This document shows positions 1 to 64,000 of a stretch of DNA of 64,000 bases, piece by piece. The position numbers and the translations under genes were made by a program. Below the pieces are notes generated by a model, which was not told the DNA's origin, searched no databases, and worked only from the letters and a program-made list of their open reading frames with translations. Position 1 is the first letter of the stretch. The number at the start of each line of letters is the position of its first letter. The DNA is taken from NCBI GenBank assembly GCA_050273025.1, contig CP158635.1, positions 10,230,001-10,294,000 of the forward strand. Direction: 5' to 3'. Source of the DNA: Cenococcum geophilum. Lineage: Eukaryota.

Positions 1-3000
1 ACTAATTAGTATTAGTATGACTTTTATAACGTGCAGAATATATATATTATAATAATATATACTATGCGGTGTTATAGATAGATGATTAATTCTCTAAGAT
101 CTACGCGTCGCGAGAGGTAAGGCTTGTCGCGTGTTCTCCTGTGACCTCTGTTAACCAATCACGATTTTCCATGCCCGGCATAGAAAATCGCCATTAGCTC
201 ACTTACTACTAGCGCCTTAGCCGCCCTTACGATGTGTCTAACACTTCTAGCTACATTAACTACTACTACTAAAATATAGAAAGAGGCTGCTAAACGACAT
301 AACCGTGTAGAAGTTAAAGGCAAGCATATATACCCGCTAATTAAATGTCATTACTGCCTTTAATAGCACTATAAGAACAAAAAGTATAGTATTATACACT
401 GTCTTAAATTTAAATTAAAGTACTACCTATTATATGCTTACTACTAGGCATACTAGTCGGAAGTAATTAAATAGAAAAAAGCCATGCTTAACTTCCTAGA
501 TCTACCGCTACTATTAAAGATTAGGTATAGTAAACGTATATAGAATAGGGAGGATAAAAAAGATATAAAGTTAGATAGCTATAAGCACCGTTAAGGTAAC
601 TTTAGCAGCATAAACAAATTAATAAGCTCCCCCTTAAGACGACAGCGGTAATAAGGAGAGGCTTATACTATAGTTATATAATTACTAGCCAATCCTATTC
701 CGTAGCAAGATTAATTAGTAGTAGTAACGGTTTTAATAAACCAGATATAGCAGCAGAACTAGTAGATGCTATAATAGGTATAGAATGCTATATAGGCGGC
801 GATACCTCCTTCCATATAACTAACTATCGCCAATAGTTATTTTATAGTGGACCCTACACCAAATACAAGATTTTTATTAGTGCTGTTATTATAGAGCGCT
901 CTATTGGTTCCAGCTTTATCCTCTAAAACGCCTACCTATTACTATCTACCCCTAACTATGCCTACAAACCTACTACCTAATAGCCCCACCTACAGCGATA
1001 TTAAACAATTAAATAGTAAGCTTAGCGCCTTTACTAAATAGCTATAAAGCCATTACCTAGTTATCGCTAACGCCTTTACTAAAGCGGAGTCAATTTTAAT
1101 TAAGGACTATAACTTTAAGTTACTTAAGCATGCGCTACTTAATAGTAGTATAGGCCATATAAAGCTGTATAGGATTGGTTTAATATATAGGCTTATTAAT
1201 CGTATAGTAAACTGCTTAGAAGACTTTAGAACGGATTAGTAATATTCTAATACTATAGCAGAGGCCTTACTTAACGTCTTAATTGGCAAGCACCCTATAT
1301 AGATATATTACAAAAGACCAGACCTTATCCTTTTTATACTACCTCTTAATTCCTACCCGTAAGAAATGGCCTTTTACCCTCTTATTAAATCCTTATTACT
1401 CTACCGCGTGGCTTAAAAAGTCACTAAAGTTATTTTATAGATTAGCTTTAAATTAATAAGCACGCAGCCACTGCTTTAAGTTATAGAAAGAAGCTTTAAT
1501 TGGATTAAAATTAGGTAAGTGTTAGAATGTATATGTCAGAATATATAGACAGAGGGTACGCGGTCACGTGTCTTTAATTAGTCACCCTTATAGTAACTAA
1601 TTAGCCCCCTACTTAGGCACTACAATCCTTACAATCCTTTGCTTCCATTAAAGAAGAACAATTATCATACTATTTACGAACTGTAGCTACGTAATATCAC
1701 CTTATATAACCAACACTAATTAGTAGTTAACTTTACTGTTATACTATAGAACAGCAAGGTATTCCACTAAGAAGAGACGAGCTACTATACCAGTGCTACT
1801 CGTGCTAAAGGAAGCTATCTTTTAAGGTTAGAACTGGTCCTAAACCTTAAATAGAACTCTTCTATAAATCTAAGGATCTAAAAGGCCAGAACTAGTCCTA
1901 AGCCTTTCTAAGATTATGGATTCTTGCGTCTATTACGTAGAACAATATACTTTATAAGTCTTCGCGATTTAAGGCCAGAACTGGTCCTAAGCCCTATAAT
2001 TACAGATTCTCGTTACAAACGCGTACTAAACCACGAACGCGTACTAGACGATAAATACACGTCACGAACGCGTACTAAACGACAATCCCCACACTAATAA
2101 CACTTCCCTTCTTCCGAAAGCATGGCTACGGCCATTCTAAACAACTAGAGAGACTCCTTACTACTAGGGGTAGCTATATACATAAAACTTATTAATAAAG
2201 ATTAGGACAAATTTACCCTTAATATAATAACTTATACCGCAAAACAAGTTAATGGCTTTCTCCTATATTATATTATATTTTACTAAAATAGACACTAGGC
2301 CGATTTACAGCTATAAGAGTATTTTAGGGAAGATTTTATAGGATGGACTACTAATACCTAGGCACTTAGCAATATTAATATTGTTTAGGATTTTTAAGAC
2401 TTCCTTTATAGGAATGGAGTATATATTATTAAGAACGGTAACCCAATTACTAGCAATATTTAGGCCGTTATTATTAGTATAGAAGAACTAGTATAGATAG
2501 AAGCTAAGATTATACGTTAACTATAGAAACCAAAAACCAACCAATATTCTTTAGAAGGCAACTTTAATTTATATTAAAACTCCTAAAACGCTAATCTCCT
2601 ACTTAGTCCTCCTACCTAGCAATAACGTCCGTAGTAACGTCCGCAAGAACTTCTAGAAGAACCTCCGTAAGAGATTAAGCACCAACTACGCGCTATAAAG
2701 AAGCTTAACTCTTAAGGGAATCCTAATAATGGATAGCCATAAGCAACACTATAGATAACCTTAGGCTATTAAATACCTTAAGTTCCTTAGGCTGCCATAT
2801 CTTAACCTATACCTTAAGCTCCGCAACAAGCTCCGTATTAAGCTCCGCATTAAGCTCTATAATAAGCTTTAAAGTAACCTCTATAGTAAGAACCTCCGCA
2901 GCAACCTCTGTAGTAACCTCCGCAATAATCTCCGCAAGAACCTCCGCAAGAACCTCCGCAAGAACCTCCGCAAGAACCTCCGTAGCAACCTCCGCAAGAA

Positions 3001-3246
3001 CCTCCGTAGCAACCACTACAGATAACCTTAGGCTATTAAACACCTTAAGTGCCTTAAGCTGCCGTATCTCAACCCGTGCCTTAAGCTCCGTCCCACCAGT
3101 AATCTCCGCAGCAATCTCCGCAGTAATCTCCGCAGTAATCTCCGCAGTAATCTCCGCAGCAATCTCTGTAATAAGCCTCTACTTCTCTACAAACATTTAA
3201 TAAGCTTTAGAAGATTTAGCGTAGAGGGGAATTCTAAAACTCCTAT

Positions 3247-6200
3247 TGTTATAGGACGGGGGCAGTGGCTATAAAGCGTATATATTCGAGGAGTCTACAA
3301 GACGTTACGCGATCAATCGTAAGGGTTAAGGGCGTAAGGAGGTGATATACCTACGCGTAGCTGACATAAGCTGTACGCGAGGTATACGTAAGAGCACGGG
3401 GCTCTCCTATAGAGGCCCCTACGGTGGGGTTCCATAACACTACCCCCCCTCTTATAGAGGCGGAGCTCCGGTAACGCTATGGTTACTATATACATGTAGA
3501 AGAAACACTTAAGGTATAGAAAAGAAGAAAAGGGGGGTATTACTAAAGGCTTAAAACAACGTTATATAATAGGGCTTGGCATCTAAGAATCCGACTAATT
3601 AGACAACTTTAACCGCCGGTTAAAGTTCCTGGATATCTCGATGATATTCCAGTTACGTAATCGCACTTTACCGCAATCTAATAGCAATTTAACGGCAATT
3701 TGCCCTTACGTGGTAATGTATAACAGTTTAACTCTATAAGGGCTTCCATAAAGGATTAGGTATAAAGTCTCTACTTAGGCCCAGTTTCTGTAGGTTCGCG
3801 TAATAAAAGTCGCTAATTAGATCCTTTGCATTTTTAAAGTCTTCCTATAGTTACTATTCTGGCTAATCTATATCGAATCCTGTGTATATAGCTCTGTAAT
3901 AGAGCTATTGTTCTCTGCCTTTGCCAAAGTATTTAGAGTTAATAATTCGTTTAACGGTCCACTCCTCGTGGTTCTCGTCTTCGTTTTTATCTCGGATTAG
4001 TACTAGTAGGGGTTTAGGCTATATCTGCCCCGGTAAGGGGTTAGGCTAATAGAGGTATAGTAGCTATAGGTAAAATACGGGCTATATCCCATGGGTAGCT
4101 AGGGCAGGTGGGAGTTCTAGCTTATATACGGCTCCCCTATTAATAACTTATTTAATTGGATAGGGGCTAAGGTTCTTATAATTAAGTAACTTTATAGGCC
4201 TCTATATAGAGATATTACGTACATCTAGCTATACCTAGTCGCCAACACGCATCTCCGGTGGTGGCGTTCTATAATAGTTAGCGAAGTAGGCCTACTTTGC
4301 TTAAGCCCAGGCCATTTCTCCCTTATAGTAGTTAAGTAGATTTTTCATATAGTCTGTATACTGGTCGGTAAGTAGTATCTTAAGGCGTTTTCTATATGGC
4401 AGTTTCTTATTAATAGGTTCTAGTAGCTCTATGCCAGATTAGGGGTAATAACCCTTATTCGCAAAGAACGGGGTAAGTCCTATAGTAGTTAAGACGTAGT
4501 TATTCGCTGCAAATTTACCTAGTAGGAGGTAATCTACCTAGTTATCTTAACTATAGGCGACTACCTATTATAGGTACGCTTTTATACTAGCGTTAGCGTT
4601 TTTTAGTTACCTAGCAGTTTTATAATAGAAGGATATAGATATCTTAACGGAGATGCCAAGGCATTAGCAGATTCGTCTCCATACATCGGAGTTAAATTAT
4701 GTGCCTTAGTCGGACGTAATTAAGTTAGGTAACCTATGTAGTCGGTAGACTTCGCGAAGGAAGGCGTTAGTAACATCGCTAACGGCTACGCCTTCGGTTG
4801 GGATATAGTGGCGCTCTTTTATAAGTCGGTATATTATTATAAGGATATTCTTATAGGTATGGCCGTATTATTTATAGGGTAGTAGGTTAACAACGAAATC
4901 TATAGCAATATCTGCCTATTGTTATATAGGTACTAGTAAAGGGTGCAGTAGTCCTTAGTACTTTATATTAAAGGCCTTAGCGCGCTTATAACCGTAGCAG
5001 GCGCCTATAAAGCGTTTAACTAAGTCTATTATTTTTGGCCAGAAGTAGTATCGGCTAAAAAGCTTATAGGTTTCTTCTCTACCTAGGTAGCCGCTTAATC
5101 GGAGGTCATAGGCCATTTAGATTAGTTGCCGTTGTAGATTTTCTAAGTTAGGGATAAATAGGCGGCCTCTATAATAGAGCCTATTCTCTTTTACTTCTAA
5201 GGCTGCCATATTAATCTAGCCTAAGCTTTAGAGGTTAGTAGGCAGCATATAGGCGCTAGCGGTTTTTGCGGCAATAAGTTAATACAATAATAGATTAGCA
5301 GAGGCGTCATATACCGTAGTAATAAGCTTATTAATTTTAGAAGGTAACTCTAGTTCTATAGTATAAAGCTAGGGTACAGTTAGCTCTATTATAGGTAGTA
5401 TGCCTAGGGCCAAATTTCGTGCTTTTAGGATCGTCTGTTATTGGAACTAATTACAAGGGTTATCTTTAGACTAAGGAAGGTCTTATAAGCGGCGTATTAG
5501 GCTATTAGGTTTAGTACCTTATACTCCTAGTCTATATATAATTTTAAAGTTAAAACTAAAAAGGAACTCGTTCTAACGTGCTTGGCGTTAGTTTAGCTAC
5601 TTCGTAGTTATAAAGTACTTAAGGTTGCGATGGTCCGTAAGGACTTTAGTTAGCTAGTTAGGCTCTATTAAGGAGAGTTCTAGTTAGAATTCTTTAAACG
5701 CTCGTACGATTGTAAGGAGTTCTTTGTTATAGATCTCGTAGTTACACTCTTATAGTATAAGCTTAGACGAGTAGAATGCGACTAGGTAAAGAAAACCGTT
5801 ATTACCCATCTAGGAAAGAACGCCTGCGTTAACGTAGTCTAAGGAGTCGGTTTTAAGGTAGAGTTATCGTCCTAGTGTAAAGTAAGCTAGGACAGGTGCT
5901 TTAGTAAAGGCATTTTTAAGGTCTTAGAACGCCTTCTCGTATTTAGGCGTCTAGGTAAAGCATAGGTGCGTTTTTCTTCCTTTTATAAAAAGGCCCTTTG
6001 TTTATATCATTGCTATAAATAGTGCTACTACGCCTAAGAAGTTGTATATAAATTTCTAATAGAAGTTAGCGAAACTAAGGAAGGCTTATACATCCTTAAT
6101 GCAGTTAGGGGCTTACTATTTGGTAATTATACGTACCTTCTCGGGGTCTATATAAACACCCTTAGTAGTAACAATTAGTTTAAGGTATTTTACTTCTGTA

Positions 6201-9200
6201 ACTAAGAATTCGCATTTCTTTAAATTAATATAAAGTCCTACGTCCCTAAGGCGCTGTAGGACCTTTTAAACATGTTCGGTATGCTTAGAGGGGTCATTAC
6301 TATAAATAAGTATATTATCTAGGTACGCGGAGTAGAAGTCGTTAAGGTAGTCCTATAAGGCGTTATTAATATAGCTTTAGAAGGTGCCTGGGCCGTTATA
6401 TACGCCAAAGGGCATAATAGTATATTTAAATTGGCCAAAGCGCAATGTAAATACGGTTTTCTATTTGTCACCTTCCCGTATTTAGAGGTAGTTAAAGGCG
6501 GCAATAAAAAATTAGCCGATAAATATTATACATTTAATGACAATTCCTATATTAATGTTACGGATGCCAGAAGGATTATAACTAAGAATTTTAAGCATAT
6601 ATGGGTAGAATTATCTGAGTTTTCTAGTTATATAATAAATAATTATATAGATAAGTGTCCAAGTGCTATATTAGCTTTTAATCAATTAGATAGTAAATGT
6701 CTTGAAGACATAATATTAAGCTTAGTATAGATTTTGGCTTAACTAAGCCGCTTAAGGGTCTTACGTATAAGCGGTACTAGGTATTAGTTTTTAATCGTAA
6801 TAGCGTTAAGTCCTTTATAGTTAACGCAGAATCGGATACCTCCTCCTAGCTTCTTAGCGAGAAGGATAGGGGCGGCTGCTGGTAATATGCTGGGACGAAT
6901 AAATCCTTTATTGAGGTGCTTATTAATATACTTTTTTATAACTAAAAGCTCATTTTTTAATATTAGGTAGGGTCTTTTATAAGGTAGCATTTTTCCTTAT
7001 TTAATGTTAATGGCATAGTTATTAGGTTAATATAGGGGGAGTATATCTGCGCTCTTTTGTAAGCATATATTGGTAAAGTTATAGTACCTCTTAGGGAGGA
7101 GCTTATGGAGTTCTTCGTTAGTAATTCCTTTTTTAAGCTTTATAAACTTCTTAAAGTCTAAAGGTAAAAGTCCGTAGAGTTCCATAGGGGCGTCATCTTC
7201 TAGAAAGTCAACTATATCTATCCTATTACTATAGAGGACGTGGTCCTATTCTTTATTAAGCTTATATAGTTATAATTAGGAAGCTATAGCAACGGTTTAG
7301 CCTTTCTTATATACTATACGGTAGAAGGCTAGGGCACTTATATAGTAGCAGTTAGTTATAAGTAGAGTAATAAGGGGTTCCTTAGGTTAATATCCTAGGG
7401 AGTAAATAAAGGCGGCTAGGCTATGCCCTAGGCAAGTCTCTCTACAGTATTTAGAGTTAAAGGTTACTTCTCTCTTCTTCTAGTTAATGGCGGGGTTATA
7501 TTATTTAAGCTAGTTTATTCTAAGGATAATAGGGTAGTTAATAAGTGGTATTATATAGGCCTAGAGTTCTTTCTAGTGCCCATTTATATCTAGGTGGAGT
7601 TATACCATATAGGTAATCTTCTATGCGGTATAATTACCGTTAGCGAGTTATAGGGCGCGGGCTTTAGTAAGGGGTAAGGTAGGTAAGTTATAAGTGCGCA
7701 TAAATTAGGTATCTACAAATTTATTAATAGCTCCGTAATTAATCATAAAACGGCTTTTATATTATTTTTTAGCAGTAGTTCCTATTATAGGTAAAACTAT
7801 CTATTTCCGTCTATTTATTTTTATAGAGTTATCTATTAAGCAAGCCAATATATAGATCCCTCCGTCATTAGGACATCCTAACCCGTAACTTAGGGCTAGG
7901 ACTTAGCATTTTCCGTTTCCATATCCAACTCTACCGCTATTACTATATCTTTATCTTATACGGTAGTGGTATATAGCAACGTATTTAGTGTTTAGGGTAT
8001 TAGGTTAAATATTAGGCAGCGGCTACCAAACCTAGCCATTAGGCAGTTTAGGTTATCGCGATAACAGCCTTCTTAACGGCATCTATAGTAGCGTCCTAGT
8101 TTCTGGAGTAGCTTACACTCTCCATTTAGGAGTTTTTATAGGAAGGTTAGTATAGAGAAATCGATATTGGTTCCAGTAGTACTTAAGGTAGTAGGCGTTG
8201 GTGGCTTAGTATATGTGGGTTTAGTAGGCCTAGGGGGCTTCTATAGAGAGGTCTTTGGGTAAAAGTTAGTAGTAGCTATCTAATTTAGTTATTGTTTAAT
8301 CTTCTATAGAGCTGCTACTATATTATAAACATCGTTATAGTTATAGCTAGCGGCTACGTAACTAAGGCGATAAGTAACTTTTTCAAAGAGGTCCTCCTGG
8401 TCTTTAGTATTATCTTAGGTAAGGGCTCTAGTATATTCCTAGAATTTAATATAGAATTCATTAAATAATTTAGTAGGGCTTATCTTTAGGGCACGTAGTT
8501 TAGCTTGGTTGGTGGCTAGTAGGTTATAGTTACGGTATATTAAGTCGAGATCGTTAAGGACTTCTTAGTGGGACTACTACTTCTAGGGGCCACTAGTCTC
8601 CTATTAGGCGAAGAGTCTGTTAAACGGTATACCCTTTATTCGCCTAATAATATAGCCAATCTTAGTATCTTCTGTAGGAAAAAGGCAGGCGCTCTAAGTT
8701 AGTTTCTCGCGGATTTATATCTTCTAGTAGCTATATTCCTTACAGTCTCCCTAAAAGACTAGGGGATTAAGGTAGCGTATATTAGACCCTATAGTAGCAG
8801 TTTAGGTCCGATTATTATGGCTTTTATTATTACTACTTTAGTAGGAGTTCCTATTAGGTAAAGCTGCTTAGCACTAGCCCTCCGTTAAGCATTAAGTAGG
8901 TAAAGTTACCGGGGGCATAAAGACTTAGGTGGCGTTATATATAGTAAAGAGGTGTCTAGCATTATTACAAATATACTCGTTAAGCTAAGATTATAGGTAT
9001 TTAATTATGCCTTCTCTTTTAGTAACCGTAGCAATTAGTGCAATCTCAGCCTTCTTTAACTATTAGACGTCGCGTTTAGACACGCGGAGGTCATCTTCGG
9101 TTTCTTATTATATATTATCAGCGAGCGCCTCACAAGCTTATAGGTCTTAGATAATATCGCGATCTTAGGTAGTATACATCTCGGCTTATATAAGCTTTAG

Positions 9201-9815
9201 GTAATAGTTCTATAAAAGGCGGTAGTATTTATTAGGGTCTTGTGCTACCATTTTTATAAACGTCTCGGCGTCTCATATTTCAATTTCAATAGGTAGTAGC
9301 CCTTCCGTTTGCTTGTCCGTAGTTATATAGTTAATAAAAGATAAAATATTATTAGTGTCCGTCTCCTTAGGGGTTAAGGCTAGGGCTGATAAATCAAATT
9401 CTCCTAGGATTAATTGGCGTTGTAGGTTAGGTGTAGGTATTAGATTGTTCTTTAGGTTTAACATAGTAGCTAGTAAGGGATATCGTCTTACTATTGTAGG
9501 TTCCTTAGAAGTATAAAGTAAGGTAATTTATAGACACGCTACTTCTGGCAGCGCCTACAGTATTATAGAGATGTAGAATTAGTTATAGGCTAAGCGTCGG
9601 TAGTAAAAAAGGCGCAACGTAATGTCACGGGACGGGGGCAGTGGCTACAAAGCGTATGTATTCGAGGAGTCTACAAGACGTTACGCGATCGATCGTAAGG
9701 GTCGAGGGCGTAAGGAGGTAATATACCTACGCGTAGCTGACATAAGCTATACGCGAGGTGTACGCGAAAGCACGGGGCTCTCCTATAGAGGCCCCTGCGG
9801 TAAGGTTCCGTAACA
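3247..9815 (-). mobile_element. Full-length Ty3/Gypsy LTR retrotransposon (family B), RIP-inactivated, nested in the first Copia-like unit
   Basis: 193-bp LTRs at 3247-3439 and 9623-9815 with TSD CCTAT on both sides; the second Copia-like unit has a single CCTAT at the empty site. A polypurine tract adjoins 3440. RT motifs on the minus strand: GFIRPS..PAAAPILLAKK.GGGIRFCVNY, MPFG, YLDNILIY. Gag starts near 9464. Confidence 0.92.
6507..6709. other. ~203-bp foreign AT-rich insertion inside the Gypsy RT coding region
   Basis: Removing it restores minus-strand TKLNI|IAAFN (KLDIIAAFN motif). It is flanked by a duplicated ATA, retains CpA/TpG and is stop-free in one + frame. Confidence 0.75.
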
Positions 9816-12800
9816 CCTATAGTTCCTAAGGTAGCTATAAAGGTGGCTACTAGCGTAATCTAAATAGGAAGTTTTTATAGAGGGTACTATAAAGAGAGAG
9901 TAATATAGGGGGGGGAGCGGTTAGAACGGCATAGTTACGTAGGCAATCTATAAAAGAAAGAACTGTTAGTATTTACGGCAGCTATAAACCCGATAACTAT
10001 TATAACTAATATACCTACAAACCAACCCTATAATAAGACTCCGTGCTAATCTACCTATGGAACTAACCTTATACTAGCACTATACTGCCATATAATAACA
10101 ACTATAAGTCCGTACTGTACTGCTATATACCATTAACAAACTGATAGCGCCGCTATGCCTGCTATTATGGTACCAATCGCGCCAATATGCCTGCGATTTA
10201 CTAACTAAACAATTATGCCAATATGTATGCGATCCCAATTACCGTCGTGCTAATAAGAACAACCCGAATAGAACTAGGTAGAGCTTTACTCCCTAAAATA
10301 CAACCCTATTGCTAGCATTATACTGCCGCCTAAACGACCCGTCGCTGGTACCGTACTGCTATTATAATAGACCCTTACTGCCCTGCCTGCAGTTAACCAA
10401 CCCCTGCTGCTTTATTAGCAGCTAACTAACCCTTACTACTCTACCTACAGCTAACTAACTTCTATTGCTTCTACCTCTAGCTAAACTAACACCTTACTGC
10501 CTTACTATCTTACTGCCTTTCTGCAGCACTATAAGCATAAAGAAAGAACTACTAGTGTTAGAATATATATATCAGAATATATAGACAGAGGGTACGCGGT
10601 CGCGTATCTCTAATTAGTCACCCTTATAGTAACTAATTAGCCCCCTACTTAGGCACTGCAATCCTTATAATCCTTTACTTCTATTAAAGAAGAATAATTA
10701 TTATACTATCTATAAACCGTAGCTACGTAATATTACCTTATGTAACCAACACTAATTAATAGTTAACTTTACTATTATATTATAGAATAGTAAGGTATTC
10801 CACTAAGAAGAAACAAGCTACTGTACTAGTGCTACTTGTGCTAGAGGAAGCTGTCTTTTAAGGTTAGAACTGGTCCTAAACCTTAAATAGAACTCTTCTA
10901 CGAATCTAAGGATCTAAAAGGCTAGAACTAGTCCTAAGCCTTTCTAAGATTACGGATTCTTACGTCTATTATATAAAACAACACGCTTTATAAGTCTTTA
11001 TAATTTAAGGCCAGAACTAGTCCTAAGCCCTATAATTGCAGATTTTTATTACGAACGCGTACCAAACTATAAATGCGTACTAGATAACAAATATATGTTA
11101 TGAACACGTACCAAACAATAATCCCTACACTAATAACACTTCCCTTCTTCTAAAAGTATGGCTATGGCCATTCTAAACAACTAAAGAGACTCCTTACTAT
11201 TAGGGGTAGCTATATACGCGAAACTCATTAATAAAGATTAGGATAAATTTACCCTTAATATAACAACTTATACCGTAAAACAAGTTAATAGCTTTCTCCT
11301 ATATTATATTATATTCTACCAAAATAGATACTAGGCCAATTTATAGCTATAGGAGTATTTTAGGGAAGATTTTATAGGATGGACTGTTAATACCTGGGCA
11401 CTTAGCAACATTAATATTATTTAGGATTTTTAAGACTTCCTTTATAGGAACGGAGTATATATTATTAAGAACGGTAACTTAATTACTAGCAATATTTAGG
11501 CCGTTATTATTAGTATAGAAGAACTAGTATAGACAGAAGCTAAGATTATATATTAACTACGGAAACTAAAAACTAACTAATATTCTTTAGAAGGCAACTT
11601 TAATTTGTATTAAAACCCCTAGAACGCTAATCTCCTACTTAATCCTCCTACCTAGTAATAACGTCCGCAGTAACATCTGTAAGAACTTCTGGAAGAACCT
11701 CTATAAGAGATTAAGCACCAACTACGCGCTATAAAGAAGCTTAACTCTTAAGGGAATCCTAATAATGGATAGCTATAAGCAACACTATAGACAACCTTAG
11801 GCTATTAAACACCTTAAGTTCCTTAGGCTGCCGTATCTTAACCTATACCTTAAGCTCCGCAATAAGCTCCGCATTAAGCTCCGCATTAAGCTCCATAATA
11901 AGCTCTAAAGCAACCTCCCCAGTAAGAACCTCCGCAGTAACCTCTGTAGCAACCTCCGTAGTAATCTCCGCAAGAACCTCCGTAAGAACCTCCGTAAGAA
12001 CCTCCGCAGCAACCACTATAGATAACCTTAGGCTATTAAACACCTTAAGTGCCTTAAGCTGCCGTATCTCAACCCGTGCCTTAAGCTCCGTCCTACTAGT
12101 AATCTCCATAGTAATCTCCGCAGTAATTTCCGTAGTAATCTCCGTAGTAATCTCCGTAATAAGCCTCTACTTCTCTATAAACATTTAATAAGCTTTAGAA
12201 GATTTAGCGTAGAGGGGAATTCTAAGACTCCTATAGTTCCTAAGGTAGCTATAAAGGTGGCTACCAGCGTAATCTAGATAGAAAGTTCTTATAGAGGGTA
12301 CCGTAAAGAGAGAGTAATATAGGGGGGGAAGTGGTTAGAACGGTATAGTTATGCAGGTAATCTATAAAAGAAAGAACTGCTAGTATCTATGGCAGCTACA
12401 AACCTAATAACTGTTATAACTAATATACCTATAAACTAACCCTATAATAAGACTCCGTGCCGATCTGCCTATGGAACCAACCCTATACTAGCATCGCACT
12501 ACTATATAACAACAACTATAAGTCCGTACTGTACTACTATATACTATTAATAAACTGATAGCGCCGCTATGCCTACTATTACGATACTAATCGCGCTAAT
12601 ACGCCTGCGATCTACTAACTAAACAATCGTGCCGATATACATATAATCCTAATTACCGTTATACTAATAAGAACGACCCAAACAGGACTAGGTAGAGCTT
12701 TGCTCCCTAGAACACGACCCCATTACTAGCATTATACTGCCGCCCAAATGACCCGTCGCTAGCACCGTACTGCTATTATAATAGACCCTTACTGCCCTAC

Positions 12801-13455
12801 CTGCAGTTAACTAACCCCTACTGCTTTATTAGCAGCTAACTAACCCTTACTGCCTTGCCTACAGCTAACTAACTTCTATTACTTCTACCTCTAGCTAAAC
12901 TAATGCCTTACTGCCTTACTGCCTTACTGCCTTTCTATAGCACCATAAGCATAAAAAAAGAACTGCTAGTATTGGAATATATATGTCAGAATATATAGAC
13001 AGAGGGTACGCGGTCGCGTGTCTCTAATTAGTTACCCTTATAGTGACTAATCAGCCCCCTACTTAGGCACTGCGATCCTTACAATCCTTTGCTTCTATTA
13101 AAGAAGAACAATCATTATACTATCTACGAACCGTAGCTACGTAATATCACCTTGTATAACTAACAGTAAGTAAGGAGGAAGATATTTAAGCCTAACACTA
13201 GCAGCATTGTAGAGGCGTTAAACTTTCTAGGTTTAAGTAAGTAATAGTATTAAACACCTATCCTTTATAGACACTATATACCTTATTATAATGGATTAAC
13301 GTATTATTTATTACTAGAACTAAATAAGGCTATAGATAAGGCTGCATATAAGTAAAAACCTTATTCTTTATCTATTTAATAAACATTAGCCCGTTAATAG
13401 CGCCTTAGTATATTAACTAGCTAGGTATATAGCCCTAATAGGTATACGCTAGCAG

Positions 13456-16400
13456 TGTTAGCGACTTAGTCAATCGAGGCACGAGCACGGCAAGAGGGAC
13501 GCGTAAGCCTATACGATTGGTAGTCTATAAACGAAGATCTAAAGCTAGAGAAAGGAAAGGAGACAAAGGGCGGCGCCGCTCAACGTTATATACGATCCTC
13601 TAGTTATATAACGGCAACTATCTAGAACTATATATAACTGTCTACAACTATCTATAACTATCTATAACTATCTACCATAATCTACCGGTTTCCACTAGTG
13701 CTGTAACATTACCCCCCCCCTTTAAAAAAGCCTACCCTTAGGCTTTATACGTCCGTATTATGTCCATAAGGTATTCTTATCTTTATGCTTAATAGGCAGC
13801 TTATCGTCTTCGCTATTTTAGCACTCTATTTACTTATTAAGGTACTTTAGGGGTCTAGGTTTATTGGGGTAACAACTATAGAATTCCTAAAGCTTATAGG
13901 GGCTACCTATAAAGTTCTATATAGGGTACTAAGTAGGGTCCAGGTTATACCCTTTTTAACTAATATAATATTTTAACATTCCCCTTACAAGCTTGCAGGC
14001 TAGTATTTCTTTAATTTCCTATTTATCGTCGCCATTGACTTAGATTGGCAGGGGAGGTTTATTCTTTTGTCTAGGTAATAGGTTATTTATAGCTTTCCGT
14101 AGTTTATCCGGAGAGAAAATAGGGTAAACTTTAATTAAATCTAGGAGCTTTACTTTATACGCGTTGCCTATCTTTTTAAGAACCTTATATAGTCCTACTA
14201 TCTAATAGTCTAGCTTACGGCTAGGTCGTTTTATCTTCTAGTTCTTTATTATAACCTAGACCATATCTCCTACGGCAAAGTTAGGCTCTCGCCTATGTTT
14301 ATTCGCCTACTATTGCATTAATTTTTAAGCCTTTTCTAGATTCGTATGGGCTACTATTTAGGCTTCTTCTAAGCGCTTAGCGTACTGCTAGGCTTCCCTA
14401 TAAGATAGTTTTTCGCGTACAGTCTGGGGTCCTTCTGGTCTTTCCTAGTTAAAGCTTATGTGGGGTAAGTAGCCTATTTCTAGCTAGATAGGGGCAAATC
14501 CTATAGAATCGTAAGGTAGGGTTGCTTGGGCGTAGTCTATTAGGGGTAATAGTTCGGCCTAGTTATTTTAGAAGTAGTTAATAAAAGGCCGAAGTCTCTA
14601 GTCTAAGTATTAATTTATAATTTCCGTCTAACTATCTGTCTAGGGGTGGTATGCTATAGAAAGCTTTAGCTTAATGCCTAAAATCTAGGTAAACTTATTC
14701 TAGAAAGCTAAAATAAATTGCGGCCTGTAATTGGATATAATAGTATCTAGTAGTCCGTAAATTCGGTAGACGTAGTAGATATATAGTTGGGCCGCTTCTT
14801 TAGCATTAATATTTTTATAATAGGGGATTAAGAACGGGCGCTTGTTAAAGCGGTTAACTAGGATTATAACTATATCGTATCCGTTACGGTCTGTAGGTAG
14901 TTTATAAAAGTCTATAGAGATATGCTGCTAGGGGCGTTCTAGTATTAGGAGTGGTTTTAATAGTCCTAGGGTCTTGCCTTATAGAATTGTAGATCTATAG
15001 CAGTTGTTATAGTTTTATATATAGCGGTTAATATCTATAACTATTCTAGGCTAGTAGTAGTAGTTATTAATAATCTTACGGGTTTTATTTTTTCTAGGGT
15101 AAGCTGTAGAGACCTGGGTATGAGCTTTGGTAATAAGCTAGGTCCGTAAGTTCTATTTTTTAGCTACTACTAGCCGTTCCTAGTGCTTAAGTAGTCCGTT
15201 TTTAAGGGACTATAGGCTAGTAACATTCTTTGCCTTTTTACGGTACTCTTATAGAGAGGGGGTCGTTCGGTTAGCCTATAGTAGTTTATTAATAAGGTTA
15301 AGTTTAGAGGAGTTAATAGGATATATCTTAGCGCCTAAGGAGTCTATGCTTAGTTCTGCCCGTATTTAGGGGTTAAGGTGTTCTGGTTATAGTAGCGTCT
15401 AGGTTTATAATAAGATCTTTATAGCCGTCTAGTTATCTAGGTCTTACTTACGCCTTATAAGAGCGTCCGCACGGTTTATAGCGCCTAGTTTATATATAAT
15501 TAAGAAGTTAAATTAAGATAGGGTATCCGCCTAGCGTGCCTGCCGGGCTATAAGGGCCTTAGTTATTATAAAGTATTCTAGGGCCTTATAATCTAAAACT
15601 ACCTTAATTAGCTTAGGGGTCCCCTTTAGCTATATACGCCAGTGCTAAAAGCTAGAGATAATAGCCAGCATTTCTTTATTATAGATGTGGTAGTTTAGCT
15701 TAGTATTTATTATAGTCTTTAAATAGTATATAATAGGGTGCCACTCTCTATTTAGTTGCTTTTAGGAAAAAACACTAGCTATCACGCCGTTTAAGGTATT
15801 AGTTTCTAGTATTAAGGGCCGTTCTAGGTTAAAATAGGTAAGTAGGGGAGCCGATACTAGCCGTTTCTTAAGCTTATTAAAGGCCTGCCTATATATAGCG
15901 TTAAAGTAGAAGGGCTGGTCTTTTTTAGTAAGATGGTTAAGAGGCTAGGTGATCCTACTGTAGTTCTTAATAAAGCGTTAGTAGAAGTTATAAAAACCTA
16001 AAAATAATTGTACCCCCTTTATAGTCCGTGGGGGTGCCTACTAGTTAATTACGGCTGTCTTCTTTAGGTTAGTTTTAATTCTGTTTATACTAATAATAAA
16101 ACCTAAGTATTTTATATGCTTAATACTAAACTCTAACTTTTTAATATTAATCTAGAGGCTAGCCTTATGGAGCCGTTATAGGACTTTATAGACGTGCTCC
16201 TTATATTCTAGCTCGTTTTTAAAGTAGATTATAATATTATCTAAATAGGCCGTATAGAAGTTGTTAAGGTAGTTAAAGAGTATATTGTTTATATACCGCT
16301 AGTACGTAGCTAGCCCGTTAGTTAGTCTAAAAAGGAGTACCTTATATTTATATATTCCGTAATAGGTCTAAAATATAGTAAGATCTTTAGACCTAGGGTT

Positions 16401-19400
16401 TATCCTAATTTGGTAAAAGGCCTAGCGGATATTAAGTTTTATAAAGACTTTAGCTCTACTTATTTGGGCCAGAGTCTTATTAAGTAGGGGTAGCGGATAG
16501 CGGTCCTTGCGGGTTATATTATTTAGCTTATAGTAGTTAATATAGAAGCGGAGTCCTCTATTTAGCTTTTTAATAAAGAGAATAGGTAAGGTAAAAGGGG
16601 CTTAGCTAGGCTTAATAAAGCCCTTATTTAGGTTATTAATAAAATACTACTTTATAGCCTATAATTCGGTAATAAACTGCTTATAGAGGGGGCTAAAGCT
16701 AAGGGTGTTTTCCTTGCCCTACTTAATCTTAATCTTATAGTTATACGGTTAGTAAGGTGGAAGTATATTAGACGCTACTTTAGAGAATATATCCTTAAAT
16801 TTCTGGTGTTAAAAGGGCAGCTTTTATTCTACTAGTTCCTTATCCATAAGCTCGCTTTCTTGTCCGCTAAGCTTACTTCCCTTTTCCTTAATTATTTAAT
16901 TAATTTTATATAACCTCGTTATAAAGGTAACGGTATTAGGCTAAACTAAGTTCTAGTAGAATCCTACGGCACTAATATAGCAGATATTAACTGGTAGGAG
17001 ATCCGCTGGTTTCCTTACAGCCGTTTTCTAGACTGTATTTTGTGGTTTAGGATTCATAATCTTTTTTAGCTCCTATTCTATTTTCTACAGATTATCCCTC
17101 TAATCTATTAGTTTAGTGTAACGTCCGATATCCCTTACTATTCTTTATAGCTATATAGGGCCTAAGCTCTCCATAGGGGGCTTTTTTAGGTCACTATTAA
17201 CTTCCTAGGTTTTTAATGCGGGTGGCGTAATATAGGTAGTCTAGGGGCGACGTAGTATACAGATCCGTTGCGAATTAAGCTATATATCTTTCTTAAAGGC
17301 CTAGTCCCTACGCATAGTATTGGCCTGGTAAATAGTATTAATCTAGGGCCGTATAAGGTTTTCTATTATAATGCTGATTTCTTTTATAAAGGAAGGGGTT
17401 AGGGGTAGGGTTTTTGGCTAAATAAGCCGTCTACTCCGTATGTCGAGCTATAAGCCTAAATAGGCTAGCTATTTTTGCCTTAAGATTATATTATAGCTAC
17501 CTAGGTCCGTAATAAGGAAGGGGACGTTATACTACCTTCATCTATTAACACGGAGGTAAATCTATAAGATAGTTGTGATGGGTAGCCCTATCCGCCCGTT
17601 ATACCCGCGGATAGGAATTAGTTTAGGCAGTTCTTTAATAGGTGCATTTAGAAAGTTAGCTAGCTTTACGGTATACTGGGTATCTATTAAGGTAAAGGCA
17701 TTTACTCTAGAGTTAGCTAAAGCAGAGGTTAAAACTTAGTATCTATTACAAAATAAAGTATAAGGGATAGTATAGCTTCTTCTATTAACTAGCCGACCTA
17801 GATTAATATCTGATATATTAATCCCTTTTAACCCTAGAGAGGAGTCTTCCTCTAGGGTTCCTCTTTTTCTAACTCTACGCTATCCTTCTGGATTAACAGG
17901 ACTTTGTCCGCTTTTACGTTTATTAGATAATTATTTATACAATAGCCTTTTTAACCATAAGAGAAGTAAGCTCCTTAATTACTAAGGGCCTATATATAGG
18001 CCGAGCATTTGCCAGACCTATAGCAGGGCTAACTATACGGCTAGCTGCTAAATTGGCGGCGGGCTATATAGGTAGTGCTATAGGGGTTGCCAATTGTGCC
18101 AGGGTATTATAGGCTGTTCTTATATTGCTTATGGTCTGATTTAAAGGGTTTCTGGCTTTATACCGTTTAGCGCATGCCTTAATTTAGCGGAGGCCTTAGT
18201 TAATAGCTAAGCACTAGTCCGTAAGTTCCTTTAGCGTCTATATAGTAGTAAAAACTAGCAGTATAGCTTGCTGCAAGTCTAGGGTAAGCTTATTAAATAG
18301 GTCTAGCATTAAATCTTCCTAGGGAATTCAAGCCTAGCTAGCTAGGTGTAGAAAGCGGGTCTAAAAGGCTAAGAAGGTCTCCGTTGTTTTTATATTTAGG
18401 CTTTTATAATTAAGTTAGGCGTTTTATACTTTAAAGGGGTCCTTATAGATAGAAGATAGGTATATAATTATCTCTTCTCTAGAGAGGAAGGGATCTGCTA
18501 AGTCCTATATATATTAAGGACGTAGGTGCGTCTATACGTCCCCGCTAATATAGCTAAAGACATAGGCCATTTTAGCCTAAGTAGTAGGGAAGTGGTCCAT
18601 ATTAACTTTAAGCTTATCCTATAATTAAAGCTTCTAATTATTAAATATAGGGTTAGTTCCGTTTATAAGTAATAGGGGGTCCGCGACCTTCGCGGACCGT
18701 AACAATACTAATACTATACGTTAGGCTAGGGCCTTAAGGACCATAGCAAGTCTCTAGGTGTTTAATAACTCTTCGCTAGGTATAAGGGGTTCTCTAGCTT
18801 TAAACAGCTCTCAAAGTTATTTAATTTTGGTATTAGCTACTATAATCTCTACCTAGGAGTTCAAGTTAGTTACTGTTTTACTATTAGAGGTATTTAAGGG
18901 TTCTGCGGCTGCTTTACCAGCCGCTATAGTTCTTAGCATAGTGATATAGTTATTAGGGTAACTTCTAGTAGGATTCTTACAGGGGTTTTAGTCTATGCGT
19001 GTTTTGTAAATCTTATTATTTTTTTCTATTCTTCTAGTTCTGTTTTGTTCTTTAAGTTCTGGTAATAGCCTTTAGGTCTACTTCTATGTTCTATTCTTAT
19101 TTATAGTCCGTAGATATTTTTTAAGTTCCTTCTTAAGAAGAAGAGTAGACGAGCTTTAGATAATATTAGTGACTTAGTTAATTAAGGCATAAGCACGGCA
19201 AGAGGGACGCGTAAGCCTATATAATTAGTAGTCTATAAACAAAGATCTAAAGCTAAAGAAAGAAAAGGAGACGGAGGGTAGCGCCGCTTAACGTTATATA
19301 CAATCCTCTAGTCACGTGACGGTAACTGTCTAGAACTGTATACAACTGTTTATAACTATCTGCAACTATCTGCAACTATCTACCATAATCTACCGGTTTC

Positions 19401-19416
19401 TATTAGTGCCGTAATA
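13456..19416 (-). mobile_element. Full-length Ty3/Gypsy LTR retrotransposon, family C copy 1, RIP-inactivated
   Basis: 253-bp LTRs at 13456-13708 and 19164-19416, TSD AGCAG, and a poly-C tract (minus-strand PPT) after 13708. Degenerate gag-pol on the minus strand is collinear with the copy at 22180-28193. Confidence 0.93.
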
Positions 19417-20179
19417 AGCAGTAAGCTCTATCTTTTAAATCTCTTTAATTCCAATATTTCTTTAGTAGGCTTATTAATTGGCGCCCATCTATACTTTTTA
19501 TTTATTATTTTCTTATTATAAGCTAATTTATTAATAAAGATAAACTAATCGCGTTTATAGCCATAGATTCGAATAATCTAGTCGTCCCTTAGGCCTAGGT
19601 TACGCTATTATGTAATTATCCTTATAACCTTTCTACTCTATTTTCTTTGCTTTAATCTAGCCGATAATATACTTCGTGCTACTATTATATTATATTTATT
19701 ATATAGAAACTAGAGCATCTCTTTAAAATAGGCGTCTAGACTATATATAAGGTATTTAAGGAGGCCCTAATTAGTACGCGTTTATTAGTAAAATTAATAT
19801 TAATATTACTACCTAACGTTATATATCTAGAGCATCATCTATAAGTAGTAGTAGCCTACTATTTCCCCTAATTGGTAGATTAATCTAGCTATACCTCTTT
19901 AAATTCGCCCTCTAGCGTTAAAGAGTAGAGTAAGGAACGTGGGTCTTAACTTTTATATAGAAGTTGTCGTAGCCGAGGTTAATTAGAGCTTGTATAATCG
20001 ACTTCTGTTTAGTTAACCAGGCGGGGTTACCCATGGCTTTAAATATAAGATAATAATAAGGCGATAGGTGGTGTCATGCGCGGGTACAGAAAAGTGGTTC
20101 AAACAGGTGAGGATTCGGTAAATTTCTGTGGTTGATCATGGTTTCTGACATAAACCCATCCTTTTCCGAAGCGACTGTA

Positions 20180-20649
20180 GCTTATGGACTTTTGGCGATT
20201 TTGAACATCAAAACTAAAGCCTCAAAATGCTCAATTGCATTTAATAAAAGGCATCACACACCATTATCTACGATATAAATAAAATGAAGCTTTAGTTTTA
20301 TAATCAAGGCTCTACCGCGACATTTTATAGTGTTTGTATTGGAAGCTCTACTCGATTGACTGCACGACGTTGCCCATATCCACGCCAACGTCCTCATCTG
20401 ACACCTCACCGTCGCTCGAATTGCTCTGCTCGTCGTCCTCTACCCCTACCTGCGTATTGACCTCTTCACCTACTCTTTATGCAGCTGCTTTTAAAGCCTT
20501 TGAATGAGCCGTTGCTGCCTCAAATGTAATAGTAGATGCCTCTGCCGTCAATTGCGCAGCGATCGCAGGCGCTTTGGCTGACTAAGCTTAAATAGGCAAG
20601 CGATAAGACCATCCGTCAAAAGCCCCCCAACCGTCAAAAGCCCATAAGC
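20180..20649 (-). mobile_element. Non-autonomous TIR DNA transposon (internally deleted, ~470 bp)
   Basis: ~18-bp imperfect TIRs (GCTTATGGACTTTTGGCG / CGTCAAAAGCCCATAAGC) flanked by TA on both sides. An acidic coding remnant (EDDEQSNSSDGEVSDEDV) lies on the minus strand. Confidence 0.7.
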
Positions 20650-20877
20650 TACGTTATATAAGCGAGGTGACTCCGTCACTGTCAGGTGAAACCTGAGTAG
20701 ATAGTTATATAGCCGCAAGGTACGGGCGACTCAGGGGCGACCCAGGGGTGACTCGCCCGTGAGGCACGTGCGCTGCACGTGCCTAGGGAAAACCCTTCCT
20801 TTTCCCTGTCTATACAATATACCCTATCTATATCCTTACCTCATAGTCACCTGATAAAAATAATAGTGTATATTATA

Positions 20878-20908
<31 letters not shown>
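20878..20908 (+). repeat. (TAT)n microsatellite within the pogo 3' region
   Basis: Direct reading of about ten TAT units. Confidence 0.85.
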
Positions 20909-20910
<2 letters not shown>

Positions 20911-21919
20911 GTTTAAATTTTTTATAAGAAAGTTATTATCCGTGGCCTATGTTACGGCTCCGTAACGGATCTAGTCAGGGGGCTCGCTTGAGCCTTGGCA
21001 TATGTATATAGACGTGTCCTTTTCCACCTTCCGCTCCTCATCTTGATATCCGGGTCCATAGACATTCCAATTGTACAGGCTTGCATACGTTCTAAACGGC
21101 GCTCGTGCCTCGATTGACTGAGTCGCTGTGACAGCCTACGTAGCTGCGCCTTGACCACCCACTTGAAGGGTAGGTGGTGGACATCTAAATCGCTAGGACG
21201 CCTCAATCGCCAGGGTTTAAAAGAATTGATTATAGCACTACTATAGTAATAATTATAAGTCTTCCTGCTGCTCGCGCGCATTATCCTATTTACTGTATTT
21301 ATCTATAGAGTTATTAAGAGTCTTAGGCTCTAGTGTTAGTGTTTTAACCTACTTTTTACGGCCTTCTTTTTATTAGCTATTTTTCTCTTTTTAGCCTATA
21401 AACAACCTTCTGTAACTGTAATTACCCTAAACTTCTGTATAACCTTTCTAGCATTAGCCTTCTGCTTTTAGCGTCGCTTATTCTTAGCCCTAGTCTCTTT
21501 TAGCTGCCATTTAAGAGATCTAAATGCTTAAAGCTAAATCTCTGCCCCGTATATATATTTCTATATAGCCTTATTTAGGTTTTTATTCTCCTACTCCTCT
21601 AAATTCTACCTAATATATTAAGCTAGGTCGCTTACCTACCTAAGTATTTTTAGTACTGTAATATTAATAGTTATTAACCATAGGTCCTTCTCTAGTATAG
21701 CCTTAGGTAGTAGAGGCAGTTTATTAAGTACCTTCTTTAGGTTAAATAGGTAAAGGCCGGTCCCTATAAATACCACTTTAATTATTACCTTCTTAAATAT
21801 GCGCTTTCGTACGTTAGAAATAAGGTAAAGAAATTCTATCTTATTAATCTTAAACGTGCTAGTATGGTAAGCCTAGTTTACGGCCTTGCCGTACTAGTGC
21901 TTAAATAGCTAAAATATAA

Positions 21920-24900
21920 TATAACCAACTACCGGTACTAAAGCTTACGCTACCTTATAACTTACTACCCTATTTCTTACGATTGTATATCTTACTACTT
22001 ATTTCTATTACTTATTTCTATTACTTATTTCTATTACCCTTTACCGACTAAGTGGCGATGTCTACAGTGGCAATTATGGATTATCGTTGTTAGCCTTTTA
22101 TAACTTACCTCGTGTATATATAGAGACTTTAGAGCTACATTTACAATTAAGTCGCTCGTTTAATTCCCATACTGCAAAATGTTAGCGACTTAGTCAACCG
22201 AGGCACGAGCATAGCAAGAGGGACGCGCAAGCCTGTACGATTGGTAGTCTATAAACGAGGATCTAAAGCTAAAGAAAGAAAAGGAGACGGAGGGTGGCGC
22301 TGCTTGACGTTATATACGATCCTCTAGTTATATAACGGCAACTATTTAGAACTATATAAAACTGTCTGCGACTATCTGCAACTATCTGCAACTATTTACG
22401 CCTGTCTATAACTATCTGCTATAATCCACCGATATCTATTAGTTTCCACCAGTGCTGTAATATTACCCCCCCCTTTGAAAAAGCCTGCCCTTAGGCTTTG
22501 TACGTCCGTATTATATCTATAGGGTATTTTTGTCTTTATGCTTAATAGGCAGCTTATTGTCTTCGCTATTTTAGTACTCTATTTACTCGTTAAGGTACTT
22601 TAGGGGTCTGGGTTTGTTAGGGTAACAACTATAGAATTTCTAAAGCTTATAGGGACTACCTATAAAGTTCTATATAGGGTACCAAGTGGGGTCTAGGTTG
22701 TACCCCTTCCAACTAATATAATATTTTAACGTTCCCCTTACAAGCTTACAGGCCAGTATTTCTTTAATTTCCTATTTATTGTCGCCATTGACTTAAATTA
22801 GCAGGGGGGGTTTATTCTTTTATCCAGGTAATAGGTTATTTGCGGCTTTCTATAGTTTATTTAAAGAGAAAATAGGGTGAACTTTAATTAAATCTGGGAG
22901 CTTTACTTTGTATACGTTGCCTATCTTCTTAAAAACCTTATACGGTCCTACCATCTAATAGTTTAGCTTACGGCTAGGTTGTTCCGTTTTTTAGTTCTTT
23001 ATTATAACCTAGACTATATCTTCTACGGTAAAGTTAGGCTCTCGCCTATACTTATTCGCCTACTATTATATTAATTTCTAGGCCTTTTTTAGATTTATAT
23101 GGGCTACTATTTAGGCTTCTTCTAAGCGCTTGGCGTACTACTAGGCTTCCTTATAAGATAGTTTTTTGCGTATAGTCTAGGGTCTTTTTAGTCTTTCCTA
23201 GTTAAAGCTTATATAGGGTAAGTAGCCCATTTCTAGCTGGATAGGGGCAAATCCTATAGAGTCGTAAGGTAGGGTCGCTTAGGCGTAGTTTATTAGGGGT
23301 AGTAGTTCGGCCTAGTTATTTTAGAAGTAGTTAACAAAGGGCCGAAGTCTCTAGTCTAAGTATTAATTTACAATTTCCGTCTAACTATCTATTTAGGGGT
23401 AGTACGCTATAGAAAGCTTTAGCTTAATACCTAAGATCTGGGTAAACTTATTCCAGAAAGCCAAAATAAATTACGGCCTATAATTAGATATAATAGTATC
23501 TAGTAGTCCGTAAATTTAGTAAACGTAATAGATATATAGTTGGGCCGCCTCTTTAATATTAATATTTTTATAATAGGGGATTAAGAACAGGCGCTTACTA
23601 AAGCGGTTAACTAGGATTATAACTATATTATATCCGTTACGGTCTATAAAGATATACTACTAGGGGCGTTCTGGTATTAGGAGTAGTTTTAATAGTCCTA
23701 GGGTCTTATCTTATAGAATTATAAATCTATAGCAGTTATTACAGTTCCGTATATAGCGGTTAATATCTATAACTATTTTAGGCTAGTAATAGCGGTTGCT
23801 AATAATCTTATAGGTCTTATTTTTTCTAGGGTAAGCCGTAAAGACCTGGGTATAAGCTTCGGCAATAAGCTAGGTCCGTAAGTTCTATTTCTTAGCTACT
23901 ACTAGCCATTCCTAGTATTTAAGTAGTCCGTTTTTAAGGGACTATAGGCTAGTAATATTCTTTACCTTTTTACGGTACTCCTATAGAGAGGGGGTTGTTT
24001 AGTTAATCTATAGTAGTTTATTAATAAGGTTAAGTTTAGAGGAGTTAATAGGATATATCTTGGCGCCTAAGGAGTCTATACTTAGTTCTGCCCGTATTTA
24101 GGGGTTAAGGTATTTTAGTTATAGTAGCGTCTAGGTCTATAATAAGATCTTTATAGCCGTCTAGTTATCTAGGTCTTGCTTACGCCTTATAAGAGCGTCT
24201 ATATAGTTTATAGCGCCTAGTCTATATATAATTAAGAAGTTAAACTAAGATAGGGTATCTACCTAGCGTGCCTACTAGGCCGTAAGGGCCTTAGTTATTA
24301 TAAAGTATTCTAGGGCCTTATAATTTAAAACTACCTTAATCGGATTAGGGGTCCCCTCTAGCTATATACACTAGTGCTAAAAGCTAGAGATAATAGCTAG
24401 CATTTCTTTATTATAGATGTGGTAGTTTAGCTTAGCATCTATTATAGTCTTTAAATAGTATATAATAGGGTGCTATTCTCTGTCTAGTTACTTCTGGGAA
24501 AAAATATTAGCTATTACGCTATCTAAGGCATTAGTTTCTAGTATTAAAGGCCGTTTTAGGTTAAAATAGGTAAGTAGGGGAGCCGATACTAGCCGTTTCT
24601 TAAGCTTATTAAAGGCCTGCCTATATATAGCGTCAAAGTAGAAGGGCTAGTCTTTTCTAGTAAGACGGTTAAGAGGCTAGGCGATCCTGCTATAGTTCTT
24701 AATAAAGCGTTAGTAAAAGTTGCAAAAACCTAAAAATAATTGTACCCCCTTTACGGTCCGTGGGGGTGCCTACTAATTAATTACAATCGTCTTCTCTAGG
24801 TTAGTTTTAATTCCGTTTATACTAATAATAAAACCTAAGTACTTTATACGCTTAATACTAAACTCTAACTTCTTAATATTAACCTAAAGGCTAGCCTTAC

Positions 24901-27900
24901 AGAGCCATTATAGGACTTTATAAACGTGCTCCTTATATTCTAGCTCATTCTTAAAGTAGATTATAATATTATCTAAATAGGCCATATAAAAGTTGTTAAG
25001 GTAGTTAAAGAGTATATTATTTATATACCGCTAATATATAGCTAGTCTATTAGTTAGTCTAAAAGGAAGTACCTTATATTTATACGTTCCGTAATAGGTC
25101 TAAAATATAGTAAGATCTTTAGACCTAGGGTTTATCCTAATTTAGTAAAAGGCCTAGTAGATATTAAGCTTTATAAAGACCTTAGCTCTACTTATTTGGG
25201 CCAGAGTCTTATTAAGTAGGGGTAGCGGATAGCGGTCCTTATAGGTTATATTATTTAGCTTATAGTAGTTAATACAAAAGCAGAGTCCTCTATTTAGCTT
25301 TTTAATAAAGAAAATAGGCGAGGCAAAAGGGGCTTAGCTAGGCTTAATAAAGCCCTTATTTAGGTTATTAATAAGATACTATTTTATAGCCTATAATTTA
25401 GTAATAAACTGCTTATAGAGGGGGCTAAAGCTAAGGGTGTTTTCCTTACCCTGCTTAATCTTAATCTTATAGTTATACGGTTAGTAAGGTAAAAGTATAT
25501 TAAATACTACTTTAGAGAATATATCCTTAAATTTCTGGTGTTAATAGGGTAGCTTTTATTCCACTAGCTCCTTATCTATAAGCTCGCTTTCTTATCCGCT
25601 ATACTTACTTCCCTTTTCCTTAATTATTTAATTAATTTTATATAAGCTTGTTATAAAGGTAACGGTATTAGGCTAAACCAAGTTCTAGTAGAATCCTACG
25701 GCACTAATATAGCAGATATTAACTAGTAGGAGGTCTGCTGGTTTCCTTATAGCCGTTTTTTAGACCATATTTTGCGGTCTAGGGTTTATAATCTTTCTTA
25801 GCTCCTATTCTATCTTCTATAAGTTATCCCTCTAATTTATTAGTTTAGTATAACGTCTAATATCCCTTACTGTTTTTTATAGCTATATAGGGCCTAAGCT
25901 CTCTATAGGGGGCTTTTTTAGGTTACTAATAACTTCCTAGGTCTTTAATGTGGGTAGTATAATATAGGTAGTTTGGGGGCGACGTAGTATACAGATCTAT
26001 TATAAATTAAGCTATATATCTTTCTTAAAGGCCTAATCCCTACGTATAGCATTGGCCTAGTAAATAGTATTAATCTAGGGCCGTATAAGGTTTTCTATTA
26101 TAATGCTAATTTCTTTTATAAAGGAAGGGGTTAAGGGTAGGGTTTCGGGCTAGATAAGCCGTCTACTCTATATATTAAGCTATAAGCCTAAATAGGCTAG
26201 CTATTTTTACCCTAAGATTATATTATAGCTACCTAGGTCCGTAATAAGGAAGGGGATATTATACTACCTTTATCCGTTAACACGGCGGTAAATTCGTAAG
26301 ATAGTTGTAATGGGTAGCCCTATCCGCCCATTATACCCGCGGATAGGAATTAGTTTAGGCAGTTCTTTAATAAGTATATTTAGAAAGTCAGCTAGCTTTA
26401 CGGTATACTAGGTATTTATTAAAGCAAAGGTATTTACTCTAAAGTTAGCTAAAGCAGAGGTTAAAACTTAGTATTTATTGCAGAATAAAGTATAAGGGAT
26501 AGTGCAGCTTCTTCTACTAACTAGCCAACCTAGATTAATATCTAATATATTAATCCCTTTTAACCCTAGAGAGGAGTCTACCTCTAGGGTTCCTCTTTTT
26601 CCAACTCCGTGCTATCCTCCTAGATTAATAGAACCTTGTCCGCTTTTACGCCTATTAGGTAATTTTTTATATAGTAACCTTTCTAACTATAAGAGAAGCA
26701 AGCTCCTTAATTACTAAGGGCCTATATATAGGGGTTACTATATATAGGCCGAGCATTTACTAGACCTATAGCAGGACTAGCCGCGCGGCTAGCTACTAAA
26801 TTAGCGGCGGGCTATATAGGTAGTACTATAGGGGTTGCCGATTATGCTAGGGCATTACGGGCCGTTCTTATATTACTTATAGTCTAATTTAAAGGGTTTC
26901 TAGCTTTATACCATTTAGCATATACCTTAATTTGGCGAAGGCCTTAGTTAATAGCTAAGCACTAGTCCGTAAGTTCCTTTAGCGTCTATATAGTAGTAAA
27001 AACTAGTAGTATAGCTCGCTATAAGTCTAGGGTAAGCTTATTAAATAGGTCTAGTATTAGATTTTTCTAGGGAATTTAAGCCTAGCCAGCTAGGTGTAGA
27101 AAGCAGGTCTAAAAGGCCAAGAAGGTCTCCGTCGTTTTTATATTTAGGCTTTTATAATTAAGTTAGGCGTTTTATACTTTAAAGGGGTCCTTATAAATAG
27201 AAGATAGGTATATAATTATCTCTTCTCTAGAGAGGAAGAGATCTATTAAGTCCTATATATATTATAGACGTAGGTACATCTATATATCCCCGCCGGTACG
27301 GCCAAAAACATAGGCTATTTTAGCCTAAGTAGTAGGGAAGTAGTCCGTATTAACTTTAAGCTTATCCTGCAATTAAAGCTTCTAATTATTAAATATAGGG
27401 TTAGTTCCGTCTATAAGCAATAGGGGGTCCGCGACCTTCGCGGACTATAATAATACTAATGCTATATATTGGGCTAGGGCCTTAAGAACTGTAGCAAGTC
27501 TCTAGGTATCTAATAACTCTTTACTAGGTATAAGGGGTTCTCTAGCTTTAAGTAGCTCTTAAAGTCATTTAATTTTAGTATTAGCTGCTATAAGCTTTAC
27601 CTAGGAGTTTAAGTTAGTTGCTATTTTACTATTAGAGGTATTTAAGGGTCCTATAGCTGCTTTACTAACCGCTATAGTTCTTAGCATAGTAATATGGTTA
27701 TTAGGGTAACTTCTAGTAAAATTCTATAGGGGTCCTAGTTTGTGCGTATTCTATAGGTCTTATTATTCTTTTCTATTCTTCTAGTTTTATTTTATTCTTT
27801 AAGTTCTAGTAATAGTCTTTAGGTCTATTTCTATATTCTATTCTTATTTATAGTCCGTAAATATTTTTTAAGTTCCTTCTTAGGAAGAAGAGTAGATAAG

Positions 27901-28205
27901 CTTTAGATAATATTAGCGACTTAGTTAACCAAGGCACAAGCACAGCAAGAGGGACGCGCAAGCCTATACAATTGGTAGTCTATAAACGAGGATCTAAAGC
28001 TAGAGAAAGGAAAGGAGACGAAGGGCGGCGCCGCTTGACGTTATATACGATCCTCTGGTCACGTGACGGCAACTGTCTGGAACTGTGTAAAACTGTCTGC
28101 GACTGTCTATAACTGTCTGCAACTGTCTACGCCTATCTACAACTGTCCGCCATAATCCACCAATATCCATCGGTTTCCACCAGTGCCGTAACACAAAAGC
28201 TTACA
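21920..28205. mobile_element. Solo LTR (family D, ~267 bp: 21920-22179 plus 28199-28205), split by Gypsy C copy 2
   Basis: Termini TATAA (RIP form of TGTAA) and TTACA, with the 5-bp TSD TATAA at 21915-21919 and 28206-28210. The pogo reading frame resumes on either side. Confidence 0.7.
22180..28193 (-). mobile_element. Full-length Ty3/Gypsy LTR retrotransposon, family C copy 2, RIP-inactivated
   Basis: 283-bp LTRs at 22180-22462 and 27911-28193 with TSD CAAAA. The internal region is collinear with copy 1. Confidence 0.93.
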
Positions 28206-29002
28206 TATAACTCTAGTAAGCAGCTATATCTTATACGTAAGATGCGAGGGAAAGTAGGCTAGTAAGATCTTCTAATTATAGTATTGCGTGAATTCTAGTG
28301 TCTTATAAGAGCTGTGGCCGTTAAGAATTAAGAGTCTATATATACCCTTTATCCAGTTTTACGTATAAAGATTAAAGTATTTAATCTATTTAAGCGTAAG
28401 CTCATTGTTTATATACGCCGTATTACTAATACTAATAGTATAGCTATTAGAAATTGTTATCTCCAAGTACTACAGTAGTATATCTAGTAGGTCTTGCCTT
28501 TAAAGATAATAAAAGGCGGGATAACGTGGCCATCTGCGTAAACTGTCTCTATAATTATAACAGATTTATAGCTAAACGCCTTACCCGCCTTACACTGTAT
28601 GGCCTTATTATAAATAATAAGTACCTTATATATCCTTATGCTATATTGCATACTTCTTAATATCCCTCCCTAACGCGCTAAACCACTCTTTTATAAGAAC
28701 CGGATCTTCAGCGGCCTATCTCTTTGCCTCTTTAATTCCCTGTAAAATAGAAGAGCCGGAATGGCACCTCCTAGAGCAAGCTAAAACGGTATATAAAAAA
28801 AAATTTATAAAAAAAACCCCCCCTTTATTCCTTGTGAAGGGGAGTAGATAATCTCTAAAATTAACTATAATAATATATACATTAAATACATTATAAACAG
28901 GCAAAATAAATCTATGCCCACAACTCCTCGCTATTTATGCAAATAAAAAAGAAACACCGACAATGCACTTATCAAATCTCAAACTCCAATAAAATACTCC
29001 TT

Positions 29003-32000
29003 TCAATGAAGTGAAACCGAGGACAGCAATGACAACACCGAGGTATGCCACGACATCCGGTTCACTCCCTTTTGTATTTGATACATCTCTTTAAAGGCCG
29101 AGTCGCGCGCGCGTAGGCGCGCGGGACTGTCAAATTCCACGAGCCGGCCCTGATCTAGCATCGCGACTGCGTCAAAGTCGGTGATGGTGTCGAGGCGATG
29201 TGCGGCCGCGATGATGGTGTAGTCGCTGAACTCGGAGCGGATGAGCTCCTGCATCAAGGCATCGGTTTGGATGTCAACGCTGTAGATATTTTGAATCAGC
29301 ATGAACTCTTTTTTTGGGCCTCATTACGGATGCGCAGTGGGCCAGAAACTTACCTTGCAGTCGCCTCGTCGAGAACGAGAATGGACCCCTTGCGCACAAT
29401 GGCGCGAGCGAGGCACAGCAGCTGGCATTGCCCGTGGCTAAGCATGTCGCTTGTGAGTTGCTTGTCGAGTCCGCCATCCTCGAGGAGATGGCTCAGCTCC
29501 ACCTTGTCAAGCGCGTCGCAGATTTCCTCATCAGGGACATTGTGTAAGGGGTCGACATTATCCCGAATCGTACCGGCGAGCACGTAAGGGTCTTGCGGGA
29601 GCGCAATTAGCCGACTGCGAACTTCTTGCCTTGGGAGCGTTGCGATGTCGACGCCGTCGATGATAATACTGCCGCTCGATAGATCGAGAAGGCGTAATAG
29701 CGCAGATATGAGGCTACTTTTTCCGCTGCCGCTTCGGCCACAAAGGCCAACCTTTGCTCCAGGGGGGATGGTAAAAGAGATATCATCCAGGGTAGGCCGC
29801 GCGGATTTTCTTCAGTAAACATGTTAGCTAACCATGCCATCCGACAACAAACACAAAAAAAGGGCCATACTTATGAGATGCAGAGACATTCCGGAACTCA
29901 ATGGCTCCGTAGCTAGGCCAATGTTCTGGTGGGCTTTGATCTTCACCCGACAGATTTTCTGAGTCAACGGTCGACGTGAAGCTTCGAATTCTTGAAAGGG
30001 CACCCATTGAAGTTTCCAATAAAGTCCAATTTGTGATCAGTTGTTTCAGCATCTGGCTGAATCCCACAAGGTTCACGAGCGCCAGGCCAGTCAAGCCTGG
30101 GTCCGTTTCCCCCTTGGTCTTCACAGCTATCGTGACGAGAATGATAGCTATGGTTCCCACTATGAGATCTAAGACCAGGTTTAACCATCTCTGAACACAA
30201 TACAGCAAATAGAAGGGCTTCTGCGACCTCCGAAGCGCTACCAGGAACCGGGAGAGATGTTGGTTCTCCCATTGAAAGGCGCGGATCGTGACAAGACCGC
30301 TCAGGAGCTCGAGGAAATGCGTGAAGAGATATGACTTGGTCTCAATGTCTAGAATTCTGAGACGTCGAGAGGTGCGTAAGTAGAATTTTTGGACCATGTA
30401 GACGACTGCGATGCTGAATGGCAGCGCTGCGGCGATATACTTTGCCGACGCCATGAGAACGAGGAGCTGTGCAAAAAGCACAAATGCCACTTGATCAAAA
30501 TCAGCCCGGTCTACATTATGGGAAATAAAATACTGTACGTACTCATAGCAGTGCGAACCAGTGCGACCGGTAGCTCCATATCGATGAGCTCTAGGTCTTG
30601 ACTAAATCTGTTGGTGGTGATACCAGTGTCTGTGGAAGCAAAGAATGACATGGGGGCACTGGCAGAGAAGAGTTAGCTTGAAAAGGATCATGATCTGCGA
30701 TAGGAGCCCTACTTCATAACAGTATCGAGCAAACGCTGATGTAGTTTACGCCCTGATTGTGGAACCATTTTCATGATTAGAACCCTTTACACGTCAGCAT
30801 CTTCGGTCTCATTTGTTGTAAACAGGCACTTACCAACAAGCCAGAATAAGTGAAGCAAGTCCCAACGCGGCCAGAAATGTGTAAATAGATAAGTAGTACG
30901 CAACCTTCCTATTCGGGTGCTCACTGTTGTACTGGGCCCACCACTTGACCCAGACATCTAGCATAATTTGTCAGCAATTGCAATGAGGAAGGGAAAGGCA
31001 CACGCACTTGGAAACGCCGTTCCAAAGCCATATAGACTGCAGAAAAAGGTAAAGATGATCCAGCGTTTCCACCCGAAAGTCCGAATATAGTACCCATAGA
31101 TAGTCAGGTCCCCTACCGCAGTTTCCTCTTCTAACGAGCTGGAACTCTTTGAAGAAACAAGCGATGCTTTAAATCCTTTTAATGTACTCTTGGTATCGTC
31201 TCGCCTGTATATCGAACGGCCGGTCAAGGATAAGCTACTAACGTAGCCACCGAGCTGGTACAATTCGTCAAAAGTGCCTTGTTCTGCGATGTTTCCGTCA
31301 TGGCTAAGAGCAATAACGTGGTCTGCCTGCGAAAGGCGATGTACTTAAACGGAGGTTAAAGAGGGAACTATATGTCAGGAATGAAGAACATACCTGCGTT
31401 GGTAACTAAGATCACAGTCGTGTCTACACCTCTCAACAGACCCTGATCGCCGAGAACTGATTCAAATATATGCTCTTCGGTCGAGGCATCTAAGCCACTA
31501 AACGCATCATCGATCATGACTATGCTCTTACGAAAGTATATTGCTCTCGCTACTGCCTGTTTCCGTCCTGTCAGAAATGAACAACCTTCCTGATTATAAG
31601 AGACCTACGACACGCTGTTGCTGTCCACCTGAAAGGCTAAGGCCTTTGCTTCCGACGATAGTATCATCTCCAAGCGGCAGTTGTGCGAGGTCTGTCTCCA
31701 GATCGCAAGCTTGGATGACTGTGTTGTACCACTTCGGGTCGTATTCTGCATCGTGAATAATATTTTCTTTCAGAGTTCCGTTCACAAGCCACGGAGTCTG
31801 ACTGCAATAGGCTACTTCGGTCATGAATGATCGGTACAAGCCCTGGGTAGCTGGCGTCTCTCCCAGGAGGGCCTTTAGTAGTGTCGACTTGCCACTGCTT
31901 ACCGGTCCAACGATCATGGTAAGACTGCCCTCCTTGATCTTGAAGTTGAGATTTTGGAGAACCGTGGGCTTCTCCGTATCCCATCCACAGCTAGCGTTCT

Positions 32001-34138
32001 CGGCCACGATGCAGTCTCTTTCGAGGTGCGAAAGCGTAACATCGTCTCCTATCTCGATCTCATCAAATCCCACATGCTTCTCATTCTGAAGCGGTGTTTC
32101 CTCTGGGATATCTGCAAGCTCGGGTTGCTGCGACGGATTAAGTGAATGTAGTTCGTCCGAAGGGGTTTCTTTCTTGACCTCAGTGATGAGATATATGCGA
32201 ATGCGCTCAAAACAACCCAGGGCTGTGATAAGCCCTGAGAGTGATGTAATGAAGAAGGCCACCGGTTCAAGGAGAAGATTCATTAGAACCAGAGATGTGA
32301 GGGCTCTTTCTGTGTCCAAGTTCGGGTACCCTTTATATTTTGCTAACATAATGTACGATCCTAAGGCAACGACAGGGCTCAAAGATGTGCTTGCAAATGC
32401 TGGGCTCAAAATTAGTCTCAATGAAGAGTAGGAAGAGATGAACTTACAAAATGTGGTTATTTTCACTAATAAAGCGCGAAACGTTTCGGCGGTCTGGATT
32501 TCATTCTCACGGAGAGTCGTGATTCTCGATGCCAGATGAGGCGTGAGACCAGTCATCTTTATCCCTTTCATTGCTCCTAGCATAGAAGCCGTGGCATCAA
32601 TTCGGGTCTGGATTCGATCGAGCCAGGTCTTTTGTGAATTTACCAGTTTAGGAGATAGGCCGATTGCTGCGAAAGTACATCCTACGGATTCTGTTAATGG
32701 GTGGGTGGAGAGAGGATGGGCTTTGACTGACCAAATATGACTACCAGCGGTGTCAACGCCGCCCAGCTTAGTTGTATATAGAGCAGCCATATAGACAAAG
32801 CTATTTCGAAAAAGCTTGCCCATAACTCATGGACTTGGCGGAGTCCAGTCGTTATCCGTTCGACGTCTGCGTTCATCAGGGTCACCGCTTCCGACTCCTT
32901 TAGCGCGGAAGAGCTAAGGGTCAGAGTTTTTCGATAGAGAAGGGCCACAAGTGTGCCTCGAAGTTTCGCAATACTTCGATAGGTTCTATGTTGGTGCAGA
33001 GCACCAGATAGCTGTTTAATAGTTAGCGAGCGTAGCGACTGAAAGAGGCCGATTCACTTACCGCAAAGCCACAGTATACGAGAACATACGCAGCAATGAG
33101 GCCGTAGCCAACTGCCTGGCGGTTTTCATAGTCGTTCTTGGTTAAGTAACTGAGTACACGTTGCAGGAGAAACGGCTGGCTGAAATTAAACCCGGTCGCG
33201 CATAACCTTGGTATGATGGCGGATGCAAAACTTCGCCCATGGTGTTTCGCCGCAACCATGAACAAGCTGTTTGGCCGTGGTTGATTTGGTGCTAATTTAG
33301 TTAGTGAAGCTAGTCAGGATGTGGAAATCACCATTACATACACTTCTCCCACTTTTCGTACAGAGCAAGTAGCTCTTGCTCTCCAATAAGCGATGACTGT
33401 ACCTCAAAGAGTGAATTCTCTTGTAGAGGTGTTTTATACCCTCTGAGTAGTAAGGGGTTCAGCCACCAGAAGACCAATCTGTTGAAGAATCCACTCGTAG
33501 CCTCCGGTGCGCTGAACTCTTCTTTAGCAATCAACATCTCTCGTTTCTCTTTCAGTTCTAAAACAAGGAGGCTGCTCTTAATCACAGTAGCTATCAGGAG
33601 TATGATACCCAGTGGTCGGGCGTCGTCCGTCGCAAAAAGTGTTCGAACTCGAGCGGCATGAAAAACAATAGAAACGGTGAGGTAAATGCCAATAGTTGAC
33701 GACGGCCGGGCGTTTCTATAATGCTCGAAATAGGACACCAGCGCAAGCATGAATGTCGCGATGAGGTCTACGACCACGCATGCAATTGCTGCTCTCGTTT
33801 TCACGGTGTCTGGCATGGACATGGCCCCTAAGGACAGGAGTTGAACCCCCCCATAGAGAGCGTAGCAAGACTAAAACGAAGTTAATAATGGTGAAAGACG
33901 CATATATTAGTATTTTCATTCTTACCTGTTTCGAGATATGCCATAGTCGCCCTTCAACTTTGATGCTAGCCTTGTACAATCTAATTAATCGGAGTATAAG
34001 GACAGGGAAAACGATCGTGAATGGTATTATCGAAAGGATAATTTCTTCAAAGAACAAAGTAAAGTCAAATCCACCATAACACCATGGGTTCGAAGGGCCG
34101 AAGCCCTTCTGGGTATCAATTGAACACCTGAGCGGCAT
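29003..34138 (-). CDS. ABCC/MRP-type full-size ABC transporter (TMD0-TMD1-NBD1-TMD2-NBD2), multi-exon
   Basis: N-terminal C..D..FGP...C..GFDFTLFFEE motif. NBD1 has GPVSSGKST and LSGGQQQRV; NBD2 has GRSGSGKSS, LSHGQCQLLCLARA and ILVLDEATA. GT-AG introns are present (first 33925-33871). Not every internal exon boundary was verified. Confidence 0.93.
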
Positions 34139-34716
34139 GTTAACGAAAGACTAAGAAAATTGCATTCAGAGAGGAAAAGAATGGAAAAGGAGATGTAGTC
34201 CCCACGATGGATTTCGGATTGCAGTTGCCTACAACGCAGGCGATATCACTGTTATCACGGGGGTCCGACATGATTCAGAAGCTCTAAGCCAGCTTGCTGC
34301 GCAGTCTAAGCAACGCCCGCAGTCATTCACGAGGTGTACAAGCAAAATTAGAAGTAGGTCATAGCGAGCATTCCGTTCCGTCAGATTGGAGATGTTCGAG
34401 AAACATCTGACAGGAAGATTTGACCCAGTTAGAGGACGACATGGATCCGACCTTAGCGATGTTATATTTTCGCAAGTCTCACTAAGATGGGGCTCTAGCG
34501 ATTATTTTTAAAATAAACGTTAAGCTTACATGTTGTGCATTTAGCGCTGTGCAGACCCCAGCTGCGCCCTGGCCCTGCACCACGCTCCTGGGCCCGCCCG
34601 GAAGCTAAGAGATGCGAAGCTAGTCGCCGATCACGGATAGCTTGCAGAAACTAACGATAATCATTTTGATCGCCACGTGGCGCAACCGTCAGCCCTGAGA
34701 TAATTACCGTGCTATA

Positions 34717-34853
34717 CACCCTCCTGTCAATTCCAGTTGTTAGCGCAGCCACGTCTGCACGGCCTTTTTGTAGGGGAAGTTTGGGTATTTTTGCTGTTTA
34801 AGTAAGGCCGTGCAGATGTGGCTGCGCTAACAACCGGAATTGACAGGAGGGTG
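34717..34853. mobile_element. 137-bp MITE (Tc1/mariner-type), copy 1, upstream of the ABC transporter
   Basis: ~50-bp TIRs (CACCCTCCTGTCAATTCC...GGAATTGACAGGAGGGTG) with TA on both sides; near identical to 44655-44791. Confidence 0.92.
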
Positions 34854-35481
34854 TACACCACCTTGGCGCATCCGGTTGAAAGCGCGTGTTGATCGGGCAG
34901 ATCAAACTACGTGGATTTATACCCCAAAATACGTTAAAATACGTCGAAATGGTCGTGCTTATTACTTTAAAGGTATAAAATTGTGCCGTTTGATCAGCGC
35001 GATCAACAAGTGCTTATGCGCCAAGATGGTGTATGTACAGTACGTCAATGCTTGCAGCAGGGAGTCGATCTGCCGGCTTTCCCTTTATCAGGATGAAACC
35101 TGGCTAGGTTGTGCGTATATTCTGGCACGACTTGCCTCATCGAAACGTCAGGCCGCGCCTTTACAATTGTACCCGTCGATCTGGAGAACTCGTGTATTGA
35201 TTGATCTATGAAAGAAAAGAGACTATATATACATGATGTCGGTGCAGGACCAGCGGGGGGGTACGTAATAGGGAGTAGGTGATCGAGTCAAGCAGGGGTA
35301 GGTGACTGAGTCGAGGGGTAGGTAGTTGATTTAGGTCGACAGTACCATAATATTTTCTTACACGTAGTAATCAGAAAATAGTTCAGAAACGGATAATTTT
35401 TTAATAGAAGCTAAAATACACTAAAATACACAAGCAGATCTTAATTAGGTAACAGTATTTCTTAAGATATCCTAGGATATC

Positions 35482-37374
35482 TTAAAATGCGGCAACGCGG
35501 AACCGAAGTACAGGACCCTCCTTTGCAGCAGTCACATGATCCCTCAACTGGAACTCATCCGAGCGGTGCCTCCCATACTCTGCCCCCGGTCTACCTCCCG
35601 CGCGGTCACCAGATGCCAATTTGAAGTCTAATCTGTACAATACGACAGCCATCGTAAGCATCATCTCCACCAGAGCCACGCCCTTCCCAATGCAACTACG
35701 AGGACCAACCGAGAACGGATTGAAAGCCGTGTTTTGGTCCATCGCTTGTTGAGTTGTCCTATCTTTAATAGCCAGCCATCGGTCAGGATTATAATTGAAA
35801 GGATCGGGGAAATAAGCTTCCTTGTGTTGTATGCTGTAGATTGGGACTCCCACATCGCAGCCTTCAGGGATGAATTCTCCATCCACTATCGCACCGCCAC
35901 TCGGTACTTCGCGAGAAAGAGATTGACCAACAGAGGGTGACATGCGCATTGCTTCGTCGATACAGGCGCGAAGGTAGCGGCAGCTGCTAAGCTTGGAACC
36001 ACCCTTAATTTCCTCAAGATTTTCAAATGTCGACCGCACTTCCGCCGCAGCTCGTGCGTATGCATCTGGATTTCGGCTCAGGTAAAAGAAGATAGCCGCC
36101 ATGGCAGTAGCAACGGTATCAGCCCCTACAGAACGCGTTAGAATCTACTGATGTGTAATCAAATACAAAGGTGACAAACCAGCAACCACCAAAGTGGTAC
36201 TTTCGGAAATTATTTCCTCTTGGTTGAAGCCCAGTCCAGTTTCGGGGTCCTTGGCCTCCGTGAGGATTGCGAAGAGATCCTTGCGCTTCGAGCGATCATT
36301 CTTTTTGGTGTCCCTGAGAAGTTTTCCGACAAACCTAATAAAGAGGTTCCTAGCAGCAATAGCTTTAGGGAACAGAAGTTTATCAAGGCGAAACATCCTC
36401 AGGATTGGTGCTTGTAAAATAGAGCTGACACGAATGTTGGAAGTTTCAATGATTTTGACGACGTATCTGTAGGTTTCTCTCTCGAGCATGTTGTATCGTC
36501 CCGAAAAGATCAACGACGCCATAATGTCAAAAGCCAAGAAGTTGCCTATCACACTGGTTAGAGTGATATCCTTGTTCTTCTTCGGTCATCACTTACACCA
36601 CTCGGCCATGTTCCTTGGGGTTTTCCAGGTCTGTTCTGGGGACGTCACAGTTTGGGACTCGTGATTTGCTTTGGCGCTCTCCTCTTCCGCTGTCTCAAGA
36701 AGACGGTCGCAGAATCGATTGATGATTTCAAGCATAGCTGGCTCGAAATTTCGAAGGGTTGAGTCGGAAAGCCCTTGACTAATGACTCGCCTTCGGCGGC
36801 CGTGGTCCTTCTTATCCCTAACAGTCAGGGTGTTAAGAGCTTGGTGAACCATTGCCGAATAGTTCTTGCTCTTGGTGAAGTTTTTGCCTTGCGAATAGAT
36901 GTCTAGCTGATCGTTAGAATAAGAAATTGGAGTATTGCAAATGACCATCTTACTCTTGAGACCAGTGGCAGTATTTACATTCAGGCGATTTGGGGCATAT
37001 CGGACGAAGTCGCCATACTTCTGGTGACATCGCCACATATCAATATGAATATCACCTTTCCAAGCATGGTAACCAGCATAAAGATCGGTGAACTTGGCCA
37101 AGAAAGGTCCAGGATATTTGGCTAGAGGATGGAAGAAAACAGAGTATATGAACGTGGCCAGAGCCTAGAAGTAATGGTTAGTCTCCAGCGATGGATGACT
37201 GAGTAACATGGAAGAAGGATCACATACATAGAGTGAAAGGACTAGAACCAGGCATGATGAAGCAACAACAATAATCCGACTCGCAGCAGTGGCGTGAGCC
37301 AAAGCAACAAAAAATGATCGGCTTGAAACAACGACTTGTGCCGTAGGTGGAAAAACATCAAATGAGCTAGCCAT
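35482..37374 (-). CDS. Cytochrome P450 monooxygenase, multi-exon
   Basis: Hydrophobic N-terminus, HPLAKYPGP proline hinge, I-helix VVAG|ADT, EAMR (ExxR), PDRW and heme motif PFSVGPRSCIGK. The first intron is 37227-37165. The start ATG at 37374 is inferred. Confidence 0.93.
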
Positions 37375-38542
37375 AATGAAAGAATGGGGTGAAACAGTGA
37401 AGGGAACTGAACTGTAAAGACGGGGATTCAGTGAGGAAACGTCTTCATTCTCTGGCCGTTCCAATATATACGAGCCCTCATCTTGAATGTAACTAAATAC
37501 AGTCCCGGGCCGCCAACTACTTACTCAACCAACCGCTCACTCAACCGGCCAAGCTGCGGTCTTGCAATTAGCTCATACCTGGGCGGTGATCTGAGCGCAG
37601 CTCTGCAAGGTCGCATCATGATCTTGGAGACTGAGATAGAAGCATTAGCTTATTTTTGGCCTGATACCTGGGCGTGCAATCCTGCTAACACTCTCCCCTG
37701 CAGCAGAAATCTCGTTTTCGGAACAGGTGGCGACCTATTGGCGTATGAACATTTGCTGCGGCGTTTCTAAATCGGGTAATTCACATGCAAAGCAAGGTTG
37801 TCAAAGATAACCATAATTCAAAATGCATTGTTGGGTCAGACGTGTGTAGAACTTCAGGACTAATTCGGCCATAGACCGTATTGGACACGAGAAGCCGCTC
37901 CTGTGCTGTGAATATAATCAAATAATGTAACGTAAGCACGGCAGCTATATGCCGGGTGAACCTTTGGATCTGCCAGAGCCACGGTGAGCTCGGTCAGCTT
38001 GGGTTGAAGCATCGACTAGGCACTGTGCACTACCCTGGCAGTGCAATGCCGCCACGTGCGGGCTGAATGTTCCACGTGTGACGTGCATAGGCGAGTTATC
38101 GGCCCGCCGTTTGTCCTATTAATTCCCCGAACTGCGGCTGAAATCTAAGTCAGCACGCCCTGAAATAACACCAAAAGCGGAATAAAGTGCTGAAACGCTG
38201 AGCCTTGGCCGGTTGTGGCGGATTATGTACTTCCCGTCGGAGTTAGCGCGATCAAGACTTCTCAAATTTAGCGAGCTTGGTGCCTGGCAGCACCCGGCGG
38301 TGCAAAACCCGGTCAATGAGTTCATTCGGATCAGATGTTTATTTCGTGACTTATATCTTCAGTTTATTTCTGTGATCATCATCAATCTTTGTCTCCCGTA
38401 GTCCTCAGTCCCTCTTTCAAATCGCCCCTCTCTTAAATCGTCCCTCGCTCAATTAAATTATTGCATACTTATCTCAGCCGTCTGTCCCGCACTCTAGCAT
38501 CAGATAACGCGTCCGGAGCAATTGCTTCGAGCCAAGTCAAAG

Positions 38543-41500
38543 ATGGAGGCTTACCAAAGCGTATCGAAACAACAAGAACTATGTCATGTTCTGCTCATAG
38601 AACTTCTCGCGTTCGTCTCTCAATCAACCGTGTTCCAATAACCACTGACGATTACATTTTTACAGACACCAATTCTGTTCAGCAGTGCGATGGTACGTTA
38701 GCAAGCCTCTCATTCATATCCGACTTGTGATCTGATCCGATTCCAGGACCGAGACTCAGGACTTGCTGCTATCCGAGTTCCAGACGAAAAAGACTGTGGA
38801 GATCGGTCCGTCGGAGACGCTGACAAATATGATGAAAAGAACGCGCGATCTCGTTTACCGTCCTTTTGATACTGCGAACTCCATTTCGAGGGATTTTCTC
38901 TCGCTCAAGCGGAATAAGCAGGATATTTATTTCGCTGCGCCGCGGGGAGAGCCGGCGGTGACGGCGGTTACGTCAGTCAGCGCGACACCCCCAGCTGCGC
39001 CACACCAACTAGCAGTACAACCGACAGTGGAAGCCCTCCCACCATCAACAACCCCTGCGCCTATCACTGCAGGTCCTGTTGAAGACGCTCCAGTATCTGC
39101 TGCGGATGTGATTAGGACCATTGTTGCCATCGCCTTGAAGAAGAGTGCGAAGGATGTCTCTTTTGACAGCTCGGTCAAGGCCCTTTCTGGAGGTTAGCCT
39201 CAACTTTTAGTTTCCCCCTCCTATTCATGATTCGGACGACTGACATTTAAGTAGGACGGTCTACCTTGCAAAATGAGATCACCGGTGACCTGGACGCCGA
39301 GTTCGGGTCTGCGCCTGATGGTGCAGAGGAGATCCCGCTGAAGGAGCTTGCTGCTATGCTACAAAAGACCTTTTCTGGCCAGTTGGGACGACGTACAAAG
39401 TCTCTGGTAGACAAGTTCTTCACGTCTAAGATGCCTGGAGGTTTCAATCTGACCAAAGTTCGAGATATGCTCGAGCAAGAATACGGATTCGCTGCCGGGA
39501 GACAAGATTCTATTCTCTTGTTCTCCCTTCAGACGCAACCGGCAGCCCGCTTTGATTCGGAAGAAGAGGCAAAAGGATATTGGTCCAGTATTGTTCAGAC
39601 ATACATTGCTACGACCGGCATTGAGATCCGAAAGTCGGCCACAATGTCTAGCACTGCCGTTGCCGGTGCCCGCATCGATCCTAAGGCGCTCGATGCTTTG
39701 AACAAACGCTCCAACGACTTTCATCGAGACGTTTATCAGGCCTATGCGAAGCATCTCGGTGAAAACTCTGGTTCTGGTTCCGAAGAGGTGGTGAAATTGC
39801 GGAGCGATTTGCATCACATGCAGGCCGAACTTGACCTATGGAATCTCGAGCACGGCAACGAGTATGCGAGAGGCATCAAGCCGTTTTTTGATCGCCGGAA
39901 AGCTCGTCTATTCGACTCTTTTTGGAACTGGGCTTTACAAGACCTTTTCTTGATCTACCACGGAATTCGCCAAGGCACCCTTAGACTCCAAGATGAAGAT
40001 CTTGCTCGGCGCCGACGTGCACTTGTGAATCGGTCGTGCCAGAGATTGGTTCTCGTTCTTTCCCACATGTTGGTGGAAATCAAGACGCAGAAGCCGCAGT
40101 CCGCCGACATGGAGGACTGGTTCGCGGAGCTGCTTGTGGACTGTAAGGCCGCTCTCAAACAACCACCAGCGTATATCGGATCGAGCAAACCCACAGCACC
40201 ACGGACTACCATTGATGCCAATGGATCTATAACATTCGTTGAAGAGCCGTGCGCCCATCCCCCTGTCCGGACCTTTGAACCGAACGCCTTCGAAGCCGCA
40301 CTTGTTGCCAAGGAATCCAAAAACAGTGTCAGAATTATTAATCAACCGTTCCTGAACGCCCCCCCTACCCCCGCTATGACCCCCGACCTTACCCCCGCTT
40401 TGACCCCTGCCATGACCCCTGCCATGACCCCCAGTAAAACGCCTAACTTCGACGCATCATCCATTCCAGAAGTGCCTGGTGTTCACAGCAGATACTGCCC
40501 CCAAATTCAGCAAAAGTCGGGAGGAACATGGAAAGACTCCAGGACCTTGACCGATGAATACGTTAATGTCCTTGATAGTGCAGTCTCGGCAGGTTTGGCG
40601 TTCCAGGGGAAGAATGTGCTGCTCACAGGTACCGGCAAAGGTTCTATTGGCTCTAAAATCTTGCAAGGCCTTCTCTCTGGAGGGGCTAAAGTCATCGTTA
40701 CAACGAGCTCATACTCAAAGACCACCAGGTACTACCAAAACATGTATTCCAAATTTGGATCCAAAGGGTCGAGTTTGTTGGTTGTGCCCTTCAATCAAGG
40801 CAGCCAGCAAGACACGGAATCACTCATCGAATATATCTACAGCATTGGCGACGCGGAATGGGATCTAGACCATGTCATTCCATTTGCAGCAATTTCGGAA
40901 CACACCAATGGCCTCGAGATTGATTCGAATTCAGAACTAGCCCATCGCATGATGCTCACCAACACTCTACGACTGCTTGGGGCTATAAAGAGAGCGAAAG
41001 AGAGCCGTCGAATTTCTACCAGGCCCGCCCAAGTTATTCTGCCTTTGTCCCCTAATCATGGTGTTTTTGGAAATGACGGACTCTACGCAGAGTCGAAATT
41101 GGGCCTTGAAGGGCTTCTGAACAAGTGGCATACAGAAGATTGGCCTGAATACCTATCCGTCTGCGGCGCAATAATTGGATGGACGCGCGGAACGAAGTTG
41201 ATGAATGATAACGATATCGTAGCCGAGGGTGTTGAATTGTTGGGCATCAAAACATTCTCGCAAGACGAAATGGCCGTGAACATCCTCGGTTTGATGACTT
41301 CGCCCTTACTCGAAACTTCACAAACTGAGCCGCTCCTCGCTGATCTGAGTGGGGGCATGAGCTCGTTCCCGAATTTAAAGGAAGATGTCGCAAATATCCG
41401 AAGCGAGATTTCCGAAATCAGCTCGAGTCGGCGTGCTCTTGCTCGTGAACAGCGAGCCGAATATGGTATCCCCAGCACAATCTCGGGATCCAACACGTTC

Positions 41501-43750
41501 GCTCCTTTCAACCAGCGGGCAAACATCAAGTTTGACTTCCCCAAACTTCCTGACTTTTCCTCGGAGGTTGAGCAGCTGTCCGCTCTCGAAGGCATGATCA
41601 ACCTCGAAAAAGTTGTCGTTGTGGTTGGCTTTGGTGAAGTTGGACCACATGGCAGTTCACGAACGAGATGGCAAATGGAAGCTCATGGCGAATTGTCTTT
41701 GGAGGGTTTCATAGAGATGGCCTGGATGATGGGACTCATCGAATACCAAAGTGACAAAGGCCTTTCTTACAGTGGATGGATCGAAAAAGAAAATCGCAAG
41801 CCGATCACAGACGCCGAGATAAAGAGAAAATACGAGGAACACATCTTGAAGCACAGCGGAATCCGTCTATTAGATGCTCGTCCTCTCGACGGAAAGGACC
41901 CAGCAGCTCGACAAGTACTCCATGAGATCGACCTGCAACATGACTTTGCCCCTTTTGAGGTATCAAAAGATACGGCCAATGATTTGCTCAGAGAGCACAG
42001 TGACAAAGTCACGATCACGAACGTTGAGGGGTCAGATCACTGTCTAGCCATCCTCCGAAAAGGAGCTCGTTTGATGGTCCCCAAAGCGTTGACCTTTGAT
42101 CGAACAGTTGGTGGTCAGGTCCCCACCGGTTGGTGCGCCAGAACCTACGGCATCGATGAGGAAATCATTAACCAAGTTGATCCCGCGACATTGTATGCTT
42201 TAGTTTGCACAGCAGAGGCTCTACTGTCAGCCGGTGTGACAGATCCTTATGAGTTCTACAAGTACATCCATGTGTCCCAGCTCGGTGTGTGCGTAGGATC
42301 CGGATTCGGTGGAGCTGCATCATTACAAGGAATCTACAAGGAGCGATTTCTGGACAAATCAGTTCAGAACGACGTGTTGGCTGAGTCTTTCATTAATACA
42401 GGCAGTGCCTGGATTAATATGCTCCTATTGTCGTCTTCCGGACCAAACATCACGCCCGTAGGTGCATGCGCCACCGCCCTTGAGTCGCTTGATGTTGGTT
42501 ATGAGGTCATCTCCAGTGGTAAAGCCAAAGCTGTCCTTGTTGGTGGATATGACTACCTCGCAAAAGACGTTGCTTACGAGTTCGCCAACATGAAAGCGAC
42601 CAACAACACTGACGAAGACTTCGCACGTGGAAGAACTCCACAAGAAATGTCTCGACCTGCGACTACGACTAGAAGCGGATTTGTCGAATCGGAAGGCTGT
42701 GGAATCCAAGTGCTCACCAACGCAAAGCTTGCTCTCGAGATGGGTCTTCCCATTCACGGTATCATTGCGATGACACGAACAGCTAGCGACAAAGCCGGCA
42801 GATCGCTCCCGGCACCAGGCCGTGGCATCATCACAGCTAGTGGCGAATCCAAAGGCACCTTTGACTCACCCCTCATGAGCATGACTTATCGCAAACGACA
42901 AATCGACCTCCGCAGGGCTCATATCAACCAGACGGAAGAATCGGAATTGGGGTACCTCAATGAGGAGATATCCTCCTACAAATCTGACGAGGTCGATTTT
43001 GATATTGATGCTTATCGCAAGCACCGTCAAGATGCAATTACGGCAGAAAGTCAAAGGCAGCGACAGGAGGTCTTGAATAGCTACGGCAATGAGTTTTGGA
43101 AACGCGACACTAGAATCTCACCAATGCGCGGTGCCCTAGCGACTTGGGGTCTTTCGATTGATGATGTACAAGTAGCATCTTTCCATGGAACATCGACAGT
43201 GAAGAATGAGCTGAATGAATGTGGCGTCATTCAAGAGCAGATGTCGCAATTAGGCCGAACCAAAGGCAATCCTGTTATGGCGGTCTTCCAAAAACACCTC
43301 ACAGGCCACCCTAAAGGAGCCGCCGCCGCTTGGATGCTGAACGGATGCCTTCAGATTATAGACTCTGGACTTGTGCCTGGAAACCGAAATGCCGACAACA
43401 TTGACTCCGAATTAGAAAAATTCGACCATATTGCGTTTCCTAATGAGACAATTCAGACGGCGACTGGCGTGAAAGCATTCATTGTCAGCTCATTTGGATT
43501 TGGCCAAAAAGGAGCTCAGGCTATTGGGGTTCACCCCAAATATCTCTTCGCTGCTCTTGGAAAGGCAGAATATGGTGTCTATCGCCAGAAAGTGAAGAAG
43601 AGGCAGGAAAAGGCATACCATCATTTCCACAAGTCGATGATGACAAACACCATGTTTAGAGCGAAAGATGCTCCACCGTATTCTGTAGATCAGGAGACGG
43701 CGTTCTTAACGAATCCGGATGCAAGACTTCCCATGAACATGGAACTGTAA
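38543..43750 (+). CDS. Fungal fatty acid synthase alpha subunit (ACP-KR-KS, no C-terminal PPT), secondary-metabolism type
   Basis: Spliced N-terminus [27 protein letters not shown] (FAS2-like), with introns 38611-38665, 38693-38746 and 39193-39254. ACP motif GGRSTLQNE, KR motif LLTGTGKGSIG, and KS motifs PVGACATA, FHGTST and GHPKGAA. Confidence 0.95.
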
Positions 43751-44654
43751 ATTTAGGGTACGATCATTTGTTTTGGGAGTAAGGTTTAGATTTTAAATCA
43801 GCATGTTTAGGCGTTGCTAGGGTAGAGTGTCATCTGTTATACTATTCCCGTGTAGATATGTAGATATGTAGATACTTTAAAATGTTGCTTTTAGGTTAAT
43901 TTTAAAATGTATTATTTCAGCCCCATTAATATCTTTTCCCTCATAGTGAACGTGCAGCTATCGCTCGGACCTCAGAAGTATTACGCATGCCTCACACTAT
44001 GCCTGAGTAATTTTCATCACGCCTGGGGTAGATTTGAAACTGAACCCGTATCTAGCAAACAAATGTACAGTAAATGCACAAATTCATTTTTGAATTGAAG
44101 AAGTCCAGGTCTGGTTAGTTTGATAAGTCGGATCACAGGATCACAGCAAAGGGAGTCTAAGGTAACTCGACAAAAAATGTCATACTCTAATTTATTGAAG
44201 ATTTTTGTCAACATTGGAGGAGAGTGCAAGAGCTAAGAAATATTTCTATGCATTTATCTGCACTGTTTGCTCAATATCGGATCTCGGGAGCTGAGGGGAG
44301 GAGATGAAGTTTCGAGAAGCATTCAAAAGGCATTTGAAGAACCGATAGGCTCTCCCCTCAAACACTGGGATAGGTTTGTAAAAAGATCGTCCACGTCAGA
44401 CCTACTTTCTCACTGCCCAGGTCGCTAGGGATCCAATGGAACCAAGGCTAAAAATTCCCTGGCCACTCAGACCTCTCAGACCTCTCGGGTCTTTCTGCGG
44501 TAATTGTTATTCTTAGGCTTAAACCTTTAATAACCTCTAAACGTTAGGCGGAGTCTGGTTAGGCGGAGTCCAACGGCCCAATCACGTTGAAGCCCCATCC
44601 CACTTGAGGCTAGTGGTGGTCACACAGCCCTGTCGCTCAGCCTTTGCCCTTGTA

Positions 44655-44791
44655 CACCCTCCTGTCAATCCCGGTTGTTAGCGCAGCCACGTCTGCACGG
44701 CCTTTTTGTAGGGGAAGTTTGGGTATTTTTGCTGTTTAAGTAAGGCCGTGCAGATGTGGCTGCGCTAACAACCGGAATTGACTGGAGGGTG
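44655..44791. mobile_element. 137-bp MITE, copy 2, upstream of FAS beta
   Basis: Same TIRs, length, orientation and TA flanks as 34717-34853, differing by only a few substitutions. Confidence 0.92.
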
Positions 44792-45108
44792 TACATACAA
44801 TATTATCGAGCTATTTCACTATGCACACCCATGCAAGCCTGCTCCTCAGCCCGGTAATGTAATAAAACACGTAATATTACCAACCGAGAAGACCAAGGCT
44901 GGTAGCACCGCCGCCATGAAACATCCTGTTATAGCACGTCAGCAGCCCTACATATGACCGAAATGATTTGCTTAGAAGGCCCGGAGGCGCTGCAAAAGCA
45001 CCTTTTATCTATAGAATTGCAATTCGCTCATTTCCCCTCTCAGCCTTCTTGCACACTTGTTGCGTTTTGCACTTCGCTCCAACGTTCTTTCCTTCCTTAC
45101 TTACAATA

Positions 45109-48100
45109 ATGGATGCGCCTGCATTTTCTCTACAGCGCGCTCCTGACGACATCAACATCGCAGCATCCAACGAGTCTTTAGTTGAGTGTTTTCACAACGG
45201 CTGTATTTTCCAGTTAGCCATGCCCGATCATTTGAAGGAGTTTGCGGTTCGAGTGCGAAACGATTTCCTTACCTGTTTTGCCCAGAAGACAATCCAAGAG
45301 CCATGTTCAGACTTACAGTTTCTGGTACAATTTTTGAGATATATTGCGGGCCGAGAAGATGCGGCAACGGCTATGACTTCAGAGGTTTTTTCGAAAGTGG
45401 TAGAAAAGCTAGGAAATGAGCATTTACGGGGCAAGGACATTCACACGCGGGCAGCTGAACTATCAGCCGACTCGGGATTATCCAGCAAGCAAGAAGTCAT
45501 TAGATCGTACTACGAAGCCATGTATCTCATGGGACGGGGTGCTGGAAGTCGAGTACCGCAACTTTTTGCAACATCTCATCCGTCCGAGCAAAGACCCATC
45601 TTCACAGTGTTTGGCGGCCAAGGGAACACTCAGCACTACTTCGAAGAATTCAGAGATCTGTACGCGACATACGGCCGCTTACTTGACGATATTCTGGACT
45701 ATGCATCCATCATATTTGACCAACTGCTTTGTGACGAGACAACAATCAATCAGTACCCGAATGGTATGGATTTCTTTACTTGGCTGAGGAAACCAGACTC
45801 AACGCCGGAGCAAGAATACTTGCTATCCGCCCCCGTGAGCTTTCCATTGATCGCACTAGGCCAGCTGACCAGCTTTTACGTCACCTGCAAGATCTGGCAG
45901 CTTACCCCAGGCGAGGTTGTCGATAAATTGCACGGATCAACGGGCCACAGTCAAGGAATTATCGTGGCAGCAGGGATTGCTACGTGTAAGACCTGGGACG
46001 ATTTCGAAGGCGCATTCAGATCATGTTTAATAGCTCTTTTCTACACGGGTTGTCGCAGCCAACAACAATTTCCCAGGAAGACATCGTGGCAAAAGATGGT
46101 TCAGGGCCCAGTGTCCAGCTCGGAAGACGAACCTTCACCCATGATGAATATCATGCTTCTCTCTCAAGCGGATGTAGAGCTGCAAATTCATTCATTCAAT
46201 CGACATCTTCCAGAAGACCAGCAAATAGCTATCGCACTCGTAAATGGACCACATAATATCGTTGTCGGTGGCCCACCGGAGTCATTGCGGAGTTTCAACT
46301 CGTGGCTTCAAAAGCTCCAAAAGCCTCAGGCGAACGGAGAGCAGTATAAATGGAAATCGTTTACGACACGCTACCTTCCGATCTCTGCGCCATTCCATAC
46401 CTTCTATCTCGCGGATACCAAGTCCATCATTGTGAATGATATGGAACGACACAACATTATGATCAAACCTAGCGACCTGCTTATTCCCGTGTATGACAGC
46501 AGAACGGGTCGAGACCTAAGAGAAGTGGAAGAAGAAGCCCTGTTTCCGATACTCACAAACGCAATCACGACCGAAATGGTTGATTGGCCACGTGCTACTA
46601 TGTTCCCGAATCGCAGTTGCATCATTGATTTCGGGCCGGGTGAGACGTCAGGGGTCGGCATCCTTCTACATCGTACGAAAGAGGGAACAGGAACTCGAGT
46701 TATCCTAGCCGGGCCGCTTCAGGGTGCACTACCGCATGTGGGCTACAAGCCCGATTTATTCGAATCGCCATCTCCAACTTCTACCCAAAGATCTACTGAT
46801 TGGTTGCGGGACTTTGCGCCAACTCTGCTCTCCGACGCATCAGGGAGGACTATGGTCAGCACAAAGATGAGCCAGCTGTTGGGGGTTCCACCACTGATGG
46901 TCGCGGGAATGACCCCGACTACGGTTCATCCCGATTTTGTCGCCGCTGTCATCAACGCAGGCTATCACGTCGAATTAGCCGCCGGAGGATATCATCGCGA
47001 AGAATCACTAGTCCAGGCTATCAAATCCATCGAAAGATCGATCCCGGCCGGCAAAGGGATCACAATAAACTTGATATACTCCGCGCCACGATCTATACAA
47101 TGGCAGATACCTTTAGTCAAAGATCTTATCGAAAAGGGTCACTTGATTGATGGTATTACATTGGGCGCCGGAGTGCCCTCGCTAGAAGTTGCCACCGGCT
47201 ATATTGAGGATCTTGGTCTGAAGCACATTTCTTTCAAACCAGGGTCTGTGGAGGCAATCAAACAGGTCATTGTGCTTGCAAAGGCGCACCCCGGCTTCCC
47301 GATTTTGCTGCAATGGACAGGGGGGCGAGGAGGGGGGCATCATTCTACCGAAGACTTTCATGAGCCAATACTGCAGACATATGCTAGCATAAGAAGATGT
47401 CCTAACATTATCTTAGTTGCTGGCAGTGGTTTTGGTGGTGTCGATGATACGTACCCTTATCTGACTGGATCCTGGTCAGAGAAGTTCGGTCAACCTTGTA
47501 TGCCCTTCGATGGCTGCCTCTTCGGGAGCCGCATGATGATTGCAAAAGAGGCACACACTTCTCTGGCAGCCAAACAGGCTATTTCCTCGACGGAAGGGGT
47601 CGAAGACGCGTTTTGGCAGTCTAGCAAAGGTATAATTACGGTTAAGTCAGAGATGGGCCAACCAATTCACAAGATTGCCACTCGTGGGGTCCAATTGTGG
47701 GCTGAGATGGACCGCAAAATCTTTTCGCTCGACAAAAGCAAGCAGCTTATCGAAATCAACCGTCAACGCAGCTACATCATCGAACGTCTTAACAAGGATT
47801 TTCAAAAGGTCTGGTTTGGTTACGATTTCGCCAGTGGAAAACCTGTAGAACTCAAAGACATGTCTTATGCGGACGTTGCGAGGCGTATGCTGGAATTGCT
47901 TTACATTAAGAGGGGATCGCAGTGGATTGATCCATCCTATGTCACGCTCTTCGGGGATTTTATCCGACGTATCGAAGAAAGATTGCCACTCTCCAACTCA
48001 GAGCTGTCACAACCGATTTTTTCGAGTTACGCCGACTTTAACGATCCATTTGAGGCATTACGCAACCTCGCTCAAGCATACCGAGGAAGCCAGGTGCAGC

Positions 48101-51100
48101 TCGTCAATCAGGAGGACCAGGAGTATTTCCTGTCAATTTGTCGACGATCGGGCCAGAAGCCAGTCCCATTTATACCCGTTTTGGACGAGAATTTCGAGAC
48201 TTGGTTCAAGAAAGATTCCTTATGGCAGTCCGAATTCGTGGAAGCTGTGGTAGATGAAGACGTACAACGCACGTGCATTCTCCAAGGCCCCGTCGCTGTT
48301 TCCTACGCTACGCCAGAAAATATCAATGAACCTGTCAGAGTTATCTTGGACCGGATTAATGACGGCCATGTTCAAAAAATCCTCCGTGATTCCTATGGTG
48401 GCCAACCAGAAACAGTTCCTTTTGTCGAGTTTTTTGGCCACCATGCTTCAGAATCTACCGCATGTCAAGATAATATCCAAATTACTACAGGACCAAGCTC
48501 TGCGACTTATAGTATACCCTCAGACATCGAAGACCTTCCACCATCAGAGGCGTGGTTCAATCTTCTAGCCGGGAACAAGCTCTCGTGGAGATATGCCGTC
48601 TTCAGAAGCTTAACAGTCATGAATGGAAACCAGATGGTTCCGAACCCCATCCGTCAAGCATTTGCTCCAGCTCAGGGGTGTTCTGTCACGATCACGGATA
48701 AGTTACGCCACAACTACGTCTCTATCACCATGAGCAACAATATCTCTAGCAAAACTGATATTTCAATTGCCACCGAGCCGGGAAATAAGATCATCCTCCG
48801 CATGTTCTGCTACGACAACGCATTGAACGAGCCTCTACCTCTGGAGTTTCGATTTTCCTATCACCCAGAGTCCCCTCATTCATTACTACACGAAGGTATT
48901 GAGGGCCGTGATGAGCGTATTTGCAACTTCTATCGGAAACTCTGGATCGGCAAATCCTACAAGACTCCGTTGCCAGCTGGGAAGCTAACCTACAAGACCA
49001 ACGGGGGAGAAATGGTCATCAGGCAGGGTCTCGTTGAAAAGTTTTTGCAAACAATTGGCGGCGGCATGAGAAACATGGACCGAGATGGCTTGGTCCCCAT
49101 GGATTTCGCTATCGTGGTTGGTTGGAAAGCTATCATGAAAGCCCTTTTGCTCGTTCAAGGGGATCTTTTGAAGCTAGTTCACTTATCCAACAAGTTTCGC
49201 ATGTATCCGGGCGCCCGTCCTTTAAGAGTTGAGGAAAAAGCCGAGAGTTTTGCGAGGACGACCGCCGTCACAATTCAAGACTCTGGAAAGGTCGTCGAAA
49301 TATGTTGCACAATCAGTAGAGACCGCGTTCCAGTTATGGATGTCATATCTCAATTTCTCTACCGTGGGACGTATAGCGACTACTCGGAGTCGTTCCAAGC
49401 ATTCAACGAAGATACTAGACAAATCGAGTTCAGCTCACCAAGTCAGGCGAGTCTCTTGATATCGAAAGAGTGGATAACGTTCCACCATCCGGTTACACCA
49501 GAAACTCTCTGTGATAAAACACTCGCTTTCGAGCTCGAGACTTTCTCTGCGCTGAAGTCGAGATCGTTGCACAGTCGCATACGAACAGTTGGCAAAGTGT
49601 TCGCGAATTCGCCGTCGGCGAGAGATCCTATCGAAATTGGCACGGTACACTACGATTCACTTGCCTCCCCAACTCCAACACTCGTGGACAACCCAGTTAT
49701 AGGTTACCTCGAACGTCATGGGAAGGTTGTTCAACAACGAGTGATGCTGGAGAGTCCAACCTCCCTCAATCATGGGGATGAAGGCTTTGTTTTTGCCGCA
49801 CCAAACAGCAACTCCGAATATTCTCGGATTTCGCAGGACTACAACCCTATTCACATCTCACCCGCCTTCGCTCGATACGCTGGGCTTCCAGGCCCTATAA
49901 CGCATGGTATGCATACTAGCGCAATCATTCGTAGCATATGCGAAATGCGTTGCGCAGAAGGGAACCTGAACGCTATGAGAACCTTTAGTGCTTCATTTAG
50001 CGGTATGATCCAAGCAGGAGATAAAATTGAGGTCCATCTGGCGCAAATAGCCATGGTTGAAGGGCGCAGAGTCATTTCGATTGAAGCACGGAATGTTGCT
50101 ACGTCGGAGAAAGTCTTTGTGGGAGAGTGCGAGATCGAACAAACAGAGACCGCCTATATCTTTACTGGGCAAGGCAGCCAAGAAGTCAACATGGGGATGG
50201 ACTTGTACGAAACAAGTGCGGTTGCGAAGCAAGTTTGGGACCGAGCTGACAAGCACTTTGACGAGACATACGGTATAAGCTACGAAATCCTCAATGGTTT
50301 GGAGAGGAGCTAACGCCTGCGCTAGGTTTCCGCATTACCGACATCGTCAAAAAGAATCCAAAGCAGCTCACGATACATTTCGGTGGAAGACGAGGGGCTG
50401 CAATACGCCAGAACTACCTCAATATGACCTACGACTCTTACGATACAGCCGGTAACAAAACAACTAAACGCTTCTTCGACATCCATGAACGTAGTCCTTC
50501 GTACACTTATCGGCATCCGAAGGGGTTGTTGTTCTCTACGGAGTTTGCACAGCCCGCACTCACGGTGATGGAGAAAGCAGCTTTCGAAGACATGAACTCT
50601 AAAGGACTTATTTCCGAGGGCAGTAAATATGCTGGACACTCCCTTGGAGAATATGCTGCACTGGGCGCAATTGCCAATATAATGCCTCTGGAGCAAATCC
50701 TCTCCATTGTGTTCTACCGCGGCCTGTCGATGCAAGTGGCTGTCGAGCGTGACGAAGAGGGGAGGTCAGACTTTGGAATGATGGCCGTCGATCCTAGTCG
50801 AGTTACTAAGTGTAAGCAAAATCGCGTGTATCAGGGATCTCATGGTTAATTTCTAACCTTTTTGCAGCATTTGGAATCGGGGAGCTTGAGTCTACAGTCT
50901 CTACGATTAGCCGGGGGACAAACTCACTTCTCGAGATTGTCAACTACAATGTTTCCCAGCGACAATACGTGTGTGCTGGAACATTGCGTAACCTTCAAAT
51001 CCTTACCGATGTCCTCAACGAACTTGCCATGATATCAAATCCGACTGTTTCAGACCCTATGGATGACCTCATCAAGAGGCACGTAGCTCGCAATAGCTCT

Positions 51101-51391
51101 CAATCAAATCCAGTGACCTCCCTTGAACGGGGCAAAGCAACAGTTCCTCTCGCCGGAATTGACGTCCCCTTCCACTCCAGTTTTCTACGTCCCAACCTTG
51201 CAGCATTCCGCGAAGTCCTGGAGCAGAATATTCAACCGTCGTGGATGGATCCCGACAAACTTATTGGGAGATACATCCCGAATGTGACTGCGAGACCCTT
51301 TGATATTACGAAGGAAGCATTTGAATACGCGTGGGAAGTTACCAAGTCAGACCGTTTAAGAAAAGTTTTGGATAGTTGGCAGGAGGTTTAG
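45109..51391 (+). CDS. Fungal fatty acid synthase beta subunit (AT-ER-DH-MPT)
   Basis: AT motifs FGGQGN and GHSQG; ER motifs VAGMTPTT and QWTGGRGGGHHS; DH motif DYNPIH; MPT motifs FTGQGSQ, GHSLGEY and GIDVPFHS. Introns are 50273-50325 and 50812-50867. The first in-frame ATG is at 45109. Confidence 0.95.
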
Positions 51392-52229
51392 TGTGGGGGT
51401 CAAATCTGCTCTCCAGTAGGCGGCGTTTTATGGGTCGGTTATGGCGCATATATAAATATTTTACGATGTATACTAGCCAGTGATATAATCACATTGTCTC
51501 GATTTTGGTAGATAGACAGTGAATTTGATTCTCATGTTAATATCTCTCCCGTCTTGAAAATTACATGTGTAACTCCTACGAGGCCTCACTAAAACTCCTT
51601 CCCTCCGCGCCTTCAACCGAAAATGGGTAGTCAAAGTCCCATGATTCCCAGTTCTGTGAGTCGTGGCGACATCAGCAACAACTCGCCGCTTACGTGAGAG
51701 CGCAGCCGGCAGGCGCAGCCGCCTGTACAAACTTCACCAAGCCACGAAACGATTAATTACCGTAAACACGTTTCCGCCATTCCTGTCTCCCTCACCGCTT
51801 CAATAATTTTCTTTGCACGCCCCTGTGTAATACGATAATTTACGAGTCAAAATCCTAGGCCGCAAAGCCAGCTAGATCCAACAGACTAAGAGCGGGAATC
51901 CTACAAAGCTTAGCTAGAAAATTGGTAAGCTGAGTAAGTTCTGTGACCGCAGCGGGACGTACCTTTTTTCCAATTGATTGCTAGAAGACAGCTACCTTAG
52001 CTGCGGCTTGGGTCCATGGTATTGCTAAGATTAGAATTTTGTCCATTAATACTCTTTCGGGCAGTTGGGCCACGACCAAAAATAATCCTTAACATTTGAA
52101 GCTTCTACTTTTTATTTCGCTTCTTTCCTTCAGCATCTAATATAAAGTGTCGCCTGTAAAATTTTACAATTCCTAGCATATTCTTCTTGAAATCTTCGAA
52201 TCAATAAGCAGCGAATAGGAACCAGCAAA

Positions 52230-53613
52230 ATGTTTCCACCGTCTCCACTTGAGTCCATCGGTGAGTACTTTCCTCCACCCTTCAGTCTTGATGGTTTCCC
52301 TTCTTTATTCAAATCACGGTCTATACAACATACTAATTGGGTCACTATTGCTGTTTAGACTGGAACCGTCTTGGCATAGCAATTCAAGACAGTGGTAAGT
52401 GCATCCGATCCAACGCTATTTGATACAAACATTTTAACTGATGGTACCTCGAGTCAACGGTCACGTGGAGTCAACATATAAGGTTTCGACTGGGGAGTGG
52501 AGCGCTCCAAAATTTGTTCAAGACCCGTACATACGGGTTCACGGCCTTGCACCTGCTCTTAATTATGGTACGTCACGCACTCTAGTTTTGTTCTGCCCAG
52601 TGTGGAAGTCTGTTCTTGCGCCGTCAAAGTTGCTTACTCAAAAATCAGGGCAACAAGCATACGAAGGACTTAAGGCGCACCGCTCGCCTTCAGGAGACAT
52701 TCTCCTCTTTCGTCCGACGGCCCACGCCAACCGTCTTAGTCACAGCGCAAGCTACGTCTCAATTCCTCCAGTGCCAGCGGAGCATTTCTTGAAATGCGTC
52801 AAGCTCGCCGTGGGGAGGAATGCGGAGTGGGTAGCTCCTCACACAACTGAGGCTTTGCTATACATCCGCCCACTCGTTTTCGGAAGCAGTGGTCACCTCG
52901 CGCTGACCGCGCCGACCGAATTCACCTTCGCCGTCTACGTGCAGCCCGGAACGACGTACCACGGTGTGCAGCCTCTTCCCGCCGTGGTGATTGAGGAGTT
53001 CGACCGCGCAGCACCGCGCGGCACTGGCGGCGCTAAGGTTGGAGGCAATTATGCTCCTGTGATCCGCTGGACCGACAAGGCGCGGAGCGAGGGCTTCGCG
53101 GTAACTCTGCATCTGGACGCTCAGACGCGGACGTGCGTTGAAGAATTCTCGACCAGCGGGTTCATCGGGATCAAGAAGGATGGAGAGGCTGTAACAGTCG
53201 TGGTGCCGGACAGCAAGAACATCGTCGAGAGCATCACTTCCGACAGCTGCCTGGCGCTGGCGGAGTCTTTCAATTGGAAGGTTGAGCGGCGGGAAATTCC
53301 CTGGAGTGAGTGCAAGTCCTTTGGCGAAGTTATTGCTGTGGGAACTGCGGCATCGTTGTTGCCCATCAGATCGCTCTCGAGGCCAGGAACGGGGGAGACG
53401 TTTGTTTACGGCGACAAGACCGGCGAGTGCACTCTTAAGCTTGGAACAGCGCTCAGGAACATTATGAAGGGGAAGACAGAGGACCAATTTGGTTGGACAT
53501 CACAGGTCCGGGAGAGTGATCTGCTGCTGGACAACGTCGCTGCTGAAGTAGCCAATGGCGACACTGCCAATGGTGTCAACGACGAGCTCGAACATGCCAA
53601 TGGCTCAGAGTAG
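52230..53613 (+). CDS. Branched-chain amino acid aminotransferase-like enzyme (PLP fold type IV)
   Basis: Spliced start MFPPSPLESIDWNRLG...VNGHVE; motifs LNYGQQAYEGLKA, LYIRP, AKVGGNYAP (PLP lysine), EEFST and SITSDS. Introns are 52261-52358, 52395-52453 and 52568-52648. Confidence 0.93.
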
Positions 53614-54317
53614 GTTGACGGGACTGAGAAATCCAACGGCGCTGGTTAGGTTAGAATAGCTGTGTAATTTACATTAAGGTCTCCAATAATTATACACCCC
53701 CCAAACGATACACGGCCACCCCATCTCATTGGTTTAACTCATCCTCAGTGTTTTTATCAGTATTCGATACTGATTACACTTATTGAAATATTGAATATTG
53801 ACATTCAATATTCAACACCAATATAAAATGTTCAATACTGAAAGTTATTGAATATTGAATATTTTTGGAATTGAGGTAGTAGAAATACGGCCTAGAGGCT
53901 CGGTAAATGACTCTTAAGTCTCTTAATAATACCTGCTTATTTTAAATTTATTAGGTAACCCCATATAAAGTTAAAATTACTAAATATTAAACCTGGGTTT
54001 ACAAGTCATCGCACATAGTATCTTTAAATTTTGCACCCCTATACTTTCTCCACCTTTGTAATCAACACCATGCCTTCCTTACCTTTTAGTATTACTAAGT
54101 GTTTTTAGGGAGCCGTTGAACAATTACATGGGACCGTATAAAGCTTGGAAGTCTAAATATTAAACGTACGGAGTGCTTACAGAGTTGGTTAAGAAGCCAT
54201 ATTACCGCCGGCGGTAGACTTATAGCTGTGGACGTAGTAGCTGAGACTCTTGAGCGTACACGACTCTTAAGCAATTAAATACAACACCAAGCCAAATCAC
54301 TACGCTGACGATATTGG

Positions 54318-55933
54318 CAGTGATCTACTTGGAGCGGGGTCTATTTGGGGCTCCAATATGGATTCGCCTTCGATGTGGATTTGGATTGGGCCTTCTGGTT
54401 GGTGGATTGGAGTGGATCTACGGTTGATTTGACTCTTGGAGCTCCAGATCTATACCCAATTCGAACTGCGGCTGAGGAGGAATAGAGCGCTGAGAGGTCA
54501 GTGCAAAAGAAGAAGCCAATCGGCAAGTCTCTTAACTCTACCACTGACTCACTGTCTAATAAGTAGTGTATTAGCCATAGAATCTAGGACACCTAGCCAT
54601 CCTGCCACTGCTGCCGTTGCTTCTGCTGTTGCGGCTCTGCATCTACACTTATTATTGTGGTATTATATTCGACTTTCCTACCTCCGCGATGGAACGATTT
54701 CTCTCAGTACGACCTCCACCATTTGACGACGTTATCCTTGCCCCAAAATCAATCAATTCAAAAGCCGACGACAAAGGAGGTGGTTAAATTCAAGCTGTAG
54801 GGCAAGAATTACATTCGATGTAATGCCCAGGGCTTCCATTAATATTCAATATCAGTATAAAGCCGTATTGATATTGATATTGAATAGTAATTCAGTATTG
54901 AAAAGATATTGAATATTAAATTTTTGTCAAGCCTCCATACAAATATAGGCTGCGAACCGTGCATAATTAAGGCCTTAGCATAAACGTACGCCCAAAACGG
55001 ACACCTTACATCCATAATAGCCACCTTATATTGTCCTATAGCCTTTATACACCTTATTATACTCTACTGCGTATAGCAGAGTATATATTTCTAATACTCA
55101 TTATAGCAGAATCCATAAAACTGGCTATTTTATGTACTTTTATATATTCTCTTTCAATATTCAATATCTTTCAGTATTGAACATGTCGTATTGATATTGA
55201 TATTGAAAGTTCAATATTCAATATTCAATATCAATAAGCAATATTTAATACTGATGGAAGCCCTGGTAACGCCCTAACGAAGAAACCGAAGCATATGAAG
55301 TAACGTACGTTACCTATATGGCTTTGGGGTGAGGATCTTTAGCAGCTGTAAGATTCTCTTAGAGGACCGTTGCTCTCGCTTGCAAATGGATATTATTAAG
55401 GCCGAGTGCCTCCGCCACTGGTATGGGCCTCCGCGTAAGGGCACGTTTGATAATATAGATGTTGGAGTTACAGAGGGAGAGCCTACATAAATGGTATTAC
55501 TAAAGGAGGCTTAAAGGCTCAAGTTACCGCGTATAAGGAAGCTATGGAGGAAGTCGCAAAGGCAGCAGCAGAGGCAGCAGCAAATGCAGTAGCAGAGGCA
55601 CCTCTGGGTGGGCTAGGTGGGCTGGGTGAGCTAGTGGCTATAGAGCCAGATGATGACGAGAGTGAGAGCCACGATGAGGGCGTATATGCTGCCTTTGAGG
55701 AGGCGATTGAGGTAGAAGATCAGGAAGCTTCTTGTGTAGAGGCTTTGTGATTTGGGGTTGATTGGTACGTTCTTCCTTCCTTACCTTTTTCCTCATCTTC
55801 TGCCAAGACTTACTATTTATAGTATATATTTGATCTGGAGTCATGTTGGAGTCCTGGAGGTCCACCGCCTCCCCGGCGTATGGAGTGGATTTGGGGGTCA
55901 AATCCACTCCAGTCCAGTCCAATAAGATCACTG
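54318..55933 (+). mobile_element. Middle hAT element, internally deleted transposase
   Basis: TIRs CAGTGATCTACTTGGA / TCCAATAAGATCACTG with a perfect 8-bp TSD GATATTGG. It retains the C-terminal dimerisation-domain remnant DIIKAECLRHWYG and an acidic tail (ORF 55544-55750). Confidence 0.88.
54828..55265. mobile_element. Inner hAT-type MITE (438 bp)
   Basis: TIRs CAGGGCTTCCAT / ATGGAAGCCCTG, 8-bp TSD GTAATGCC / GTAACGCC and subterminal TATTGA repeats. Confidence 0.88.
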
Positions 55934-56119
55934 GATATTGGTGGGAGATTGGTCGAATTTTAAAGCTCCGCAGAGCCCAATTTTTATATGCTAAGGCTCT
56001 ATATATTAGATTCAATAATCAATAATTAATATTCAATATATTTTTAGTATGAGTCAGCGATTTAATATAAATATCAATACGACCTTATATTGATGTTGAA
56101 TATTGATAAAAACACAGAG

Positions 56120-57010
56120 TACCTTCCTAGACCTCTACGCGTTATAGATGTATTTTTATAGTAGTAATAGCGCCTATTTAGTGGAGCGCTTCTTTCTTGC
56201 CCTAAAGTAATTTAAAGGTAGTAGTCTAAAGGTCTCTACCGCGTAAAATATTCTCTTGGTAACTATAGACTTTAGTATTTTACTTAATATAGATAGTAGA
56301 GAGATAGGCCTCTATATCCTTACCCTTATATAGTCTCCTTTATTTGGCTTTTTGGGCGGTATAATCTTAGCATTTCTCTATTAGTTGGGAAGGTTGCCCT
56401 TATCTAATAAGGTCTAAAAGAAGAGCAGAACTTTACCTTTTATTACCGGCTATATTTGCCTCTACACTATTGCTAGTAGGCCGTTATCCCCTAGCGCTTT
56501 CTATGGCTTTACTATTAATATCTTCCGTTTTACCTCTTCCACTATAAGGCGCGGTATTAGTATTAGCGTTTGTTAAGGCCGTAGGCCCTTATTCTCTATT
56601 CCTGCTAGCAGCGGGGGAAAGAACGTAGTTAATAGCTTCGCTACTTACTTATCTTTACCTTCTATAGTAAATCTATTTATTTATACTAATAGTGGTATCT
56701 TATTAAACGCTAAGTTGCCGCTTAGGTTAAGGTATTTTGCTACTTGCCAAATATTTACGTTATTAGCTAGGAAGTTATTCTAATATATCCTTTTCTATTT
56801 CCGTATTATATTATAGTATTCCTTTAAGGCCTCCTTTTACTCGTTATTTTAGTTTTAATAGTATCTAGCCTACTTAGCATTAGTTCTTTACCTAGTTTCT
56901 CTAATAAGTATATACCTAGCGGAGCTTTATAAGGTCTGTTATTTACTACCCTTTTATATATAGTAAAGGTCTAGCTTTTAGAGTTAATATATAGACTACC
57001 TCTAGCACTA
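56120..57010 (-). mobile_element. Tad-like LINE ORF2 fragment, RIP-degraded
   Basis: Minus-strand remnants NIWQVAKYL, LLTTFFPPL and KALGDNGLLAIV (KAPGxDG, start of LINE RT). Confidence 0.75.
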
Positions 57011-57787
57011 TATTAGCGACTTAGTCAATTAAGGCACGAGCACGGCAAGAGGGACGCGCAAGCCTATATAATTGGTAGTTTATAAATAAAGATCTAAAGC
57101 TAGAGAAAGGAAAGGAGACGGAGAATAGCGCCGCTTAACGTTATATACAATCCTCTAGTTATATAATAGCAATTATTTAAAACTATATAAAACTATCTAT
57201 AACTATCCGCTATAATCCACTAATATCTATTAGCTATAATCTACTAGTTTCCATCAATATTTATTAATTTCTACTAGCGCCGTAATATTACCCCCCCTCT
57301 AAAAAAGCCTGCCCTTAGGCTTTATACGTCCGTATTATATCTATAAGGTATTCTTATCTTTATGCTTAATAGGTAGCTTATTATCTTTACTATTCTAGCA
57401 CTTTATTTACTTGTTAAGGTACTTTAGGGGCTTAGGTTTATTAGGGTAACAGCTATAAAACTTTTAAAGCTTATAGGGACTACCTATAAAGTTCTATATA
57501 GGGTACTAAGTGGGGTTTAGGTTGTACCCTTTCTAACTAATACAATATTTTAATATTCCCCTTATAAGCTTATAGGCTAGTATTTCTTTAATTTTCTATT
57601 TATCGTTACTATTAACTTAGATTGGTAGAGGAGGTTTATCCTTTTATCTAGGTAATAGGTTATTTACGGCTTTTTATAGTTTATTTAAAGAGAATAGGGT
57701 AGACCTTAATTAAATCTGGGAGCTTTACTTTATATAAGTTGCCTATTTTTTTAAGAACCTTATATAGTCCTACTATTTAATAGTTTA

Positions 57788-57899
57788 GGGCTTCATGAAA
57801 TCGGCCTCTGCACCTCCACGCGGTGGAGCCCGGGAACCTGGCAGTACTATTGATGTTCCGTTAGGATCGTGTCAATAGACTACCAGAGCAAACGCAGAG
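57788..57899 (+). ncRNA. HDV-like (nested double pseudoknot) self-cleaving ribozyme, predicted
   Basis: P1 GGGCTTC/GGAGCCC; P2 CTCTGC/GCAGAG; P3 ACC/GGT; L3 TCCACGC; P1.1 GG at 57832-57833; P4 hairpin 57838-57886; J4/2 C-A-A-A-C with putative catalytic C57889. Confidence 0.85.
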
Positions 57900-58790
57900 A
57901 CGTCCGTACGGCTGCGCACCGCTGGCGCTGCGACGGGTGATCGCGAAGAAAGAAGTTTCTGTTGGGAGGGTGAGCCCCAACAAGGCCTCAGGAACACGAC
58001 CAACTTATCTTCACATACGGTCAACCTACTCGAATCACGGCATCTAAATCGGCGTCCTCCTTCTACACAGCATGGTACGCCATGCTGCACGACCCTACAC
58101 AGTATATACGTACGCCTTGCAGGCTAAAGCCCGCGATAAGCCTCTTCATCCACCTACCTTCCGAAAGCCTCTCGTCTATTGCCTTTTAAGGCCTCTTATC
58201 TACCCGCCTTTATTATCACCTAACAGCTTAGACCTGCCGCACGCGGCATATATCCTCCTTTATATTACAAAGGACCTAGGTTAGGGCCCTAGGAAAAGAC
58301 ACCTAGCACCAATTACTATCCCGTTGTTTTGGTTTTAAAAAAAGGTTATATAGGACTAGATATAAATGCATTATATAGGAGGGCAGTGGATTATACTAGA
58401 AGGTATAATAATAAGATTAGATTATGCTGTAAGTAGGGAAGCTGTAAGTAGCATATATATATGCATACGGGGCGGAGTAGGGGAAGGGCAGGTATATAAT
58501 TCCACATAGGCAATAATAGATAGGGAAAGTGGTTCAAAAGGCAGATAGGGTAAGATAGGCATTCGAGACACCTTCCTTAGGGGTCTCTAAGCAGTAACCT
58601 GACGGTGTTTTTCCCCCCGTTAATATAGTACGAATGCTATCTAGAAGTATTACCTCTCACGTTTCCCTTAGGGGTTTTTTGTTCACCCAAAAAATGGGTT
58701 TTTCTCAGTATGTATATTAAGTTTTTACTATAGGAATTAGTCTGCGTGGACCCATTAGGGGGACCGGGTCGGATGGTAAATTGAATTTAT
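57788..58790 (+). mobile_element. ~1-kb non-autonomous non-LTR (SINE/SIDE-like) retroelement
   Basis: Absent from the homologous position in C copies 1 and 2. Flanked by duplicated TATTTAATAGTTTA(G) at 57774-57787 and 58791-58804. It has no TIRs or LTRs, no recognisable ORF and an A/T-rich 3' end. Confidence 0.85.
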
Positions 58791-61700
58791 TATTTAATAG
58801 TTTAGCTTATAGCTAGGTTGTTCTATTTTTTAGTTCTTTGTTATAACCTAGACCATATCTTATATAGTAAAGTTAGGCTCTTACCTATACTTATTCGCCT
58901 ACTATTGCATTAATTTCTAGGCCTTTTTTAGATTTATATAGGCTACCATCTAGGCTTCTTTTAAGCGCTTAACGTACTACCGTACTTCCTTATAAGATAG
59001 TTTTTTACGTATAGTCTAGGGTTCTTCTAGTCTTTTCTAGTTAAAGCTTATATAGGGTAAGTAACCTATTTCCAGTTAAATAGGGGCAAGTCCTATAGAG
59101 TTGTAGGGTAGGGTTGCTTAGGTATAGTTTATTAGAGGTAGTAGTTTAGCCTAGTTATCTTATAAGTAGTTAATAAAGGGCCGAAGTCTCTAATCTAAGT
59201 ATTAATTTATAATTTCCGTCTAACTATCTATCTAGGGATAGTATGCTATAGAAAGCTTTAGCTTAATACCTAAGATCCGGGTAAACTTATTCTAGAAAGC
59301 TAATATAAATTACGGCTTATAATTAAATATAATAGTATCTAGTAGTCTGTAGATTTAGTAGATGTAGTAAATATATAGTTAGGCCGCTTCTTTAGCATTA
59401 ATATTTTTATAATATAGGATTAAGAACAGGCGCTTACTAAAGTAGTTAACTAGAATTATAACTATATTATATCCGTTACGGTCTATAGGTAGCTTATAGA
59501 AGTCTATAGAGATATACTGCTAGGGGCGTTCTAGTATTAGGAGTAGTTTTAATAGTCCTAGAGTTTTATCTTATAAGATTATAAATCTATGGTAGCTATT
59601 ATAGTTCCGTATATAACGGTTAATATTTATAACTATTCCGGGCTAGTAGTAGCGGTTACTAGTAATCTTACGGGTTATATTTTTTTCTAGGGTAGGCTGT
59701 AAAGACCTAGGTATAAGCTTCGGCAATAAGCTAGGTCCGTAAGTTCTATTCCTTAGCTACTACTAGCCGTTTCTAGTGCTTAAGTAGTCCGTTTTTAAGG
59801 GACTATAGGCTAGTAATATTCTTTACCTTTTTACGGTACTCCTATAGAGAGGGGGTTATTTAGTTAGCCTATAGTAGTTTATTAGTTTAAAGGGTTAATA
59901 GGATATATTTTAGCGCCTAAGGAGCCCGTACTTAGTTCTGCCTATATTTAGGGGTTAAGGTATTTTAATTATAGTAGCGTCTAGGTCCGTAATAAGATCT
60001 TTATAGCTATCTGGTTATTTAAGTCTTATTTACGCCTTATAAGAGCGTCTATATAGTTTATAGCGCCTAGTTTATATATAATTAAGAAGTTAAACTAAGA
60101 TAAAGTATCCGCCTAGCGTACCTACCGGGCTATAGGGGCCTTAGTTAATATAAAGTATTCTAGGGCCTTATAATTTAAAACTACCTTAATTAGCTTAAGG
60201 GTCCCCTTTAGCTATATACACTAGTGCTAAAAGCTAGAGATAATAGCTAGCATTTCTTTATTATGGATATAGTAGTTTAGCTTAGTATCTATTATAGTCT
60301 TTAAATAGTATATAATAGGGTACTATTCTCTATCCAGTTGCTTTTAGGAAAAAATACTAGCTATTACGCTATCTAAGGTATTAGTTTTTAGTATTAAGGG
60401 CCATTTTAGGTTAAAATAGGCAAGTAGGGGAGCCGATACTAGCCGTTTTTAAAGCTTATTAAAGGCCTGCCTATATATAGCATTAATGTAAAAGGGCTGG
60501 TCTTTTTTAGTAAGATAGTTAAGAAGCTAGGCAATCCTGCTATAGTTTTAAATAAAGTGTTAGTAAAAGTTACAAACCCCTAAAAATAATTATACCCCCT
60601 TTACGGTCCGTAGGGCTGCCTATTAGTTAATTATAGCCGTCTTCTCTAGGTTAGCTTTAATTCTATCTATAATAATAATAAAACCTAGGTACTTTATACG
60701 CTTAACACTAAACTTTAACTTCTTAATATTAACCTAAAGGCTAGCCTCGCGGAGCCGTTATAGAACTTTATAAATATACTCCTTATATTTTAGCTTATTT
60801 TTAAAGTAGATTATAATATTATCTAAATAGGCCGTATAGAAGTTGTTAAGGTAGTTAAAGAGTATATTCTTTATATTCTGCTAATACGTAGCTAGTCTGT
60901 CAGTTAGTCTAAAAGGAAGTACTTTATATTTATATATTCCGTAATAGGTCTAAAATATAATAAGATCCTTAGACCTAGGGTTAATTTTAATTTAGTAAAA
61001 GGCTTAGTGGATATTAAGCTTTATAAAGACCTTAGCTCTACTTATTTAGGCTAAAGTCTTATTAAATAGGGGTAATAGATAGCGGTCCTTGCGGGTTATA
61101 TTATTTAGCTTATAGTAGTTAATATAAAAGTAGAGTCCTCTATTTAGCTTTTTAATAAAAAAAATAGGCGAGGTAAAAGGGGCTTAGCTAGGCTTAATAA
61201 GCCCTTACTTAGGTTATTAATAAGATACTACTTTATAGCCTATAATTTAGTAATAAACTGCTTATAAAGGGGGTTAAAGCTAAGGGTATTTTCCTTAACC
61301 TACTTAATCTTGATCTTATAGTTATATAGTTAGTAAGGTAGAAGTATATTAAATACTACTTTAAAGAATATATCCTTAAATTTCTGGTGTTAATAGGGTA
61401 GCTTTTATTCTACCAATTTCTTATTTATAAGCTCGCTTTCTTATCTACTAAGCTTACCTTCTTTTTCCTTAATTATTTAATTAATTTTATATAAGCTAGT
61501 TATAAAGGTAATGGTATTAAGCTAAATTAAGTTTTAGTAAGATCCTATGGCACTAATATAGTAAATATTAACTAGTGGGAGGTTTGCTAGTTTTTTTTAT
61601 AGATATTTATTAGGTTATATTTTACGGTATAAGGTTTATAGTATTTCTTAGCTTATATTCTATTTTCCGTAAGTTATCTTTTTTATTTATTAGTTTAGTA

Positions 61701-61841
61701 TAGCGTTTAATATTCCTAGCTTTTCTTTATAGCTATATAGGGCCTAAGTCCTTTATAGTTAACTTAGCTAGGTTACTATTAGCTTCCTAGGTCTCTAGTA
61801 TAAGTAGCGTAGTATAGCTAGCCTAGGGGTAGTATAGTATA

Positions 61842-64000
61842 TATTACGGCACTGGCAGAACTTAGTAGAACTTAGCAGAACTTCGCACCGGCAAGTTGCC
61901 ACAGATTGCCGCATATTACAATTACGTGACGTAAAGATTTTATAAAATACTAAACGGCGCTGCTCTTTTTCTCCTTTTTTTTCCCTAGCTTTAGATTCTT
62001 GTTTATAGATAATCTAATTATACAAGCTTGCGCGTCCCCTTTGCTGTGCCTATACCTTAATTAACTAAGTCGCTAATATTATCTAAAGCTCACTCTACTC
62101 TTTTTTCCTAAGAAGGAACTTAAATATATTTACAAGACTATAAATAGGACAAGAATATAGAATAGGACCCTAAGGATATTACTAGGACTATAAAAATAGG
62201 ACCTAAAAAAAAGAATAAAACCCTAAGGAAAGGACCTATAAGACACGCATAGACTAGAACCCCTAAAGAAATTACCTAGAATTACCTAATACCCCTACTA
62301 CTATGCCACGAAACACAGCAGCAGGTAAAGCAGCTGTAGGACCCTTAAATACTTTAGATAAAGAAATAATTAATGTTTTAACCCCCTAGGCGGAGCTTGC
62401 GGCTACTAATACTAAAATTAAATAACTGCGAGAGCTGCTTAAAGCTAGAAATACCCCTATATCTAATAATAAGTTATTATTAGATAACTAAAGACTTGCT
62501 ATAGTCCTTTAGGCCCTATCTTAGCGCCTTAGTAAATCTACTAAGGCCTATATAGCACCGAAGCTATTAGTAAAGGTTATAGATCCCCTATTACTTATAG
62601 ACGGAACCAACCCTATATTTAATAATTAGAAGCTTTAATTATAGGATAAGCTTAAAGTTAATATAGACTACTTCCCTAGCGCCCGAGCTAGAATAGCCTA
62701 TATCTTTAGCCGTACTAGCGGAGATACCTAAACGTATTTACGCCTATAATATACTAAAGACTTAATAGACCCCTTTATCTCTAAAGAAGAAATAATTAAA
62801 TACTTGTCTTCTATTTATAAAGACCCTTTTAAAGTATAAAACGCCCACCTTAGCTATAAAAGCCTAAACATAAAAATAACGGAAACCTTTTCGGCCTTTT
62901 AAACCCGCTTTCTACACCTAGCTAAATAGGCCTAGATCCCCTAGGAAGACCTACTACTAGACCTCTTTAATAAGCTTACCCTAGACCTATAGCGGGCTAT
63001 ATTACTAGCTTATACTACAGTATAGACATTAAAGGAACTTATGGATTATTACCTAGCTATTAACTAAGGCCTCTATTAAATTAAGGTATACGCTAATTAG
63101 CTAAAAACTAAAAACCTTATAAACCAGGCCGTAAGTACTATAAGTATAGCCCGTAGTGCCTTAGTATAATTGGCAACCCCTATAGTTAACCTAGCGGCTA
63201 GCCGCGCAGCTACCCCTACTGCGGGCCTAGTGTACACCTAGTCTATATATAGCGACCCCCATATATAGGCCCTTAGCGATTAAGAAGCTTACTTCTTATA
63301 CGGTTAAATAGGCCACCCTATAAGGAACTGCTTAATAAAGGTAAAGATAAATAAGGTCCTGTTAATTTAGGAGGATAATATAAAGCCGGAAAAAGAGGAA
63401 CCTTAGAGGAAGACTCCTCTCTAAGGTTAAAAGGAATTAATATATTATATATTAATCTAGGTCGGCTAATTAGTAGAAGAAGCTGCACTATCTCTTATAC
63501 TTTATTTCGTAATAGATATTAAGTTTTAACCTTTACTTTAGCTAACTTAGAAGTAAATACCTTTACCTTAATTAATATAAAGTGCGCTATAAAACTAGCT
63601 AACTTTTTAAATATACCCCTTAAAGAACTGCCTAAACTAATCCCTATTTATGGTTATAACGGATAAATAAGGCTACCTATTATAACTATCTTGCAGATCT
63701 ACCTCCGCGTTAACGGATAAAGGCAGTATAATATCCCCTTTCTTATTATAGACCTTAGAAGCTATAATATAATCTTAAGAAGAAAATGGCTAGCTTATTT
63801 AGGCTTATAGCTTAATATATAGAATAGGCAGCTTATCTGGCCCAAAACTATACCCCTAACGCCTTCCTTTATAAAAGAGATTAGTATTATAATAGAAAAC
63901 CTTATACGGCCGTAGATAGACACTGTTTACTAGGCCAATATAACGCGTAGGGACTAGGCTTTTAAGAAGGATATACAGCTTAATCTATAACGGATTTGTA
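61842..64000 (+). mobile_element. Gypsy family C-related copy 4 in opposite orientation (5' LTR 61842-62078, gag, protease), running off the window end
   Basis: LTR termini are the reverse complement of family C termini. Degenerate gag starts near 62303 and matches the minus-strand gag of copies 1 and 2. Confidence 0.88.

Follow-up and report, generated by a model that had tools for sequence, protein, structure and literature searches.

Does a fungal locus that combines a fatty acid synthase (FAS) pair, a cytochrome P450, a BCAT-like aminotransferase and an ABC pump, with no NRPS beside it, make a product of its own, or does it supply a building block for a peptide assembled elsewhere? Such a locus lies in a 64,000-nucleotide stretch of Cenococcum geophilum DNA, the whole of which is referred to below as the window.

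Five intact genes in an island between degraded repeats

Gene content was determined by Pfam searches of long reading frames followed by exon models, none of which has internal stops. Window positions 29003-53613 hold five intact genes in one cluster, uncharacterised so far:

29003..34138, minus strand: MRP-type ABCC transporter gene (TMD0-TMD1-NBD1-TMD2-NBD2), 14 exons, 1479 aa
35482..37374, minus strand: cytochrome P450 gene, 5 exons, 557 aa, modelled against P0244
38829..43750, plus strand: FAS alpha gene (ACP-KR-KS), exons 38829-39192 and 39255-43750, 1619 aa
45109..51391, plus strand: FAS beta gene (AT-ER-DH-MPT), exons 45109-50272, 50326-50811 and 50868-51391, 2057 aa
52230..53613, plus strand: class IV (BCAT-like) aminotransferase gene, 4 exons, 381 aa

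The initial annotation had called all five genes intact. This was confirmed by their Pfam domains, by the presence of catalytic motifs and by models free of both stops and frameshifts.

The island has no RIP signature and is set between RIP-degraded retrotransposon blocks. Its GC content is 0.45-0.50, versus 0.30-0.40 in the flanks. TpA/ApT was 1.45-2.05 in 1-28000 and 56001-64000 versus 0.46-1.05 in 28001-56000, and (CpA+TpG)/(ApC+GpT) was 0.28-0.79 versus 1.05-1.38 in the same regions; DNA at 54-56 kb of the window is not RIP-like. The repeats are as follows:

1..28191, unstranded: left flank, RIP-degraded repeats, from RIP indices and repeat cover
about 4052-6502, minus strand: Gypsy/Ty3 pol relic with RVT_1, RNase H, integrase and SH3_Tf2-1 matches, stops read as X
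34715..34857, unstranded: copy 1 of a 145-nt palindromic MITE-like repeat, in the ABCC-P450 spacer
44653..44795, unstranded: copy 2 of the same 145-nt repeat, in the spacer between FAS alpha and FAS beta
53756..64000, unstranded: right flank, inverted-repeat elements, then RIP-degraded repeats from about 56 kb
53756-53859/55153-55255 and 54838-54919/56026-56107, unstranded: right-flank inverted repeats, from self-comparison of the window

Transposon relics had been placed within 130-260 bp of the genes on both sides. This held on the right, where an inverted-repeat element begins at 53756, 143 bp beyond the aminotransferase stop. It did not hold on the left, where AT-rich DNA (GC 0.30-0.37) adjoins the ABCC stop and the closest repeat copy that could be recognised ends 812 bp away, at 28191. 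The two MITE-like copies are 98% identical and self-complementary, and the word depth of the repeat in RNA contigs was very high (768/189/196).

As had been proposed, no other gene was found in the flanks (29 kb on the left, 10 kb on the right); the single ORF of at least 150 aa outside the island (2730-3200) had no Pfam match. Pfam read-through of 1-14402 gave the Gypsy pol relic and nothing else, and neither read-through of 19201-22802 nor a six-frame search of 53641-58802 found any family. The other flank parts (14403-19200, 22803-29002 and 58803-64000) are largely intra-window repeat copies. None of 15 small ORFs in the spacers and near right flank had a Pfam match above the curated cut-off. 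The absence of an NRPS beside the cluster was likewise borne out for the island and the Pfam-scanned flank parts, in which no AMP-binding or Condensation domain was found, intact or degraded.

Expression and selection

In the four enzyme genes, each of the 10 coding introns was confirmed with 0 mismatches in RNA contigs of runs X1, X9 and X2, from three studies. The cluster stretch is carried by 18 of the 24 listed sequencing runs (8 of them RNA on record; 14 studies), and fungal as well as root metatranscriptomes contain cluster transcripts. The evidence leaves out runs X20-X24 (share 0.00-0.04), and RNA depth was not used to rank genes. In comparison with the 96%-identical relative L001, whose compared genes have no stops, dN/dS was 0.127 for FAS alpha, 0.146 for P450, 0.150 for FAS beta and 0.255 for ABCC. 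These four genes, the ones comparable with L001, are under purifying selection.

We consider it very improbable that the cluster is a decaying, functionless relic stranded among transposons. RIP-degraded repeats do surround it, MITE-like insertions sit in two of its spacers, and ABCC is scarcely expressed. However, the genes are uninterrupted, the island has normal RIP indices, and dN/dS of 0.13-0.26 together with stop-free genes in L001 argues against decay; for the four enzyme genes, the spliced transcripts from several studies contradict it.

The FAS pair is distinct from primary FAS

Pfam matches in FAS alpha (plus strand, 38736-43750) were Fas_alpha_ACP, FAS_I_H, adh_short and ketoacyl-synt N/C. 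The protein is 100% identical to P0122 and has the KS motif ACAT; its coding intron appeared as a joint in 3 runs, along with two 5′UTR introns. FAS beta (plus strand, 44935-51391) matched FAS_N, SAT, Fas1-AflB-like_hel, FAS_meander, MaoC, Acyl_transf_1, NMO-like and FAS1_DH_region and has the active-site motifs GHSQG/GHSLG. Both of its introns were found in RNA contigs, and its transcript spans about 44935-51499. By domains, motifs and alignment to solved FAS, the two subunits form a fungal split type I FAS.

FAS alpha gave no Pfam match to PF01648 (PPT), and the protein stops after the KS at 1619 aa. Among the 120 FAS alpha matches listed, PF01648 was found in 0 of the 39 best (P0122-P0160) versus 80 of the 81 others. 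Identity of FAS alpha to primary FAS2 is about 50%. In the FAS alpha tree, a branch with SH-aLRT 100 separated 23 PPT-less rows from 17 primary rows. Both types occur side by side in each of four fungi; the primary copies are P0208 in Glonium, P0176 in Lophiotrema, P0184 in Amniculicola and P0172 in Sclerophora. In domain architecture the pair looks like fungal FAS in general, as it would if this were the primary fatty acid synthase with its neighbours there by chance. We give that explanation practically no credence in view of the missing PPT domain, the low identity to FAS2, the separate and fully supported clade, the relatives that own both FAS types and the conservation of the neighbouring genes. 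These findings agree with the earlier claim of a dedicated, non-primary FAS, and on domain content and phylogeny the pair is a dedicated paralogue.

Residues at chain-length positions

In yeast FAS, M1251 gates the KS channel, and the G1250S-M1251W double mutation moved the product to C6/C8; I306A was described as widening the acetyl channel of the AT (PMC5353594). The position of M1251, located by alignment, is Phe in the window FAS alpha. Over the 120 FAS alpha matches listed, the 39 PPT-less proteins carry F (35), Y (2) or L (2) there, and the 81 others carry I (70), L (5), M (3) or V (2), with one in which the position was not found; one solved primary FAS has Val. This clade-wide Phe/Tyr gate, versus Ile/Leu/Met/Val in primary enzymes, is newly noticed here. 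G1250 (GSGFGG) and the Phe at the F1279 position are kept in the window protein. In FAS beta, the I306 position of the AT is Thr in 4/4 cluster proteins (window, L001, L003 and L004) versus Ile in 5/5 solved primary FAS1 compared, and MPT R1834 is unchanged.

The engineered yeast enzyme combines a bulky KS gate with a smaller residue at AT 306, changes that shift its product to C6-C8; in the cluster FAS, Phe and Thr occupy the two corresponding sites without engineering. The cluster enzyme differs from the engineered form, which has Trp at M1251 and Ser at G1250, in having Phe and Gly. The Phe/Tyr gate and the AT Thr thus point to a short or medium chain as the product of the cluster FAS, on residue evidence that is correlative. 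HexA/HexB and StcJ/StcK of the aflatoxin and sterigmatocystin pathways are likewise a dedicated fungal FAS alpha/beta pair; the short chain that they make in secondary metabolism goes to a PKS. None of these four names occurs among the 120 FAS alpha matches listed. Gajewski et al. found KS position F1279 using the aflatoxin/sterigmatocystin hexanoate FAS (PMC5353594); unlike the F1279 site traced there, the departure in the window FAS is at the M1251 position, and the F1279 Phe is retained. PMC12286595 deals with plant thioesterases only.

Aminotransferase, P450 and transporter

The aminotransferase gave a Pfam match to Aminotran_4 (PF01063) with E 8e-26 (plus strand, 52438-53613). Its PLP lysine lies in GGAKVGGNY, and this motif and the conserved Glu motif EEFSTS both align with solved BCATs 7lv7 and 4dqn, which places it among fold-type IV PLP aminotransferases. 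All 3 introns were present in RNA contigs of three runs, and the transcript starts from about 51744. In the tree, a 26-row clade (support 100) was separate from another of 80 rows, in which the grouping follows taxonomy. The proposed dedication of this BCAT-like enzyme to the module was upheld in that it belongs to a separate paralogue clade. Matches P0065 ("TOXF") and P0109 ("apf4") have 54-59% identity under names that are automatic only; the nearest outgroup of the clade includes P0065 (59%). In Lophium and Glonium, FAS alpha and P450 orthologues are present, and no cluster-type aminotransferase occurs among the 120 matches listed.

The P450 matched Pfam p450 with E 4.5e-41 (minus strand, 35482-36585) and has all signature motifs: heme FSVGPRSCIG, EXXR (EAMR) and I-helix AGADT. 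Each of its 4 introns shows up as a joint in contigs from RNA runs X1, X9 and X2. Its closest named relatives bear generic automatic names, and an ESM Atlas search with the Zopfia P450 returned generic P450 clusters only. A further transcript was found upstream:

37510..38584, minus strand: spliced transcript upstream of P450, intron 38482-38554, 973-nt contig in X9

Its CT..AC joint occurs in X1, X9 and X2, and the ORFs within it had no Pfam match; the transcript is either a long P450 5′UTR or a separate non-coding unit.

ABCC (minus strand, 29003-34150) gave Pfam matches to two ABC_tran domains, ABC_membrane and TMD0_ABC, the last scoring below the curated cut-off (23.5 vs 27 bits). Over residues 1-1431 the protein is colinear with full-length ABCC proteins P0367 and P0374 (1468 and 1547 aa); it has a TMD0, two TMDs, two NBDs and two Walker A motifs, as expected of the ABCC type. 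Its introns come from spliced dynamic-programming alignment to P0367 and P0374 only and are not RNA-verified. ABCC was nearly silent in X1, X9 and X2, with word depth of about 1-2x at the 5′ end. This near-silence in runs that express the other four genes makes a role as dedicated exporter less convincing.

Conservation of the unit

Seven relative loci came from one metagenome scan; none extends past the cluster on an informative side, although the contigs that carry L001 and L003 run on further. Order and orientation were as in the window for P450-FAS alpha-FAS beta-aminotransferase in L003, ABCC-P450-FAS alpha in L005 and FAS alpha-FAS beta in L004. Identity in relatives with matching gene order is 54-81%. 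Consecutive GenBank accessions fit the cluster order in the Dothideomycetes Zopfia, Paraphoma, Glonium and Pleosporales sp. We therefore rejected the view that the five genes are a transposon-made fragment of a larger lipopeptide cluster; the suggestion that transposon blocks had fragmented a sub-cluster fails on the same recurrence of order and orientation in L003, L005, L004 and the four named fungi. Since the gene order is shared with relatives, the unit is ancestral, and transposons merely isolate the cluster here. On this comparison of loci, the cluster is old and ancestral in Dothideomycetes.

A candidate pathway and its alternatives

FAS subunits are clustered here with a BCAT-like aminotransferase and a P450, as is characteristic of the TOX2, aps/apf and atn modules; the NRPS that those modules have in the same locus was not found in the scanned window parts. 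The initial annotation had matched the FAS, P450 and BCAT-like trio to the published 2-amino-fatty-acid route, and the trio does fit the proposals in PMC4109984, PMC3729494 and PMC8262921. By this analogy, the cluster probably makes a medium-chain 2-amino fatty acid. In the pathway that we infer, in its chain length, site of P450 oxidation, 2-amino product and end-product status alike, the dedicated PPT-less FAS pair with its aromatic KS gate would build a fatty acyl chain of short or medium length. The P450 would oxidise this chain at C-2, as in published proposals, to give a 2-oxo acid, which the cytosolic BCAT-like class IV aminotransferase would convert to the 2-amino fatty acid; the ABCC pump would export the product or protect the cell. 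C-2 oxidation by a P450 of this type is so far a published proposal. Our preferred reading, to which we give somewhat less than an even chance, is that the five genes are a self-contained secondary-metabolite cluster, ancestral in Dothideomycetes, with the 2-amino fatty acid as end product.

The cluster may instead be a sub-cluster whose 2-amino fatty acid goes to an NRPS encoded elsewhere, with ABCC exporting the final peptide. Every characterised FAS plus BCAT-like module in the same three papers supplies an NRPS, split pathways exist (HC-toxin genes are loosely clustered and the apicidin cluster has no FAS beta; PMC3729494), and the TOXF-named P0065 lies in the aminotransferase outgroup. 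We nevertheless regard this explanation as rather doubtful: the scanned window parts contain neither an NRPS nor an NRPS relic, and the five genes travel together in distant relatives with no gene between; an NRPS member would have to lie outside the unit everywhere. A different chemistry appears improbable. Under it, the BCAT-like enzyme would be catabolic, providing a branched starter for the FAS, or would aminate another 2-oxo site; with the chain hydroxylated by the P450, the pathway would end in an oxidised (branched) fatty acid or lipid instead of a 2-amino fatty acid. P450s of the cluster type usually hydroxylate unactivated carbons, which counts in its favour, as does the lack of a dehydrogenase for a hydroxy-to-oxo step in the cluster. 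The Thr at the I306 position of the starter-loading AT in all four cluster FAS beta proteins also fits, given the widened channel described for I306A (PMC5353594). However, a branched starter needs a keto-acid decarboxylase or dehydrogenase, neither of which is in the cluster, and published clustered FAS and BCAT-like genes indicate amination of the FAS product.

Relation to known systems

The likeness of the window cluster to the apicidin, HC-toxin and aspercryptin modules is one of gene types. The aspercryptin (atn) cluster of Aspergillus nidulans has FAS, P450 and transporter genes. Here as there, BCAT paralogues appear recruited to a secondary-metabolite cluster; atn is NRPS-based, and its AtnH/BatC and AtnJ/BatD are presumed makers of 2-aminocaprylic, 2-aminodecanoic and 2-aminododecanoic acid (PMC8262921). 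For apicidin F, the proposed route runs from octanoate to 2-oxooctanoate by a P450 and on to 2-aminooctanoate by Apf4 (PMC4109984). That Fusarium cluster also groups a FAS subunit (Apf5, alpha), P450s (Apf7/Apf8) and a BCAT-like enzyme (Apf4). It has in addition the NRPS Apf1, a transcription factor, an MFS transporter and more tailoring genes, and it has no FAS beta. Unlike it, the window cluster has both FAS subunits and an ABCC pump and has no NRPS or regulator. For HC-toxin, PMC3729494 credits TOXC (FAS beta), TOXH (FAS alpha) and TOXF with the presumed synthesis and amination of Aeo's decanoate backbone. The TOX2 locus of Cochliobolus carbonum and Alternaria jesenskae thus shares with the window the dedicated FAS alpha and beta and the BCAT-like aminotransferase. 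TOX2 also has the NRPS HTS1, the MFS transporter TOXA, TOXE and TOXG; PMC3729494 describes it as loose and repeat-rich and mentions no P450. It is confined to few species, whereas the window cluster is compact and widespread in Dothideomycetes.

The FAS, P450 and BCAT-like module is otherwise known only as an NRPS supplier, for histone-deacetylase-inhibiting cyclic peptides and lipopeptides. In this cluster it is compact and joined by an ABC pump of its own, and the unit is conserved throughout a fungal class. A literature search, in which few subscription papers were reachable, turned up no publication describing this cluster or any FAS/P450/BCAT/ABC cluster free of an NRPS. With this cluster, the fungal route to 2-amino fatty acids, so far only proposed in print, could be studied in a clean setting, and a family of secreted lipo-amino acids not yet recognised may come to light. 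Its Phe/Tyr KS gate is a natural chain-length experiment that bears on engineered medium-chain fatty acid production. More broadly, Dothideomycetes might share an NRPS-independent pathway whose secreted product is a medium-chain 2-amino fatty acid in free form, or something closely derived from it, made by a natural short-chain FAS that is gated by Phe in place of Ile or Met. We hold this wider proposal to be speculative and on the whole unlikely; if true, small lipo-amino acids with a conserved ecological role would stand as a new class of fungal metabolite, and the enzyme would serve as a natural template for setting chain length in fungal FAS. The Dothideomycete carriers belong to ectomycorrhizal, plant-pathogenic, aquatic, marine and lichen-associated lineages.

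Gene models and transcription

In this fungal window, Pfam searches of long open frames gave exactly the five genes described in the initial annotation. None of the five models contained an internal stop, and catalytic motifs were in place.

Features of the cluster
29003-34138, minus strand, ABCC pump: 14 exons, 1479 aa, spliced alignment model
35482-37374, minus strand, P450: 5 exons, 557 aa
37510-38584, minus strand, spliced transcript: intron 38482-38554 (CT..AC), occupying most of the P450-FAS alpha spacer
38829-39192 and 39255-43750, plus strand, FAS alpha exons: 1619 aa
45109-50272, 50326-50811 and 50868-51391, plus strand, FAS beta exons: 2057 aa
52230-53613, plus strand, aminotransferase: 4 exons, 381 aa

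The FAS alpha product was letter-for-letter identical to database protein P0122, from a public 5157-nt contig. ABCC was modelled by our own spliced alignment to two full-length ABCC proteins (P0367 and P0374), which concurred on 12 of its 13 introns and disagreed on the second.

A 10-kb probe was present, whole or partially, in 18 of the 24 public sequencing runs listed; these 18 (14 studies) included 14 with at least half of the probe words and 8 recorded as RNA. Four runs were compared with the window over 33400-53399. Contigs of runs X1, X9 and X2 showed no letter other than those of the window and had joints at every coding intron of the four enzyme genes (four in P450, one in FAS alpha, two in FAS beta and three in the aminotransferase), proving the presence of spliced RNA. 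The FAS alpha 5'UTR had two further introns in X2, one of which was also found in X19. The ABCC 5' end (33400-34138) had a word depth of only ~0-2x in X1, X9 and X2, while the other four genes were represented there by full-length spliced contigs. Such a weak signal speaks against tight co-regulation of the exporter; the ABCC pump may be regulated separately.

X19 consists of raw stranded reads that were 95-99% alike to the window, and it therefore represents another strain. Its read strands (FAS alpha and FAS beta on plus, P450 on minus) agreed with the models. Over the aminotransferase (52076-53399), the first mate lay on the plus strand, the reverse of the FAS alpha and FAS beta pattern although all three genes are on the plus strand, suggesting antisense transcription in this strain. 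No joints at the aminotransferase introns were found in X19. The 37510-38584 transcript lies head to head with the FAS alpha 5'UTR, and the ORFs inside it had no Pfam match; the alternatives are a P450 5'UTR of 1.2 kb and a non-coding RNA of its own.

A dedicated FAS and aminotransferase

The phosphopantetheinyl transferase (PPT) domain PF01648 was absent from the best 39 of the 120 FAS alpha matches listed (56-100% identity, ~1420-1675 aa) and present in 80 of the next 81 (~50-52% identity over the full query). The PPT-bearing group includes the primary FAS2 of Glonium, Lophiotrema, Amniculicola and Sclerophora, which also have a PPT-less member. In a 40-row FAS alpha tree, one branch (SH-aLRT 100) set the 17 primary rows apart from the 23 PPT-less ones. 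The window protein paired with Glonium inside a 17-row Dothideomycete clade (support 100) whose branching order looks broadly like the taxonomy. Glonium stellatum was the closest named relative among the matches listed (FAS alpha ~87-88%, P450 exon 93%), and the window probably comes from a fungus of the same family. The initial annotation had named a FAS pair grouping with primary FAS1/FAS2 as a result that would count against its reading; the FAS alpha tree and the PPT absence place it elsewhere, and judged by its sequence the cluster FAS is not the primary FAS.

Two cluster-type FAS alpha proteins encoded on different contigs of Lindgomyces ingoldianus, P0125 (76% identical to the window) and P0145 (69%), occupy separate parts of the clade, which indicates a duplication of the cluster or of its FAS in this species. 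A second PPT-less FAS alpha group (P0148-P0158, 60-62% identity), also with GSGFGG at the KS gate, formed its own clade (4 of 11 members sampled).

The aminotransferase is likewise a dedicated paralogue. In a FastTree analysis of 117 of 121 rows (four rows below 300 aa were left out), it belonged to a 26-row clade (support 100), separate from an 80-row clade tracking taxonomy. It stood beside a Sclerophora protein whose contig also bears the FAS alpha and P450 of that species. Lophium (P0134/P0248) and Glonium (P0123/P0242) had FAS alpha and P450 orthologues and no cluster-type aminotransferase among the 120 matches listed; the best Lophium BCAT, P0033, fell in the large taxonomy-tracking clade. 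This gap could reflect gene loss or an annotation gap.

Conservation of gene order and selection

Three metagenome contigs had the order and orientation of the window, and consecutive GenBank accessions, which we take to mark neighbouring genes, reproduced this order in four named genomes.

Related clusters (genomes: matches listed)
L003: P450 (-), FAS alpha (+), FAS beta (+), aminotransferase (+); 54-74% protein identity
L005: ABCC (-), P450 (-), FAS alpha (+)
L004: FAS alpha, FAS beta
Zopfia rhizophila: P450 KAF2181847, FAS alpha KAF2181848, aminotransferase KAF2181850
Paraphoma chrysanthemicola: P450 KAH7074749, FAS alpha KAH7074748, aminotransferase KAH7074746
Glonium stellatum: P450 OCL09020, FAS alpha OCL09019, aminotransferase not found among matches listed
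Pleosporales sp. CAS-2024a: P450 tag ACEQ8H_002982, FAS alpha absent among matches listed, aminotransferase tag ACEQ8H_002985

Two or three of the FAS alpha, P450 and aminotransferase matches also shared one contig in Aaosphaeria, Dendryphion, Lindgomyces, Amniculicola, Lophium, Lophiotrema, Setomelanomma and Sclerophora. By this comparison the five-gene unit is evidently old. A larger cluster fragmented by transposons had been one of two initial proposals; because the same order and shared contigs recur in relatives, transposons did not carve the set from such a cluster and only isolate it in the window.

Metagenome contig L001 was colinear over 29055-51874 with 96% DNA identity, a span that covers the four genes other than the aminotransferase. 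These four had no stops in L001, and dN/dS was 0.255 for ABCC, 0.146 for P450, 0.127 for FAS alpha and 0.150 for FAS beta; non-coding divergence was 4.7%.

Predicted product

Alignment to solved yeast FAS2 placed Phe of the window FAS alpha at the KS position of yeast M1251, a residue reported to split the KS acyl channel (PMC5353594). The 39 PPT-less proteins had F (35), Y (2) or L (2) at this position; the other 81 proteins listed had I (70), L (5), M (3) or V (2), with one not found. Yeast FAS carrying G1250S-M1251W is reported to make 12-fold more C6 and 56-fold more C8 (PMC5353594). At AT I306, FAS beta had Thr in all four sequences (window, L001, L003 and L004), and Ile occupied this position in all five solved primary FAS1 with alignments shown. 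MPT R1834 and KS F1279 were unchanged in the window. From Phe at the KS gate and Thr at AT I306, we infer by correlation that the FAS product would be a short or medium chain, noting that the gate residue of one solved primary FAS is Val.

The window has the enzyme set named in published proposals. For apicidin F, FAS-made octanoate is proposed to be converted to a 2-oxo acid by a P450 and aminated by the BCAT-like Apf4 (PMC4109984); in HC-toxin, a decanoate backbone made by TOXC/TOXH is described as aminated by TOXF (PMC3729494); and AtnH and AtnJ, BCAT paralogues from a gene cluster of A. nidulans, are presumed makers of 2-amino C8-C12 acids (PMC8262921). In the window, the dedicated FAS would make a short or medium chain, the P450 would convert it to a 2-oxo acid and the BCAT-like enzyme would yield a 2-amino fatty acid.

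We tentatively favour a stand-alone 2-amino-fatty-acid pathway. The same chemistry might instead feed an unlinked NRPS, as in all characterised relatives of the module; this is somewhat unlikely, and no NRPS, intact or degraded, was found by Pfam in the island or, with stops read as X, in 1-14402, 19201-22802 and 53641-58802; the stretches 14403-19200, 22803-29002 and 58803-64000 consist mostly of repeat copies. That the enzymes carry out some other chemistry is doubtful. A primary FAS or a dead relic is, jointly, very improbable; the missing PPT domain, the separate clade and the relatives carrying both types speak against a primary FAS. No paper on this cluster was found in a literature search mostly outside subscription journals. 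This kind of module is already known; what is new is its compact, NRPS-free, ABCC-linked and class-wide form with an aromatic KS gate.

Flanks and repeats

The island (~28-56 kb) has GC 0.43-0.50 and the surrounding AT-rich blocks 0.30-0.40. RIP indices tell the two apart: TpA/ApT was 1.45-2.05 and (CpA+TpG)/(ApC+GpT) 0.28-0.79 in the flanks (1-28000 and 56001-64000), versus 0.46-1.05 and 1.05-1.38 in the island. On the left, 812 bp separate the ABCC stop from the closest recognisable repeat copy, and AT-rich sequence adjoins the gene; on the right, an inverted-repeat element starts 143 bp past the stop codon of the last gene.

Repeat features
~4052-6502, minus strand, Gypsy/Ty3 pol relic: RVT_1, RT_RNaseH, integrase (Integrase_H2C2) and SH3_Tf2-1; many stops, readable only with stops as X
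13456-19414 and 22178-28191, left flank, recurring repeat family containing an SH3_Tf2-1 piece
53756-53859 / 55153-55255 and 54838-54919 / 56026-56107, inverted-repeat pairs: ~82-83% identity, ~1.2-1.4 kb apart
34715-34857 (ABCC-P450 spacer) and 44653-44795 (FAS alpha-FAS beta spacer), MITE-like self-complementary element: ~145 nt, two copies 98% identical

No Pfam family was detected in the six frames of 19201-22802 or of 53641-58802, and none of 15 small ORFs in the spacers and near right flank exceeded Pfam curated cut-offs. The inverted-repeat pairs, possible non-autonomous DNA transposons, lie within a non-RIP-like stretch (54-56 kb, GC 0.43) where six-frame scanning gave no Pfam family. 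RNA-contig word depth in the bins of the MITE-like element (768/189/196 and 161/74/88) was far above that of the genes, with many loose ends, indicating a multi-copy element that is also transcribed from other genomic sites.
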